This document shows, in pieces, positions 1 through 64,000 of a stretch of DNA of 64,000 nt; position 1 is the stretch's first letter; the number at the start of each line of letters is the position of its first letter. The translations under genes were made by a program, and so were the position numbers. The DNA lies in NCBI GenBank assembly GCA_965202585.1, contig OZ241826.1, forward strand, positions 18,786,001 to 18,850,000. The letters are read 5' to 3'. The notes under the pieces are model-generated. The model was not told where the DNA came from. It did not search any database and was given only the letters and a program-made list of their open reading frames with translations. Origin of the DNA: Thalia democratica (lineage: Eukaryota).

Positions 1-335
1 TTCAAGCGAGTAACTAGGCGCGGGTTGGATTTGTCTGCGAAGCACAGTCTTCCGAACTTAAAGATTTGTTTTGTTATAACAAACAATGTACGACATAAAA
101 ATAAAATAAGAGATTTAAAATTCAATCAACACTTGTTAAGCTAACTGGTTTACACTATTTTTAGAGGTTTTTTAGTTGTCAGTGTATATATAAAACTATA
201 AACTACTAGACTTTTAGTACTAAGTGTTCTAATGACGAGACAAAGAAAAGAACTAGAAAATAATCTGTCTATGTTGTCAAAATTTTTCTTTTAATTAAAC
301 TAAAAATGGTACAATACGATTGTAAGCATAGAAGA
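1..335. repeat. Segment present as an inverted copy at ~6855-7200
   Basis: gagtaactaggcgcgggttggatttg near position 8 is the diverged reverse complement of caaatctaacctgcgcctagttactag at ~7168-7194; ctaatgacgagacaaagaaaag matches 6940-6965 reversed. May continue left of the window. Confidence 0.85.
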
Positions 336-599
336 TTTTAGAAACTATATATCTTAAATGTTGAAATGTATTCTATGAAATTAATCTCACACGTTTATAA
401 TTTGTAAAGCACTTAATTTTTAGGTTATAAAATACTTCAGTTATAACATATGTTAACCTAGCAAAAAAAAAACTGTTTTTTTAAACAAACAAAAGCTATA
501 GAATAAGAAGTTATTTTAAAGTTCTTGTTTGTTTTTCCATCACATCATTAGTATTCCATTTCCTACAAATAATAAAATAAATTATAATACGCATGAACA

Positions 600-1810
600 A
601 ATAAATGTTATTATCTTGTTTATATAAAATTGTTAGCTATAGAAATTTCTGGATTACTTAAATACAGCAAATAAATCCTAGAGACTAAACATTCCAAATA
701 ATAAGTACTTATCTATCTTAAATGTTTAATTTAATATCTTAAAACTGATTGAAACATAGTAATATAAATTTAATTTAAATGTTACTAAAAGTATAACAAG
801 CACAAACCATATTATTAATAGTATTTGTTGTGTTTGCATCATTATTTGATCCTAGAAAAAATTCTTCATTGGCTCTATAAAAAACAAAATTAAAATAATA
901 TTTTAACAAATAAATGTAAAAATACTTAGCAGTTATTTATCTATAATTATGATTATTAGTATCATAGTTAGTATATTGTTTTAATTTTTGATGCAAATAT
1001 TAATTCACAAAGTATGTGTAAGATACGAACAGTATTACAAACACTTAATGTGCCATAAGTTTAAGTTTTTTAAAAGAAAACTAAAAAGTAAACTTTATAT
1101 TTTTCATCTCATTACCAAATAATTTTACACTTTATAATTAAATTAAATTTTACACTTTATATTTAAATTACAAATAATTTTACAATATTACAAACACTTA
1201 ATGTGCCATAAGTTTAAGTTTTTTAAAAGAAAACTAAAAAGTAAACTTTATATTTTTCATCTCATTACCAAATAATTAAAGTACTGCGTACAATAAAAAT
1301 TACAGTTAATTCACTAGCTATGTGTAAAAAGATACGAAAACTTTTATATCTTAAACTTTTATAAGCTTACTTGAAAAATTTACTTATATTTTGTTTTGGA
1401 TTACGGCTTGTTCTTCTTTATCTTCATAAAAGCCTTTAAAATAATTATTTATTACCGTAAATCTTTTTATATTTTTTTTATACTTTTCCTTAAGACTATC
1501 TTTACTTTCCTCTTCTTTGACCGAGTCTGTTGATTTCCCGTTCTAAAAAAATATTAGTTTATAATAACTCAAGGTCTTAATTCAGTTATACTAATTAATA
1601 CTTTACTTGAATAAAATTACAACAAAATTTATTTTTATTTTTTTAGTTAACTTGTTTTAAATATCTTTCTAAAAAAATGATATTTTCCTAAACTTAAAAG
1701 ATATATGTGTTAGATTTGTAATCTAATGTAACATAGCTTTTAAATGAGTTAGAATTTTTTTTTTTGAAATTTAATACATACTATTTATCTTAGTCATGAT
1801 AAAGCATTGG
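600..1810. repeat. Segmental duplicate (direct) of ~38700-39730
   Basis: Collinear shared blocks, e.g. aaaagtataacaa.cac.aaccatattattaat (787 / 38881), ttagatttgtaat.taatg (1709 / 39620), cttagtcatga (1789 / 39716). Confidence 0.8.
1033..1277. repeat. Perfect 92-bp direct duplication (1033-1124 and 1186-1277)
   Basis: tattacaaacacttaatgtgcc...cattaccaaataatt occurs twice and is identical by eye; the spacer contains two copies of ttttacactttata. Confidence 0.95.
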
Positions 1811-2994
1811 CATCAAAAAAAAGAAATAGAATAAAAATTAGTTTATTTTTCAAAAAGCTAATAACTAGTAGAAAACTAATACTATAGATAAATAAATATA
1901 ATAGTCTAAACAAACTTACCAATACTTTCAAATCAGGAAAATGTTTCAATAGAAACCTAGAAAAATATTTATTGGTATTGTATGTTCTAGTACTCACAAT
2001 AACAACTAATGTAAAAACTTTTTTTATTTTAAGTAGAAAGTTTTTGTAATGCTAAAGGTTAACAATACGTTTTTAAGACTTTTGCATTATTAATGTTTAC
2101 ACTAAAAAACTTATAGAACAAAAAAGTTTGTATAAGTGCAAGTAGGATTTAAAAACTATACTGTCTCCGTATTTTTTTAAATCGTATTGAAATAAAAAAA
2201 AGGCGTTTAATGATAAATATCACTTAATAACTACTAACAAGCGTTTATTTCCGTAAAATAAAAAAAATAAATAACAACCTTAAACTAAGTTCATGTTTCA
2301 TATCTACTTAGGCTTTAAGTGTATAATCTTGAAGACATTCAAACTTATAACGGAAAAAGCTAACACTAATTTTATTCAAGCTAAAAAGTAGAGAAAAACA
2401 ATAGATTTTGATAGGGTTTTAAATTAAACGCAATCACAGCTTTTTAATTTAAATATAACAAACAAAAACAAACTTAATTTTTTTTTCTTCGAACATTTGC
2501 AGCACCTTTTGTTCATTGTTTGATCTCTGCTGAGGCCTATTTAAATTTACTTGTTAAAATTAATTTTTAAGTACATATAAAATATCTAGATAGTAAATTA
2601 GTCTATAGATAAGACTTTTCACCCAAAGCTAAGTTACTTTACCAACTTTTTTACAAGACGTTATAATTGATTAAATGAAACACCAAAAATCGACAACTAG
2701 TGCTGTCAAAGTGTTATATATAAACACCACATTTTCAACTAGTTAAGTAAGAAACTTAAAACCAATAACTAGTGTTATTAAAGTCTAAATATAAAGATCG
2801 AATCACAAATACAATTAGATTATGAATCATAAGCTTCAATAGCTTAAGGCTGACAATCTTAAAGCATTTTATTCCTAATTTATAAAATAAATATAGTTCT
2901 ACAGTTATAAAAAATTATAGAAAGTTTTTAACTTATACTACTTTAAAAACATACTTATATTTTATGTAGAAATATAAAAGTTACTTTAACTAAC

Positions 2995-3110
2995 CACAAG
3001 CTGTTCAAGTTAATTTCTTCATTTCTTTTGTAAATTTGCAGTTCTTGTAAATTCGAACCAGCAAACAAAAGATGAGCGTCTTGATCGAATGTTAATTCGT
3101 AGTTTGTATA
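2995..3110 (-). other. Candidate isolated coding exon of an unrelated spliced gene or relic
   Basis: Minus strand: acceptor tgttttttag|, 116 bp open in one frame (YTNYELTFDQDAHLLFAGSNLQELQIYKRNEEINLNSL), donor |gttagt. No homology recognised. Confidence 0.3.
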
Positions 3111-4485
3111 CTAAAAAACAAATGTTATTTTACGAAGTTAATCTTAATATTTTATATTCACGGTTAGAAGCATATATTACTATTACTTTTGAAGAATCAA
3201 TAGCCTATAACCTTACCAATAGCTTCTCCAAACGAAGACAATACTGATTGGTTTAAGTTTTGCTATTTAAATACTGCAGTCGTCTATAAAAAATTACACT
3301 TTGTTAAAGTCTAAAGCTTTGCAAAGTTTCAACTAGACAGTAATGAAATCTTTGGAAACAGTATAAGAGTAGTTTTTAAGGTTCTAAAAACTATTATTTA
3401 CATATAAGTGTATTTATAAAGCTTTAAAGTTAATAACACTTCATGGTAACACCAATTATTTTTTAAGTGACCTCTATTTTAGCTTCCATATAAGCCAGAT
3501 GTTTAATATAACAAATCCTCCTTACAGTATGTCTCAAAAGTTTGACATTAAAATCCGGCACCATACACTCCAACACTTACATCTGTAAAGATGTAAATAA
3601 CTAATTTTTTTTTAATAAAAGAATTATAAATATAATAATTTTTGACATATATGTAAATATTTTGGTTTGAAAAATCATCTTGATACGTTTATGATTAAAA
3701 CGATAAAATAAGTCGTTTAAAAGTACACGTTTTTGTATTTCTTTCTAAACAGTAGTGCTTTTAATCCAGTGGAAGTAATAAACTAAACCAACTATTAAAG
3801 TATTTTTTTTTTAATTCATTGAAACTATGTACTTTAAAATAACTGTTAGTTTTTATAACCTTAATAAACAATATCATATTTAGTTTTAGCTGCTGCGTAT
3901 CCCAACCACACCACCAACCGGATGTTTTTTTTTATTTATAGACCAATCTTAATGTTACATCACTAATTTTAATTAAAGTTTGATTTTAGCTACATTGGTT
4001 TTGAATTTTGTATTCATTTATCTATGTAGTAAGTGGAACTATGTTCATTCCGCGTTCGAATTTATTATAGTTTATTGATTAGTTTTTTATTATGATTAGT
4101 TTAGTTTATTATAGTGATTTTAAAGTTTCTGTAGGCAAAAACTATTAAGAAAAGATTTTTATATTATTTTATATATGATATCGTCTTAATCAACAGCCTG
4201 ATAATAATAGGCCTTTGAATATATTAGTGCGTTTATTGAACAAAAAAACATTTTCAAAAAATGAAAAACATACGAAAAAGCAAGTAATTTTACAAAAACA
4301 ATTTATAGAAAATAAACAAATACATAGGAATTGTAATTAACGTTTATATAACAAGGTTCTAAACAACTAAATTACTGTACATGTTTATAAACAACTATCA
4401 AACGTTACAAATTGTTTAAATGAAAAACTTAAGAAAAATTTGTCAGTCAATAAATCAACACATTTACTATTTTTTGTTATGTAGC

Positions 4486-5457
4486 TTATACTTTGTAATA
4501 TTTGACACAAGATGGGAAAACAGAACTTTTAGTAATTTTAGTAATATTACAACAAATTTTTGACCATTTTTCTTGACCTACATCATACACATAAATAGTT
4601 GATTCTTTTAAATTATCATAAAAATGATAAAAAACAACTATATTATTTCCAATACTAAAAGCGTCAACCCGACATCTTGTTATAGCTGGAAGTTTTAAAC
4701 TAGATTTTAAGGTTGAAAACTTTCTTGAAAAATTATCAAAAAGTTCACAGTTTGTGGTACTATACCCACCAATAACAAACATTTTGTTACCCATACTAAC
4801 TGCAGAATGATCATGTCTGTTTTCAATCATATTAGGTAAATAGGTCCATTTGTTTTCACGATGATCATACGATTCTACTGATTTCAAATCTACATTGTTA
4901 TTAAAACCACCAGTAATAACAATTTTACCTTGAAAAACTGTACAAGCAGCATTACGTCTAGCTACATTCAAGTCTGCTACTTTATTCCTGTTAAAACTAT
5001 TCATTTCATAAAAATAACACGAAGTAAGATTTGTACCACTGCTTTCAATCCATCCTCCGATTATAAACAGCCTTCTCATGAACGAACAAAGACAATAAAA
5101 AAACCGTTCCTTGAAATAGACATAGTGGTGTTTCCAAGCTTTAGTTTTTTCAGAATAAGTTTCAACAGACGTACAAGAGCTATTTAACTTTTTGTAGCGA
5201 TTTATGTAATCAAGAAAAGCATATATTTTAGAACTTGTAATTGATACTTTCAAAAAATTATGTTGTTTCACCGTTGAAGGAAACTCATTTACTTCAAAAC
5301 TAGGTATTTCAATTTCTTCTATTTGATTCACAACTTTACCATTTCTGTCTCTTCCTCCAAAAACCAGAATACTGAAACCTTCTTGGTTACAGTATCTATT
5401 TTCATACAAAACATTTGGTACAAAAGGAGAAGGTAAAAATTTACTGTTTGATATCAT
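4486..5457 (-). CDS. Kelch-repeat beta-propeller protein, BTB-less, subfamily A copy 1 (323 aa)
   Basis: Single ORF with Kelch motifs (ILVFGG, LFIIGG, ARRNAACTVFQGKIVITGG, SVESYDHRENKW, MFVIGG) giving about six blades; the N-terminus is only the LYENRYC segment, with no BTB/BACK. Confidence 0.92.
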   Translation of the reverse strand: MISNSKFLPSPFVPNVLYENRYCNQEGFSILVFGGRDRNGKVVNQIEEIEIPSFEVNEFPSTVKQHNFLKVSITSSKIYAFLDYINRYKKLNSSCTSVETYSEKTKAWKHHYVYFKERFFYCLCSFMRRLFIIGGWIESSGTNLTSCYFYEMNSFNRNKVADLNVARRNAACTVFQGKIVITGGFNNNVDLKSVESYDHRENKWTYLPNMIENRHDHSAVSMGNKMFVIGGYSTTNCELFDNFSRKFSTLKSSLKLPAITRCRVDAFSIGNNIVVFYHFYDNLKESTIYVYDVGQEKWSKICCNITKITKSSVFPSCVKYYKV

Positions 5458-5949
5458 AGTGAACCTAAACAGAGTAAAGTGCTAAATAGCTGTATATGTT
5501 TATTAATTTAAAATATAATTTGATAGTATAAGAAAAAAACTCTGTATATTTAGTATCATGTTAGTAATAAAGTATTCAACTTAGAAAATAACCAAATAGT
5601 AAACAAATTACTTCATTTAAATAACAATTGATATTTTGTTTTTACAAATACATTAGATATGTGATTAGATTTTTGTCTATAGTTTAATATTTTTGTTTTT
5701 AAAACTATTTAGTTTTAATTCATTACAAAAAATAAATTAAAAAAAAAAGTGTTCTGATAGTTTATTACATTTATTAAATTCTTAAAAACTAATTTTAGAT
5801 TTTCTACAGCCCTGTCAAAGGGGGCATTGAAAAAAAATGTTATGGAAAACCTTATCTAAACTTATAAACATCAACTACAATCTAAAGATACGATATCTGT
5901 AAAGTCACTGTTGTAAGCATATGTAGTTTTATTAAAAAGAAAGCTTTTT

Positions 5950-6530
5950 TCTTAATACTTTTTATTTATAAATTATCTGTTACTTATTATTACTGTACTG
6001 TCTTTTAGCAGTCTTGTGTTTTGTATTGAATTCAGAAATATCAGAAAATTCCTGTTGACATTTTGTTTAAGTTTACTTTGGATAAAAATACAAAATGGTT
6101 GTAGCTTCTAAAAAGCTAAGAAAGAAGCGTTGATAGAATAAGGAAAATTCATTTTAATTCTAACTAAATAACTTAAAAGATTGTAAAAAAAACTGATATA
6201 CTCATAAAGTACTTTGACAAAAACGAAATTATATATTTTTAAAACATAAATTTTTGATAAGATTAAAGTGTATCAATTTTTATTTCTATAAAAAATATTT
6301 AAAATGTGTATAGTTTTTTGTATAAAAATTTAGTTAAGAAGTTTAGCTTTTGTTTCAAAACTCACAAAATTAAAATTTAAGTATCGAAAAGTAATTTAGT
6401 TCAGATGCAAACATTTTTTTAAATATCATTGTAAAAAGTAATAAAATAACGGAACTTAAGTGTTAACTAATAAATGATTAATTTAGTAGTAACTTAAACT
6501 TATAATAGAATGTTAACATAAAAAGCAACA
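5950..6530. repeat. ~580-bp dispersed module; inverted copies at ~18480-19035 and ~22925-23366
   Basis: Shared blocks such as ttgtagcttctaaaaagctaa, agttcagatgcaaacatttt and tttagtagtaactt.aacttataatagaa appear as reverse complements at both other sites. Confidence 0.85.
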
Positions 6531-7453
6531 AAATAAGTAATACCTACTTTCATTTTATTTTTTTATTGTCAAACTACTTAATTAATGAATTTTACGAAGT
6601 TACACTGATGGAATTGACTTCTTTTTCTATCATAAGTAAACTTTAACACAGTAGCTTTAGCTTTTTGAAAGCAGTGTATATTTTTGTACAAAATTAATGA
6701 CTGATTAAAATTCGTTTTAACTCAAAATGAAAAACTGTAAGGCTAGTGAAAAACTGCTATACTCATGAAAGAATTTTGCATAAACGTAATTAAATTTTTA
6801 TAAACATTTAATTTAAGATAAAATTAGAGTATATATAATTTTGGTCCAAAAAGCTACTATGTTCCTAATTGTGTTGTATCATTTTTATTTAATTAATAAC
6901 AGAAAAAAAAAATTCACATCAGACAAGCTAGTTTTTAGTTTTTTCTTTTTGTCTCGTCATTAAAATACTTGGTAAATAGTAATAAAAGTATTGTAGTTTA
7001 TAATTTTAGGCTTACACTAACAACTCGAAAACCTCCGAAAATAGTGTAAACAAATTAGATTGACAAGTGTTGATGAAATTTTAAAAACATATTATGTAAT
7101 TTCTGTCGTATATAGTTAATTAATTCTAAAGCCCATTTCAAAGGTCGGCAGACTAACCATGAAAACCAAATCTAACCTGCGCCTAGTTACTAGCAAAATT
7201 TAAATGCTTTTATAATAACTCAAACGATTAATATTCTTTTAGTTGTTAGTTAACTAAAAGGATTACATAAATATTATTTATATTAAATACTAAACTGCAT
7301 GAGGTTTTTTTCGTATTGTATTCAGCATGACAGTGACCCGCGTAAAAATAGTTTTAGATGTCTGGCATAAAAAGTACTTCTAAATATTCTTGCCCGTCAC
7401 TTATACTAGGGTACAGTTATAAGCCATATAACTGTTTACTAGTTTTTTCGATA

Positions 7454-7639
7454 TCAATAAATTACAAACTCTTTCAATATGATAACACTAAGACACTTCA
7501 TTAGAGTGTAAAATGATTTGTAAATAACTGATTGTAACTTGATTACTTTTTTTACTTCTTGCCACTCATCAATATAAAGAAGAGGACTCTGTATATACTT
7601 TAACTTGTCGATTAAATTTACCGCAAACTTATTGTACAA
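7454..7639 (-). mobile_element. Possible degenerate hAT transposase fragment
   Basis: LYIDEWQEVKKVIKLQSVI loosely resembles the hAT 'L..eW..l..l..lL.p' segment; weak and short. Confidence 0.25.
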
Positions 7640-8145
7640 GTAAAGGTTTGTTAATGAAGAAATATAGTTTTAACTATACAAGTTGTCAATAAAGACTATT
7701 ACGTAGAGAAGTTTAACACAAATATACTTTACTTGAACTGTTTAAGCTGATAATAAAAATATACACTTTAAATTATTAAAAAGAAACAAATAAATTTTGA
7801 AAGATTTATGAGGTTGTAATAAAACAGTAAAGTATATGGATGCACGACTATACAAGTTCTAACAGTTTGAATTTCGAAAACTCATGTTTTAATAATTTTA
7901 AGTAGATATGTATAATCTTTAATTAAAGTTTTGAGATGTTGCCCTAGTTTTTTTTTTAGAAAACTAAATTTTCAAAGTTTTAATTGACATATCACTATAG
8001 AATACATTTTAGTTCATTAAAATTTTGAGATATCGACAACATACTTTGAAAATGAAGTATAAAACTTGTTCAAAGTAGTTTAAAGTCTGAGAATTATAAG
8101 TGAGTATAAAATGACACAAGAGAAAGCTGTGGTTATCAAATTGTA

Positions 8146-8981
8146 TTGAACTGCTGCAAAATTCCTTGCATTGTCAAGTTTTTTACGTTGATCTCAAAGA
8201 GTATTTAGAGCTTGTTACGGTTGCGTGCACGAGCCAATGAGAATCATCTGACGAAATGTTAACTCGCATCAAAACAAACCAATTAGAATCAAGGCTCATG
8301 ACGCAATGAAACGTCAAAACATGACAACACAGTTTCATGTGAGCTGTTAGTCAGTGAGTTAGGTATGCAGCTCGAAGCAGTATCTTGAACTTATTTGTGA
8401 TTGTTTATTGTAAGTATTGTTTTGTTTTAAAGTTAATATTTCAACTGGTGTTTGTTTGCTTAAATCTTTGAGCCAGATTTATATGTTAATAGTTTATTCA
8501 ACCTTTTACAGTTAATTGCTTACTAAAAGTTTTATTTAGTTTTTAATTCATTGTTTTAAGTATTTTGATATAGATTTAAATAGCTCTCAGTGCTAAAAGT
8601 GTTTATAATAGCAATTTATAATTTTAATATATGGTTGTATTTCTTGTTGTTTATTATATTAAAAATTTACCACTCCAAACTGTCCTGTCTTATTTGTATA
8701 AAGTAGACTAGATAGTATTAAGTATTTTATAAATAGAATCCACTTATAATTTACAAGTTAGCAGTTATAAGTAGTTTAAATTTATTATGTCCAACTTAGA
8801 TAATATAAATGAGATCTGCCTGCAGCGGGTCCTGAACACAAGACTGTTAGAAGGTCACCCCAGCTGCAGGAAAAGTATGAACGAAAAGATCAGGTTGACA
8901 ATCTACCCATTGAAAGTCAACCTGAATCAACTGAGGCTTTGGATGTTGGCCCAGCAATATCCGTAGCCCACAGAATTTTAC
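8146..8981 (+). mobile_element. ~836-bp insertion of unknown type, absent from the paralogous segment at ~52350-52400
   Basis: The paralog runs ...gctgtggttatcgaattgta-gtttagcttggaaag... contiguously (reverse strand); here the two halves are separated by 8146-8981. No TSD seen. Confidence 0.7.
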
Positions 8982-9414
8982 TTTAGCTTGGAAAGTGTAC
9001 ATAAACTTATAAAAGTAATAGTTTAAAGTTAAAGAATTGAATTAAGTTTAGGTGTATTTTAAAACAAGCTAATTACTTTACAATTATAACTTAACTTCTT
9101 TTTTTTTCGTTTTACCTGATTACGTAGATAGTTTGAAAAGTAAGAAAGCTTGTATGAAAAATGTTTATAAAAAATTTCACATGCTAAATCATAATGAAAT
9201 TATTAAAAGAAAAAATAAGCTTGGGGTAGATATTTGGCTAAAACTTTGCAGCCTGAAAATTTTGCCATTTTAATTTTAATTGAGCCGTTTTAAACAAACT
9301 GTTAACATTTTAGTGGTTTGACCAATTAAGATTACTTTATTTCCGAATAACTTTAAGTTATCTTGATGTAAAAATTTTAGATAAAAGCATATTTATTAAA
9401 TGAAAACTTTCGAC

Positions 9415-10393
9415 CAGGGGCGTGTTTTGACTGGTTTCATGTTTCCTTGTGCACCTCCTATAATATTGAAAAGAGAACGCTTTATAAAAAAGCGGTTTAA
9501 ATTGGTTTTATTTTGAAATATTTGACTAAAAGCTCAAATCAATTTAGTTAATTTCTGAAATTGAGTAAAGTTTGATTCATTTTTCAAAGAACTACGTCAA
9601 ATGACGCACTTTTATAAATTTTTTGTCGAAAAAATGGATAAACTATACAAAGATTTTATAACTACAAAAGTTATACAACTTGAAAAATAGATTTTTTATT
9701 AGAAACTAGCAATTTAGAAGTGTTTACAAAACTATTTTTGAATGATTATACAGCTCTAAGGATTTCATTTTTAACTTTAGACACTTTTCACCAAATCACA
9801 TAATAATTTAATTTTTATAACATTTTAAAAACCTTGGTTTTATAACAAAGTTTTCTCTCCAAGTTGTAAAAAAATGGTTCACGTCTGTTGTTAGTTTGTT
9901 TTAAAAATAAAACTTGTTTTTTTAAATTAGGTTATTCGCTAAATTAACTTAACTGGAACTGTTTGACTAAGTACTTTTTTATACGTATCATTGAAACTAT
10001 TTTTCTATTATTAAGATAAGTTAATTAATAATTTTGGTTAGTACTTCGTTTTAATTTTCTAATATTTGAAATATTTTGTTATTAATGTTAGCTTCATAAA
10101 TTTAAGCAAAATTTTCTCATTGTCATTAAAAAAAATATGCTTATATTTGAGTTTTTGTTTACTAAAAATTAAATTTCCGGATTATAAATTAAGATTTAAC
10201 AATCTATTTTACTGGTCTTTTCTAAATGTTTAAAGTTTATACATTTTTATGTATCTGAGAAATTTTAGACAGTTATCTTCTAGAGAGCTATATTATACTC
10301 TAATCCGTATTATTAAAAGCTCGTACACATAATACTTAATGATTAAACAAACGATTGCACAACCCGACTTATGAAATTCTAGACACGCCCCTA
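9415..10393 (+). mobile_element. Old non-autonomous hAT-type element upstream of the type-B Kelch gene
   Basis: Termini caggggcgtgttt (9415) and tagacacgccccta (ending 10393) are imperfect inverted repeats. The 8-bp flanks ctttcgac / ctctcaac, read with the paralogs, converge on a CTTTCAAC TSD; an 8-bp TSD is the hAT hallmark. Confidence 0.75.
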
Positions 10394-10987
10394 CTCTCAA
10401 CTATTTTGTTTATTTGAAACACATTTTTTTAAACTTACAATACCACTTGTGAATTTTTGTACAAGTTTTCACTAAATGATGTATTAATTTTATGTGCGCT
10501 AAATAATATAACGAAGTACTTTTTTACTAATAAAAATTACTATATGATAGTTTTATTTTTAGTAAGCATGTAAGGTTTTGGTTGTTTATTTATGAATTAT
10601 GTATTTTTAGCTCTACAACGATGTTTACAATCTAAAGTTTGTTAAAGACTAAATTAATTAATTAATTGATTGATATGAAAATCAAAAAAAATTAGTTTCA
10701 ATGTTTTACTCTTAAGGGTTATGGTACATATGGTTTCAACTTCGATGAAATAGAATTTGTGAATCAATGTAAATTAATTAGTGCACAAATTGATTGTTTC
10801 ACAACGTGCAAATCTGAACAAAACTTAAGTTTTAAAGTAGAAACATTAAGTTTTGTAATAAAGTATTTAACCTTTTTAATTATTTTAACACGTTGCTATG
10901 TTGATTTACTTTTAGTAATTGAAAACGTTTTACTTTTTATTTGTCTGTATTTGAAACTAATATATCTTTAAGTAACAAGTTTTATAG

Positions 10988-11069
10988 GTATAAAAATTTA
11001 GTAGATTTTTAAAGATAACAACATTTTCTCACTAAATTTCTGTTTTTATTAGTTCTTACACCTTTTCAG
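10988..11069 (+). other. Candidate 82-bp 5'-UTR intron of the type-B Kelch gene
   Basis: ag|GTATAAAAA...ctcactaaat...ccttttCAG|ctgaaatttaaATG. Equivalent GT-AG pairs of 83 bp occur at 50498-50580 (-) and 55954-56036 (-). Confidence 0.6.
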
Positions 11070-11080
11070 CTGAAATTTAA

Positions 11081-11896
11081 ATGAATTGTAGTCATTTATC
11101 TATCTTGTACCAAAATAGACATTGCTCACAAGAAGCCGATGATGTTGTGTTCAAGTTCATTTTTGATAGAAACAGCATTCAATGTAATCAATGTACCTTC
11201 TTAAATGTAAAGAAATCTACGATACTTGTACCAGAAAACAATCATAATAGTTCTAATGACCAGTTGTTCATCGATACTGATTTATTTGGATACTTGTCTT
11301 CACAAGGTAAAGTTTTAGAAAACTCTTCCCATAACTTTTCAGGCATTTGTGGATGGAGTAATATTTGTCTTTTCATGAAAGAACTATATGTGTTCAATGA
11401 TTATGGTAGGATGTGTCATAAATACAATTTCAAATTAAAAAAATGGTATGATATAGCAAGAATGAACAAAAGTAGATTTTTTGGATCTTGCACAATATTT
11501 GAAGGCAAAATTATTGTTAGTGGAGGACTTAAAATCTTCAGTGGGGTTCCTAATCCAATAAAGTCAGTAGAAGCATATGACCATCATGAAAACAAATGGA
11601 ATGTTTTATCTGATATGGTTGAAAAAAGAGTTTATCATTCTCTAGTAAGCATTGGCAACAAAATGTTTGTAACTGATATAGGACATAATAGTACCTGGGA
11701 GGTTTTTGACAGTATAACAAGAGAGTTTATCTTAATTCGATCGGAAATTGAGATTGACAAACTTGCTATTAGTAAGTATAGTGGTTGTTGTTTTGGAAAC
11801 AAAGCTGTATTATTAAATGTCTTTTCAGACAACACTTATCAGTTTATTTTCTATGATACAAAGAATGAAGAATTCAGTTCAAAGCTTTATTTATAA
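11081..11896 (+). CDS. Degenerate Kelch-repeat protein, BTB-less, subfamily B copy 1 (271 aa)
   Basis: Intact ORF with LYQNRHCSQE N-terminal motif, SCTIFEGKIIVSGG, KSVEAYDHHENKW, HSLVSIGNKMFV and WEVFD. AATAAA at ~11984 in a 3' flank shared with paralogs. Confidence 0.88.
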   Translation: MNCSHLSILYQNRHCSQEADDVVFKFIFDRNSIQCNQCTFLNVKKSTILVPENNHNSSNDQLFIDTDLFGYLSSQGKVLENSSHNFSGICGWSNICLFMKELYVFNDYGRMCHKYNFKLKKWYDIARMNKSRFFGSCTIFEGKIIVSGGLKIFSGVPNPIKSVEAYDHHENKWNVLSDMVEKRVYHSLVSIGNKMFVTDIGHNSTWEVFDSITREFILIRSEIEIDKLAISKYSGCCFGNKAVLLNVFSDNTYQFIFYDTKNEEFSSKLYL

Positions 11897-13169
11897 CTAT
11901 GACAAACTGTTGAGTGAATATTTGTTAACTGATTGTTCACTGTGTTTTTGAACTTGTTTCATTGTGCTTTGGCTATGTTTGTTAATAAATTTTTACTTCG
12001 TTCTTTGTTTTTTAAACAAAAGTAATGCATTAGAATCGAAATAAAAGACTTTTACGAAACTTAAAATGTAAAAGTAAATTAAAAACACATAAAGTAACTT
12101 TTTTATCAAAGTGATAATAAATAAAGCATACTAAAAGTATTGTATATAAAACGAATTCGTTACAAACAACGTTTTAACTTAGATCCTTAGTTGAAGTTGT
12201 ATTCTATTTGAACAAAAACTAGTTGTAAATATTTTTTTTTGGAAATAAAGTTTTTGATATAAAGATATGTTGTTGGACGCAAGTATAAAACTTAACTGTT
12301 ACGCTACACATAATAAATATATCGTAAATAAATGTTGTTAATTATAATTATATAGAAAGGTTTAAAGTTAAGTTTTAAGCTATTTTAGACATGTGTTTTT
12401 AGACACTAAGTTCTATGTGCCTTTTACGTTTATTTATGCAGATATTTCGTAAACTTAGTAGTATTGTTTTGTATAGTGTGGTCCTACGTCCCTTTAATAG
12501 GTAAACCAATATAATAAGTGCTTGGATCTATAGCATTACAATGCTATGTGACTATTTTAAAGAACAGAGAATTTGAAAAAAAAACATTTCTTTTACACAA
12601 CTACTTTAGTAAAACAGTTTTTTTGAATTCTGATCAGTCATAACTTTAGAAAAAAATGGTTATATATAACGTAGTTAGGTTTTTACAAGTTATAAATAAT
12701 GTTATAAGTAAAAAATCAGATTTTTTTAATGTTTATTAAAGTTGTACTTTGTTTTTTATTTTAAATGAAACTAAACGTTGGATTCAATCAAAATGTGTCA
12801 GAAATTAATACTATCATTCAAAAAAATCATTCTGGTTTGTTGGTTCAAAAAAAATATTTTCATGTTTCAATATAACATTTTACCTTATTGTATTTAGCAC
12901 TTTATGTTGACCATTTTTTATACTTGTACTGTTTTAATTTGAATGTAAATTGATTAATACTATTTTTTTAAGAGGCTAAATGTAAAATAACCAAATACAT
13001 TTTATTGTAATTTTTAATATAATTAAAATACAACAGTAGTAATAAATGCTAAAATGTATGTACATTTTAAGTTTTGTTATTTAACAATATCTTTTTTACT
13101 CGACGTAAGGTCGTTAAAACTTGGTTTTCATTAATGGTGCAGAAATTGCTAAAATAAAAACTTTTTATA

Positions 13170-14445
13170 TTGTAATGAAGACTGCAATAAAAATATTATA
13201 GTAAATAGCTTTTATAAAACTATTCTTTTGTTAACTGTTTAGAATGACAATTTTATTTTGTAATTTATTACGAATAAACTAGATAACACGGTACAGTTGC
13301 GTCGAATTTTTGTTGGATATCTAAAACTCTTTAACTACATTTGTTGTGAGGATAGTAGATTTGCTAATTGTTAAACAAAATATAACGATTATTGAGATAG
13401 TTAGTTTTTATACTGAATTTAAAAAAAAAACCGTCTAATACAACCTAAAAATTATGTCTGAAGCTGCATAAACAAAACCTCAATGTTTGAATAACGAGTT
13501 CATAAAACATTAGCAGAAAAGATTTGAATGGGCAAATCAATAAGAACACAAAAAAAACTTTATATTTTATAACAAACAGTTATTTACAATAAATAATATA
13601 AATTCAGTTGTATTTTTAAAATTTAAGATACAAATCATTAAAAACAATAAACCAGTACCCAGTAAACTACTAGTAACTGACTTTATACTTATAATATATT
13701 TATATTTGTGTTAAAAAAAAATATTTTCTATGCTACAATTGCGCATTTTTTCTAGTCAGCGTAAAAAGATTAGTGATAGAACTTGATTAATTTTTGTCTT
13801 ACTAGGTCATGTAGTTTTAGAAACTTGTACTATAAAACTTTACAAAAACTCTTTTAATTTCAATTTGCAATGTAGTTATCATTAAAAAAGCAATACTTTA
13901 AGCTAAAGTAAAATTAAACAACAGTTCTTTGTTTTTACAACAGAAACAAATTTTAACGTTGGCTATTTCTTATTATTATAGTAAACACTTAATGGGCCAG
14001 ATATTTTTGTTAGCGGGCCAAATCTGGCTCTCTGGCCGTTAGCTGCACACTCCTACATTACACAGTTAACTATAAATTTTTTAAAATGTGTAAACAAAAT
14101 AAAAGTATCCTTGTACTATTTTTATACTAATTTATTTAATTAATTTCTAAACATGCTGAAGGTCGTAGAAATAAGTAAAATACTGTCATAATAATTGTTT
14201 TTAGACAGTAGGAATAAATATATAAATTACGATTAGTTTTTGAATGTAATTGATATAATAATTTAGCTTTAATTTATTTTAGTACGAAAAGTTTATTTTA
14301 AGTTATAACAAGTTTATTTCGTATTAAAGTTACTTTAATACGGACTTAAAACATCAACCTAGGTAAGTATAGTATTCAAATCATAACCTTTTTTTTTAAT
14401 AGTCTTAATCATAATTCCTTTCCTGATAGTTTTTAACATGAATAT
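13170..14445. repeat. Left arm of long inverted repeat (right arm ~16140-17467; third copy ~35110-36300)
   Basis: e.g. agataacacggtacagttgcgtcgaatttt (~13281) versus aaaattcgacgcaactgtaccgtgttatct (~17327); collinear over ~1.3 kb. Contains a hAT-like end (cgggccaaatctggctctctggccg...cacactcct, ~14014-14054). Confidence 0.92.
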
Positions 14446-14852
14446 ATATTCCTTAATTTTTTCTTATAACCACTGTGTTTTATTCCAAAATCAAATATAG
14501 AAATTTAATTTTTTAAATTTTAAATATAACAACTTGTCCAAATTATTTAATTCTATAAACTTTTAATTTTTCTCAGGAAAATAAATAAATTACTTGTTGT
14601 TATTATTACTTGTATAAACCTTTTAAAAAATAATGTAACTTTTTTTATCAAAATAATTAGATTAAAATACAATTCTTTATTGCAAAACCAACATTTTTAA
14701 CGAAACTACCAAGGAACTAACTGCAATATAAAATAAAGTAGTGTAATTAAAAACAACATACTTATTTAAGTATTTGTGTAGTTTTTTATTAGCTATCATC
14801 AATAATAAAATAAATTTTAGAGTTTTTGTACACTTTAATGAATTATCTAAGC

Positions 14853-15642
14853 CAGGGGTCGGCTATTTTGTGTAGTGTAGCTCACTAATAGTTTTTTTTT
14901 TCTTGTCTTTCAAATATTGAGCTATTTTTTAATGATGATATTTTAGTCAGGTATCTAACCTTGATTAACAGCAAATTTTTCACTATTTTAACTTTAATAA
15001 ATTTAAGCTGGTTCGATATAACTCAGACATTTTTTGCTTTTTAAGTTGCAACTATGAAAAAACTAATTAATTACTAATAAGTAAATTACTTAAGTATTTA
15101 ACCATTAATTATGTTAAAGATTTTGTTTTAGATTGTCTATAACACAAATAGGTATTAGTTTTAATTGATTAACTAATTACTGATTTGAACTAAAAACTGA
15201 AAACGAAAAATTTTAGACGCAAAAAGTTGTTTTAAAATGTAAATACTTTTAAAATATGAAAATATGTTTCATAGTATAAAAATGTATAAAAGTGTCCAAA
15301 AAGTGTTTTTCAAGCTCGGTTATTATAGATAGTTAGGTTGCAAGTAAAATAAAAAAAAACATTAAGTTTAGCTTATTAAGTGTTTAAAAAAGTTAGTATT
15401 TTATTTAAATTAAGTGTGTTAGTCAATGTAAATTTATTGTAATAAATATTTATAATCTAAATTTAAACTATGTGTAGCTAAAGGTCATTTATAAATATTA
15501 AAGTAATTTAATGTAAAAGTTTTCTGCAGAGTGACTAAAACTAAAACCAAAATAATATCAAAATGTCACTAAAACTGCGGTCCGCGAAGATTTTGGTAAC
15601 TTGAATTTTTGCCCGCAAGCACCAACTGCCTGCCGACCCCTG
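14853..15642. mobile_element. Non-autonomous hAT (Charlie/Buster-like) MITE, 790 bp
   Basis: Perfect 11-bp TIRs caggggtcggc / gccgacccctg; 8-bp TSD atctaagc (14845-14852) / gtctaagc (15643-15650), 7 of 8 matching. Confidence 0.9.
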
Positions 15643-15750
15643 GTCTAAGCTCAAGTATCTTTTCTGTTTGAAACTTATGTACTGAATACTATCTTAAACG
15701 TAAACAATTTCATCGTTTTTTATATCGATATTTTTATTACAGCTATATTG

Positions 15751-16135
15751 ATGAAATAAACTAGAGTCGACTTTATGTTTTGTACCGAAGTAGATATTGC
15801 TACCAAGATGTTTTATTTTGATTAAAATATATGTAATAAATAATGACTGTAGCTTTTTAAAAGTAAAGAAATATTTAAAACTAAAGTCAGGAGATATTAA
15901 GACTGATTCGAAAGACGAGTTAATAAAACTTGCCATGCATTTAATACCATATTCACAAAACACTTATAACTCTTTCATGAAAGTACAAATGTATCCCCAC
16001 TGAAACATCGGAGATATTTTTACAAAATTTTTTATGCCTTTTGAAGATAAGTAACTGCAGAAATCAGCTTTGATGAACAACTCGTCTTTACGAAAAGTCT
16101 TAATATTTCCTGATTTTAGTTTCAAAAATTTTAAA
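15751..16135. pseudogene. Rearranged type-B Kelch relic: + strand 5' fragment fused tail-to-tail with a - strand fragment
   Basis: + strand: ttattacag|ctatattgATG, then VLYRSRYCYQD and CSFLKVKK...KDEL (frameshifted, to ~15921). - strand from ~16130: FLKLKSGNIKTFRKDELFIKADFCSYLSSKG...ICTFMKEL*VFCEYG, to ~15930. Confidence 0.75.
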
Positions 16136-16139
16136 CTCA

Positions 16140-17467
16140 ATGTTCACGTTAAAAACTATCAGGAAATAAATTATGATTAAGACTATCAGAAAAAAAAAAA
16201 AAAGGCTATGATTTGAATACTATACTTACCTAGGTTGATGTTTTAAGTCCGTATTAAAGAAACTATAATACGAAATAAACTTGTTATAACTTAAAATAAA
16301 CTTTTCGTACTAAAATAAATTCAAGCTAAACTATTATATCAATTACATTCAAAAACTAATCGTAATTTATATATTTATTCCTACTGTCTAAAAACAATTA
16401 CTATGACTATATTTTATGTATTTCTACGACCTTCAGCATGTTTAGAAATTAATTATATAAGTTTGTTTAAAATAGTACAAAGATACTTTTATTTTGTCTA
16501 CACATTTTAAAAATTCTATAGTTAACTGTGTAATGTAGGAGTGTGCAGCTAACGACCAGAGAGCCAGATTTGGCCCGCCAATAAAAATATCTGGCCCATT
16601 AAGTGTTTACTATAATAATAAGAAATAGAGAATGTTAAAATTTGTTTCTGTTGTAAAAACATAGAACTGTTGTTTAATTTTACTTTAGCTTACAGTATTG
16701 CTTTTTTAATGATAACTACATTGCAAATTAAAATTAAAAGAGTTTTTGTAAAGTTTTATATTACAAGTTTCTAAAACTACATGGCCTAGTAAGACAAAAT
16801 TTAATCAAGTTCTATCGCTAAAATCTTTTTTTGGTAATCTCTTTACGCTGACTAGAAAAAATGCGCAATTGTAGCATAGAAAATATTTTTTTTTAACACA
16901 AATATAAGTATATCATAAGTATAAAGTTAGTTACTAGTAGTTTACTGGGTACTGGTTTATTGTTTTTAATTATTTGTATCATAACTAGTAAAAATACAAC
17001 TAAGTGTGTACTATTTATTGTAAAAAACTGTTTGGTATACAATCTGAAGGTTTCTTAAGTTCTACTTGATTTACCCATTAAAACTTTTTCGGCTAATGTT
17101 TCATGCACTCGTTATTCAAACATTGAGATTCTCTTTATGCAGCTTCAGACATAATCTTTAATTTGTGTTAGACAGTATTTTTATTAAACTTATTAGTTTG
17201 TATTAGAGGTTTTTTTAATTCAATATAAAAACTTACTTAGCTCAACAATCATTATGTTTTGTTTAACAATTAGCAAATTTAGTATACCCACAACAAAGTT
17301 TGTTTAAAAGTTTTAGATATCCTATAAAAATTCGACGCAACTGTACCGTGTTATCTAGTTTATTCGTAACATATTACAAAATAAATTTATCTTTCTAAAC
17401 AGTTAACAAAAGTAAAGTTTTACAAAAGCTATTTACTATTATGTTTTTATTGTAGTCTCCATTACAA
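16140..17467. repeat. Right arm of long inverted repeat
   Basis: Diverged reverse complement of 13170-14445 throughout. Confidence 0.92.
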
Positions 17468-17499
17468 AAACGTGAATGCGATCTATGATAAAACCTTTT

Positions 17500-20400
17500 T
17501 TTTTAAACTTCTCATTTAAGTTTTAACAAATAGTAAAGCAAGTGTAAATACCTTTTATTTACTTACAGTGCAAAGCTCGGTGTTTGTACTCATAGCTTAC
17601 ATTTAACTAATGCACTGTTAATAGAAAAAATGATTTCTTTGTCTTCGAATTTACTGGAAAATTACAAAAGCGAAGTTTCTTAGTTTTTCAAAAGTAACCT
17701 GATCCGCATCTGGCAAATTCTCAGCTTTTTGTAGAATTAGGATCTGGCCGGATCCGGATCTTTGTCTTGGTAAATCACTAAATATAGATAGAGAAGTGTT
17801 AAATGATTTTAACTTTAAGTAATTTGAATATAGTTTTATTGGCTTATCACACATTTTTTATTTAATACTCGAACTTAGAAAGACTGTTATTGGAAAACAA
17901 AAATTTAAATTTATTCAACGATAAATTAAGTCGTTTTTAAGTACACGTTTTTTATTTTGTTTTTAAACAAAAGTATATTTAATCCAGTGAAAGTAATAAA
18001 TTAAACCAGTTAAGATAAAATGTATATTAGTTTTTTTTAAATATTTGAAACTAGGTATTGACTCTGAAATAACTGTTTTAAATCCTTAATTATCAATGTT
18101 ATATTTAGTTTGTTTAGATGCTGCATATCGCGACCAGACCTATCTCCGGTATATTTTTAAACCAATCTTATTGTTACATTACTACTTTTTAATAAAGTTT
18201 GATTTCAGCTGCATTTTAGATTCAACATTTTTTAATGTAGTAAGTTAAACTTTGTTCATTAATTAGACTTATTAACAAGATCGAGTTAGTTATGAATTTT
18301 TTATTGTAGACTATGTTTGTTACAAATGTTTGTGTTATTCAAATATTATTTTGTATGTTTATAATATTTTTACTAATTATAAATAACTATTGATTAATTT
18401 TTTATTCCATTTGAGATGAGACTTTTATAGTGATTTCTAAACAATTAGTAGGCAAAATTTATAAGTACAAGTATTTTTTATTATTTTAGTTATGTTAAGG
18501 TTTCTATTATAAGTTGAAGTTACTACTAAATTAATCAGTGTTTATATAACACTTAAGCTTCATTATTTTATTACTTTTTACAATTATATTTAAAAAAAAT
18601 GTTTGCATCTGAACTAAATTGTTTTTTCGATACTTAAATTTTTAATTTTGTTATTTTTAAAAACAATAGAATTTTCTTACAAATAACTATAGACATTTTT
18701 AATTTGTTTTATAGAAATAAAAATAATTTCTCTGTAATGTTATGAAAAATTTATGTTTATAAAAGATATAATTTCGTTTGTTAAAAAACAGTTTTTTTTA
18801 CAAGCTTAAAAGTTTTTTAGCTAGAATTAAAATGAATTTGTCTGTTCTATCAACGCTTCTTGTTTAGCTTTTTAGAAGCTACAACCATTTTATATTCTTA
18901 TCCAAAGTAAACTTAAACAAAATGTCATCAGGAACTTTCTGATATTTCTGAATTTCATACAAAACAGAAGACTGACTAAAAGTCATTACAATAATATAAT
19001 TAACAGAAAATATATAAACAGTTAAGTATTAAGAAGTGATTAGTTTTTTATTATGATTAGTTTAGTTTACTTTAGTGATTTTTAAACTTTCTGTAGGCAA
19101 AAACTACTAAGAAAATATTTTTATTTTAATTTATTTATGTTATAGTTTTAATCGATTACCTGATAATAATAAGTCTTTGAATATATTAGAGCGTTTATTG
19201 TACAACAGATCATTTTCAAAATAAAAAAACATACGAAAAAGTAAAAAATCTAACAAAAAGAATCCATAGAAAATAAACAAATACATAGGAAATGTTATTA
19301 ACGTTTATATAACAAGGTTCTAAACAACTAAATTACTGTGCAAATTTATAAACAACTATCGAACGTAACATTTTACGTAAACAAAAGACTGAACAAAAAT
19401 TTGTAAGTCAATATATAAACACATTTATCATTTTCTGTTATGTAGCTTATACTTTGTAATATTTGATACAAGATGGGCAAATAGAGCTTTCAGTAATTTC
19501 AATTGTATTACAACAAATGTTTGACCATTTTTCTTGATCTACATCATACATGTAAATGATTGAATCTTTCAAATTATCATAAAAATGATAAAAAACAACC
19601 ATATTATTTCCAATACTAAAAGCGTCAAACCAACATCTTGTTATAGCCGGAAGTTTTAAACTAATTTTTAAGGTTAAAAACTTCCTTGAAAAACTATCAA
19701 ATAGTTCACAGCTTGCGGTACTATACCCACCAATAACAAACATTTTGTTACACATACTAACTGCAGAATGATCATGTCTTTTTTCAACCATATCAGGTAA
19801 AAACTTCCATTTGTTTTCATGATGATCATATGATTCTACTGATAATAAAATTCCATTGTCATTAAAACCACCCGTAATAACAATTTTACCTTGAAAAACT
19901 GTACAAGCAGCATTACGTCTAGCTACATACAAGTCTGCTACATCATTCCTGTTAAAACTATTCATTTCATAAAAATAACACGAACTTAGTTTTGTATCAC
20001 TACTTTCAATCCATCCTCCGATTATAAACAGCCTTCTCATGAACGAAGAAAAACAATAAAAAAACCGTTCCTTGAAATATACATAGTGGTGTTTCCAAGC
20101 TTTAGTTTTTTCAGAATAAGTTTCAACATACGTACAAGAGCTATTTAACTTTTTGTAGCGGTTTACACAATCAAGAAAAGCGTTTATTTTAGAATTTATA
20201 GTTACTACTTTCAAAAAATCATGTTGTTTCACCATTGAAGGAAACTCATAAACTTCAAAACTAGGTATTTTTATTTCTGTTACTTCATTCACAACTATAC
20301 CATTTATGTCTCTTCCTTCAAAAACTAAAATACTGAAGCCTTCTTGGTTACAATATCTATTTTCATACAAAACATTTGGTACAAAATGAGAAGTTAAAAA

Positions 20401-20750
20401 CTTGCTCTTTGATGTCATAGTGAACCTAGATAGAGTCTTGTGCTAAATAGTTGTAATTTTTTATTATTTTAAAACATAATTAAATAGCATACCAAAAAAA
20501 AAACTATGTATGTTTAGTATCATGTTAGTAATTAAGTATTCAACTTAGGAAATCACTAAATAGTAAACGAACTACTACATTAATATAACAATTTAAATTT
20601 TGTTTTTTCAAGTACATTAATTATCTGTATGGATTTTTGTACATATTTTAATGTTTGGTTTTTTAAAACCGGTAGTTATAGTTCATTACAAAAATAAACT
20701 CAAAAAAAAAAATCTTATTAGTGCTTTGATATTTTTTACACTTTGTATAT
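17500..20750. repeat. Type-A duplication unit (inverted copy ~25100-27780; direct partial copy ~3600-5760)
   Basis: Flanks are shared as well as the CDS, e.g. gcaaagctcggtgtttgtactca (17571) versus tgagtacaaacaccgagctttgc (27698), and the ggccggatcc motifs at ~17746 and ~27488. Confidence 0.9.
19447..20418 (-). CDS. Kelch-repeat protein, BTB-less, subfamily A copy 2 (323 aa)
   Basis: Intact ORF collinear with copy 1; 60 of 323 residues differ by manual count (~81% identity). Confidence 0.92.
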   Translation of the reverse strand: MTSKSKFLTSHFVPNVLYENRYCNQEGFSILVFEGRDINGIVVNEVTEIKIPSFEVYEFPSMVKQHDFLKVVTINSKINAFLDCVNRYKKLNSSCTYVETYSEKTKAWKHHYVYFKERFFYCFSSFMRRLFIIGGWIESSDTKLSSCYFYEMNSFNRNDVADLYVARRNAACTVFQGKIVITGGFNDNGILLSVESYDHHENKWKFLPDMVEKRHDHSAVSMCNKMFVIGGYSTASCELFDSFSRKFLTLKISLKLPAITRCWFDAFSIGNNMVVFYHFYDNLKDSIIYMYDVDQEKWSNICCNTIEITESSICPSCIKYYKV

Positions 20751-23366
20751 ACTTTAGTTTACTCTTAAGTTTTTCAAAGCCCTGATTACAGCTTATTGAA
20801 ACAATTTACAGTCGTAACTACTTTTTAAGCATTTACGACCTTTCTAAGCAAAAACTTCTTTAAGATGTCCTTAAATTTACTGAAATTTTTTGTTTTTAAA
20901 TTTCAAAACACTATTAATTTCTCGCAAACTTTTACAACGTTTTTAAAAGTTTATTTAATACATCTGTTATCTGTTATGGAGTGTTATCCTGTAATAAAAA
21001 TTGTGCAACTTTTTATATACTAATTATAAATGTTGTTTCAAAATATAGACCCCTTCATGTTTTGGTATTAAGCTAATAAAAATATGTTTCTAGTTATTTA
21101 TAAATATTTAAAAAATTTAACAAAATTTTTCCTTGTCTAATAATTTTTTCTTGAAAAATAAAACTACTTTTAAAATAATAAGCTCCTATGCTTACTTTGC
21201 TTATTTTATAAATTCTCAATTGGCAGAAATATAAAAGATAATCGACCCCTTATATGATATTTTTATTTTTACTAATTGATTAAACAGTTATTTCTTCATC
21301 TTCTAATTATTTATTGCCTTATAATAGCCAAATAATTCCTAAGAACGATATCACCTATTTTGTCAAATATTTTTAAATATATGTATAAATAAAAACTTTA
21401 TATGCTAGTAAAGCTCGATTTTATTAAAATACTAAACATCTGAAAAATTAATAAATCAAATAATTTAACCTATCACCGCTAACTTAAGATTACACCACCT
21501 AATGTGTATTTTATCATTTTATGTAAATTAATTAAATAATCATGTTAAAAAAAAAAATATTGTTTTAGATTGTTTAGTTTATAGCTATCAATATTGAAAT
21601 TTTAAATTATTAATCGTATTTTTAAAGAGATCATAGCAAAGCAAATTTACAGGAACAAATAATATCAAATTTTTACATTTAGTTTATTAAGTTAACATAT
21701 GCTTCTGTGCGTTAACACGTTAACATACTTCTACAAGGGTATGTAGGTAGATACTTAAGAATAAAGACAATTGTTTTTAGAAACATTGAGAAAAAATTAT
21801 CAATAGTAACCTATAAGTCATATTTACCAATATATTTCAACGTATCTGTTATATGTGAAACTTTAAAAGACTCTATGAACAAGTGGCAATAAAATTAATT
21901 AAAATAATGTTGGGTTAACCACATAAATTTCACCGTTAATGTTGTATTTTTTCCAATCCAGTTTGCTCGATTTTGATGTACTTGTATTGTGTGGTATCAT
22001 AATATTAAGAAATAACGCATGTAACATTTTGTACAGTTTATAAAACTAAATTAAAGTATTCTTTCATTTTGATTAAAATTTGAAAAATTTGACACTTTTC
22101 TGCACCGTTAATCTTAGTAGAAGAAAGTCTAAGATAACAAAAAAAATGTTATCAATAAAGAATACCGAGTAAAATACGTACTTATAATATTTGTTACATA
22201 TTACATATTAATGAAAACTACAAAATGGTTATATTCAATCAAATTATCCCAACCTTACATCTCTTAAAATAGCTATTTGTTTACTTGTTTCACATTTTAA
22301 TTATAACAATACAGGTTTATATTAAGACCCTAGCTAATAAAACTCAAGCAAGTATGCATGTTTTGTTATTCATATTAAAGATAGTCTGTCTGTTAATAAA
22401 ATATAAAACATATTACTTATGTATTTTTACTTTTAATAAACTGTTTTATAAGTTTACTTTAGACATAAAATAAGAGATTATAGAATAGAAAACTTGCAAG
22501 TTGTAACATAAAATATTATTAAGCTTAATGGTTTAAAAGTTATTGTATAAGAGGTTACGAAACAAATTAATTTTGTTGCGTTTTGTGGAATTTACTTTGT
22601 AGAAAGATCGTTGATTTCGTTAATATTTTCTTTTAAAAATAACTTTGTATATCAAATGACTTTAAAAAACACATTTTAGTTTCACAGATAATTTAGTTAC
22701 GATTGTACTTTGTTATCTACAAAAAATACTTAATTACTTTTTGTTTAGTTTATAAATTAATTTTTTAGTTGTTTGTCTCTTTTAAACTAAATCCAATTAA
22801 ACAAAAACATAAAAACAGTATTTATAATTATGTTGTTTGTAAAATGTTATTAAACATAACATTAAGTCCAAAAAAGAAAATAAGTAGCTCACTTTGAATG
22901 TAATTTATTACAAAATAACTAATACTTATTTTGTTGTTTTTTATGTTAGCTTTCTATTATAAGTTTGAGTTACTACTAAAATAATAAGCTTTTGTATAAC
23001 ACTTAAGTTCCATTATTTTATTACTTTTTACAATTATATATGAAAAAAATGTTTGCATCTGAACTAAATTATTTTTTGGATACTTAGATTTTAATTTTGT
23101 GAGTTTAGAAACAAAAACTAAATTTCTTAACTTTATTTTCATACCAAAAACTTTACACATTTTTATTTTTTTAATAGAAATCAAAGTAAATACACTCTAA
23201 TATTATAAAAAATACATGTTTATAAAAGATATAAAATCGTTTGTGTCAAAGTACTTTATGAGTATATCTATTCTTCTTTTAAATCTTTATATTTTTTTTA
23301 GCTAGCATTAAAATGAAATTTCCTTGTTCTCTTAACGATTCTTTCTTAGCTTTTTAGAAGCTACAA

Positions 23367-23860
23367 ATATGCTTTCAAATACTGCTTTTATGTTCTTGGC
23401 AAATTTCTCTGACTTCTTTTTAACATATGGTCTTGTAATGTATTGTTTCTTATCAACTTTATTTTCAATTAATTCTGTCTCAAAAGTGTCTTTCTTTTGT
23501 ATTTGTTCATCGATAAACTTTGCCGGAAATGAGTTTTTCATCAACAGCTCTTTTACCTTTTGCCACTCGTCATTTTGTAGATCTTCTGTAACGAGATTTT
23601 TGATTCTGTGATTCAGGTTTTTTACTAAATTTACCTTCCACGACTGCGGTACACACGAGTTAAAATTCATGAGCACGCCCGTGCTTGTTGGTTTTCTGAA
23701 TATTGATATTATAAACTTGTTGTTTTTTATTGTCACCTGTGTATCGAGATATGGTAGTTTACCTTCTTGGCAAGTTTGGATTACAAATTTCATGTCTTGA
23801 TGCATATTGTTGAGTTTTTTATCAAACTGATCTATTTGTTCTTTATTTTGGAAAATGCAT
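23367..23860 (-). mobile_element. Penelope-like retroelement reverse transcriptase C-terminal fragment
   Basis: Within ORF 23332-23937: KLPYLDTQV...IFRKPTSTGVLMNFNSCVPQSWK...LMKNSFPAKFI matches the PLE RT thumb pattern (LPFLD, RKPT, S.HP..K, NGYP..FI). The catalytic YVDD is missing just upstream. Confidence 0.85.
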
Positions 23861-24147
23861 TTTAAAATTTTATGGTCTAGAACATTGAATTCAAACTGTA
23901 TTCCAATGGCGTACAAATCGATAACCAAAAAGTACACCAGATTATAGGACCAAATAGTTACAGCGCTTTTATTTATCGTTCATTAAACAGTTTTGTTTAT
24001 TTCTTTTCACATTAAAACCTAAACTTCAGAAACAAATATCACAACAAAAACTAAATGACCAAAAATTATTCATAAACAAACACATAACCTAGTAAAAAAT
24101 CAATTAACATAGAACTACATTAATTTAACAAAATCATAAATAAGTCA

Positions 24148-24450
24148 TTAACTTAATGTTTCATTCTTTGTATCATACACAACAAACTGATGAGTGTTGT
24201 CAAAGCTAACATTTAATAAAACAATAATTTGATAATTATCACCAACACAACAAGCATACTAACTATTAATTTACTAACTTTAAATTTTTTATGATCAATT
24301 TCGCATCTAATAAGAATAAACTTTCTGGTTATACAATCGAAAACCTCCAAGTGCTACTACATTGTACCTCGAAATTTCCTCCAATTACAAGAAAATTGGT
24401 ACTCACTAACTAAGAATGTTCATGTCTTCTTTAAAACATTTTAGTTCACG
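24148..24450 (-). pseudogene. Type-B Kelch pseudogene, 3' fragment
   Basis: RRHEHS*..FLVIGG...EVFDCITRKFILIRCEI...VLLNVSFDNTHQFVVYDTKNETLS*, with stops and frameshifts; 3' flank resembles that of 11896. Confidence 0.85.
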
Positions 24451-25475
24451 TGTTTTCATAAAAACAAAACATAACAAAAAGTATATCTTATACAAACCAT
24501 TTATTGCTATCTTAATGTAAAAGTAAACAAATATACATTTTGTATTATGCAAAGGAAATTTCAATTAATTTATTTATATGACCACATTTTCGATATCTTA
24601 CGTTACAAATAAACAAATGTTATATATTTTTTCAAATTTTTAATTGAGTATTTTTTATATATTAAATATGATAAATTGAATTAGAACTGCTTATTTTTAA
24701 TTTTCTGCTTTTTTCTTTTCTAAAGTGTAATAAAGTTTTATGATAATTTGGTATGTTTGATATTTATAATTTATTTATGAAATTAATGGACTCAGCTCTT
24801 AAAGGGTTTTAATAAACCAAAATCATAATTTCTTACTAACTGTTTTACTAAATAGTCTTACTTGTTTATGTTTCTACAGCTTTACTATTGACATAAAACA
24901 GACTTTTTTAATTGAAGTTTTGTATCACATTACAAACTAATGAATGCTTAAAACAACTGTTTAATAGTTACAATTAGTTTTGAGATAAAACAAAAGAAGT
25001 GCCTAACTAATTTTATCGCTTAAATTCATTAATAAAACAATATTATTTTCATATAAAGTTTTTTCTCAATACCCCCTTTGACTAAATTAGAAAAACTCTG
25101 GTTTCTTACGATAAGTTTTCTCCAAAGCAAAAGAAAATCTAAAACTAATTTAAAGAAATTACTAAATGTCACGAAAATATTTAGAACGAAGATAATTTTT
25201 TTTGAGTAAATTTTTTATAATAAACTAAAACTACCTAGCTTTAAAAACGAAAATGTTAATCTAGGTACAAAAATTAAACCTGATATTTAATGTATTTGTA
25301 AAAACAAAATATTAATTTTTATTTAAATGTAGTAATTTGTTTACTATTTAGTGATTTTCTAAGTTGAATACTATATTACTAACATGATACTAAATATACA
25401 GAGTTTTTTCTCATGCTATTAAATTATATTTAAAATTAATAAAAGTTTACAGCTATTTATCACTCTACTATATCT

Positions 25476-26456
25476 ATGTTAACCATGACATCAAAAAGCA
25501 AGTTTTTCACTTCTCCTTTTGTACCAAATGTTTTGTATGAAAATAGATATTGTAACCAAGATGGCTTCAGTATTCTTCCTTTTGGAGGAAGAGTCAGAAA
25601 CGGTAAAGTTGTGAATCAAGTAGCAGAAATTGAAATACTTAGTTTTGAAGTAAATGAGTTTCTTTCAATGGTGAAACAACATGATTTTTTGAAAGTATTA
25701 ACTATAAGTTCTAAAATATATGCTTTTCTTGATTGCGTTAATCGCTACAAAAAGTTAAATTGCTCTTGTACGTCTGTTGAAACTTATTCTGAAAATACTA
25801 AAGCTTGGAAAAACCACTATGTATATTTCAAGAAATGGTTTTTTTATTGTCTTTGTTCGTTCATGATAAGGCTGTTTATAATCGGAGGATGGGTTGAAAG
25901 CAGTGATACAAATCTTACTTCGTGTTATATTTGTGATATCAATAGTTTTAAGAGTAATAAAGTAGCAGACTTGAATGTAGCTAGACGTAATGCTGCTTGT
26001 ACAGTTTTTCAAGGTAAGATTGTTATTACAGGTGGTTTTAATGACAATGGAATTTTATTATCAGTAGAATCTTATGATCATCATGAAAATAAATGGAAGT
26101 TTTTACCTAATATGATTGAAAAACGACGTAATCATTCTGCAGTTAGTATGTGTAACAAAATGTTTGTTATTGGTGGGTATAGTACCACAAGCTGTGAACT
26201 ATTTGATAGTTTTTCAAGAAAGATTGCATCAACATCTAGTTTAAAACTTCCAGCTATAAGAAGATGTTGGGTCGACGCTTTTAGTATCGGAAATAATATT
26301 GTTGCATTTTATCATTTTCATAATTTGAAAGATACAATTATTTACATGTACAACGTAGATCAAGAAAAATGGTCAAAAGTTTGTTGTAATATTACTAAAA
26401 TTACTACAAGCTCTATTTGGCCATCTTGTGTCAATAAGCTTCATTATAAAAAATGA
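25476..26456 (+). CDS. Kelch-repeat protein, BTB-less, subfamily A copy 3 (326 aa; orthologous start likely 25485)
   Basis: Intact ORF collinear with copies 1 and 2, with a small indel near RKIASTSS and an altered C-terminus. Confidence 0.9.
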   Translation: MLTMTSKSKFFTSPFVPNVLYENRYCNQDGFSILPFGGRVRNGKVVNQVAEIEILSFEVNEFLSMVKQHDFLKVLTISSKIYAFLDCVNRYKKLNCSCTSVETYSENTKAWKNHYVYFKKWFFYCLCSFMIRLFIIGGWVESSDTNLTSCYICDINSFKSNKVADLNVARRNAACTVFQGKIVITGGFNDNGILLSVESYDHHENKWKFLPNMIEKRRNHSAVSMCNKMFVIGGYSTTSCELFDSFSRKIASTSSLKLPAIRRCWVDAFSIGNNIVAFYHFHNLKDTIIYMYNVDQEKWSKVCCNITKITTSSIWPSCVNKLHYKK

Positions 26457-29400
26457 TACATATGTTTATTTATTGACTTACAAACCTTTCTTCAGTTTTT
26501 TATTTAAGCAAATCGTAACATTTGATAGTTGTTTATAAATTTTCACAGTATTTTAGTTGTTTAGAACATTGTTATATAAACGTTAATAACATTTCCTAAG
26601 TATTTGTTTGTTTACTGTTAATTCGTTTTGTTAGATTACTTGCTTACTTGTATGTTTTTTTTTTTTGAAAATATTTTGTTGTACAATAAACGCACTAATA
26701 TATTCAAATGCCTAATAGTGTGAGGTTATTGATTAAAAATTAAACATAATTAAAATACTATATACATCTTTTTTTAATAGTTTTTGTTTACAAAAAGACT
26801 AAAAATCAATATAAAGGTGTTGTCTCAAAATAATTATAAATTTAATTCAGAATCGTAATCATAAGCATAAAATATTGAATAAAACAAATAATTCAAACAC
26901 TATTGTTGTATAAAATAAATAAACTATAATAAATTCGATCGCGGTTAAGAAGTCTATATAATGAACATAGTTACACTTACTACATAAATCAATGTATCCA
27001 GAACTCAATACCAATGCAGCTAAAATCAAACTTTAATTATAATTATTGATTTAGCAATAATATTGATCTATAATTAAAAAAAAAACGGTTGGTTGTGTGG
27101 GCATGATACGCAGCAGCTAAACAAACTGAATATAATATTGTTTATTAAGGATATAAAAACTGACAGTTGCTTCAAGATAAATACCTAGTTTCAATGTACT
27201 TTGAAAAAAAAACTAATTTATATTCTTTCTTCATTGGATTAGTTTATCACTTCCACTGGATTAAAAGTACTATAGTAAAAAATAGAAAGTATAAAATTAT
27301 CTAAATCAGATACCTTATGTACTTAATTCTATCGTTTCATAATTATAACATTTTATTTAGCAATAACAGTTTTCAAAATAAGAGTATTGATTAAAAATTG
27401 TGTGTTAGGCCACTAAAGTTGTATTTAAATTACTAAAAGTAAACTAATATCGCACAAACCTCTATTTATCTTTAGTTGTTTAAGAGCTGGATCCGGCCGG
27501 AGCCTAATATTGAAAAATATCCTAATTTTATAAAAAGCTGAAAATTAACCAGATCCGGATCGAGATAATTTGGAAAATTTTGGAAACAAATTGAATTAAG
27601 AAGTTTCACTTTTGTCACGTACAAGTCACATATAGACAAATTAAAACACAAAGCCATCACATCCTTTTTGAAAAACGCATAGATTAATGAAAGCTTTGAG
27701 TACAAACACCGAGCTTTGCACCGTGAGGAAATAGAAGGTTTTTACACTAGTTTTAAAATTTGTAAAAACTTATTAAAATGCTTGAAAATTGGGGTAATAA
27801 TATGAATCTAATAACATTTTTCTAGGGGTGTTTAACATGAAGGCTGGTATGATGTTCTTAGAATCCTCTTCAGCATACTGTTTCATTCACACGCTTCAAC
27901 TGATAATTAAATATTCACTGTTTTCAGAAAGTAAAAAAAATGTGTTAATAGAAAGGGCCCAAATTTCGGTTAGAATTTAAATCGTAAAGGGCGTGTAAAT
28001 ATCATACACATATTGCTATACAGACTTAAACTACTAATTTTCTACGTTTTGTTTTTTACCTAAAATTGGGTTTTTTTGATTTTAAATAGTTAGTTAAAGA
28101 AGAAAAGTATTCTAGTATAAAGGAAAACATCACTAACTTAATGAAACTAAGAAACTTAAAGTTAAGCGTAATAAACTAATCGAACAGAATTGAAAATCAA
28201 TCCGTTTTTGTTATTATTTTATTTGAGTACTTTTATTTAAAAACACAAGTTATTTGACAATCTTCAATTTTCAAATGGTTTCTTTCAAAGTAAACTTAAA
28301 AATGACTGAAATTAAAACGAAATTGCTAAAAAATAATATTTATCAACAGATAAATTATTTTTAAAAGTCATAATAATAAGAGTTTTATAACCTAGGGTAG
28401 TTATATATTCTTCTGTTATTTCAATTTAAGTGTAAAACAAGTAAACAAAACTAACTTCAGGAAATTTAATGTTGAATAAGTTTATTTATTCGTCCTGTAG
28501 TGTTTATTTAAATAAATAAAAAATCATTAATACGTCTAAGGTACGTTTTTACTCGGTATTTCTTTGTTGATAATATTTGTTATTTTGCCTTTTTTTGCCA
28601 ACAATTCTTTTTTATTTTAATTTTATTCTTTTATAATGATTAACGGTGAAAATACTTTTTATAAACATTCAAGATTGATTTAATAATCAAAACGACTTTA
28701 TTATAGTTTTATGATCAGTAGAAAATATTACATACGTATTTCTTTTAAAACACTACAACACTATAAAAATACTCTGAAATCGTGCCAATTGGACTAGTCT
28801 ATTGATTTATCAATATTTTGTTAATATTTTAATAAAAACTGATTTATCAAGTTGAAACTTATTAGGTAATCCAAACAATATTTGGTGAAGTTATTTACAA
28901 TGTTTTGACAGTAATTCCTATCAATTTCAAAGCCTACTAGTGGTGTTCAAGGCGTATTGTCATTAATAAACTAAAATTTTAAAAATTAACAATTTTTTCT
29001 AAAAAAGTCTCTGTAGTTAAATATTTAAGTATATATTTTACATGCATATTCAACATTTTATGTTTAAAGCTTAAAATAACTTTTTTACTTGAATAATTAT
29101 TGTTTTACAGTATGTATATTAAATAGAATCAATTTTGAAACAGTTGTTTGAAGCTAGTTAAACCATTTACAATATTGTAGTATTTCTGCCTTGTATTTGT
29201 AAACTCTATAAAACGTTCTTACTTTGATTTTAATATATAAAAAAACGTATATGTTATTTACAAGTTTTTAATTGTTTCTGTAAAATAGATGTTTTAGCTT
29301 ATACTAAAGTAATATTGCTTGTCTAGTGGAAATATTAAACTGCACGACTCGAAAATCGATTTTGTTCAACAGGTTATTAAACTATATTTTTTGCCGTTCA

Positions 29401-29875
29401 ATAAACAACAATTATAATAATTATAATTTAAAACAGAGATTTTAATTATACTATAAAATTATACTATAACTCGGAATTTATACATAAAATTGTGTAAGTC
29501 TCTTAGTTTAAAGCTAATGAACTATAACAAGTTTAGGTATATTTTAAAATAAGGTAATAACTTTAGAACTAACTATAACTTAATTTGTTCTTTTTTACGT
29601 TTTATTAGAATAAGTAGTTGGTTCAAAAAGTAAGAGAACTTGTATGGAAAATGTTTATTAAATTTTTAGAAGCTAAATCATTATGTTTAAAAACATCAAT
29701 AATAAGCTCGACGTACAACAATCACTTGACTAAAATTTCGCAGCCTGAAAATTTTGCTGAATGTTTTTAATTAAGCCGTTTTAAACAAGCTGTCAACAAT
29801 TAAACTATTTTTTATTTATAATATTACTTTATTTCTGCATCACTTTAAGTTATCTTTCAAATGAAAACTTTCGAC

Positions 29876-30215
29876 CAGAGGCGTGTTTTTCCTATTTCCT
29901 GTGCACCCCTTATAATATAAGAAAAAGAAAGTTTTATAAAATAAACGATTTAGTATGGTTTTCTTTTAAAATACTTAACTAAAATATCATTTTAATCTAG
30001 GTAATTTTTGATATTAAGTAAAGTTTAATTAATTTCTTTAAAGAACTACGTCAAATGACATACTTTTATAATTTTTTGTCGAAAAAATAGATAAACTATG
30101 CAAACATTTTTTAACTACAAAAGTTCTACAACTTAAAAAATAGAACTTTTTATTAAAAAAAAAACAACTCAAAATTGTATACAAAAGTATTTTTTAATGA
30201 TTATACAGCTCTAAG
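29876..30215 (+). mobile_element. Truncated paralogous copy of the 9415-10393 hAT-type element
   Basis: Same left flank (ctttcgac), then cagaggcgtgttt, then shared internal sequence (gaactacgtcaaatgac). Confidence 0.75.
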
Positions 30216-30980
30216 GGTTTCTATACTATAAACTATGCTTACTTATTGTTTTAAAAAATGACTACCAAAAAATTTTAAACTTATTTACATTAGCACTTAG
30301 TTTTTTTAAACTGAGATATCAATCGTAAATCATTAAGAATTAATCCACTTTTGTTATTATTTTATTTGAATACTTTAGCTAAATAAACAAGTTATGTGTC
30401 AATATTTAATTATTTAGTGGATTCTTTTAAAGTAAACTTGAAAAATATATAAATGAAATGAAAAAACTAAGAAAAAATAATTTTTAACCGATAAACTATT
30501 TAAAAAGTCTACATAATACTAAAAGCTTTCTAACCTTTGTGTTGTTACATATGCTTGTACAATTTTAATTTAAACAAACAAGTGAAAAAAATATTTTAGG
30601 ATATTTAATGTTGAAAAAGTCGTCCTGTGTTATTTTTAGCAAAAAAAAATATTTAATATGTACAAGGTATGTATTTTATTCGATATTTTTTTTTGATAAT
30701 ATTTGTTATTTTGTTCTACTTTTTGCTAGAATATTGTTTTATTTTAATTATATTCTTCTATTGTGATTGACGGTGCAAAACCACCTTTTTAAGAATTTTT
30801 AGTTTTTATTTTATTAAAGACCACTTTTTTATACTTTTATGATCAGTAAAAATTTTACATGCGTAAATCTTTTAAAAAAACTACAACACTGTACAATTAC
30901 GCAGAAATCGAGCAAACTGGACTAAAAAAGAAAATATCAAGTTGATATTGTTTAGGTAAACTAAATAATATTTTGGTGAA

Positions 30981-31604
30981 GTAAGTTGCAATGTGTTGAC
31001 TGAAACTTCTATCAGCTTTTATGATGTAAGTAACAACTTCGCACACATGAATTTCTTACAGCTTTAATGATGAAACTTGCAATTTGCACACAAAAATCTT
31101 TATCAGCTTCAAATATGTACGTTGCGATTTGCACACATAAATTTCTATCAGCTTCAATTATGTAAGTTTCGATTTGCACAAAGAAATTTCTATCAGCTTC
31201 AATTATGTAATTTGTGATTCGCACAAAGAAATATCTAAAAAATTCAATGACGTAAGTTGTTATTTGCACACAGGAATTTCTAAAAGTTTCAATTATGTAA
31301 GTTGCGATTTGCACACAAGAATTTCTATCAGCTTCAATTATATAAGTTGCAAAATCGCACATAGAAATTTTTATCAGCTTGAATAATGTAAGTTGCGATT
31401 TGCACTCAGGAATTTTTATCAGTTTCAATGATGTAAGTTGCGATTTGCACACAAGAATTTCTATTAGTTTCAATGATGTAAGTTGCGATTTGAACATAGA
31501 AATTTCTATCAGTTTCAATTATTTAAGTTGCAATTTGCACACAGGAATTTCTATTAGCTTTAATGATGTAAGTTGCGATTTGCACACAGGAATCTCTATC
31601 AGCT
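30981..31604. repeat. 45-bp minisatellite, ~13 units plus partials
   Basis: Consensus aatttctatcagcttcaattatgtaagttgcgatttgcacacaag, head-to-tail with no spacers. The 15-aa periodic ORFs in the track (31012-31518, 31174-31386, 31379-31636) derive from it. Confidence 0.95.
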
Positions 31605-33061
31605 ACAAAATGATAGTGGTGTTCCTGACATATTGACTTTAATAGATAAGTTTTGGAAAATTAACCCAAATTTTTAAGGAAGTCTGCGTAGTTAAATATT
31701 TAAATACATGTTTTACATGTAAATAACAATTTTACATTTCATTTTAAAACTTTAAGTTTTTGTTATCTTATTAGTTATTCTTCTACAGTAATTTAAGTAG
31801 ATTATTTATTTTTAAAATATATCTTCAAAGCTAGGATATTAATTTACTATAATGGAGAATAATAGCCTTGTGTTTGTTAAGTCTTTATAACATTTTAATA
31901 GTTGTTTAAATAAACAATAATATTTAAATTTTAGTTTAAGCTTTTAGTTCATATTCAGTAATAAGTTAGAAATTTTAGAAGTGAATTTCTTGTTGTTGAC
32001 AACACAATTAAGTTCTTTTATGGTGTATAACTCGATAATTAAAAATGTTTTTATTCACCAGGCCCTTAAAGATATTTTTTGCCGTTAAATAAACAACAGT
32101 TACGATTTCAAGCAAGCTTTTTAAATGTTATACTACGATGACTGTGAAATAAAAAAAAAAGTATTTTACTGATACTAAAGGTTTAAAACAGAATTTAAAA
32201 ATAAAATAATCTAAATTATAAGTTTTTAGAACAAGTATAAAGACGTTTGCATTTGCTTGAAATATCTATTTCAGTTAATAAAAAAACAACCGATTATTTA
32301 TAAATCATAAAACGTGGTTAGTGTAAAGAACTAAAGATTGGTAATAAAAGTATCACTAAGCCATAAATAAACAAAGTTTATAAAGTTAACCTAGAAAATA
32401 TAAGCATATTTTATTACCTATTGAAAGTATGTCAAATTCAAACATAGTTAATCATGTAACTTAAAACCGACTACATTTTATATTATAACTTAAAGTTGGC
32501 TCAACTTATTTAAAAATAAAACACATAGAGATGTTTATGTTAAGCTCATTTATAATTGTGAGAAACGGGTTTAAAAAACTTTTTTCAACTTAGTTTAATA
32601 ATTTGGTTCTAAAACGTTTAATACACTGAGAAAAAACCTAAATTAAAAACCAACTCTTATTTAAACAGTATTTAAAAATTTTTCTAAACTTATTTACCTT
32701 TTTAAATTGACAAAATTCAAAATTGTGTTTTTTGTACTTAACCTTATCTATCGTTAATTTAAATTATTTTTTTAAATCAGGTGTGTATAAGCGTTTTGTT
32801 TTTATACAAAAACAAATCAAAATAAAATCAAGTTTTGATAATCTTTTTAAATAAATAAACTTTTTTATATCTTTATCTTTTATACAGTTTTAACAATTAA
32901 AGTTTATTTAATCAAACAACTTATAACGATTACTTAAAGCAAAATAACTGCAAAGAAGACAAACTTCATAATTATATGATACATGTACTAAAAAACAAAT
33001 AAATAAATTTATAACGTATAAAAGCTCTTCAGAAAACTATTAAATTAAAGAGTGTTATTTT

Positions 33062-33895
33062 TTACGTGAAATTGAAATACTTAAAGTAAGTCTTTGAACT
33101 AAAAGTATCTTTTTTAACGTCATACACAATAAACTGATGATCACTGTTTTCAGAAACGTTTAATTGCACAACTTTACCACCAACACAACAAGCACTAGAT
33201 TTTTCTGATCGCAAATAAAATAATTCAGTTCCACGTTTTATTTGAGTAAATTTCCTTGATTTGTTATCGAAAACCTCCCAGCTTTTACTATAATACAATA
33301 AATCAGTTACAAACATTTTGTTACCAATACTGACTGAAGAATGACGTAATCTTCCTTGAATCATATCAGGTAAAATAGTCCATTTGTTTTCATGATGATC
33401 ATATGCTTCTACAGTTTTTAAAGCACTTAAACAATTAGTTCCTCCAGTAACAACAATTTTACCTTCAAAAACAGTTAAGGCGGAAAAGTATCTTTTTTCA
33501 TTCATACTTGACAATTGAAGCCATTTGTTTTGCACAGAACAATAACTAAACCAATTGTTAGACCTATCCAACACATACAATTTCTTCATAAAAATACAAA
33601 TGTTACTCCAGTAAACTTTGACTGGAAAGGATGATGTAACTTTGTAAGTATTTTTTAGAGTTAAGCTTTTTGACGAAAAGTAATCATTAAAATTAGCTTT
33701 GCGAAAAAAGTTGTCGTTTGAGCCAAGTTTAGTACTACATGTTGTATTCAAAGCACAACTTTTAACTTTGATAAAACTTGCTTTCAGAAAATTAGCCATA
33801 TCTTCATCGTATTCAAATTTAAACAAAATTTCATCATCATCCTCTTGATAGCAATGTCTCTCTTGGTACAAAATAGAATACTGACCGAACTTCAT
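33062..33895 (-). CDS. Degenerate Kelch-repeat protein, BTB-less, subfamily B copy 2 (277 aa)
   Basis: Intact ORF with ILYQERHCYQE, ALTVFEGKIVVTGG, KTVEAYDHHENKW, HSSVSIGNKMFV and WEVFD; acceptor-like tctcag| 13 nt before the ATG. Confidence 0.88.
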   Translation of the reverse strand: MKFGQYSILYQERHCYQEDDDEILFKFEYDEDMANFLKASFIKVKSCALNTTCSTKLGSNDNFFRKANFNDYFSSKSLTLKNTYKVTSSFPVKVYWSNICIFMKKLYVLDRSNNWFSYCSVQNKWLQLSSMNEKRYFSALTVFEGKIVVTGGTNCLSALKTVEAYDHHENKWTILPDMIQGRLRHSSVSIGNKMFVTDLLYYSKSWEVFDNKSRKFTQIKRGTELFYLRSEKSSACCVGGKVVQLNVSENSDHQFIVYDVKKDTFSSKTYFKYFNFT

Positions 33896-35109
33896 TTTAA
33901 AGATATTGCTGAGACTTGTAAATTATGTTTATTTAATTTTTGTTATTGAGTTAAATACGTAACATAGTAGTAAAAGGTAAATTTAAGACAAGATTAATTA
34001 TTAATTTTTAACTTAAACTTAAATAGTTGCAATATAAAGCAAACTCTGAATCGAATGTTTTTTTCTGTTTGTCTAGTAAACACATTTTATAAACAAAAAA
34101 ACTATTTAAGTATGTATTTAAAGTTTAGTAAATTTAGTAAGTATTCAATTAACAACAATTTAATTAGAACAAAATTTAAAAAATTATTTTTTTCCTTGTA
34201 ACAAATTAACATAAAAATTTATTAAAAGTGTTTATGTAAGTATTTTGGTTTTAAAACTGTATAATTGTGTGTATTTTGCATTTTAAACTGTTATTGAATA
34301 TATTTTTTAAAATAATTTTTCTAGAAAGATTACCTGTTACAATTAAACAAGTAAGAAAGTCACTTGTAAATGTTATTACATTAACTTTTCTATTCCTATC
34401 GAACAAGTGTTTATACTAATAAAAAAACAATTATTAACATTTTTACACTTAACGTTTAATAAAAAATTGGAGCAAAAGCAAACTTAAAAAAACAAAGTTA
34501 TAGTGTGAACAATTTCCATTGCTGCTGAGACAATTAGTTAAAATTTTAACTTGACTTTTCTTTAAAAATTTTAAAATTGTTCTAGAAAAACTAATCCACA
34601 ACTCTTTCTTTTAAATAAGAAAAAATTGTATCACATCTACTTAAACTTTTAAAATTTAAATTAAAGTAAAGGAATTATTTTTAACTGAAAATACAAGACT
34701 TTAAAATTTAAACTTTGAAATGAAGATAAAATAATTATTTAATACATGTAAAGTACTTTTATTCAAAATTTTATAGATTTCGTTTTAGTAACATACTATT
34801 TAATGTTAATTGATTACGTACATCTCATAACCAGTAACAGATTTTTTTTAATTTTATTGTTACTATTTCAAATTTAATTAGTCCAAATTTATCCAAAGTT
34901 TAATCAAAATTACCCTGTAACTAACTGATTTTAATTAATTTTTAAGCTAGAAACTAGAATACTACTACAAATACGTTGACTACTATTCTAATGACAAAAA
35001 CTGTAAGATAGATTATAAAAACATAAAATTGTAACAATAATGTTCTGTTTTTTTTCGCAACTAATTTTGTTGTCTTTTAATATATTTAAATTATCAGTAG
35101 AAAGGTGTT

Positions 35110-36300
35110 GCTTTGAATACCATATTTACCTAGGTGTTGTTTTAACTCCGTATTAAAAAGAAAATAACTTAAACTATAGATAAAAATGTTATAATTTTGA
35201 TTAAATTATTGGTACTAAAATAAGTTCAAGCTAAGTTATTATATAAAATGTTTTCAAAAACAAACCATGTTTTTTTATTTGTTCCTACTGTCTAAAAACA
35301 ACCAGTTTTTATGACCTTTAGCTTATTTTGCAACTAAGTAAATAAATCAAAAAAAAATTTATTAATAAATTTTATTTTATTTACACGTTTTTAAATTTTA
35401 TATTTGACTGACTAAAGTATAAATTGGCAACATACGGCCTCAGTACTTGTACGGCAACAATAATCTTTGGCTGGCGACTTATTAACTAGCCTAAAAACAA
35501 TAAAAAAAAATTAGTTTTAATTTGTGATTTTTTTGTTGAAGAAAATTGGAATTAATTTACCAACTTTACTTTAGCTAACTGTTTTTCATATAAAATAAAA
35601 AGTACAATACAATTTAAATTTGATCAGTATATATAAAGTTTTATTGTACAATTTTTTAAAAATTTAACGGCTTAGTAAAACAAAATTTAATCAAGTTCTG
35701 TCGCTTGAAGAACTTTTTTGTAAAAGTTGCCCATTTTTTTAGTACAATTATAAGTATACAAAATATTTTAAAGTATAAAATTACTATTTATAGTTTACTG
35801 GGTACTAGTTCATTGTGTTTAGTACTTTTTATCTTGAGTCTTAAAGAACAGCTTCACTATTTTTTTTAAAAAGCTATTTGTTATAAAATCTGAAGGTTTC
35901 CGAATCTAATCTTTTTGGCTAATTTAATGTTTCATGCACTGGTTATTCTATTTATGCCGCCTTAAAGATAATATTTTATTTGTTTAAACAGTATTTTCAT
36001 TAAATTTAAAATAAAAACTAACTTATCTCAACAATCATCATATCTTATTTCACAAACTGCAAATCTATTGTCCCTACAACAAGTTTTGTTAAAGAGTTTT
36101 AGATATCCTACAAAAACGCGACGCAACTGTACCGTGTTTTTTAGTTTATTCGTAATAATAAATTACAAAAAATAAACTTGTTATTAACAGTTAACAAAAG
36201 AATGGTCTTATAAAAAATAATTACTATAATAATTTAGTTGTAATCTTCATCGCAATTTAAAAACTTTTTATTGTAGTAATTTTTTGCACCATCAATAAAA
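35110..36300. repeat. Third, more diverged copy of the long inverted-repeat arm
   Basis: cgacgcaactgtaccgtgtt (~36119) and tttacctagg.gttgttttaa (~35126) match 16200-17450 in direct orientation. Confidence 0.85.
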
Positions 36301-37319
36301 AACAAGTTTGTACAACCTTAAGCAAAGTTAAAAAAGTTATAGACATATTTTGTAACATTTGTCAGTACAATTGTATTTCAATTAGAGCAAAAACTACAAA
36401 ATATGTTTTCAGTTATTTTACGTTAACTTATTAAAATAAGATAAGATTATTTACTCACATCTAAATTAAGATAGTACAAGTAAAAAAATAGTCAACACAA
36501 GGTGCTTAACATAATAATGTAAATATTTATATTAAAACATTTAATGATAATACTAGTTATTGACAAATTTTGGTTGCATCTAAGGTTTCTTTTGATTTAA
36601 TTGAAATTTCTAACGTAATATTAAGTAAAACTTATGTTTGTTATATTAAAAAAAAATTAATAAAAAAACCAGGGAAACACCTAAAAACGTAAGCCATAGT
36701 TTATTACTCTTTCAGTATGCTCTATTAACATATATTTATATTGTATATTATTTTTTTAGTAATGACCGATCAGATTTCCAAATAAAAATTTTAATGAAGT
36801 TGTTATATTAAAAAGTTATAATTTTTTTTGAAATCTTTGTTCTTTAAATAATACCTGGTAGTTACTTTAAAACAGTCATTAAGCAATTTAAATGATTATA
36901 TCAAATACTTATTACATTGGTTTACCTATTAAAAAGATGTATGACCACATATAAAAAATAATATGAAGTTTACGAAATATCCGCCTTAATGAAAGTGAAA
37001 AACAAAGAACTTAATTATAAACACTTATTTGAAATCGCAAAAAGAATTCTTTAAACCTTTGTTTAGTAATATTAATTTTAGATATTTTCATTATATTTAA
37101 TGTGACAGTTCAAGTTTTATACTTGCGTTTAACAACATACTATTATATCAAAATTTTCATTTCGAAAAAATGTTTCACTAGATTTACGATTTTCAGTTGA
37201 AATTAATTCTTTATTCAAACAAATTAAGAATTTAACTAAAAATCTAAATTAAAACCAAATCTGTAACAAATTAGTAATAGATTTAATTTGTAATATTTTT
37301 AATATTACTTTGATAAAAA

Positions 37320-38700
37320 AGCTATTTTAAGTGTTTTTTTTTTTATTCTTAGTAAAAAGTAAAAACTTTTTTAATGACTAAAACTAAATCATTATAGCAT
37401 TGTGTTAAAGTAAAGAAAAAAGTTAAAAGCTTAAGTACAAAACTTAGTGTGTCTACTTAAAAACTTTAGTGTTTTCGAGATTTGCATGTTTTGTAACAAT
37501 GAATTTGCGCACTAATTAATTTGTATTGATTAACAAAAATCCATTTTATCTAATTTATTATATGAAATACTATAAACCTTATAGTAAAACATTGAAACTA
37601 AAAAAATTTGATTTTCATAACAATTAATTAATTAATTTAGTCTTTAAGAAACTTTAGATTGTAAACATCCTTGTAGAGCTAAAAATACATAATTCATAAA
37701 GAGTAACCAAAATCTTACATGCCGACTAAAAATCAAACTATCATATAGTAATTTTTATTAGTAAATAAACACCTCTTTATTCATTTAGCACAAATAAAAT
37801 ACTACATCATTTAGTAAAAATTTGTAAAAAAATTCACAAGTGGTATCCTAAGTAAACAAACTAGTTGAAGGTAGGGGCGTGTCTAGTATTCTTTAGCTTG
37901 GTTGTACAATTTTTTGTTTAATAATAAAATATTTTATTTATAAGGTTTTAAAATACGCACAAGAGTATAATAGAGCTATTTACTACATAACTGTCTAAAT
38001 TAATCAGTTACATAAAATGTTTAAACACTTAGAAAATACCAGTAAAATAGAAAGCAAAATCTTAATATGTAATACAGTTCTTGAAGTTTCAGTAGATAAA
38101 AACTTAGATATTAACTTAATTCCTGTTTTTAAAACCGTTGTTAAAACTTTGCTTACAATATGAAGGTAACATGAAAAACAAAACATTTTATACATCTTAT
38201 CAAAATTAGTAACTTACTTGTCTTAATAAGAGAAAAACTTCTTAAATGATTTGTACAAATAATACATAGTTCAGGAGTTTTAGTTAAAATAATTAAGCTA
38301 AAAACTGAACTTAAATAAAAACAAACTTTATTTTTAAAAACGAACTATTAACAGACTTAAGCTATTTTTTTACAAATTGATCAGAAAAAAAAAACAAATT
38401 ATAAAAATGCGCTTTTATTAATGCTCTAAAGACAAAAACAACATGTATTTTTATCAAAAGTTTTTAAAATTAAAAATCAAACCCTTGGAATTGTTCAAAA
38501 AAAAAATTCATTCAAAAATACTTTTGTAAACAATTTTAATTGACTAATTTTTAATCTAAAGTTCCATTTTTTAAACTGTGTAACTTATGTACTTATACAA
38601 TTTTTATAAAATTTATCAATTTTTTAGACGAAAACAATATAAAAGATTCTTATCTTGTCGTATTCTTTAAAATATAGATTAAAATTTACTTTATACCAAA
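37320..38700 (-). repeat. Orphan copy of the type-B upstream module, including one hAT terminus at 37872
   Basis: Reverse complement of ~9600-10950; taggggcgtgtctag at 37872-37886 with flank ccttcaac. No Kelch ATG follows at the usual ~0.7 kb distance. Confidence 0.8.
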
Positions 38701-40283
38701 AATTAAATATAATTAAGTATAAGATGTTTAAATACAAAGCCATATTTAATAGCTTTTTTTATAAGGTTTTATATTTCAATTGAAATTCTAGAGATTAAAC
38801 ATTCTAAGTATTAAAATAATTACCTATTTTAGAAAATTGCATATGAAAACTAAGTATTTATCAGAACATTTCAGTAATTTAAAAGTATAACAAACACGAA
38901 CCATATTATTAATTGTATCAGTTGTGTTTGCATCGTTATTTGACCCTAGAAAGAAACTTTTATCAGCTCTGTAAAAAATAACTGAAATATTAACTTAAAT
39001 TTATTTTAAAATTACTTATAAGTAATTTATTTATTATTGATTTTACTAGAAACTTATTTACTTGTATTTTATAATTTTTTTACAAAATGTTACATTACAA
39101 AGTGTACGTTATATACAAATAAGTGTTTTTAGGGTTTAAAATGCCAAACGTGTAAATACTTCAGAAAAAGAGAAACACGTTTACATCTGTTATTTAACTT
39201 TAAAATAATTGGAGTACAGAAATAATGTTAATATATTTTATTTACTAGCAGTGTGCAAAATTATATACAAACTTTAATAATGATACCATCTAAATACTAC
39301 ATAACTCTTTAACAATGACAAAATATACTTGTATTGTTGATTGGTTTCTAGATTTTTCGTCTTTATCTTTATTAAATTTAGGTTTTTGAGCAAATTTTTT
39401 TGAACATTTCGCTTTAGAGCTTTCATTATTTTCCTTTTCTTTTACCCATTCTATACAGTTTCCGAGCTAATAAAATATCAGATAATATAACAAGACAGCG
39501 TTTCAGCTACATTAAATTATACTTTACTTAAATAGGTTTAAATAATTAGTTTTTATTTGCCTGATTAGCTGTTTTTTTTAACGAAAATAAAATATTTACT
39601 AAACTTTAGAAAAATATTGCATTAGATTTGTAATTTAATGCAAATTAGCTTTTAAATCAGTTTATATTATTGTTTTTTATCGAAATTAGATACAGCTGTG
39701 TACATAACAATAAACCTTAGTCATGAAAAAACAATAACATAAAATAAAATAGATAATCGAGATAGTTAATTTAGTTAAAAATGTAACAACTGTAAAAACA
39801 GACAACTAGTTGTGAACGAAAAGTTTGCAAGCTATTTAAAGTAATCTATAGGCTTTCCTAAAAACAACTAGAAACAATATATTTATAAAGCCACCACTTT
39901 GAAAACTGGTCGTGAAAGAGCATATAAGTGTTTCGAAGCGAAATAAAATATACACATAACTTAAGAATTTTCTAAATATATGAATTTATCTTGTAAACTT
40001 CAAACTAACTCATGTAGACAAATCTTGAGTAAAGAATTTTTTTTCAGCTTTTAGTTTAAAATATTTAAGTTGTTGTTTACAAAGATTTTATTATACTAAT
40101 CACTTTTATTAAAAGCTCCTTTTTAATCTATGCAAGTATTAATTAATCATATTAACTTAAATATGTACCAATGGTAATGTAATGCATCTAATTATATACT
40201 CACTTCTCTAAACAGTTGTACTAAATTCAAAACGAAAGTTAGTCTGATTCATTAACAATAGTTTATATTTTCTCAGCTTTAAT

Positions 40284-41097
40284 ATCAAAACTAATTGTAG
40301 TAAATTTTCTGTTTGTATCAAAATAAACATTGCTATTAAAATGATGTTGATGACATTCTGTTTAAATTCACTTCAGATATCAAAAATAATTATGGATGTA
40401 GCTTTTTAAAAATTAAGAATTGTTTGTTTTTAAAACCAGATGAAGTCCAGTTTGGTTCTCACAATGAATTATTTATCGAATGTGATTTGTCTGATTATTT
40501 GTCCTCTCATAGTGTGTCTTTGGATAGTTCCCTAAAATCTGATAGTTTTTGTTCAAAAATACTTTGGTAGAGTCATATTTGCATTTGCATGAAAGTTTTG
40601 TACGCGTTTTGTGAACATGATATCAAATATATTCAATGTTACTGTTACAAGCACAACTTCAAATTAAACATATGGTATGATATAGCTAGTATGAGCATAC
40701 GAGATGCAACTTTGCTTCTACTGTTTTTGAAGGTAAAGTGGTTGTTACTGGTGGGTTGAATCATTGCGGAACATTGAAATCAGTCGAAAATTATGATCAT
40801 CATGAACAAAAATGGATTCGTTTACCTGATATGATTGAAAAAAGACATTATCATTCTTTGACAAATATATGTAGCAAATTGTTTGTATCTGCCGGACAAA
40901 TTGGTACCACGTAGGAGGTTTTTGAAAGTATAACTAGAAAATTTCCTTTGTTTAGATATCAAACTGGGATTAAAGGAATTTACTTTTATAAGTTTAGTGC
41001 TTGTTGTGTTCGGAATAAAAGTGTATTGTTAATTGATATTTCAAACGACACCTATCAGTTTATTGTTTATGAAAAAAGAATGAAACATCTAGTTTAA
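40284..41097 (+). pseudogene. Full-length type-B Kelch pseudogene
   Basis: ttttctcag|ctttaatATC in place of ATG; stops TAA 40337, TAG 40568, TAG 40912; frameshifts near 40315 and 40700; retains TVFEGKVVVTGG and KSVENYDHHEQKW. Confidence 0.9.
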
Positions 41098-41551
41098 AAA
41101 AATCTTTTTGACCATGCTTAGTTATTGTAATTTTATGTCAAGTGAATTTTATTGGGTTATGTATTTGTTTATAAATCACTTTTCCTTGTTTAGTTTTCGT
41201 TATGCTTTGACTTTGTTTAAATAATAAAACTACACACTTTGAATATAAATATCTGATTATTCTTGGCATTTAAAAAACAAATTTTATGGAACTTTGTGTA
41301 AAATAACTTGTCATTTCTGTTTGTAATTTTGCTTTTATTTACAAAAAACAACTGTAGTTTGAAGTATTAAAACGTATGTATTTATGTGTTTGCTTTTAAA
41401 AAAAAATGTTTCTTTTGCTTTTGTAAACTAGTTTTTTTTTTATTGTGCAGATTATCGGTACAATAAAATTTGAAAAATAAATTATAAAATAGACTGAAAG
41501 CTAGAAATAGTTTAATTATATAAATAGCTTATAAAAACTATTGGTTTGTTA

Positions 41552-43228
41552 CAGGGGCGTGTTTTGACTTGTTTTCTGATACCTGTAAACCCCCTGGACA
41601 AAAAAAAGAAGAAAGAAAAAAAACCCTTAGAATATCATTAAAAACGTTGTTTATTTACTTTGCTTTGTTTAGTTGATAAACTTTGAATAATGAATGTTGA
41701 ATTTATTATATTGATAAATTTAAAAATTTCCTTAACAAAAAGGTCGTTTTCGCTTAGCTGAATTAGATTAAAAAAAAAAAAAATTATGACGTAATAATAG
41801 GTTAAAGTTTTAAAGTAGCATTTTTTTTCTAGGAGACTTTTTAGTAAGATACTCTTAGTTCCGATTATAAATTGTTAAAATTGTTAATTAGTGCAAATAA
41901 CTTATGATTAAGTATTGTTTTTGAACTAGTAAGTACAATTTTACTTATAAGCTGTCCAATATAATCGTTAAAGTTTTATTTTACTTAGTTTATTTTATAT
42001 AAAATGTTGTGTGAAGATTTTGTCTTATATTGTTGTATAATAATGTTGTGTTTGTACTAAAACATTTATATTTTTTGTTTATCTGTCAACCAACTGGGTT
42101 TAAACCTTCAAAAGTTCAATTCGGAAAGTTTCAAAATCATCTTTAGACAACTACACCACCTGTTAATTTATTCTTTTATCATTTAATGATATTTTAATAT
42201 TTTTATCTAAGTTGTTTTACTTAATTTGTATATCTGTTGGCCACAAAGTTGATTCTTGATTTTGTAAAATTATCAACTTCAAGAGTTTTTGAAACCATCA
42301 AAAATCATTGTAATTTCATTGTATAAGTCTAAATATTTTTTAAGTGAAATTTCAATTTTTAAAGATTATAATACTTAAAAAATATTTATATTATAAATAA
42401 TTAGATACATGTAAAAAGTTTTAAATAAAAAAAAAATTGCAAGAAAGCCATCTATACTAAAAATTAAATCAAAATCAAAATTCTCTTCAAGCTCTTTTTA
42501 AATGATTTGACCTTACAAATTGTAAATCAAATTCAAATCTTTTATTTAAAACAAAAATATTACAGACATAACTAACTTAAATAAAAAAAAATAACTTCTT
42601 TATCAGAAAACAATATTACTGAATAATTAATATTAGAATAAACTTTTATAAAGATATTTTAATTTGATTGTATAAGTCTAAACATTCTTTTTAGTAAAAA
42701 TTTAATTTTTAAATATTATATTACTTGAAAAAAATATTTTTATTATAAATAGATATATAAATGTATAAAGTTAAAAATTTAAAAGAAAAACTTGTAAGAA
42801 CTTCATCTATACTAACATTTAAATGGAAATTGAAATTCTGTTTATAATTTTTTTTTCTATATTAATTATTTTATAATATTCTTTACTGATAAAGAAGTTA
42901 TTTTTTTTATAGAATAAGTTAGTTATGTCTGTAATATTTTTTGTTTAAAATAACAGATTTGAATTTTGATATACAATTTAAAAGTTTATAACTTTTTTCT
43001 GGTTCTTTTAGCTTTAATTTATGTAAATTTAATGCAGTATAAAAATAAAAATATATGATGTTTTTCTATAACTACTTATATGATTTTTAATTTCTAAGCA
43101 GAAAAAGCTTTCGGCTAATCATTACGCACTTAACTGGCAGTGCACACCGAATAAATGCGTACTAAAGCGGAAAATTAAGAACAAAATAATTGTGAACCCC
43201 CTTTGAAAAAAGTCTAAACACGCCTTTG
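41552..43228. mobile_element. Non-autonomous hAT-type element, 1.68 kb, same TIR family as 9415-10393 but an independent insertion
   Basis: TIRs caggggcgtgttttgact / agtctaaacacgcctttg; 8-bp TSD gtttgtta (41544-41551) / gttagtta (43229-43236), 7 of 8 matching. Confidence 0.8.
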
Positions 43229-43569
43229 GTTAGTTAACTGTTAGGAAAGTAAATAATTTTTTGAATGTTACATGTTATAGTTGTTTTTATGTGTCTCTAA
43301 ACTGACAGAATATTTGCAAAGTACTTGTGGCGTAGCATGGTATTTTGTTACAGATGCAAAATTTTAATACTTAGAAAAAATCCTTAAACTTTTGCTTTTT
43401 GCTTATAAAAACCTTATTTTAAGTACTAAAGCTAAAATAACTTTATAAAATAATTAAATTTGTTGTTCAAAATGCTTGTTTATTTCATAATTTAGAATTT
43501 TATAAACAACTATAGCTATTTTCGTAATTAATTTTCGATTATAATTTTCTGTGTTTGCACAAGTGTAAA

Positions 43570-43665
43570 CTAACTAACATTAAACTAATGATATAAACAA
43601 ACTAATGATAATTAAATAAACTAGTTAATAAACTAGTTAATAAACAAACTAATGATATTTAACAG
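43570..43665. repeat. Low-complexity aaactaatgat / aaactagttaat repeats
   Basis: Several imperfect 11-12 bp units seen directly. Confidence 0.6.
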
Positions 43666-45289
43666 TTTTTTTTAACAAATTAAAAACTTTTGCAAATCAC
43701 TGAAAACATTATCAAAATTATAAATATATTTTCAAATAAATTTGTCTCATAAAAAAGCGAAATATCTCTTAAAGATAAATTTCAAGGGTTAGCAAAAATT
43801 TGTATACCAATAAATTACAGGTAATAAAACCGAATAACAAAAAAAACATCTTAAAAATTTAACAACTTTCAAAAGTCAAAAGGATTCTGAATACAAATAA
43901 GAAATAAAAGTTAGCTAAGTCAGATTTTGCTTCAAATAGACAGAATTAACTAATATAGCAAAGTTTTATACTTCATTAATTGCAAACTTACAAAATAAAA
44001 GATTAAATTAAATAAACTAAAAATTAAAACTATCTATTATTTTATATATAAAAAGTAAACTAAAAATATAATAAAATTAAAAAAAAAATATTACTGAGTC
44101 AGATTTAGTTTACAATACACAAAATAAAGAAGTATATAAATACATATATATAGTAACCTACTGTTAGAAGGATTACAAAATTTGTCAGAAAACTTATAAT
44201 CTTGACATAATATAAAAATATTAAAAAGTAAAAATATCTAAACATTTTTCTAAACTTGTATTAAAAGTTTAAAGATGAACATTCAAGTTTATTAGAAAAA
44301 ATTAATAAAAACTAGTTATAATAGGATGTTTTTATTTTAACATTTAGTTTTCTTTAGGTTTGTTTTACTATAGATATGTAATTCCTTGTAGAAGGAAAGT
44401 TATAAAAAAAACTATTAAATTAAAAACAATGGAAAAATTTTCATTACATTAGAACTGCATTCCTTAGTAAAAGAAACATCTTTGTTGGTCTGCTATTTTG
44501 TAACTTTATCTTTTTAACCTACAATTAGCTAGTTTAAGTTTTTTTTTAATAATACCACTGATACTAATAAAACTCGTCACTACTATCTTAAAATTAAAAT
44601 AATAGACAGATTTCAAACTACAGAATTTTATTCAAAATCTTAAACTATTAGAATTTTTATATTATTTACTTTTAACCTCTTGAATTTGATGTTAAAAGTA
44701 TTTCTTAATTCATTTTAGTTGAATTTTATTTGTAAATTTGTTAACTGTTTTTTGTACGTTTATTTATTTCTTGGATTATGTTATGTTAATGTAAAAACGA
44801 ATAAGTAAGTTCATGTGTATTCTAAAACAGATCTACTATTTTATATAATTTTATATTTGATGTGTCATACTTATGTTAACTATGGTATTCGTGAAAATTA
44901 AAAAAAAAAAGTTTAGTTTTGTTTAGTTTTAACTATTTAGCTTCTTAAACAAATACCAATTTTTTTTTTTACTTTTATAAAACTTTAATTTTTGTGAAAA
45001 TTTATAATAGTAAATGTGAGTCAGTTATTATCTATTTTTTAAAATTTATGTTTGTAGATTTAAAAGACAACTTTATATAAATATTGAAAGCTAAAAATCC
45101 TAAATTTTTATTCTGTTTATGCATTCAGATTTTTTTATGAATAGGACTATTAAATACTATTTGATTTTTTTTATTGCAAATAACTTTATCACAAGTATAC
45201 AAGAAATTTGATACGCTCTATTACATTACAACTTATCGTAAAAAGTAAAAAAAGAACAAATAAAATAAAAACTAACACAAGATTATCAT

Positions 45290-45420
45290 GCGGCACTGTG
45301 GCGCAGCGATTTAACAACGAGCTTTCAACCGGAACGTTGTAAGATCAAAGCCCCGTAGGGTCAGCTGTATACGATTTTCATCTAACTGTTTGATATTTTA
45401 CGGCCCTAATCAGGCTTTTT
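45290..45420 (+). mobile_element. Degenerate tRNA-derived SINE head
   Basis: A-box-like tggcgcagcga (45299-45309) and B-box-like agatcaaagcc (~45342) at tRNA-like spacing; no clean cloverleaf found. Confidence 0.45.
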
Positions 45421-48400
45421 GTTTCTAAAGTAAAGTTTTCTTTTGTGTCTTACTAACAATTACTGGAAGTAACTATATTCAAGTGTTTGTTTAGAGCTTT
45501 AAACGTCATTATATTATTTTAGTTGGAATAACAAAGTTGTGTTTGTTGTTTTTGATACTGTTGTTGACAGAAAAAGGTTTTTGATGAAATATAAAATAGT
45601 TAAACTAAAATAAGGAAAAATAGTTTATATGAAGAGGTGAAAAAGTTAAAAAGTTGCATATTTGTGTGGCAACAAATGTTGAAATACAAAGTAAGTTTTA
45701 TTGAAAATGCATTTGAAATAAAAGTTGACGTATGATGTGAATTTAAACAAAATAAATAAATCGCTCAGTATTAGTTTGGTTAGGGTTTTAGGGTGGAAGC
45801 GGGGTAAGCGGTGGCCGAAAACAGCGACATAGTGTGGTGGAAAAACACGTAAATAATATTTATTATTTTAACTTCTTAATCAATTTCTGTGCAATCTCAG
45901 TGCAAATTCTGACTTCGTGGCGCCATCTAGCGGATAAAAATAATCTTTTTGTAAAAAAATTGGTCTCACTTTCGCTTATTTAACTAAAATAAGAGCTTAA
46001 ACACCTTATTTACTTCTTTTTGTACTGTTCTTATAAACGGTCAATGACATATTTTACTTTGTTTACCTTAAATATACGTTTGTAATGTTTAAAGATCATA
46101 GTTTATTACTTCAATTATCATGCAATGATGGAGGTCCCTCCAACTATGAAAACTTTTACTTTTAGATTGTTTACTTGTTTTGATTGTTCATTTTGATGTC
46201 TTGAAATAAGTTGTATGAACTTTAAGTGTTAAACAGCAGTTTATAGTTTAAATTTTTCTGTAGTTTATTTTGCAAATTGAGTTTAAGCTTTCCGGTGCTT
46301 TAAACAAATTAAAAAAAAATTGAAAATACATTTTCAATAGTCTTCAAAACAAAACTATTGAATGCCAAAGAATATATTTACATAGTAGTTTGTTAGATGA
46401 ATGAAAAAAGACTTTAAAAACAATAAACTGTGTGTATTATGGAAGTATCGTGTCATTTTAATCATTAAATAAGTTAATTGTTTATATGAAAAATAAACAG
46501 CTATTTCAAACTTGGATTTCTGACCGAACTTGCTGCAACAGTCTTGAACAAGTTTCAAGACACTAGCACAAGTTTTCTGAGTCATCAAGCTGTAATACAC
46601 TTTGTCAGCATGCTGAATGTGCAAGTCTATCACAGAAGTTAATTTAAGTTTTAGGTGATGTGTCATCACCTTTTAAAATTTTATTGATCATTGTGCAGAC
46701 AACATAGATGAGTTGCACTACTTTAGCTACATTTAATTGGAGTCTAAACTACGAGTGTTGCTTAACAATTGCTATGTAGATAGAAACGTCACTAAACGAG
46801 AGAGCTAAATCAATTAAACAATAAACTAACTAAATCTATCGAATTTATGCCTATAGAAAAATTAACGAAGTACAGTTTAAAATTGTTTTCCTTTACAGTC
46901 AGAATAAGATTTTTGTTCTGTTTATGCATTCAGACTTTTTTTTTATGATTACGACTATTAAACACTATTTGTATTTTTTTATTGCAAGTAGCTATATCAC
47001 AAGTATACAAAATATTTAATACACACTACTACACTAAAACTTTTTATATAAAGTAAAAAAAAAATTAAAATTTAAACTTAAGAGACGCAAATATGTATAC
47101 CCTAAAATCAAAAACTATAGTTTTGTCTAATATTTATAGATTAACAGCAAAATAAATTAACACTTTAGTATAATACTAATTGACTTATTTATGGTTTGAA
47201 GAAGAAGGTTTTAACAAATTTGGTTTTGACTCCATTAAAAGCAAGTTTAACATCAATTCTTTCATCGATCAGTGAGTTCAAATAAAACTAAACACAGTTG
47301 CACAATATTTCAATTTAGAACTAATTTCCAATTTCTTTTTAACAAAAAAAAAACATTCTTTTAAATTTTAAGTAACACAAATTGAGACGATTTAGTAAAT
47401 TATTCTGATAATTTTAGTGCAGCAATCAGCAAAATAGTCTGAGTTACGCGCTTTTTCTTTAAAAGAAGGTTCATGGTTAGTTTTATAAAACTCTTTTAGA
47501 ACATACTAGAATGTCAGAATTCAAACAAACTACAAAAGTTCATGAATAAAAATTATTTTTATTTAAATATCAACCGGATTTACACATTCTGACTGTTAGA
47601 GTTAGGTTCTGTACATTTGTGCAATCGTTTGGTATTTTATAATTTTTATCAGTTGTTTTTGTCGTTTTGCCAAAGCATAATCGATACAATTAAAATAACA
47701 TTATTCGAATTAAGGTACAGACAATTGTAAAAAAACTAAAAATAATAAGTGCAGTGACTAATCACTAAATTTAAAGTCCAAAGCACATTAGGAATACAGA
47801 TTAAAAAAATATTTATCGAAAATACTAAAAAACCTTATATTATTTACAGAGGAAAAGCGCTGCTAATAAAATCAAACTATAGAGTTACCCAAGTTCTACA
47901 TATGATATCAATGGTTTATAATGATTTATTTTCGTTAGGTTTATAAATCAATGGTTTTTTTTCGTGATAGTTAATTATTAAAACAAAGTTAAAAATGGAC
48001 TATTAGTTAACTGTAGTTAATTAGTTTTAAAAAGCATTAGGACAATGTAAGTATTCTGTATTATAAAAATAAAATATTAAGTTTTGATAGTCGTCAATGT
48101 AAGAAATATAATGAGTTTCGTTAAAAACTACTCCGTACTTTTTTTTGAAGAGATTCTATATGTTTAATAAACATTTTATAAGTATGGAGACCAGATTGGC
48201 AATTTGCATTCAAATTTAAGGCTAATTTATATAATTTACAACTTTTTAAGAATATTAATATCGGTATATATGAAAATCGAAATAGTACAGTAAATAAAAT
48301 TTAGTGATCGTGATGAGCATGGTGGTTTCATCTAAAATTATCATTATTAAATTCTAAATTCTTAAAACGAAAGTGTATACTGTTTAAAAAATCAAAAGTA

Positions 48401-48739
48401 GAGGTAGACGTTTTTTCAATATTTAGAACCCGTCATTTACTAGAACTTAAATTTAATTTTCTTTCTTTTAGCCGATGGACCTTAAATAAAAAAGATACAT
48501 ATGAATAATAATATGAAATATATTTTTATAATTTAGTTTGACTCACTTTATAATTTATAGTTCTATTTGTTAAAAAAAAAATTAAATTTAAAATTAATTC
48601 TTTCAAACAATATATACGTGACTCAATTTTTCAGAACATTATAAATTTCATGCTTTTTTCGTCAGTTGTATACTAAGCAAAAAAAATAAAATTTCAAATC
48701 AAGCTTAAATTGTGAAAATGTTGATAAGGTTGGAGTCAG

Positions 48740-48910
48740 CATACAGTTCCTTTGCTTCGTTTTAATGTTTGTTACATGCAAAAAGCCGGGCTCGCAAAGA
48801 TAAGTGTTGGTGAATGGTAAAATAAATTTTACTGCACGCTTTGCTAAGATGGGGTACTCGGAAATTGCACATATCCAAAAATCTAAAAGCTCCTTTTCTT
48901 TGAAACTCAA
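48740..48910 (-). mobile_element. hAT transposase C-terminal dimerisation-domain fragment (Charlie/Buster-like)
   Basis: LLDFW...SEYPILAKRAVKFILPFTNTYLCEPGF..VTNIKTKQRN matches the 'FW...EYP.LA..A...L.PF.TTYLCE.GFS....KTK.RN' pattern. Confidence 0.85.
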
Positions 48911-49745
48911 TTTTAAATTTCTATATTCAGATAGTTGCAGTTTTTGTATAGGACTTGAAAAAAAGTAAGCTAAAGGATAATACTTATTTACAAAAAGTGA
49001 AATTTTAACATATTACACAGTTTCAACATAATTTAAAAGTTACTGTTATATTCTTGTATTGTACGTTTTTGCTAAAGCTGAATGATTCTACTATTAAATT
49101 AATTGAATTGTATTATTAAACAAGTTACAGGTATTCAGTGACAACTATAACTGTAGAACTCAAACTGAAAATGTTGTATTTTCAAATACAAAAGTTAAAC
49201 ATCATTTTAAGTTTTAGTATCTAAGTTATAGGAGGTAATAAAAACAAAGTAAACTACATTTAAAATTGTTTCGTAGTTTTTAACCTGTAATTTATTAACT
49301 TCTCAATAATTTTTTTTTGTTTTAAAACATTTTAATATTTTCAGAGACAAATCCAACTTAAAAAAATATAAACCAACATAAAGTCACAAGAAAAAATTTG
49401 TGTTTTTCTTGAAAACAATTATGTATTTTGTGTATGTTTCAGGACTTTTATCACACATCTTATGTAAAAAATTATAACTAATTAAGAATTTTTCCAGATA
49501 CTAGACTGATAGAGACTTTGACAATATATTCAAGATAATAAAAAAAATTTTACGGATCAGTTTTCTATTTTTATCTTGCTTTCCGTTTATTGCCGTTTAT
49601 TTTAAACTTAAATGACAAAAAAATCAGAACTTTTGTTTACAACGTAAAGATTTATTAATTAACAAAGCTAAAAGAAAATGAAAACTAAATAAATAAGTTC
49701 AAAAACACATATACATTCACCTATCAAAAATTTTTCGACAAATTG

Positions 49746-50486
49746 TCATGAATAAATCTTCACACTAAAAGTTTCATTTTTTGTATCAAACAAAATAAAC
49801 TGATGAGTGTTGTCCGATAAAATGTTTAATAACACAACTTTATTTCCAAAACAACAAACACTAGATTTCCCTACTTCAAACTTTGAAAATCAATTTCACA
49901 GTTAATTGAAGTAAACTTTCTTGTTATACTGTCAAAAACCTCCCAGGTTTTATTATATCGTCCAGCAGTTACAAACATTTTGTTACCAACGCAAACTGAA
50001 GAATGTCCACATCTTCTTTCGATCATGTCGGGTAAACAAGTCCAACTTAAACAGCCTCCAGAATACTTTCTGCCTCCACTAACAAAAATTCTACCTTTAA
50101 AAATTGTGCAAGTTCCGGATAGTCTACTTTTATTCATTTTTGCTATATCATACCATTTTTTTAGTTTGAAATCGTATTTGTGACTCAGCTCACCATATTT
50201 ATTGAAGACATTTAGTTCTTTTATAAATAGAAAAATATTAGTCCATCTAAAAATTTCTTGAAAGTTAGAGGAAGAATTTTGCATAACTACCCCTTTTGAA
50301 GATAGGCAATCACAGTAACTAGCTTTGATGAACAACTTGTCGTTAGAAACAGGCTGGATGGTTAAGTAGCATAGACTTCTTGACTTTTAAGAAACTTCTA
50401 TCAAAAGTAAATTTGAACACCAAATCATTGGTTTCTTGAGAGCAATGTCTATTTTGGTACAAGATAGATGAGTGACGAAAGTTCAT
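49746..50486 (-). pseudogene. Type-B Kelch pseudogene, closest to 11081-11896
   Basis: MNFRHSSILYQNRHCSQE start; frameshifts near 50345 and 49880; in-frame deletion removing KSVEAYDHHENK (reads GGCLS-WTCLPDM); C-terminus ..QFILFDTKNETFSVKIYS*. Confidence 0.9.
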
Positions 50487-51176
50487 ATTAATTTAAGCTG
50501 AAAAAATGTAAGAAGTAATAAAAACAAAAACTTAATTGGAAAGTGTAGTTACCTTTGAAAAATTACTTAATTTTTTATACCTTTACAACATGTTTTAGCT
50601 ACTCAAAAGGATATTATTTTCAAATACAAACGAATAAAAAATTACTAATTTTTCAAATGAATAATAATAAATTAATATAGCAACGTGTTGAGGTAATGAA
50701 AAAAAAGTTAAACACTTAAATACCAAACTAAATATGTCTCCTTAATAATTTAAGTGTTTTTCAGATATGTATATTTTGAAACAAGTAATTTTATACATTG
50801 ATCAGTTTGTAATGATTAGTAAAACTATAATTCATCGAATTTTTTATGAAATAGCATAAATCTTAAGAGTAAAAACTTTGAAATCAAGAGTTTTGACTTT
50901 CATATAATCAATTTATAAGTTATTATAGATTTAAAGAAACTGTTAGCTTGTAAACATCCTTTTGGAGCTAGATACACAAAATATATAAATAACCAAAACC
51001 TTACATACCCACTAAGTATAAAACTATCATGTAGTTGTTTTTATCAGTAAAAACGCTTTTTTATTTCATTTAGCACAAATAAAATTAACATCATTTAGTT
51101 ACTATTCTTACAAAAAATTTACAATTGGTATCGTAAATGAACAAAAAAGTTTTTAAATAAACAAACTAGTTAGGAG

Positions 51177-51930
51177 TAGGGGCGTGTCTAGATCTTTATC
51201 ATTGGTGTTGCACAATCTTTTTGTTTAAAAATAAAATATTTTCTGTAGAAGCTTTTATAATAAACACTATAATATATTATAGCTCTCTACTACATAATTG
51301 TTTAAAATTTCTGTAAAAACATTTAAACTTTAAACATTTAGAAAAGACCAGTAAATAGAACTCAAAATCTGAATATGTAATCCAGTTCTTTACTTTTTAG
51401 TAAACGAAAACTTAAAAATAATCCTTATTCCTGTTTTTAATAACAATATAAAATTGTTATCTTACATTGTGAAACTAACATGAACAAAAAAATATTTTAT
51501 ACATAAGAAACTTAAAACAAACTACCAATAAAAATAAGTAATTAACTTGTCTTAATAATAAAAATCAACATAATCAATGATATGTAATTTTCATTTTATA
51601 TTATTCAAATATGCTTTAATAAACAACTTTGATTGACCAATTAAAAAAAAAATTATATATTTAAATATTGTTCAACTTTTGTTAATAAAAAATGTTTGTA
51701 TATTTTTTTATTTTTTTCGACAAAAAACTTATAATAGTAAGTCATTTTAACGTATTTATTCAAAAAAATATTGAATTAAACTTTACTTAATATCCAAAAC
51801 CAACTAAATTGATATAAATTTTTAGTGAATTATTTAAAACGTAAACCATACTTAATCACTTTTTATAATGCTTTTTTCAATTTTATAGGGGTTCGATGGT
51901 AAACAGGAAACCAGTCAAAACACGCCCCTG
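51177..51930 (-). mobile_element. Paralogous copy of the upstream hAT-type element (754 bp)
   Basis: taggggcgtgtctag at 51177 and caaaacacgcccctg ending 51930; flanks ctcctaac / ctttcaac (minus-strand reading); both outer flanks shared with the 9415 copy. Confidence 0.8.
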
Positions 51931-54369
51931 GTTGAAAGCTTTTGTTAGTAGAATGCAAATGCTTTTATTTAATTTGTTTACATTAAGATAACTTATAGTT
52001 ATGCAGAAATAAGCAGTATCAAAATAGATTAATAAAAAACATTAAATTGTCGACAGTATGCCTGAAACAGCTCGATAAAAAATAAATAAAGAATTTTTTC
52101 AGGCTGTAAAGATTTAGCTCGTACGCCGAGCTTATTTTTATTTAATCTTAACATTACAATTTAGATTATGATAAATTTTATAAACATTTTCCATACAAGT
52201 TGTCTTACTTTTCAAACCAACTACCTAAATATATAAAAAGTAAAAAAGAACAAGTTAAGTTAAAACTGTAAAGTTATTAGCTTGTTCTAAAACAAACTTA
52301 AACTTATTTCAATTCTTTAACTTTAAACTAAAAGACTTTTATAAATTTATGTATACTTTCCAAGCTAAACTACAATTCGATAACCACAGCACTACCTTGT
52401 GTTATTTTATATATTCAATTAATTTCTAGAATTTTGAAACAGTTTTAAATAAGTTTTATACTTAATTCTCAAATTATGTTGTCGATATCTCGAAAGTTTG
52501 ATAAACTTTAATGTATTTACTGGTGATATGTCAATAAAATATCTGAAAATTCTTACAAAAACAACAAGGGCAACATCCCAAAACTTTAATAAGAGATCAT
52601 TTATAACTACTCAAAATTATTAGAACTTGTATAGTCGTGCACCCTTATACTTTACTGTTTTGCATTACAACCTCGTAATCCTTTAGAGAGTTTGAACTGT
52701 TTCATTATAATAATTTGAAGTGTATATTTCTATTATCAGCCTAGGAAGTTTAAATAAAGTACAGTTGTGTCAAACTGCGTTTTGTAATAGTCTTTATTAA
52801 AAACTTTATATTATGTATTATGACATGTTAAAAACTCAAATCAAGTTATGTTGCTAAATTAAAGCCACTGTTAGTAAACTTATGCAGCTGAAGTAAATGT
52901 TTAAATTAACTCTATTTTATACAAAAGTTTATATAAAATATTCTATAAAAACTACTTCTAAACTAAAATGTAAACGTTCTAGACAAAAGAGCCAAGCGTC
53001 AGGAGCTACTTTCTGCCCTAAATCGAAACGGCTTGCTCTTTCTTTCGCCACTTGACTGCTTATAAGTATCATATAAATTCTGTATAAAGTATCAGTAAAC
53101 GTCTGATGGCAAAAAAGCATAATGAGATGAAATCTTAATGTTTATAAGCGACGATCAGCGGATATTGATATTTATTAGAAACTATTTTTTTTTTGAAGAG
53201 CAATATTTTTATCATCTAAAGAGTTCTTAATATATAATCTGTTTTATAATTTTTTCCAAAAACTCTATTTTTAGACAATTAAAGCAAAAATAATATATAA
53301 TTATTTTAAAATAAAATCATCTTGTTAATTAAATCTTTACTTAAAATACTTTTGAATAAAAGTTTTATGTTTAATAAAACTTTTAAATAAAAAAGACTTA
53401 TTATCAAAAAATTTATCTACACTTACTGCGTGTCAGTTAGAATAATTTAAGTAACTTAGTTTGATTGTATGCCATGTAGTAAAACGTAATAAATCAATTA
53501 CATTTTTGATAACTTTTTTTTTTGTGTTGTATAAATTACAAGGAAGTGATAATTTCATTAAAAGTTTGAAAAACATTAAATAAATTATTAGACTAATCTT
53601 AATTTGGAAATGAAAAATGTTGGTAGTATGTAAATTGTTTGGGGTAACTTAAATAGCTGAGCTTGTTAAAAAGAGTAATTTTTTTGGAAAGTATGTTTTG
53701 CTTCTTAACTTTAGTATTAAGGATGAGATTTGTGGTTATGAGTTCTGTATACGGTTGAAATTTATTAACGTGCAACTTTAGGCCTTCTTCCTTTGGATGC
53801 TTTTAAGTTTTATCTTATTTTTAAGATAGTTAAAAAAAAGCATAACACTTTTTCAACTATAAAGTTAGAATTAAAATTAATGAACAAAATCCTTTTTAAA
53901 ATCCTCTTACAACTACTCAGATACATTTGTTTAATTTTGTTTTTTGCTACCAAAAACTTTATATTCTTCTTGTAAAAACTTTACTACATCATGTACAATA
54001 TGTAAGTAGAAAAAAAAAGATTTAGTAAACTACACTACAGTCATATAAACTCTTCTGAAAATTCGAAGAAATATTCAAAGTAATTGAACTAAAAGTTTTA
54101 CACACATCTAGTTTTTTAAAAATGTCTTAAACAGGTTCAACTTAGTCTGAGTTTTTTTTAGTTTTTAAACTAGTCTAATTGTTTGGCCACCCCGTTTAAC
54201 ATAAAGTTCACAAAATAAAAGAATATCAAAGTTTATTAACAATGAAATAATTACATAGCTAAAAAAAATATTATAAGTCAGCTTTAATGGACAATTAAGT
54301 TTTAAAAGACTTTTAACAAATGTACAAAAATTTATTAAGCTATTAATGGTTTTTTTTTTCAATGTAATA

Positions 54370-54850
54370 AGGGGTGCACAGGAAACTAGTCAAAATACGC
54401 CACAAGTTAAAAGTTTTTTTTGTAAGATGCAAAAGCTTCTATTAAATTTTTTCTCACTTCAGTAACATAAAGTTATACAGAAAAAAAAACATTAAACCAA
54501 GTAATAAATATCAGTGAGTTGCTGACAAGTGGTTTAAAACGGCTCGACTAAAATAATTTAGCAAAATAATATGCCACATGATAATTATACGCCGAAATCA
54601 ATTTTTAAATAACTATTTTTAATCATTAAAATTTAGCATCTGAAAAATTTTCTAAACATTTGCTAAACAAATTATCTTACATTTCAAACCAATTACAAAA
54701 TCAGATAAAACGTAAAAAATAAAATGTTAGATTATAGTTGGAAAGTTATTAGCTTAATTTTAAATATATTATATTATTTTAATTCAATAATTTTGTACTA
54801 AGTAATTTTTATAAGTTCGTCTATACTTTTCAAACTGTATACATGTTTAT
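54370..54850 (-). repeat. Partial copy of the hAT terminus plus its shared left flank
   Basis: ggggtgcacaggaaactagtcaaaatacgcc followed by sequence matching 9050-9414 reversed. Confidence 0.75.
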
Positions 54851-55214
54851 TATCATGTTCATAACTTTTACTTATTGTTATTTTTAAAAAATTGTATTTC
54901 GATAAAAATAATTTAAAGCATGATTAGCTTGTAATTATGATAAGTTTAATAACACTTTTTAGCTCACTTAAAAAAAAAAACTTTAAGTTCTAATATATTA
55001 AGTTTATAACTTATCCTTTTTTCTCAAACTTAAACTTAAGGTCGGTAATGTAGAGACATTCTTATATTTAATAAATAAAAATTAATTATAAAATTATTTT
55101 ATATACTAATTGTATAACAGTTAAAGCACAACGAGAACTAACTAACTAAGTAGGCAAATCAGGTTTATACAAATTAGACATAAAACAAAGTCAAAAATCA
55201 AAAAGTCCTGAAAC

Positions 55215-55943
55215 TAAAACATTCATTCTATGTATGTCCGAACTAACATTCAACAATATAACTTTGTTTCCAAAGCAACATGCACTACATTAACTAATAG
55301 CAAAGTTTTCAATTTCAAATTAACATTTAATTAAAGTAAATTTCCTTGATATACTGTCAAAAATTTCCAAGGTATGATTATATCGTTCGGGAATTACAAC
55401 AAGTTTGTTCTCCATACTAACACAAAAATGTCAACATATTTTTATGATCATATCAGTTAAACAAGTTCATTTGTATTCATGATGGTCATATGCTTCTACT
55501 GTATTGACTGATTTCAAACCCCTACTAAAATTTGTAAAACCTCCACTATGAACAATTCTACTATCAAATAAAGTGCGAAATCCATGTAGTCTATTATTGT
55601 TTAATCTTGCTAAATAATACCAATTGTTAGACTTAAAATTATACTTACAACAATGCATACTATAATTATTGAACATGTTAACTTCTTTCATAAATAGACA
55701 AATATTACTCCGTCCACAAAAATTATACCTTTTGATGACATGTAATTGAATGACAGTATTAATGAATAACTCGTTGTTAGAACTTGTCTGAATGTTTTTA
55801 AATTTCAGTATCGCAGATTTGTTAACTTTTAAAAAGCTACATTGATGGTGCGAAGTGCTGTTTTTAGTAAAAGTGAACTTAATATCTTGTTCTTGAGAGC
55901 AAAGTCTATTTTGGTACAAAATAGATGTCTGATTACAATTCAT
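55215..55943 (-). pseudogene. Type-B Kelch pseudogene
   Basis: ORF 55467-55943 ends at YDHHEYK* where paralogs have W (TGG>TGA). The downstream relic continues (CLTDMI..SMENKLVV..LEIFDSISRKFTLIKC) with more stops and a frameshift. The end coordinate is approximate. Confidence 0.88.
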
Positions 55944-57452
55944 CTAAATTTAGCTGAAAAACTGTAATAACTAATAAAATCAAAATCTTTGCTAAAAAAT
56001 GTTGTTATATTTGAAAAAAAAAATTCGTTTTTGTACCTTTACAAAAAAAAATTCTTCTCAAAAACATATTAGTTTCAAATATAGATGAATTAAATAGTAA
56101 ACAATTTTAATTGTATAAAACTAAATCAATATAACAACTTGTTAAAGTAATTAAAAAATAAATATATAATAAAAAATAAACAAGTAAAGTGTTGTTTAGA
56201 TTTGTATGTTTTGAAACAAGTAATTTTATGCATTAATTACTTTGTATTAATAACCAAAATTACTGTTAATTGAATTTGTTTTATCAATAAATATAAACCT
56301 TAATAGTAAAACATTGAAGCTAAAAGTTTTGTACACTCAAATCAGTCAATTTGAGATTTTTGATAGATTTAAGTATTTAAATATATCTTTTTATTATACT
56401 TACTTATTGTTATAAAAGCACACTTTATAAACATTCTAAACTTATGATTATTAAAACTTTTATTTTAAAACGATAAGATTAAAAACAGAGAAAAGTTTTG
56501 TGTTAATTTTTCTTTGTTAGATTTGGTTGGTGTATTTAAAGAATATTGTGTGTCAATAATTAGTTGTAAACCAATGTTGTTAAAAGTAGACTTATATAAA
56601 AGTTAAATAATAAAAAATAATACAGTAATAATAAATAACTAAATTTGTTAAAGGACTGAATAATTCTAAAATAAACATTAAAAGAATGCATGCTAACATT
56701 ATTGTTATTACCTATAATTTTTGTATATAAATCTACTATTTTATTTTGAACGTAAAACAAGTGAATAAATCTTATTTTCGAAACAATTTTAAAAACTAGA
56801 TTGAATATTTTCGTTTTGTATTTGTTATAATAAAATAGTCTTTAATTTTTTATAAAGCATGTATTTTACTCGGTATTCTTTGTTAAAAATACTTGTGTCT
56901 TTAATATTTTTCGCATACATTTTTTTCATTATGATTAACAATGCAGAGTACTATTTAAAAGTTTTAAAAATTTGTTTAAAGTTCAAATTTTTTTGTTTTA
57001 TTTTTATCTCCTGTAAAAATTGTTACTTCACGTTATTACTTTAAAACTACAACAAAGTACAAATAAGTTAAAATCGAGCAGACTGGGATGAGAAAGAAGG
57101 TTTCACATGAACGGTGACATTAATTAGGTAGACATCAAATGTAGTTAGTTTAAATAAATCTAAAAAATTAAAATTAAGATTTAAAAAGTTCTCTCAATCA
57201 GTTTGCAATTGATTTGTAACCGTCATCAATTGCAGTTTTAATTGGTTGGATTTTGGTTAGGTTAAGCTACTCTTAAATAAGACTATTAAAAATGGTTATT
57301 GAAAGTATTACAGACGTAGGATTTATTAATAAATAAAGCTAAAGCACAACAAAAACTAATTTAGTAAAACATTGTGTAGACAAATATAAAAAAAAAAACA
57401 ATACTCACATAACTTAGAATCACTTAATAGTTTGTTAAGGTCATATTTCAAA

Positions 57453-57767
57453 TTAAATGTTTTTATTGTTTCTACCAAACACAATAAAGTGACGGGTATA
57501 AACACAAACATTGATTACCAGAACTTTATCTCCAACACAACTAGCACTAAACTTACTAGTACTAAAATATTCAGATTCAGTTTTTTAAAAAATTAAAGTA
57601 AATTTTCTTGCTCTACATCAAAAACCTTCTACGTTTTGTTAAAATGCCCAATAGTTACAAACAATTTATTATTCATACTAACTGCAAAATAGTTATACTT
57701 TCTTTCAACCAAAAGAGATAAAAACTACCACTGATGATCATACGCTTCTACTGACTTCAAATTACCT
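57453..57767 (-). pseudogene. Type-B Kelch pseudogene, 3' fragment
   Basis: GNLKSVEAYDH..W*FL..LVERKYNYFAVSMNNKLFVTIGHFNKT*KVFD...SASCVGDKVLVINV...RHFIVF. Confidence 0.82.
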
Positions 57768-58289
57768 AGGAGCTTATAATAATACGCATTTGATATAATA
57801 TAGCTCTTTACTAAATAACATTCTAAAATTTCTCGGTACATAAAAATGTTTAAACTTAAATTGGGAAATACAAGTAAAACAGAGTGCAAAATCTGAATAT
57901 ACAATGCAACTCTTAATTTTTAATAAAAAAAATTAAATAATAGTTTATTTTGTGTTATTTATGACAATGTGAAAAATTTGCCTTTTATTGTGAAGCTAAC
58001 ATTTGTAAAAAAATATTTAAAACATAAGCGTAAAACAAAGTACTAACCAAGATTAGTGACTTTCTTATTTTATAATTAGAAAAACATTTTTAATGAAATG
58101 TATAAAAAATACTTAATTAAACGGTTCCAAACAAAACAATTTGGCTACAAACTTAACCGAAAAATAAAATAAGTTTTATTTTTAATAACAAACTAACAAC
58201 AGGCGTAAACTATTTTTTAAAACTTGAGTAAAAAAATATATATCTACGGTTATTTTAATGTTCACAACAACAAGTGATTTCGTCAAAGT

Positions 58290-59080
58290 TTCCAAAGTAA
58301 ACAATGAAACCTTTTGAGTTTTAAACTCATTCAAAAATACTTTTGTAAACACTTTTGGTTGACTAATTATTAATAAAAATTTTTATTTTATAAAATGTGC
58401 AAATTTTGTAGCTGTAAAATTTTTGTATGGTTTATAAATTATTTCGATAAAATTTTTATGAAATTACAACGTTTTGACGTAATATTTGAAAAATATAAAC
58501 TAAATTTTTCTTAATATCATTAATTTAATAACTTTCTATGAATTTTTTGTAAAATATTTTAAAAGAAAATCATATTTAACTGCTTTTTTATAAGAATTTT
58601 TTTTTAAATATTATAGGGGATGCACCGGAAACAGGAAACTACTCAAAACATGCCCCTGGTGGAAAGCTTTCATTTGTAAGATACAAGTGTTTTTTTTTTT
58701 AATTTTCTCACACAAAAATAACTTAAACTTATGCAGAAACAAAGTTATTTTAAATCAACTTATAAACAACAATTTATTTAAACGACAGTTTATTTAGATT
58801 AAAAATAAATAAACAAAATAACAGGCCAAACGACGGTTATAAGCAAGTTTATTTTTGAATGTTTTTTAATCATTATGATTTAGCATCTGAAAAACTTTCT
58901 AAAAAATTTTTTAAACAAATTAACTTACCTTTCAAACAAATTGCATAATCAGATATAACGTAAAAAATAACAAGTTAAATTATAGTTGTAAAACTACTAG
59001 CTTAACTAAAATTTACCTTAATTATTTTTAATTCACTCAATTTAAACTAACTAACTTTTATAAGTTTGTCTACACTTTCT
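58290..59080 (-). repeat. Partial copy of the upstream hAT-type element (terminus at 58658) plus shared flank
   Basis: ctcaaaacatgcccctg ends at 58658, followed by flank gtggaaag; both sides match 9000-9770 reversed. Confidence 0.78.
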
Positions 59081-60380
59081 AAACTGCAGTAAAATTTTAT
59101 GAACTACAACACTACATTGTGCCTTTACAGACTTATAACTATTTTAAACAAGTTTTATACTTCATTTTTAGTACTGTCAATTTTAAAAAGTTTGTAAAAC
59201 TAAAATGTATTTTATGGTGATATATATCTAAGTTTTACATTAAACTCTATTATCTTCTAAAATTTAATCTTAGCAAAATAAGTAGTATACTATATTCTTT
59301 ACATTAAATTTTAAAACAACATATGTTAAAAGTAGAAGTTTTTAATTGTTCATGAACCAAATAGTGTTTATTAGAAGTGTTTGAAACAAAATAAAAAATA
59401 CAAGCGATGTAACTGTGTTTTATTTATGTTGTTGTTTTTTATGTTAAATATTTTAGTAAAAATTAAGTTATTAGTAACATAATCGGTGTTTTTATAAAAC
59501 TTAAGTTTAATGATTAATTCTACTAGCAAGCTCAATAAAAACAAATTTTGCATCTGAACTTAATTGTTATTGAAAAACAGTTAACCTAAATAAACAAACA
59601 GTTTTACTATACTAAAAAAACGACAAAATTGAGGAAAAAAATGGGGGTGTTTGAAAATAAGTAAAAAAATCAGTAACTTGGAAAAAATGTCAGATTTTGT
59701 CTGTTTATATTAACAAAATTCCTTATTTTCCAAAGCCTTATAATAGTAAAAATGTAATTAAACATCCTCTAATGTCAGACTAAAACTGCAACATATTCCT
59801 AAAAAATTACAAAATTACCTACTTTTCAATGCCTTCATCTGGTAAAAATTAGTGTAATTACACAGATAACCTAAAAATCACAAACAGTTTTTAGTATTGA
59901 TGATCTGTTGCAAGGACACTTGGATAGTGAAATTATGATGCATACACAAAATTAAACTTGCAGAATTTCAGAATCAAAGCTTTTTTTTGCTTAACTAAAT
60001 AGTTAAGTTCTTTATAATTAGGTTCTAAGTTTAGTATCTTGTGTAACAAATTTTTGTGTATACTTTACCTGTTTATAACTTTCTCAAAATTGTTAAAATT
60101 TGAAAAGTGGTTGTAAGAGAGGTATATGCTATGGTTAAGTTTACTCGTTTTTTGAACTTTTTGTAGAATAACTGAAGTTTTTAAAATAAAAAAAAAGGTC
60201 TGTTTGTTGCAAATTTATAGTAAATGGTTATAGAAAATATAAAATTGAAAACTTTATATAGTTTTAAGTGTTTGATTGTGTGTATTAAAACACTTTGAAT
60301 TAAGAATCTGATTTAGAAAAGTCAGCAAACCTTTAATAAAATATTAGAAAAAAGTTATGAATTTTTTCTCAGCTTGATCT

Positions 60381-60392
60381 GTGGCAACCCTG
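60381..60392. mobile_element. Isolated DNA-transposon terminus (gtggcaaccctg)
   Basis: Exact reverse complement of cagggttgccac at 63744; the two face outward, so they belong to different element copies. Confidence 0.55.
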
Positions 60393-63300
60393 ATGTACAG
60401 ATAATAAAATGGTTATCACCAGTTTATCATGCACAGTTTTTAAAGTTTTCTGGATTTGTTATTTAAATTCTCACAACTTTAAAAAATAAGGTTTTATATT
60501 ATATCTAAACGTCAAGTATGTATTGCAAAAACTTGTTTTCAGTCATGCTCTATTTAATTTAAAATTTAAAAAACATGTTTACATCATATAATAAATTTGA
60601 GACAATATTACTAAATAAGTTAACTAAATACAATGGACATATAAAAGAGTAGCTCGTACATAGATTCTTCTCATAATGTGTGTAAAACCAGTACCCTTAT
60701 AATTTAAAACACGAGAAGTAAAAAAGTTTAGTTTCAAAAAAAAAAATTAGACAGCTACTCTTAAACAATTACCGTACTATTTTATATACAAATCATAAGA
60801 TTTAAAAAAAATTTACTTATACTATTTTAAAAGATATGGCTTGTAATGTTGACAATACAGTTAACCTATAAAATACAAGTTATGAATAAAGTTATACAAA
60901 CATATAAGTATAATATAAGATTTGAAGCTAAGTATCTTAAAGTTTATGACTCTTTAATGTACAACTAAAATAGGGTTACTAAAAAAAACCTGAATCCTGT
61001 AAAAACCCGGAACTCCAAATAATTTTTCTCTTGTAAAGTGGTCAATATTGATAATTTACAAAAATCTGTCATATACAAATAATTTGTTTTGTATCGATTA
61101 CAATTCTATTTGTTTTAAAACACATTAAAAGTAGCATTAACTTTTTTTTTTTTTTGAATATGTTTATACTGTTTATCACCAAAAAGTTAACTTTATACTA
61201 AAAATGTATTTATAAACTTGTAATTTAAAATAAAGAAAAAAAAAACCTAAAAAAATTTTAAAGTTGTTTGTCAAACCTGTTTAATTAAACACACTTAATA
61301 TTTTAAAACCTAAAACTTTTGATTACTTGTATAAAACAAGTTAATATTTTTTAACGATTTTTAGACACAAGTATGGTTCCCACTCAAAACTTGCAATAAA
61401 AGGGATTAAATAACAAAATACTTAAATCTAAACTTTTTTCATATTTGCTGACCAATATTCAATTATACAACCAAGTTTTTGTGGTGTTTTTTTGATTTAT
61501 TGTGGTAATTTTGAATTATGTTTAGTAGCAAATTGATTAGAGTGTTCAGATTTAAAACATCTAGGAACACGCTATTAACGTTTTTTTATAGATCAATAAA
61601 TTTGTAGTAACCAAGTTTTTAAATTTTAAAATGCTTATCAGTTAAAAAAAGACTGTATTTAAATCTAACTTAAAAACCTTAACAAAATAATATTGTATTT
61701 TATACATTGTTTTACCTTTTTTTTTAGTTATTAGTTCATAAGTTGTAAACAAAATAGCAAACTAATTATTTTTATGATGCAAGTTAGGCAAACATATTTA
61801 TTTATAAAAATAAATCAGATTTTAAAAGCAAATAACTAGTGTTTTTAATTTTTGGTAAATGCTAAAAGCATGGTTTCAGTATATTTTAAATTATTTTTTT
61901 GGTAAAAAAACTAAATTAAATAAAAATTATTAAAAAAATTGCTTTTTGTACAAGTTTTTATTATCAGTTATATGATATCATTGCATTAGTTATAATTGTG
62001 GTAGATAGAATTTTGATTTAATTTTTTAATCAATAAAAAATTTAGTATCATACAGAGCTGTGCTTAGTACTCATAAAAAAACAGTCATTTCTGATAATAT
62101 ATTTTGGGAGCCGCTCAACTCCAACTGTTATTATTTCTCACATGATCAAGTTTGAGAACTGCTTGCCGACCAAGGGTAAAGGTTTGTGGTAACAGTTATA
62201 ATAAAAAATACATTTAAAAAACAATGAGAAAAAAAAGAATAAATAAATGAATAAATAAACATCAGGAATCAAAAAGTTGTTGGTTGAATTTGTGCCCAGC
62301 CTGTATTAGATTGGGTGGGAAATGATCGGGGCTTATAGTTATAGTTTTTCTAAGTATTCTAGTTTCGTTTAAACTAAATAACCTATATTAAAGTAAATAC
62401 ATGTTATGATGTCGCACCAGTATAGAGCTGAAAATGTTTGGTTAACCTTATTTTCATATTTTCGCTCTATGTCTTTTTTAACTATGTATTTTTAAATTAA
62501 AACTTAATTGCAAAAAAATAATCCTTTAGTCTTTAACAGATATGTACTTTACATTTTTATTTATAATCATACTAAGATAAAGATTTTTCGCACAATGTTC
62601 AATTAAAGTGAGAACGTGCTTAATACATAAAACAAAAGCAGATATTTTGTAAACAAAAGCGATTAAATATAATCTTTATTAGTCTATGACGAATAAATTT
62701 AATTTTGTTGTATATATAGCTTGTTTAAAACATTTGGTTTAAATGCTTCGGATGCAATTTTCTCACGTTCAGCCATGCGTAACATAAACTATTTATTTCC
62801 CTTCAGAATTACTAGTGCATCATTCTACTCAAAACTTCCTACAGGTAGCACTAGCCTTATGGTTTACCTAAACTTTTACTGTTTTAAATGTTTCACATAG
62901 AGTATTTATAAAGGATATTTTTGTTTGTCATAAGTCTTTTTTGTTTTGTATTAAAACAGTTAATAATTTTTCAAACCATAAATATATAAAAATCATCTAG
63001 GTTTAAGTTTAATTTATTTAATAAGTTACTAACAATTGTAAGTAAGTTAAAATCTAGTTGATTTATACCAAGTATTAAAATATATACAATTAGACTTTAT
63101 AGATACTGTCTTTATCATAACACAATTTAAGTTTTTTTTTAATTATATGTGTTTCACTAGATTAGAATCATTAACTTAAATTAAATATAAAAAGACTTGA
63201 ATAATTCTTTCTAGCATACTTTGAAAAAGTTCTTTGTGTAGGATTTTTGGTTAGAACTTAGCTAAAAGTTGTTTACTCTTTGCTTTTAAGTTGTGAAAAA

Positions 63301-63743
63301 CCTCAATCTAAAAGGTATTTGTATTTTTTTTATCTAGTTGTTAATAAGCAAAAAAAAAAATGTAAGTATTTTTTTTCAATATCTCTAATACTTATATTGA
63401 AAACTAATAAATATAGTACTAACTGCTGGATTATTCAAGTATATAGAATCAAATTTTAAAAGAAGTAAATTTATATTTACAGCTTGTCAAAAGAATCAAG
63501 GAAACTAACCTGTCTTTAACAAACTTCATCAAAGGAAGTTGGACTAAAAACTGAAGTGTTTTAACTTAATAATTTTTTTTTTACTTAAATTATTTAAAGT
63601 ATAGCATTAGTTACGGTCATAGAAGGGTGTCACAGTGTATTAACATGTTAATTTTACATTCAATGTTTTAGTCTAGCTAGCAGTTGTTATTACTGTTTAG
63701 TAAGTTTCAAATTAGATTGTGAAATTAACACTGAAAATATAGG

Positions 63744-63815
63744 CAGGGTTGCCACAAAACTTAGAATCCTGGAAAAACCTGGAGTTTGTCAATTTAGTCT
63801 AAAACCCTGGAATTA
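63744..63815. mobile_element. DNA-transposon left end (cagggttgccac plus cctgga subterminal repeats)
   Basis: TIR-like 12-mer followed by cctggaaaaacctgga...ccctgga; a degenerate similar end lies at ~60970-61015. Confidence 0.55.
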
Positions 63816-64000
63816 TAAAAATTTAATTTTTTTATTTGTAGGTAAAGTAGTGAAACTTTAATATGACACAAAACATCTATTACTTAAGTAAAAAATGTGT
63901 TAATAGTTTTAATAGTCTAGTAAATGTGTTTTTTTCTTAAAAAATGGTATATAGTAGTTTTACCGTATATATTTATACTATTTAACTCATTTTCTTTACC

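Follow-up and report, generated by a model that had tools for sequence, protein, structure and literature searches.

Do the Kelch open reading frames (ORFs) crowded into this stretch of Thalia democratica DNA encode complete proteins, or are they pieces of ligase adaptors whose remaining parts are encoded elsewhere? KLHL adaptors engage Cullin-3 through their BTB and BACK domains and the substrate through their propeller. These adaptors are understood as one-piece machines, and propellers maintained by selection without the ligase-docking half would be something different. We found no paper describing this stand-alone Kelch family.

Results

The original prediction of five intact ORFs and at least six pseudogenes or fragments in both orientations was borne out: tblastn with the intact ORFs against the window (the whole 64,000-nucleotide stretch that was analysed), combined with three-frame reading, recovered 11 Kelch loci at 4486-57769, on both strands.

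4486..5457, minus strand: A1, intact Kelch gene of subfamily A, 323 aa (ORF, Pfam, AlphaFold2 model)
6590..6709, minus strand: type B N-terminal fragment of ~41 codons, dead (tblastn with B2)
11081..11896, plus strand: B1, intact Kelch gene of subfamily B, 271 aa (ORF, Pfam, B clade)
19447..20418, minus strand: A2, intact Kelch gene of subfamily A, 323 aa (ORF, Pfam)
~24040..24348, minus strand: type B C-terminal fragment, frameshifted (tblastn, three-frame reading)
25476..26456, plus strand: A3, intact Kelch gene, 326 aa (ORF, Pfam)
33062..33895, minus strand: B2, intact Kelch gene of subfamily B, 277 aa (ORF, Pfam)
40149..41228, plus strand: psi40k, dead type B gene (40313-41115 by three-frame reading)
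49752-50486, minus strand: psi50k, dead type B gene (49752..50512 including acceptor and leader)
55242-55943, minus strand: psi55k, dead type B gene (55242..55968 including acceptor and leader)
57477..57769, minus strand: type B C-terminal fragment with stops and a frameshift (tblastn, three-frame reading)

The intact ORFs encode 323-326 aa (A1, A2, and A3) or 271-277 aa (B1 and B2), and at a window G+C content of 24%, open frames of 270-326 codons are far from chance. In A3, the ATG common to A1 and A2 falls at 25485. Re-alignment of A1 and A2 returned the same count of 60 differing residues in 323 that had been given before (81.4% identity). The six dead copies or fragments are type B without exception, and six of the eight type B copies are dead. 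Their lesions include an ATG changed to ACG, loss of the acceptor AG, and one stop (fragment 6590..6709); a missing ATG, three stops, and one frameshift (psi40k); two frameshifts and the internal deletion of a SVEAYDHHENKW stretch (psi50k); and four in-frame stops (psi55k). The C-terminal fragment at ~24040..24348 adjoins a high-copy repeat.

Pfam, the nearest Protein Data Bank sequences, and Foldseek agree that these are Kelch propellers of the KLHL type, as had been proposed. All five intact ORFs exceed the Pfam Kelch_1 (PF01344) gathering cut-off of 20.1 bits (A1, 96.5, E=5.8e-28; A2, 76.6; A3, 72.7; B2, 55.2; B1, 36.3, with a further match to Kelch_6), and the closest solved natural sequences in the Protein Data Bank are KLHL3, IVNS1ABP, KLHL2, KLHL12, KLHL20, and KEAP1 (E 1e-19 to 1e-28). 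The AlphaFold2 model of A1 (pLDDT 86.5, pTM 0.86) is a six-blade propeller of 24 strands, which Foldseek matched at TM 0.83-0.86 to KLHL12, KLHL17, KLHL3, and KEAP1, with ~300 columns aligned in the case of KLHL12 and KEAP1. The B2 model (pLDDT 74 overall, TM 0.62) has only four confident blades and a poorly modelled N-terminal 100 aa.

The description of these genes as BTB-less also held, as neither BTB nor BACK was found in the window. For comparison sequences we turned to Tara Oceans metagenomes, which contain BTB-less BACK-Kelch ORFs from related animals (P0115, P0119, P0120, and more than 280 others); BTB is absent from all of the best 120 BACK-Kelch relatives. Using the BACK portions of P0115, P0119, and P0120 as queries, tblastn against the window gave a best E of 0.16, and the 41 same-strand frames of at least 45 aa in the 5 kb preceding each of the five intact genes contained no BTB or BACK at E<=0.1. 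Pfam found neither domain in the Kelch ORFs or in the other scanned window ORFs of at least 70 aa, the scan leaving aside five ORFs of that size (two antisense within A1 and A3, one antisense within the repeat ORF 23369-23611, and two in a 45-bp tandem repeat). Having neither domain, the encoded proteins have no known route to dimerise or to bind Cullin-3.

All five intact ORFs start just before a shared motif, as originally noted: LYENRYCNQE in A1 and A2, LYENRYCNQD in A3, LYQNRHCSQE in B1, and LYQERHCYQE in B2. The ATG precedes the almost invariant LYxNRxCxQ by 8 codons in type B or 15-16 codons in type A, and the motif is degraded in the dead copies. In P0120, where BACK ends near residue 199 and YTSRYCNQ stands at 236, residues 236-525 are collinear with residues 18-319 of A1, so that the motif does correspond to the linker before blade 1. 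Since LYxNRxCxQ aligns just after BACK in these Tara relatives, we infer that the A and B genes are KLHL derivatives shortened at the N terminus. The Tara BACK-Kelch ORFs are 33-35% identical to the window genes over the entire propeller and carry the same YxxRYCxQ motif right after BACK, but they retain BACK and are ~450-530 aa long, whereas the window genes begin just before the motif.

Upstream of the start codons lie the following elements.

5540..5604, minus strand: A1 conserved upstream block, common to A1, A2, and A3
11055..11080, plus strand: B1 polypyrimidine tract and CAG acceptor, 11-nt leader, in-frame TAA abutting the ATG
20504..20568, minus strand: A2 conserved upstream block, branch-point-like site and AG
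25339..25403, plus strand: A3 conserved upstream block, branch-point-like site and AG
33896..33918, minus strand: B2 acceptor (TCTCAG) and 13-nt leader ahead of the ATG

In type B, a polypyrimidine tract and CAG end 10, 11, 11, 12, and 13 nt upstream of the ATG in psi55k, B1, psi50k, Tara L003, and B2, respectively, and an in-frame stop separates acceptor from ATG in three of the five (B1, psi50k, and psi55k, the last with a TAG). In B1, B2, psi55k, and Tara L003, exactly 8 codons separate the ATG from the motif. Such in-frame stops argue against in-frame splicing to upstream BTB exons, and with a spacing of 10-13 nt the reading phase is not kept. The layout of a 3' splice site shortly before the start with a non-coding leader, as in spliced-leader trans-spliced tunicate genes, fits the type B copies and Tara L003. 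In type A, the block lies 83-147 nt upstream of the ATG in A1, where it consists of a TTACTAAC branch-point-like site followed by AG, and it differs by ~9% among copies versus ~21% in the remaining upstream flank (hand count on the alignment). This block is likely a 3' splice site, used either in cis or for a spliced leader. In-frame stops occur between it and the ATG, past the sole AG common to A1-A3. A1 and A2, unlike A3, have another AG, 7 nt from the ATG and not followed by a stop; its use would bypass the upstream stops, making an in-frame junction possible there.

Neutral decay, spread uniformly at dN/dS near 1, was not what the substitution pattern showed. Among A1-A3, overall dN/dS is 0.60-0.63. 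Strands have a ratio of 0.45 and the N-terminal tail one of 0.28; the top (binding-face) loops reach 0.94, a value computed from three close paralogues with, per pair, 30 nonsynonymous changes and 8 synonymous ones. The shortfall relative to 1 is modest, with Fisher p=0.055 for all sites and p=0.037 for strands and bottom loops together. The coding sequences of A1-A3 are 90% identical versus 78-85% in the flanks, and the protein alignment has two internal length differences, each of one whole codon. With 6.9% of neutral substitutions breaking the ORF, the probability of staying open is ~0.037 per lineage and ~5e-5 for all three, and type B ORFs remain open across 43-50% protein identity. These patterns indicate that the Kelch ORFs are not decaying neutrally and that the binding-face loops drift at an approximately neutral rate rather than above it; positive selection is not shown by dN/dS among A1-A3. 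Across 67 family members, the top loops, at 2.64 bits, have higher entropy than the bottom loops (1.83) or the strands (1.84), with p=4.6e-6; entropy falls to 0.79 bits in the motif and 1.29 bits in blade IV, although the conservation of blades IV-V may partly be an artefact of the word-based homologue search. In the Tara relatives, coding sequences are far more alike than flanks, and two allele clusters give a pooled nonsynonymous/synonymous diversity of ~0.8 from very few sites.

The two predicted subfamilies are recovered as separate clades, each with SH-aLRT support of 100. The proposed rapid turnover is rapid only in relative terms. The three type A copies are young (dS ~0.15) and the type B lineages old: psi40k has an intact counterpart in another species, the Tara gene P0121, to which it is sister (support 98), and has 76% nucleotide identity to L003 across 1088 nt with flanks included. 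The duplicated unit is ~1.7 kb.

Discussion

Our results lead us to propose that the cluster probably consists of separately translated, stand-alone Kelch propeller genes that descend from KLHL genes and evolve by birth and death. BTB-BACK-Kelch adaptors would have lost the N-terminal BTB and BACK domains to give stand-alone propellers, each gene being a single intron-free coding exon translated from its own ATG, and the 3' splice site ahead of that ATG would most likely accept a non-coding leader, supplied as a spliced leader or by a short 5' exon. Birth and death, that is, local DNA duplication, inversion, and decay, is suggested by the lesions in the dead copies, the tree, and the ~1.7-kb duplicated unit. 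Selection would preserve the propeller fold along with blades IV-V and the motif at the N terminus, leaving the substrate-face loops to drift approximately neutrally. The proteins may bind partners via this face without recruiting Cullin-3 themselves; they would then either compete with ligase adaptors or buffer them, or else serve as binding modules whose contact with a partner runs through the motif and blades IV-V.

Two alternatives would attach the propellers to a BTB exon by splicing. It is very improbable that each ORF is just the final coding exon of an ordinary BTB-BACK-Kelch gene, with upstream exons located elsewhere and cis-spliced in frame, even though a splice-acceptor-like site lies upstream of every copy, A1 and A2 offer the stop-free AG at 7 nt, and BACK-bearing relatives exist. 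The in-frame stops of B1, psi50k, and psi55k speak against such a junction, as does a spacing that breaks phase whereas the ATG-to-motif distance is fixed; in addition, neither BTB nor BACK was found in the same-strand frames of at least 45 aa within 5 kb upstream, tblastn with BACK queries found none in the window, the duplicated unit is merely ~1.7 kb, and 0 of the best 120 BACK-Kelch relatives have a BTB. In Drosophila mod(mdg4) and lola, C-terminal units that vary in sequence are found on both strands, and a splice acceptor precedes each of them. Here, too, units with acceptors of their own occupy both strands, but a locus that joins Kelch exons of both strands in frame, by trans-splicing, to shared BTB(-BACK) exons elsewhere seems extremely improbable, because every unit in the window has its own conserved ATG, several carry an in-frame stop after the acceptor, and the phase after it varies.

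The remaining alternatives concern function. A reading in which the region is prone to duplication and carries the copies as non-functional passengers, their frames open through youth or gene conversion, would suit the death of 6 of 11 copies, an overall dN/dS of 0.6 with top loops near 1, the allele-level ratio of ~0.8 in the Tara relatives, and the similarity of Tara coding sequences relative to flanks, which could mean gene conversion. We nevertheless regard this as rather improbable, as the survival of three frames by chance is so rare, constraint tracks the fold (strands, motif, and blades IV-V conserved, top loops free), and type B ORFs with their start codon are retained over deep divergence and between species. 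A diversified intracellular recognition repertoire for immunity or conflict, with positive selection at the binding face, is unlikely. Dead copies are numerous in this large family, and variability across 67 members is concentrated in the top-face loops, but the ratio in these loops does not exceed 1 among the three close paralogues compared; the immune or conflict pattern suggested by the original prediction is thus not demonstrated by a dN/dS of ~0.6 overall and approximately neutral loops.

Under the reading that we favor, of stand-alone propellers, what is kept is the fold, a short N-terminal motif, and two blades, and what varies is the binding face. The family could then act as a natural set of competitors that inhibit or buffer protein degradation; alternatively, it could be a chordate relative's new kind of diversified repertoire for intracellular binding. 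It would also extend the short list of animal gene families with rapid birth and death outside classical immunity. We further speculate, as a rather improbable extension, that a two-part system exists in which the almost invariant motif and blades IV-V would dock a common partner, for example a BTB-BACK protein or other ligase scaffold supplied in trans, and the varying blades I-III and VI would give hundreds of target specificities. If true, a pelagic tunicate would have a repertoire of ubiquitin-ligase adaptors that is both split and diversified.

Several known systems resemble the window family in part. Its member A1 is modelled with the same six-blade Kelch propeller as KLHL12, KLHL3, KLHL2, KLHL20, and KEAP1, and variation in the family falls in the B-C and D-A loops, those that make up the substrate pocket of KLHL/KEAP1 proteins; unlike those adaptors, the window genes are without BTB and BACK, intron-free, and arranged in tandem arrays with many dead copies. 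The MATH-BTB proteins of nematodes and the F-box-Kelch proteins of plants are lineage-specific, fast-evolving adaptor expansions that keep a ligase-docking domain. Like the window family, they are numerous, arranged in tandem, subject to birth and death, and variable at the surface that binds substrate, but they retain BTB or F-box where the window genes have lost the docking domain. KLHDC2, KLHDC3, and KLHDC10 likewise have a propeller without BTB, and the Pfam Kelch_KLHDC2_KLHL20_DRC7 model matches A1-A3 above its cut-off, a match that does not assign the genes to the KLHDC group since the model also covers KLHL20. KLHDC proteins reach Cullin-2 via a C-terminal BC/Cul2 box, whereas the C terminus of A1 is the closing strand of the modelled propeller.

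Kelch gene content of the window

A search of the window with its own intact open reading frames (ORFs), together with a three-frame reading of the weaker copies, gave eleven Kelch loci, five of which are open while the other six, all of type B, are dead:

4486-5457, minus strand: A1, open, type A
19447-20418, minus strand: A2, open, type A
25476-26456, plus strand: A3, open, type A
11081-11896, plus strand: B1, open, type B
33062-33895, minus strand: B2, open, type B
6590-6709: dead type B, N-terminal stump of 41 codons
about 24040-24348: dead type B, C-terminal stump
57477-57769: dead type B, C-terminal stump
40313-41115: psi40k, near-full-length type B pseudogene; ATG lost, three stops and one frameshift
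49752-50486: psi50k, near-full-length type B pseudogene; two frameshifts and an internal deletion
55242-55943: psi55k, near-full-length type B pseudogene; four in-frame stops

Each of the five intact ORFs scores above the Kelch cut-offs of Pfam. In a tree with 85 relatives, A1 to A3 form one tight clade (support 100), and the five longer type B copies join one Tara Oceans protein in a separate clade on a long stem (support 100). The original prediction had described this cluster, its copies, its two subfamilies and the 60 differences in 323 residues between A1 and A2, and it is confirmed in every particular by the back-search, the three-frame reading, Pfam, and the tree.

Fold and ancestry

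Our results show that the window genes encode stand-alone propellers derived from KLHL proteins, six-bladed in the A1 model. The AlphaFold2 model of A1, built on a 67-sequence alignment (pLDDT 86.5, pTM 0.86), has 24 strands that make up six four-stranded blades, with the C-terminal strand closing the propeller. Foldseek matched it to the Kelch domains of KLHL12, KLHL17, KLHL3, KLHL20, and KEAP1 (TM 0.83-0.86 over about 300 columns), and searching the Protein Data Bank by sequence returned the same proteins. In the B2 model, confidence is good for four blades (residues about 99-270) and poor over the first 100 residues. Within A1, similarity to the B subfamily is limited to residues about 123-299.

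The relatives that we found all come from marine metagenome contigs of Tara Oceans, which have a similar base composition (best identity, 54%); the JGI metagenomes gave only two Kelch matches, both distant (26-31% identity). The LYxNRxCxQ motif lies at residue 11-48 in about 70 of the Tara relatives. Three longer relatives (P0115, P0119, and P0120) have a BACK domain by Pfam and, about 36 residues after it, the sequence YYTSRYCNQ, and from there through the C terminus A1 is collinear with them. Because the alignment of A1 to the BACK-Kelch relatives starts at this point and is collinear, the motif is the stretch that joins BACK to blade I, which bears out the proposal that it represents the linker before the first blade. 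There are more than 285 BACK-Kelch relatives, and none of the best 120 has a BTB domain. A viral origin of the family was also considered and was rejected, as a scan of IMG/VR viral contigs with the family patterns gave no relative. The family is undescribed in the literature that we searched, on kelch in tunicates, salps, Thaliacea, and Oikopleura and on intronless lineage-specific expansions.

Translation start

The view that these genes lack BTB and BACK held up within the window when the ORFs and their upstream frames were searched with domain models: in the 5 kb preceding each of the five intact genes, 41 same-strand open frames of at least 45 codons matched neither BTB nor BACK at E<=0.1, and tblastn of BACK-containing N termini against the window gave nothing (best E, 0.16).

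All type B copies, as well as the Tara gene on contig L003, have in common a polypyrimidine tract ending in CAG, and the leader between this CAG and the ATG measures 10, 11, 11, 12, or 13 nt (L003 included). In B1, the acceptor maps to 11069|11070. An in-frame stop lies within the leader in three of five copies (B1, psi50k, and psi55k), the spacing from acceptor to ATG does not preserve the reading phase, and in B1, B2, psi55k, and L003 exactly eight codons separate the ATG from the motif. Given these stops, the variable phase, and the fixed ATG-to-motif distance, the pattern is, as read from the sequence, the signature of an acceptor to which an untranslated leader is spliced and not that of a coding junction. 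In the type A genes, a common 65-nt block with TTACTAAC followed by AG lies 83-147 nt before the ATG; this block by a hand count on the upstream alignment differs at about 9% of positions versus about 21% in the surrounding flank, and in-frame stops occur downstream of its AG. Taken together, these findings show that each gene carries a start codon of its own downstream of a splice acceptor, with type A being less clear-cut than type B, since a nearer AG lies 7 nt before the ATG in A1 and A2 (it is absent in A3).

Turnover and origin of the copies

The Kelch cluster has undergone birth-and-death evolution, as our data show; the type A triplet is young, and type B is old. The dead copy psi40k is sister to P0121, the intact type B protein encoded on L003 (support 98), and matches its contig at 76% across 1088 nt that take in the flanks; the psi40k lineage is therefore older than the divergence of the two animals and was lost as a gene in this one. 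A second Kelch-like piece lies at 2250-2480 of L003, about 650 nt downstream of the P0121 gene on the same strand, and tandem arrays therefore occur in the Tara relative too.

The copies might have arisen as retrocopies of trans-spliced mRNAs, an explanation that is ruled out by homology extending past the acceptor well into the flank upstream and by the lack of a spliced-leader remnant at the 5' ends; for the same reasons, we attribute the copies to DNA duplication and inversion rather than retroposition. The leader query was a 16-nt Ciona-type sequence, and its sole match, ATTCTATTTGAACAAA at 12201-12216 on the plus strand (two mismatches), lies about 300 nt downstream of B1, at no gene start, and is no better than chance (25 of 100 shuffles).

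Selection and constraint

The fold, the motif, and blades IV-V are shown by our comparisons to be constrained while the binding face is free. The duplicated type A unit spans about 1.7 kb, from ~290-350 nt upstream to ~380-410 nt downstream of the coding sequence, with 90% identity in the coding sequence versus 78-85% in the flanks. The Nei-Gojobori dN/dS is 0.60-0.63 (dS about 0.15), a departure from 1 that is only borderline significant, with no sign of values above 1 in the type A comparison. By class in the A1 model, in which the propeller faces were assigned by strand order, dN/dS is 0.28 in the N-terminal tail, 0.45 in the strands, and 0.94 in the binding-face (B-C and D-A) loops. If neutral changes follow the spectrum seen in the flanks, 6.9% of them would break an ORF, so that a frame would stay open by chance after 46 changes with a probability of 0.037 per lineage, or about 5e-5 for all three, and the two internal length differences in the type A protein alignment are each of one whole codon. 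The type B ORFs are still open at 43-50% identity to one another and to P0121.

Across 67 family members, entropy is 2.64 bits in the top loops versus 1.83 bits in the bottom loops (Mann-Whitney, p=4.6e-6), 1.84 bits in the strands, and 0.79 bits in the motif, where V16-Q25 is nearly invariant. By blade, it is 1.29 bits in IV, 1.80 bits in V, and 2.2-2.7 bits in I, II, III, and VI; how conserved blades IV-V look may be overstated by the word-based search. In two Tara allele clusters, the nonsynonymous/synonymous ratio is about 0.8, from a handful of sites with few changes. The Kelch coding sequences of two sets of Tara contigs (L010, L011, and L012; L007, L008, and L009) differ by 0.3-1.2%, synonymous sites included, and their flanks by 1-12%, a pattern of small counts that could reflect coding-limited gene conversion or constraint on synonymous sites.

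We infer that the stand-alone propellers would bind partners via their top face and be unable to recruit Cullin-3 themselves. With such binding, they would act as competitors or buffers or, alternatively, reach a scaffold in trans through the conserved module.

Sequencing depth and other content

A search for public runs that contain the region gave no RNA run and two of DNA unitigs, in which unique intergenic pieces have a depth of about 35-40 and zero differences. Across the coding region of A2, word depth sums to 19,000-21,000, a figure that does not equal copy number and that fits a very large Kelch family elsewhere in the genome.

Besides repeats, the Kelch genes are the only recognisable content of the window, which is very AT-rich (23-27% G+C) and has no N. 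Rfam found no RNA families in it, and the other ORFs scanned gave no Pfam domain match; among those of at least 70 aa, the scan covered all but five, of which two run antisense to A1 and A3, another is antisense in a repeat ORF, and two are in a tandem repeat. A 201-aa ORF (23332-23937, minus strand) has no convincing Pfam match, and its sequence may resemble that of a retroelement polymerase; the summed word depth peaks at ~10,000 at 23401-23800 versus about 35-40 for unique DNA, and the stretch is probably a piece of a mobile element present in many copies. A minisatellite at 31007-31608 (45-bp unit, 13.3 copies, 81% identity, 316-bp higher-order period) gives rise to spurious ORFs on either strand. 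Outside the 1.7-kb unit, the three type A genes are flanked by an interspersed repeat (about 400-570 bp; 82-85% identity between copies) whose position and orientation differ from one gene to the next:

about 5950-6520: upstream of A1
about 18490-19035, inverted: downstream of A2
about 22976-23366: upstream of A3
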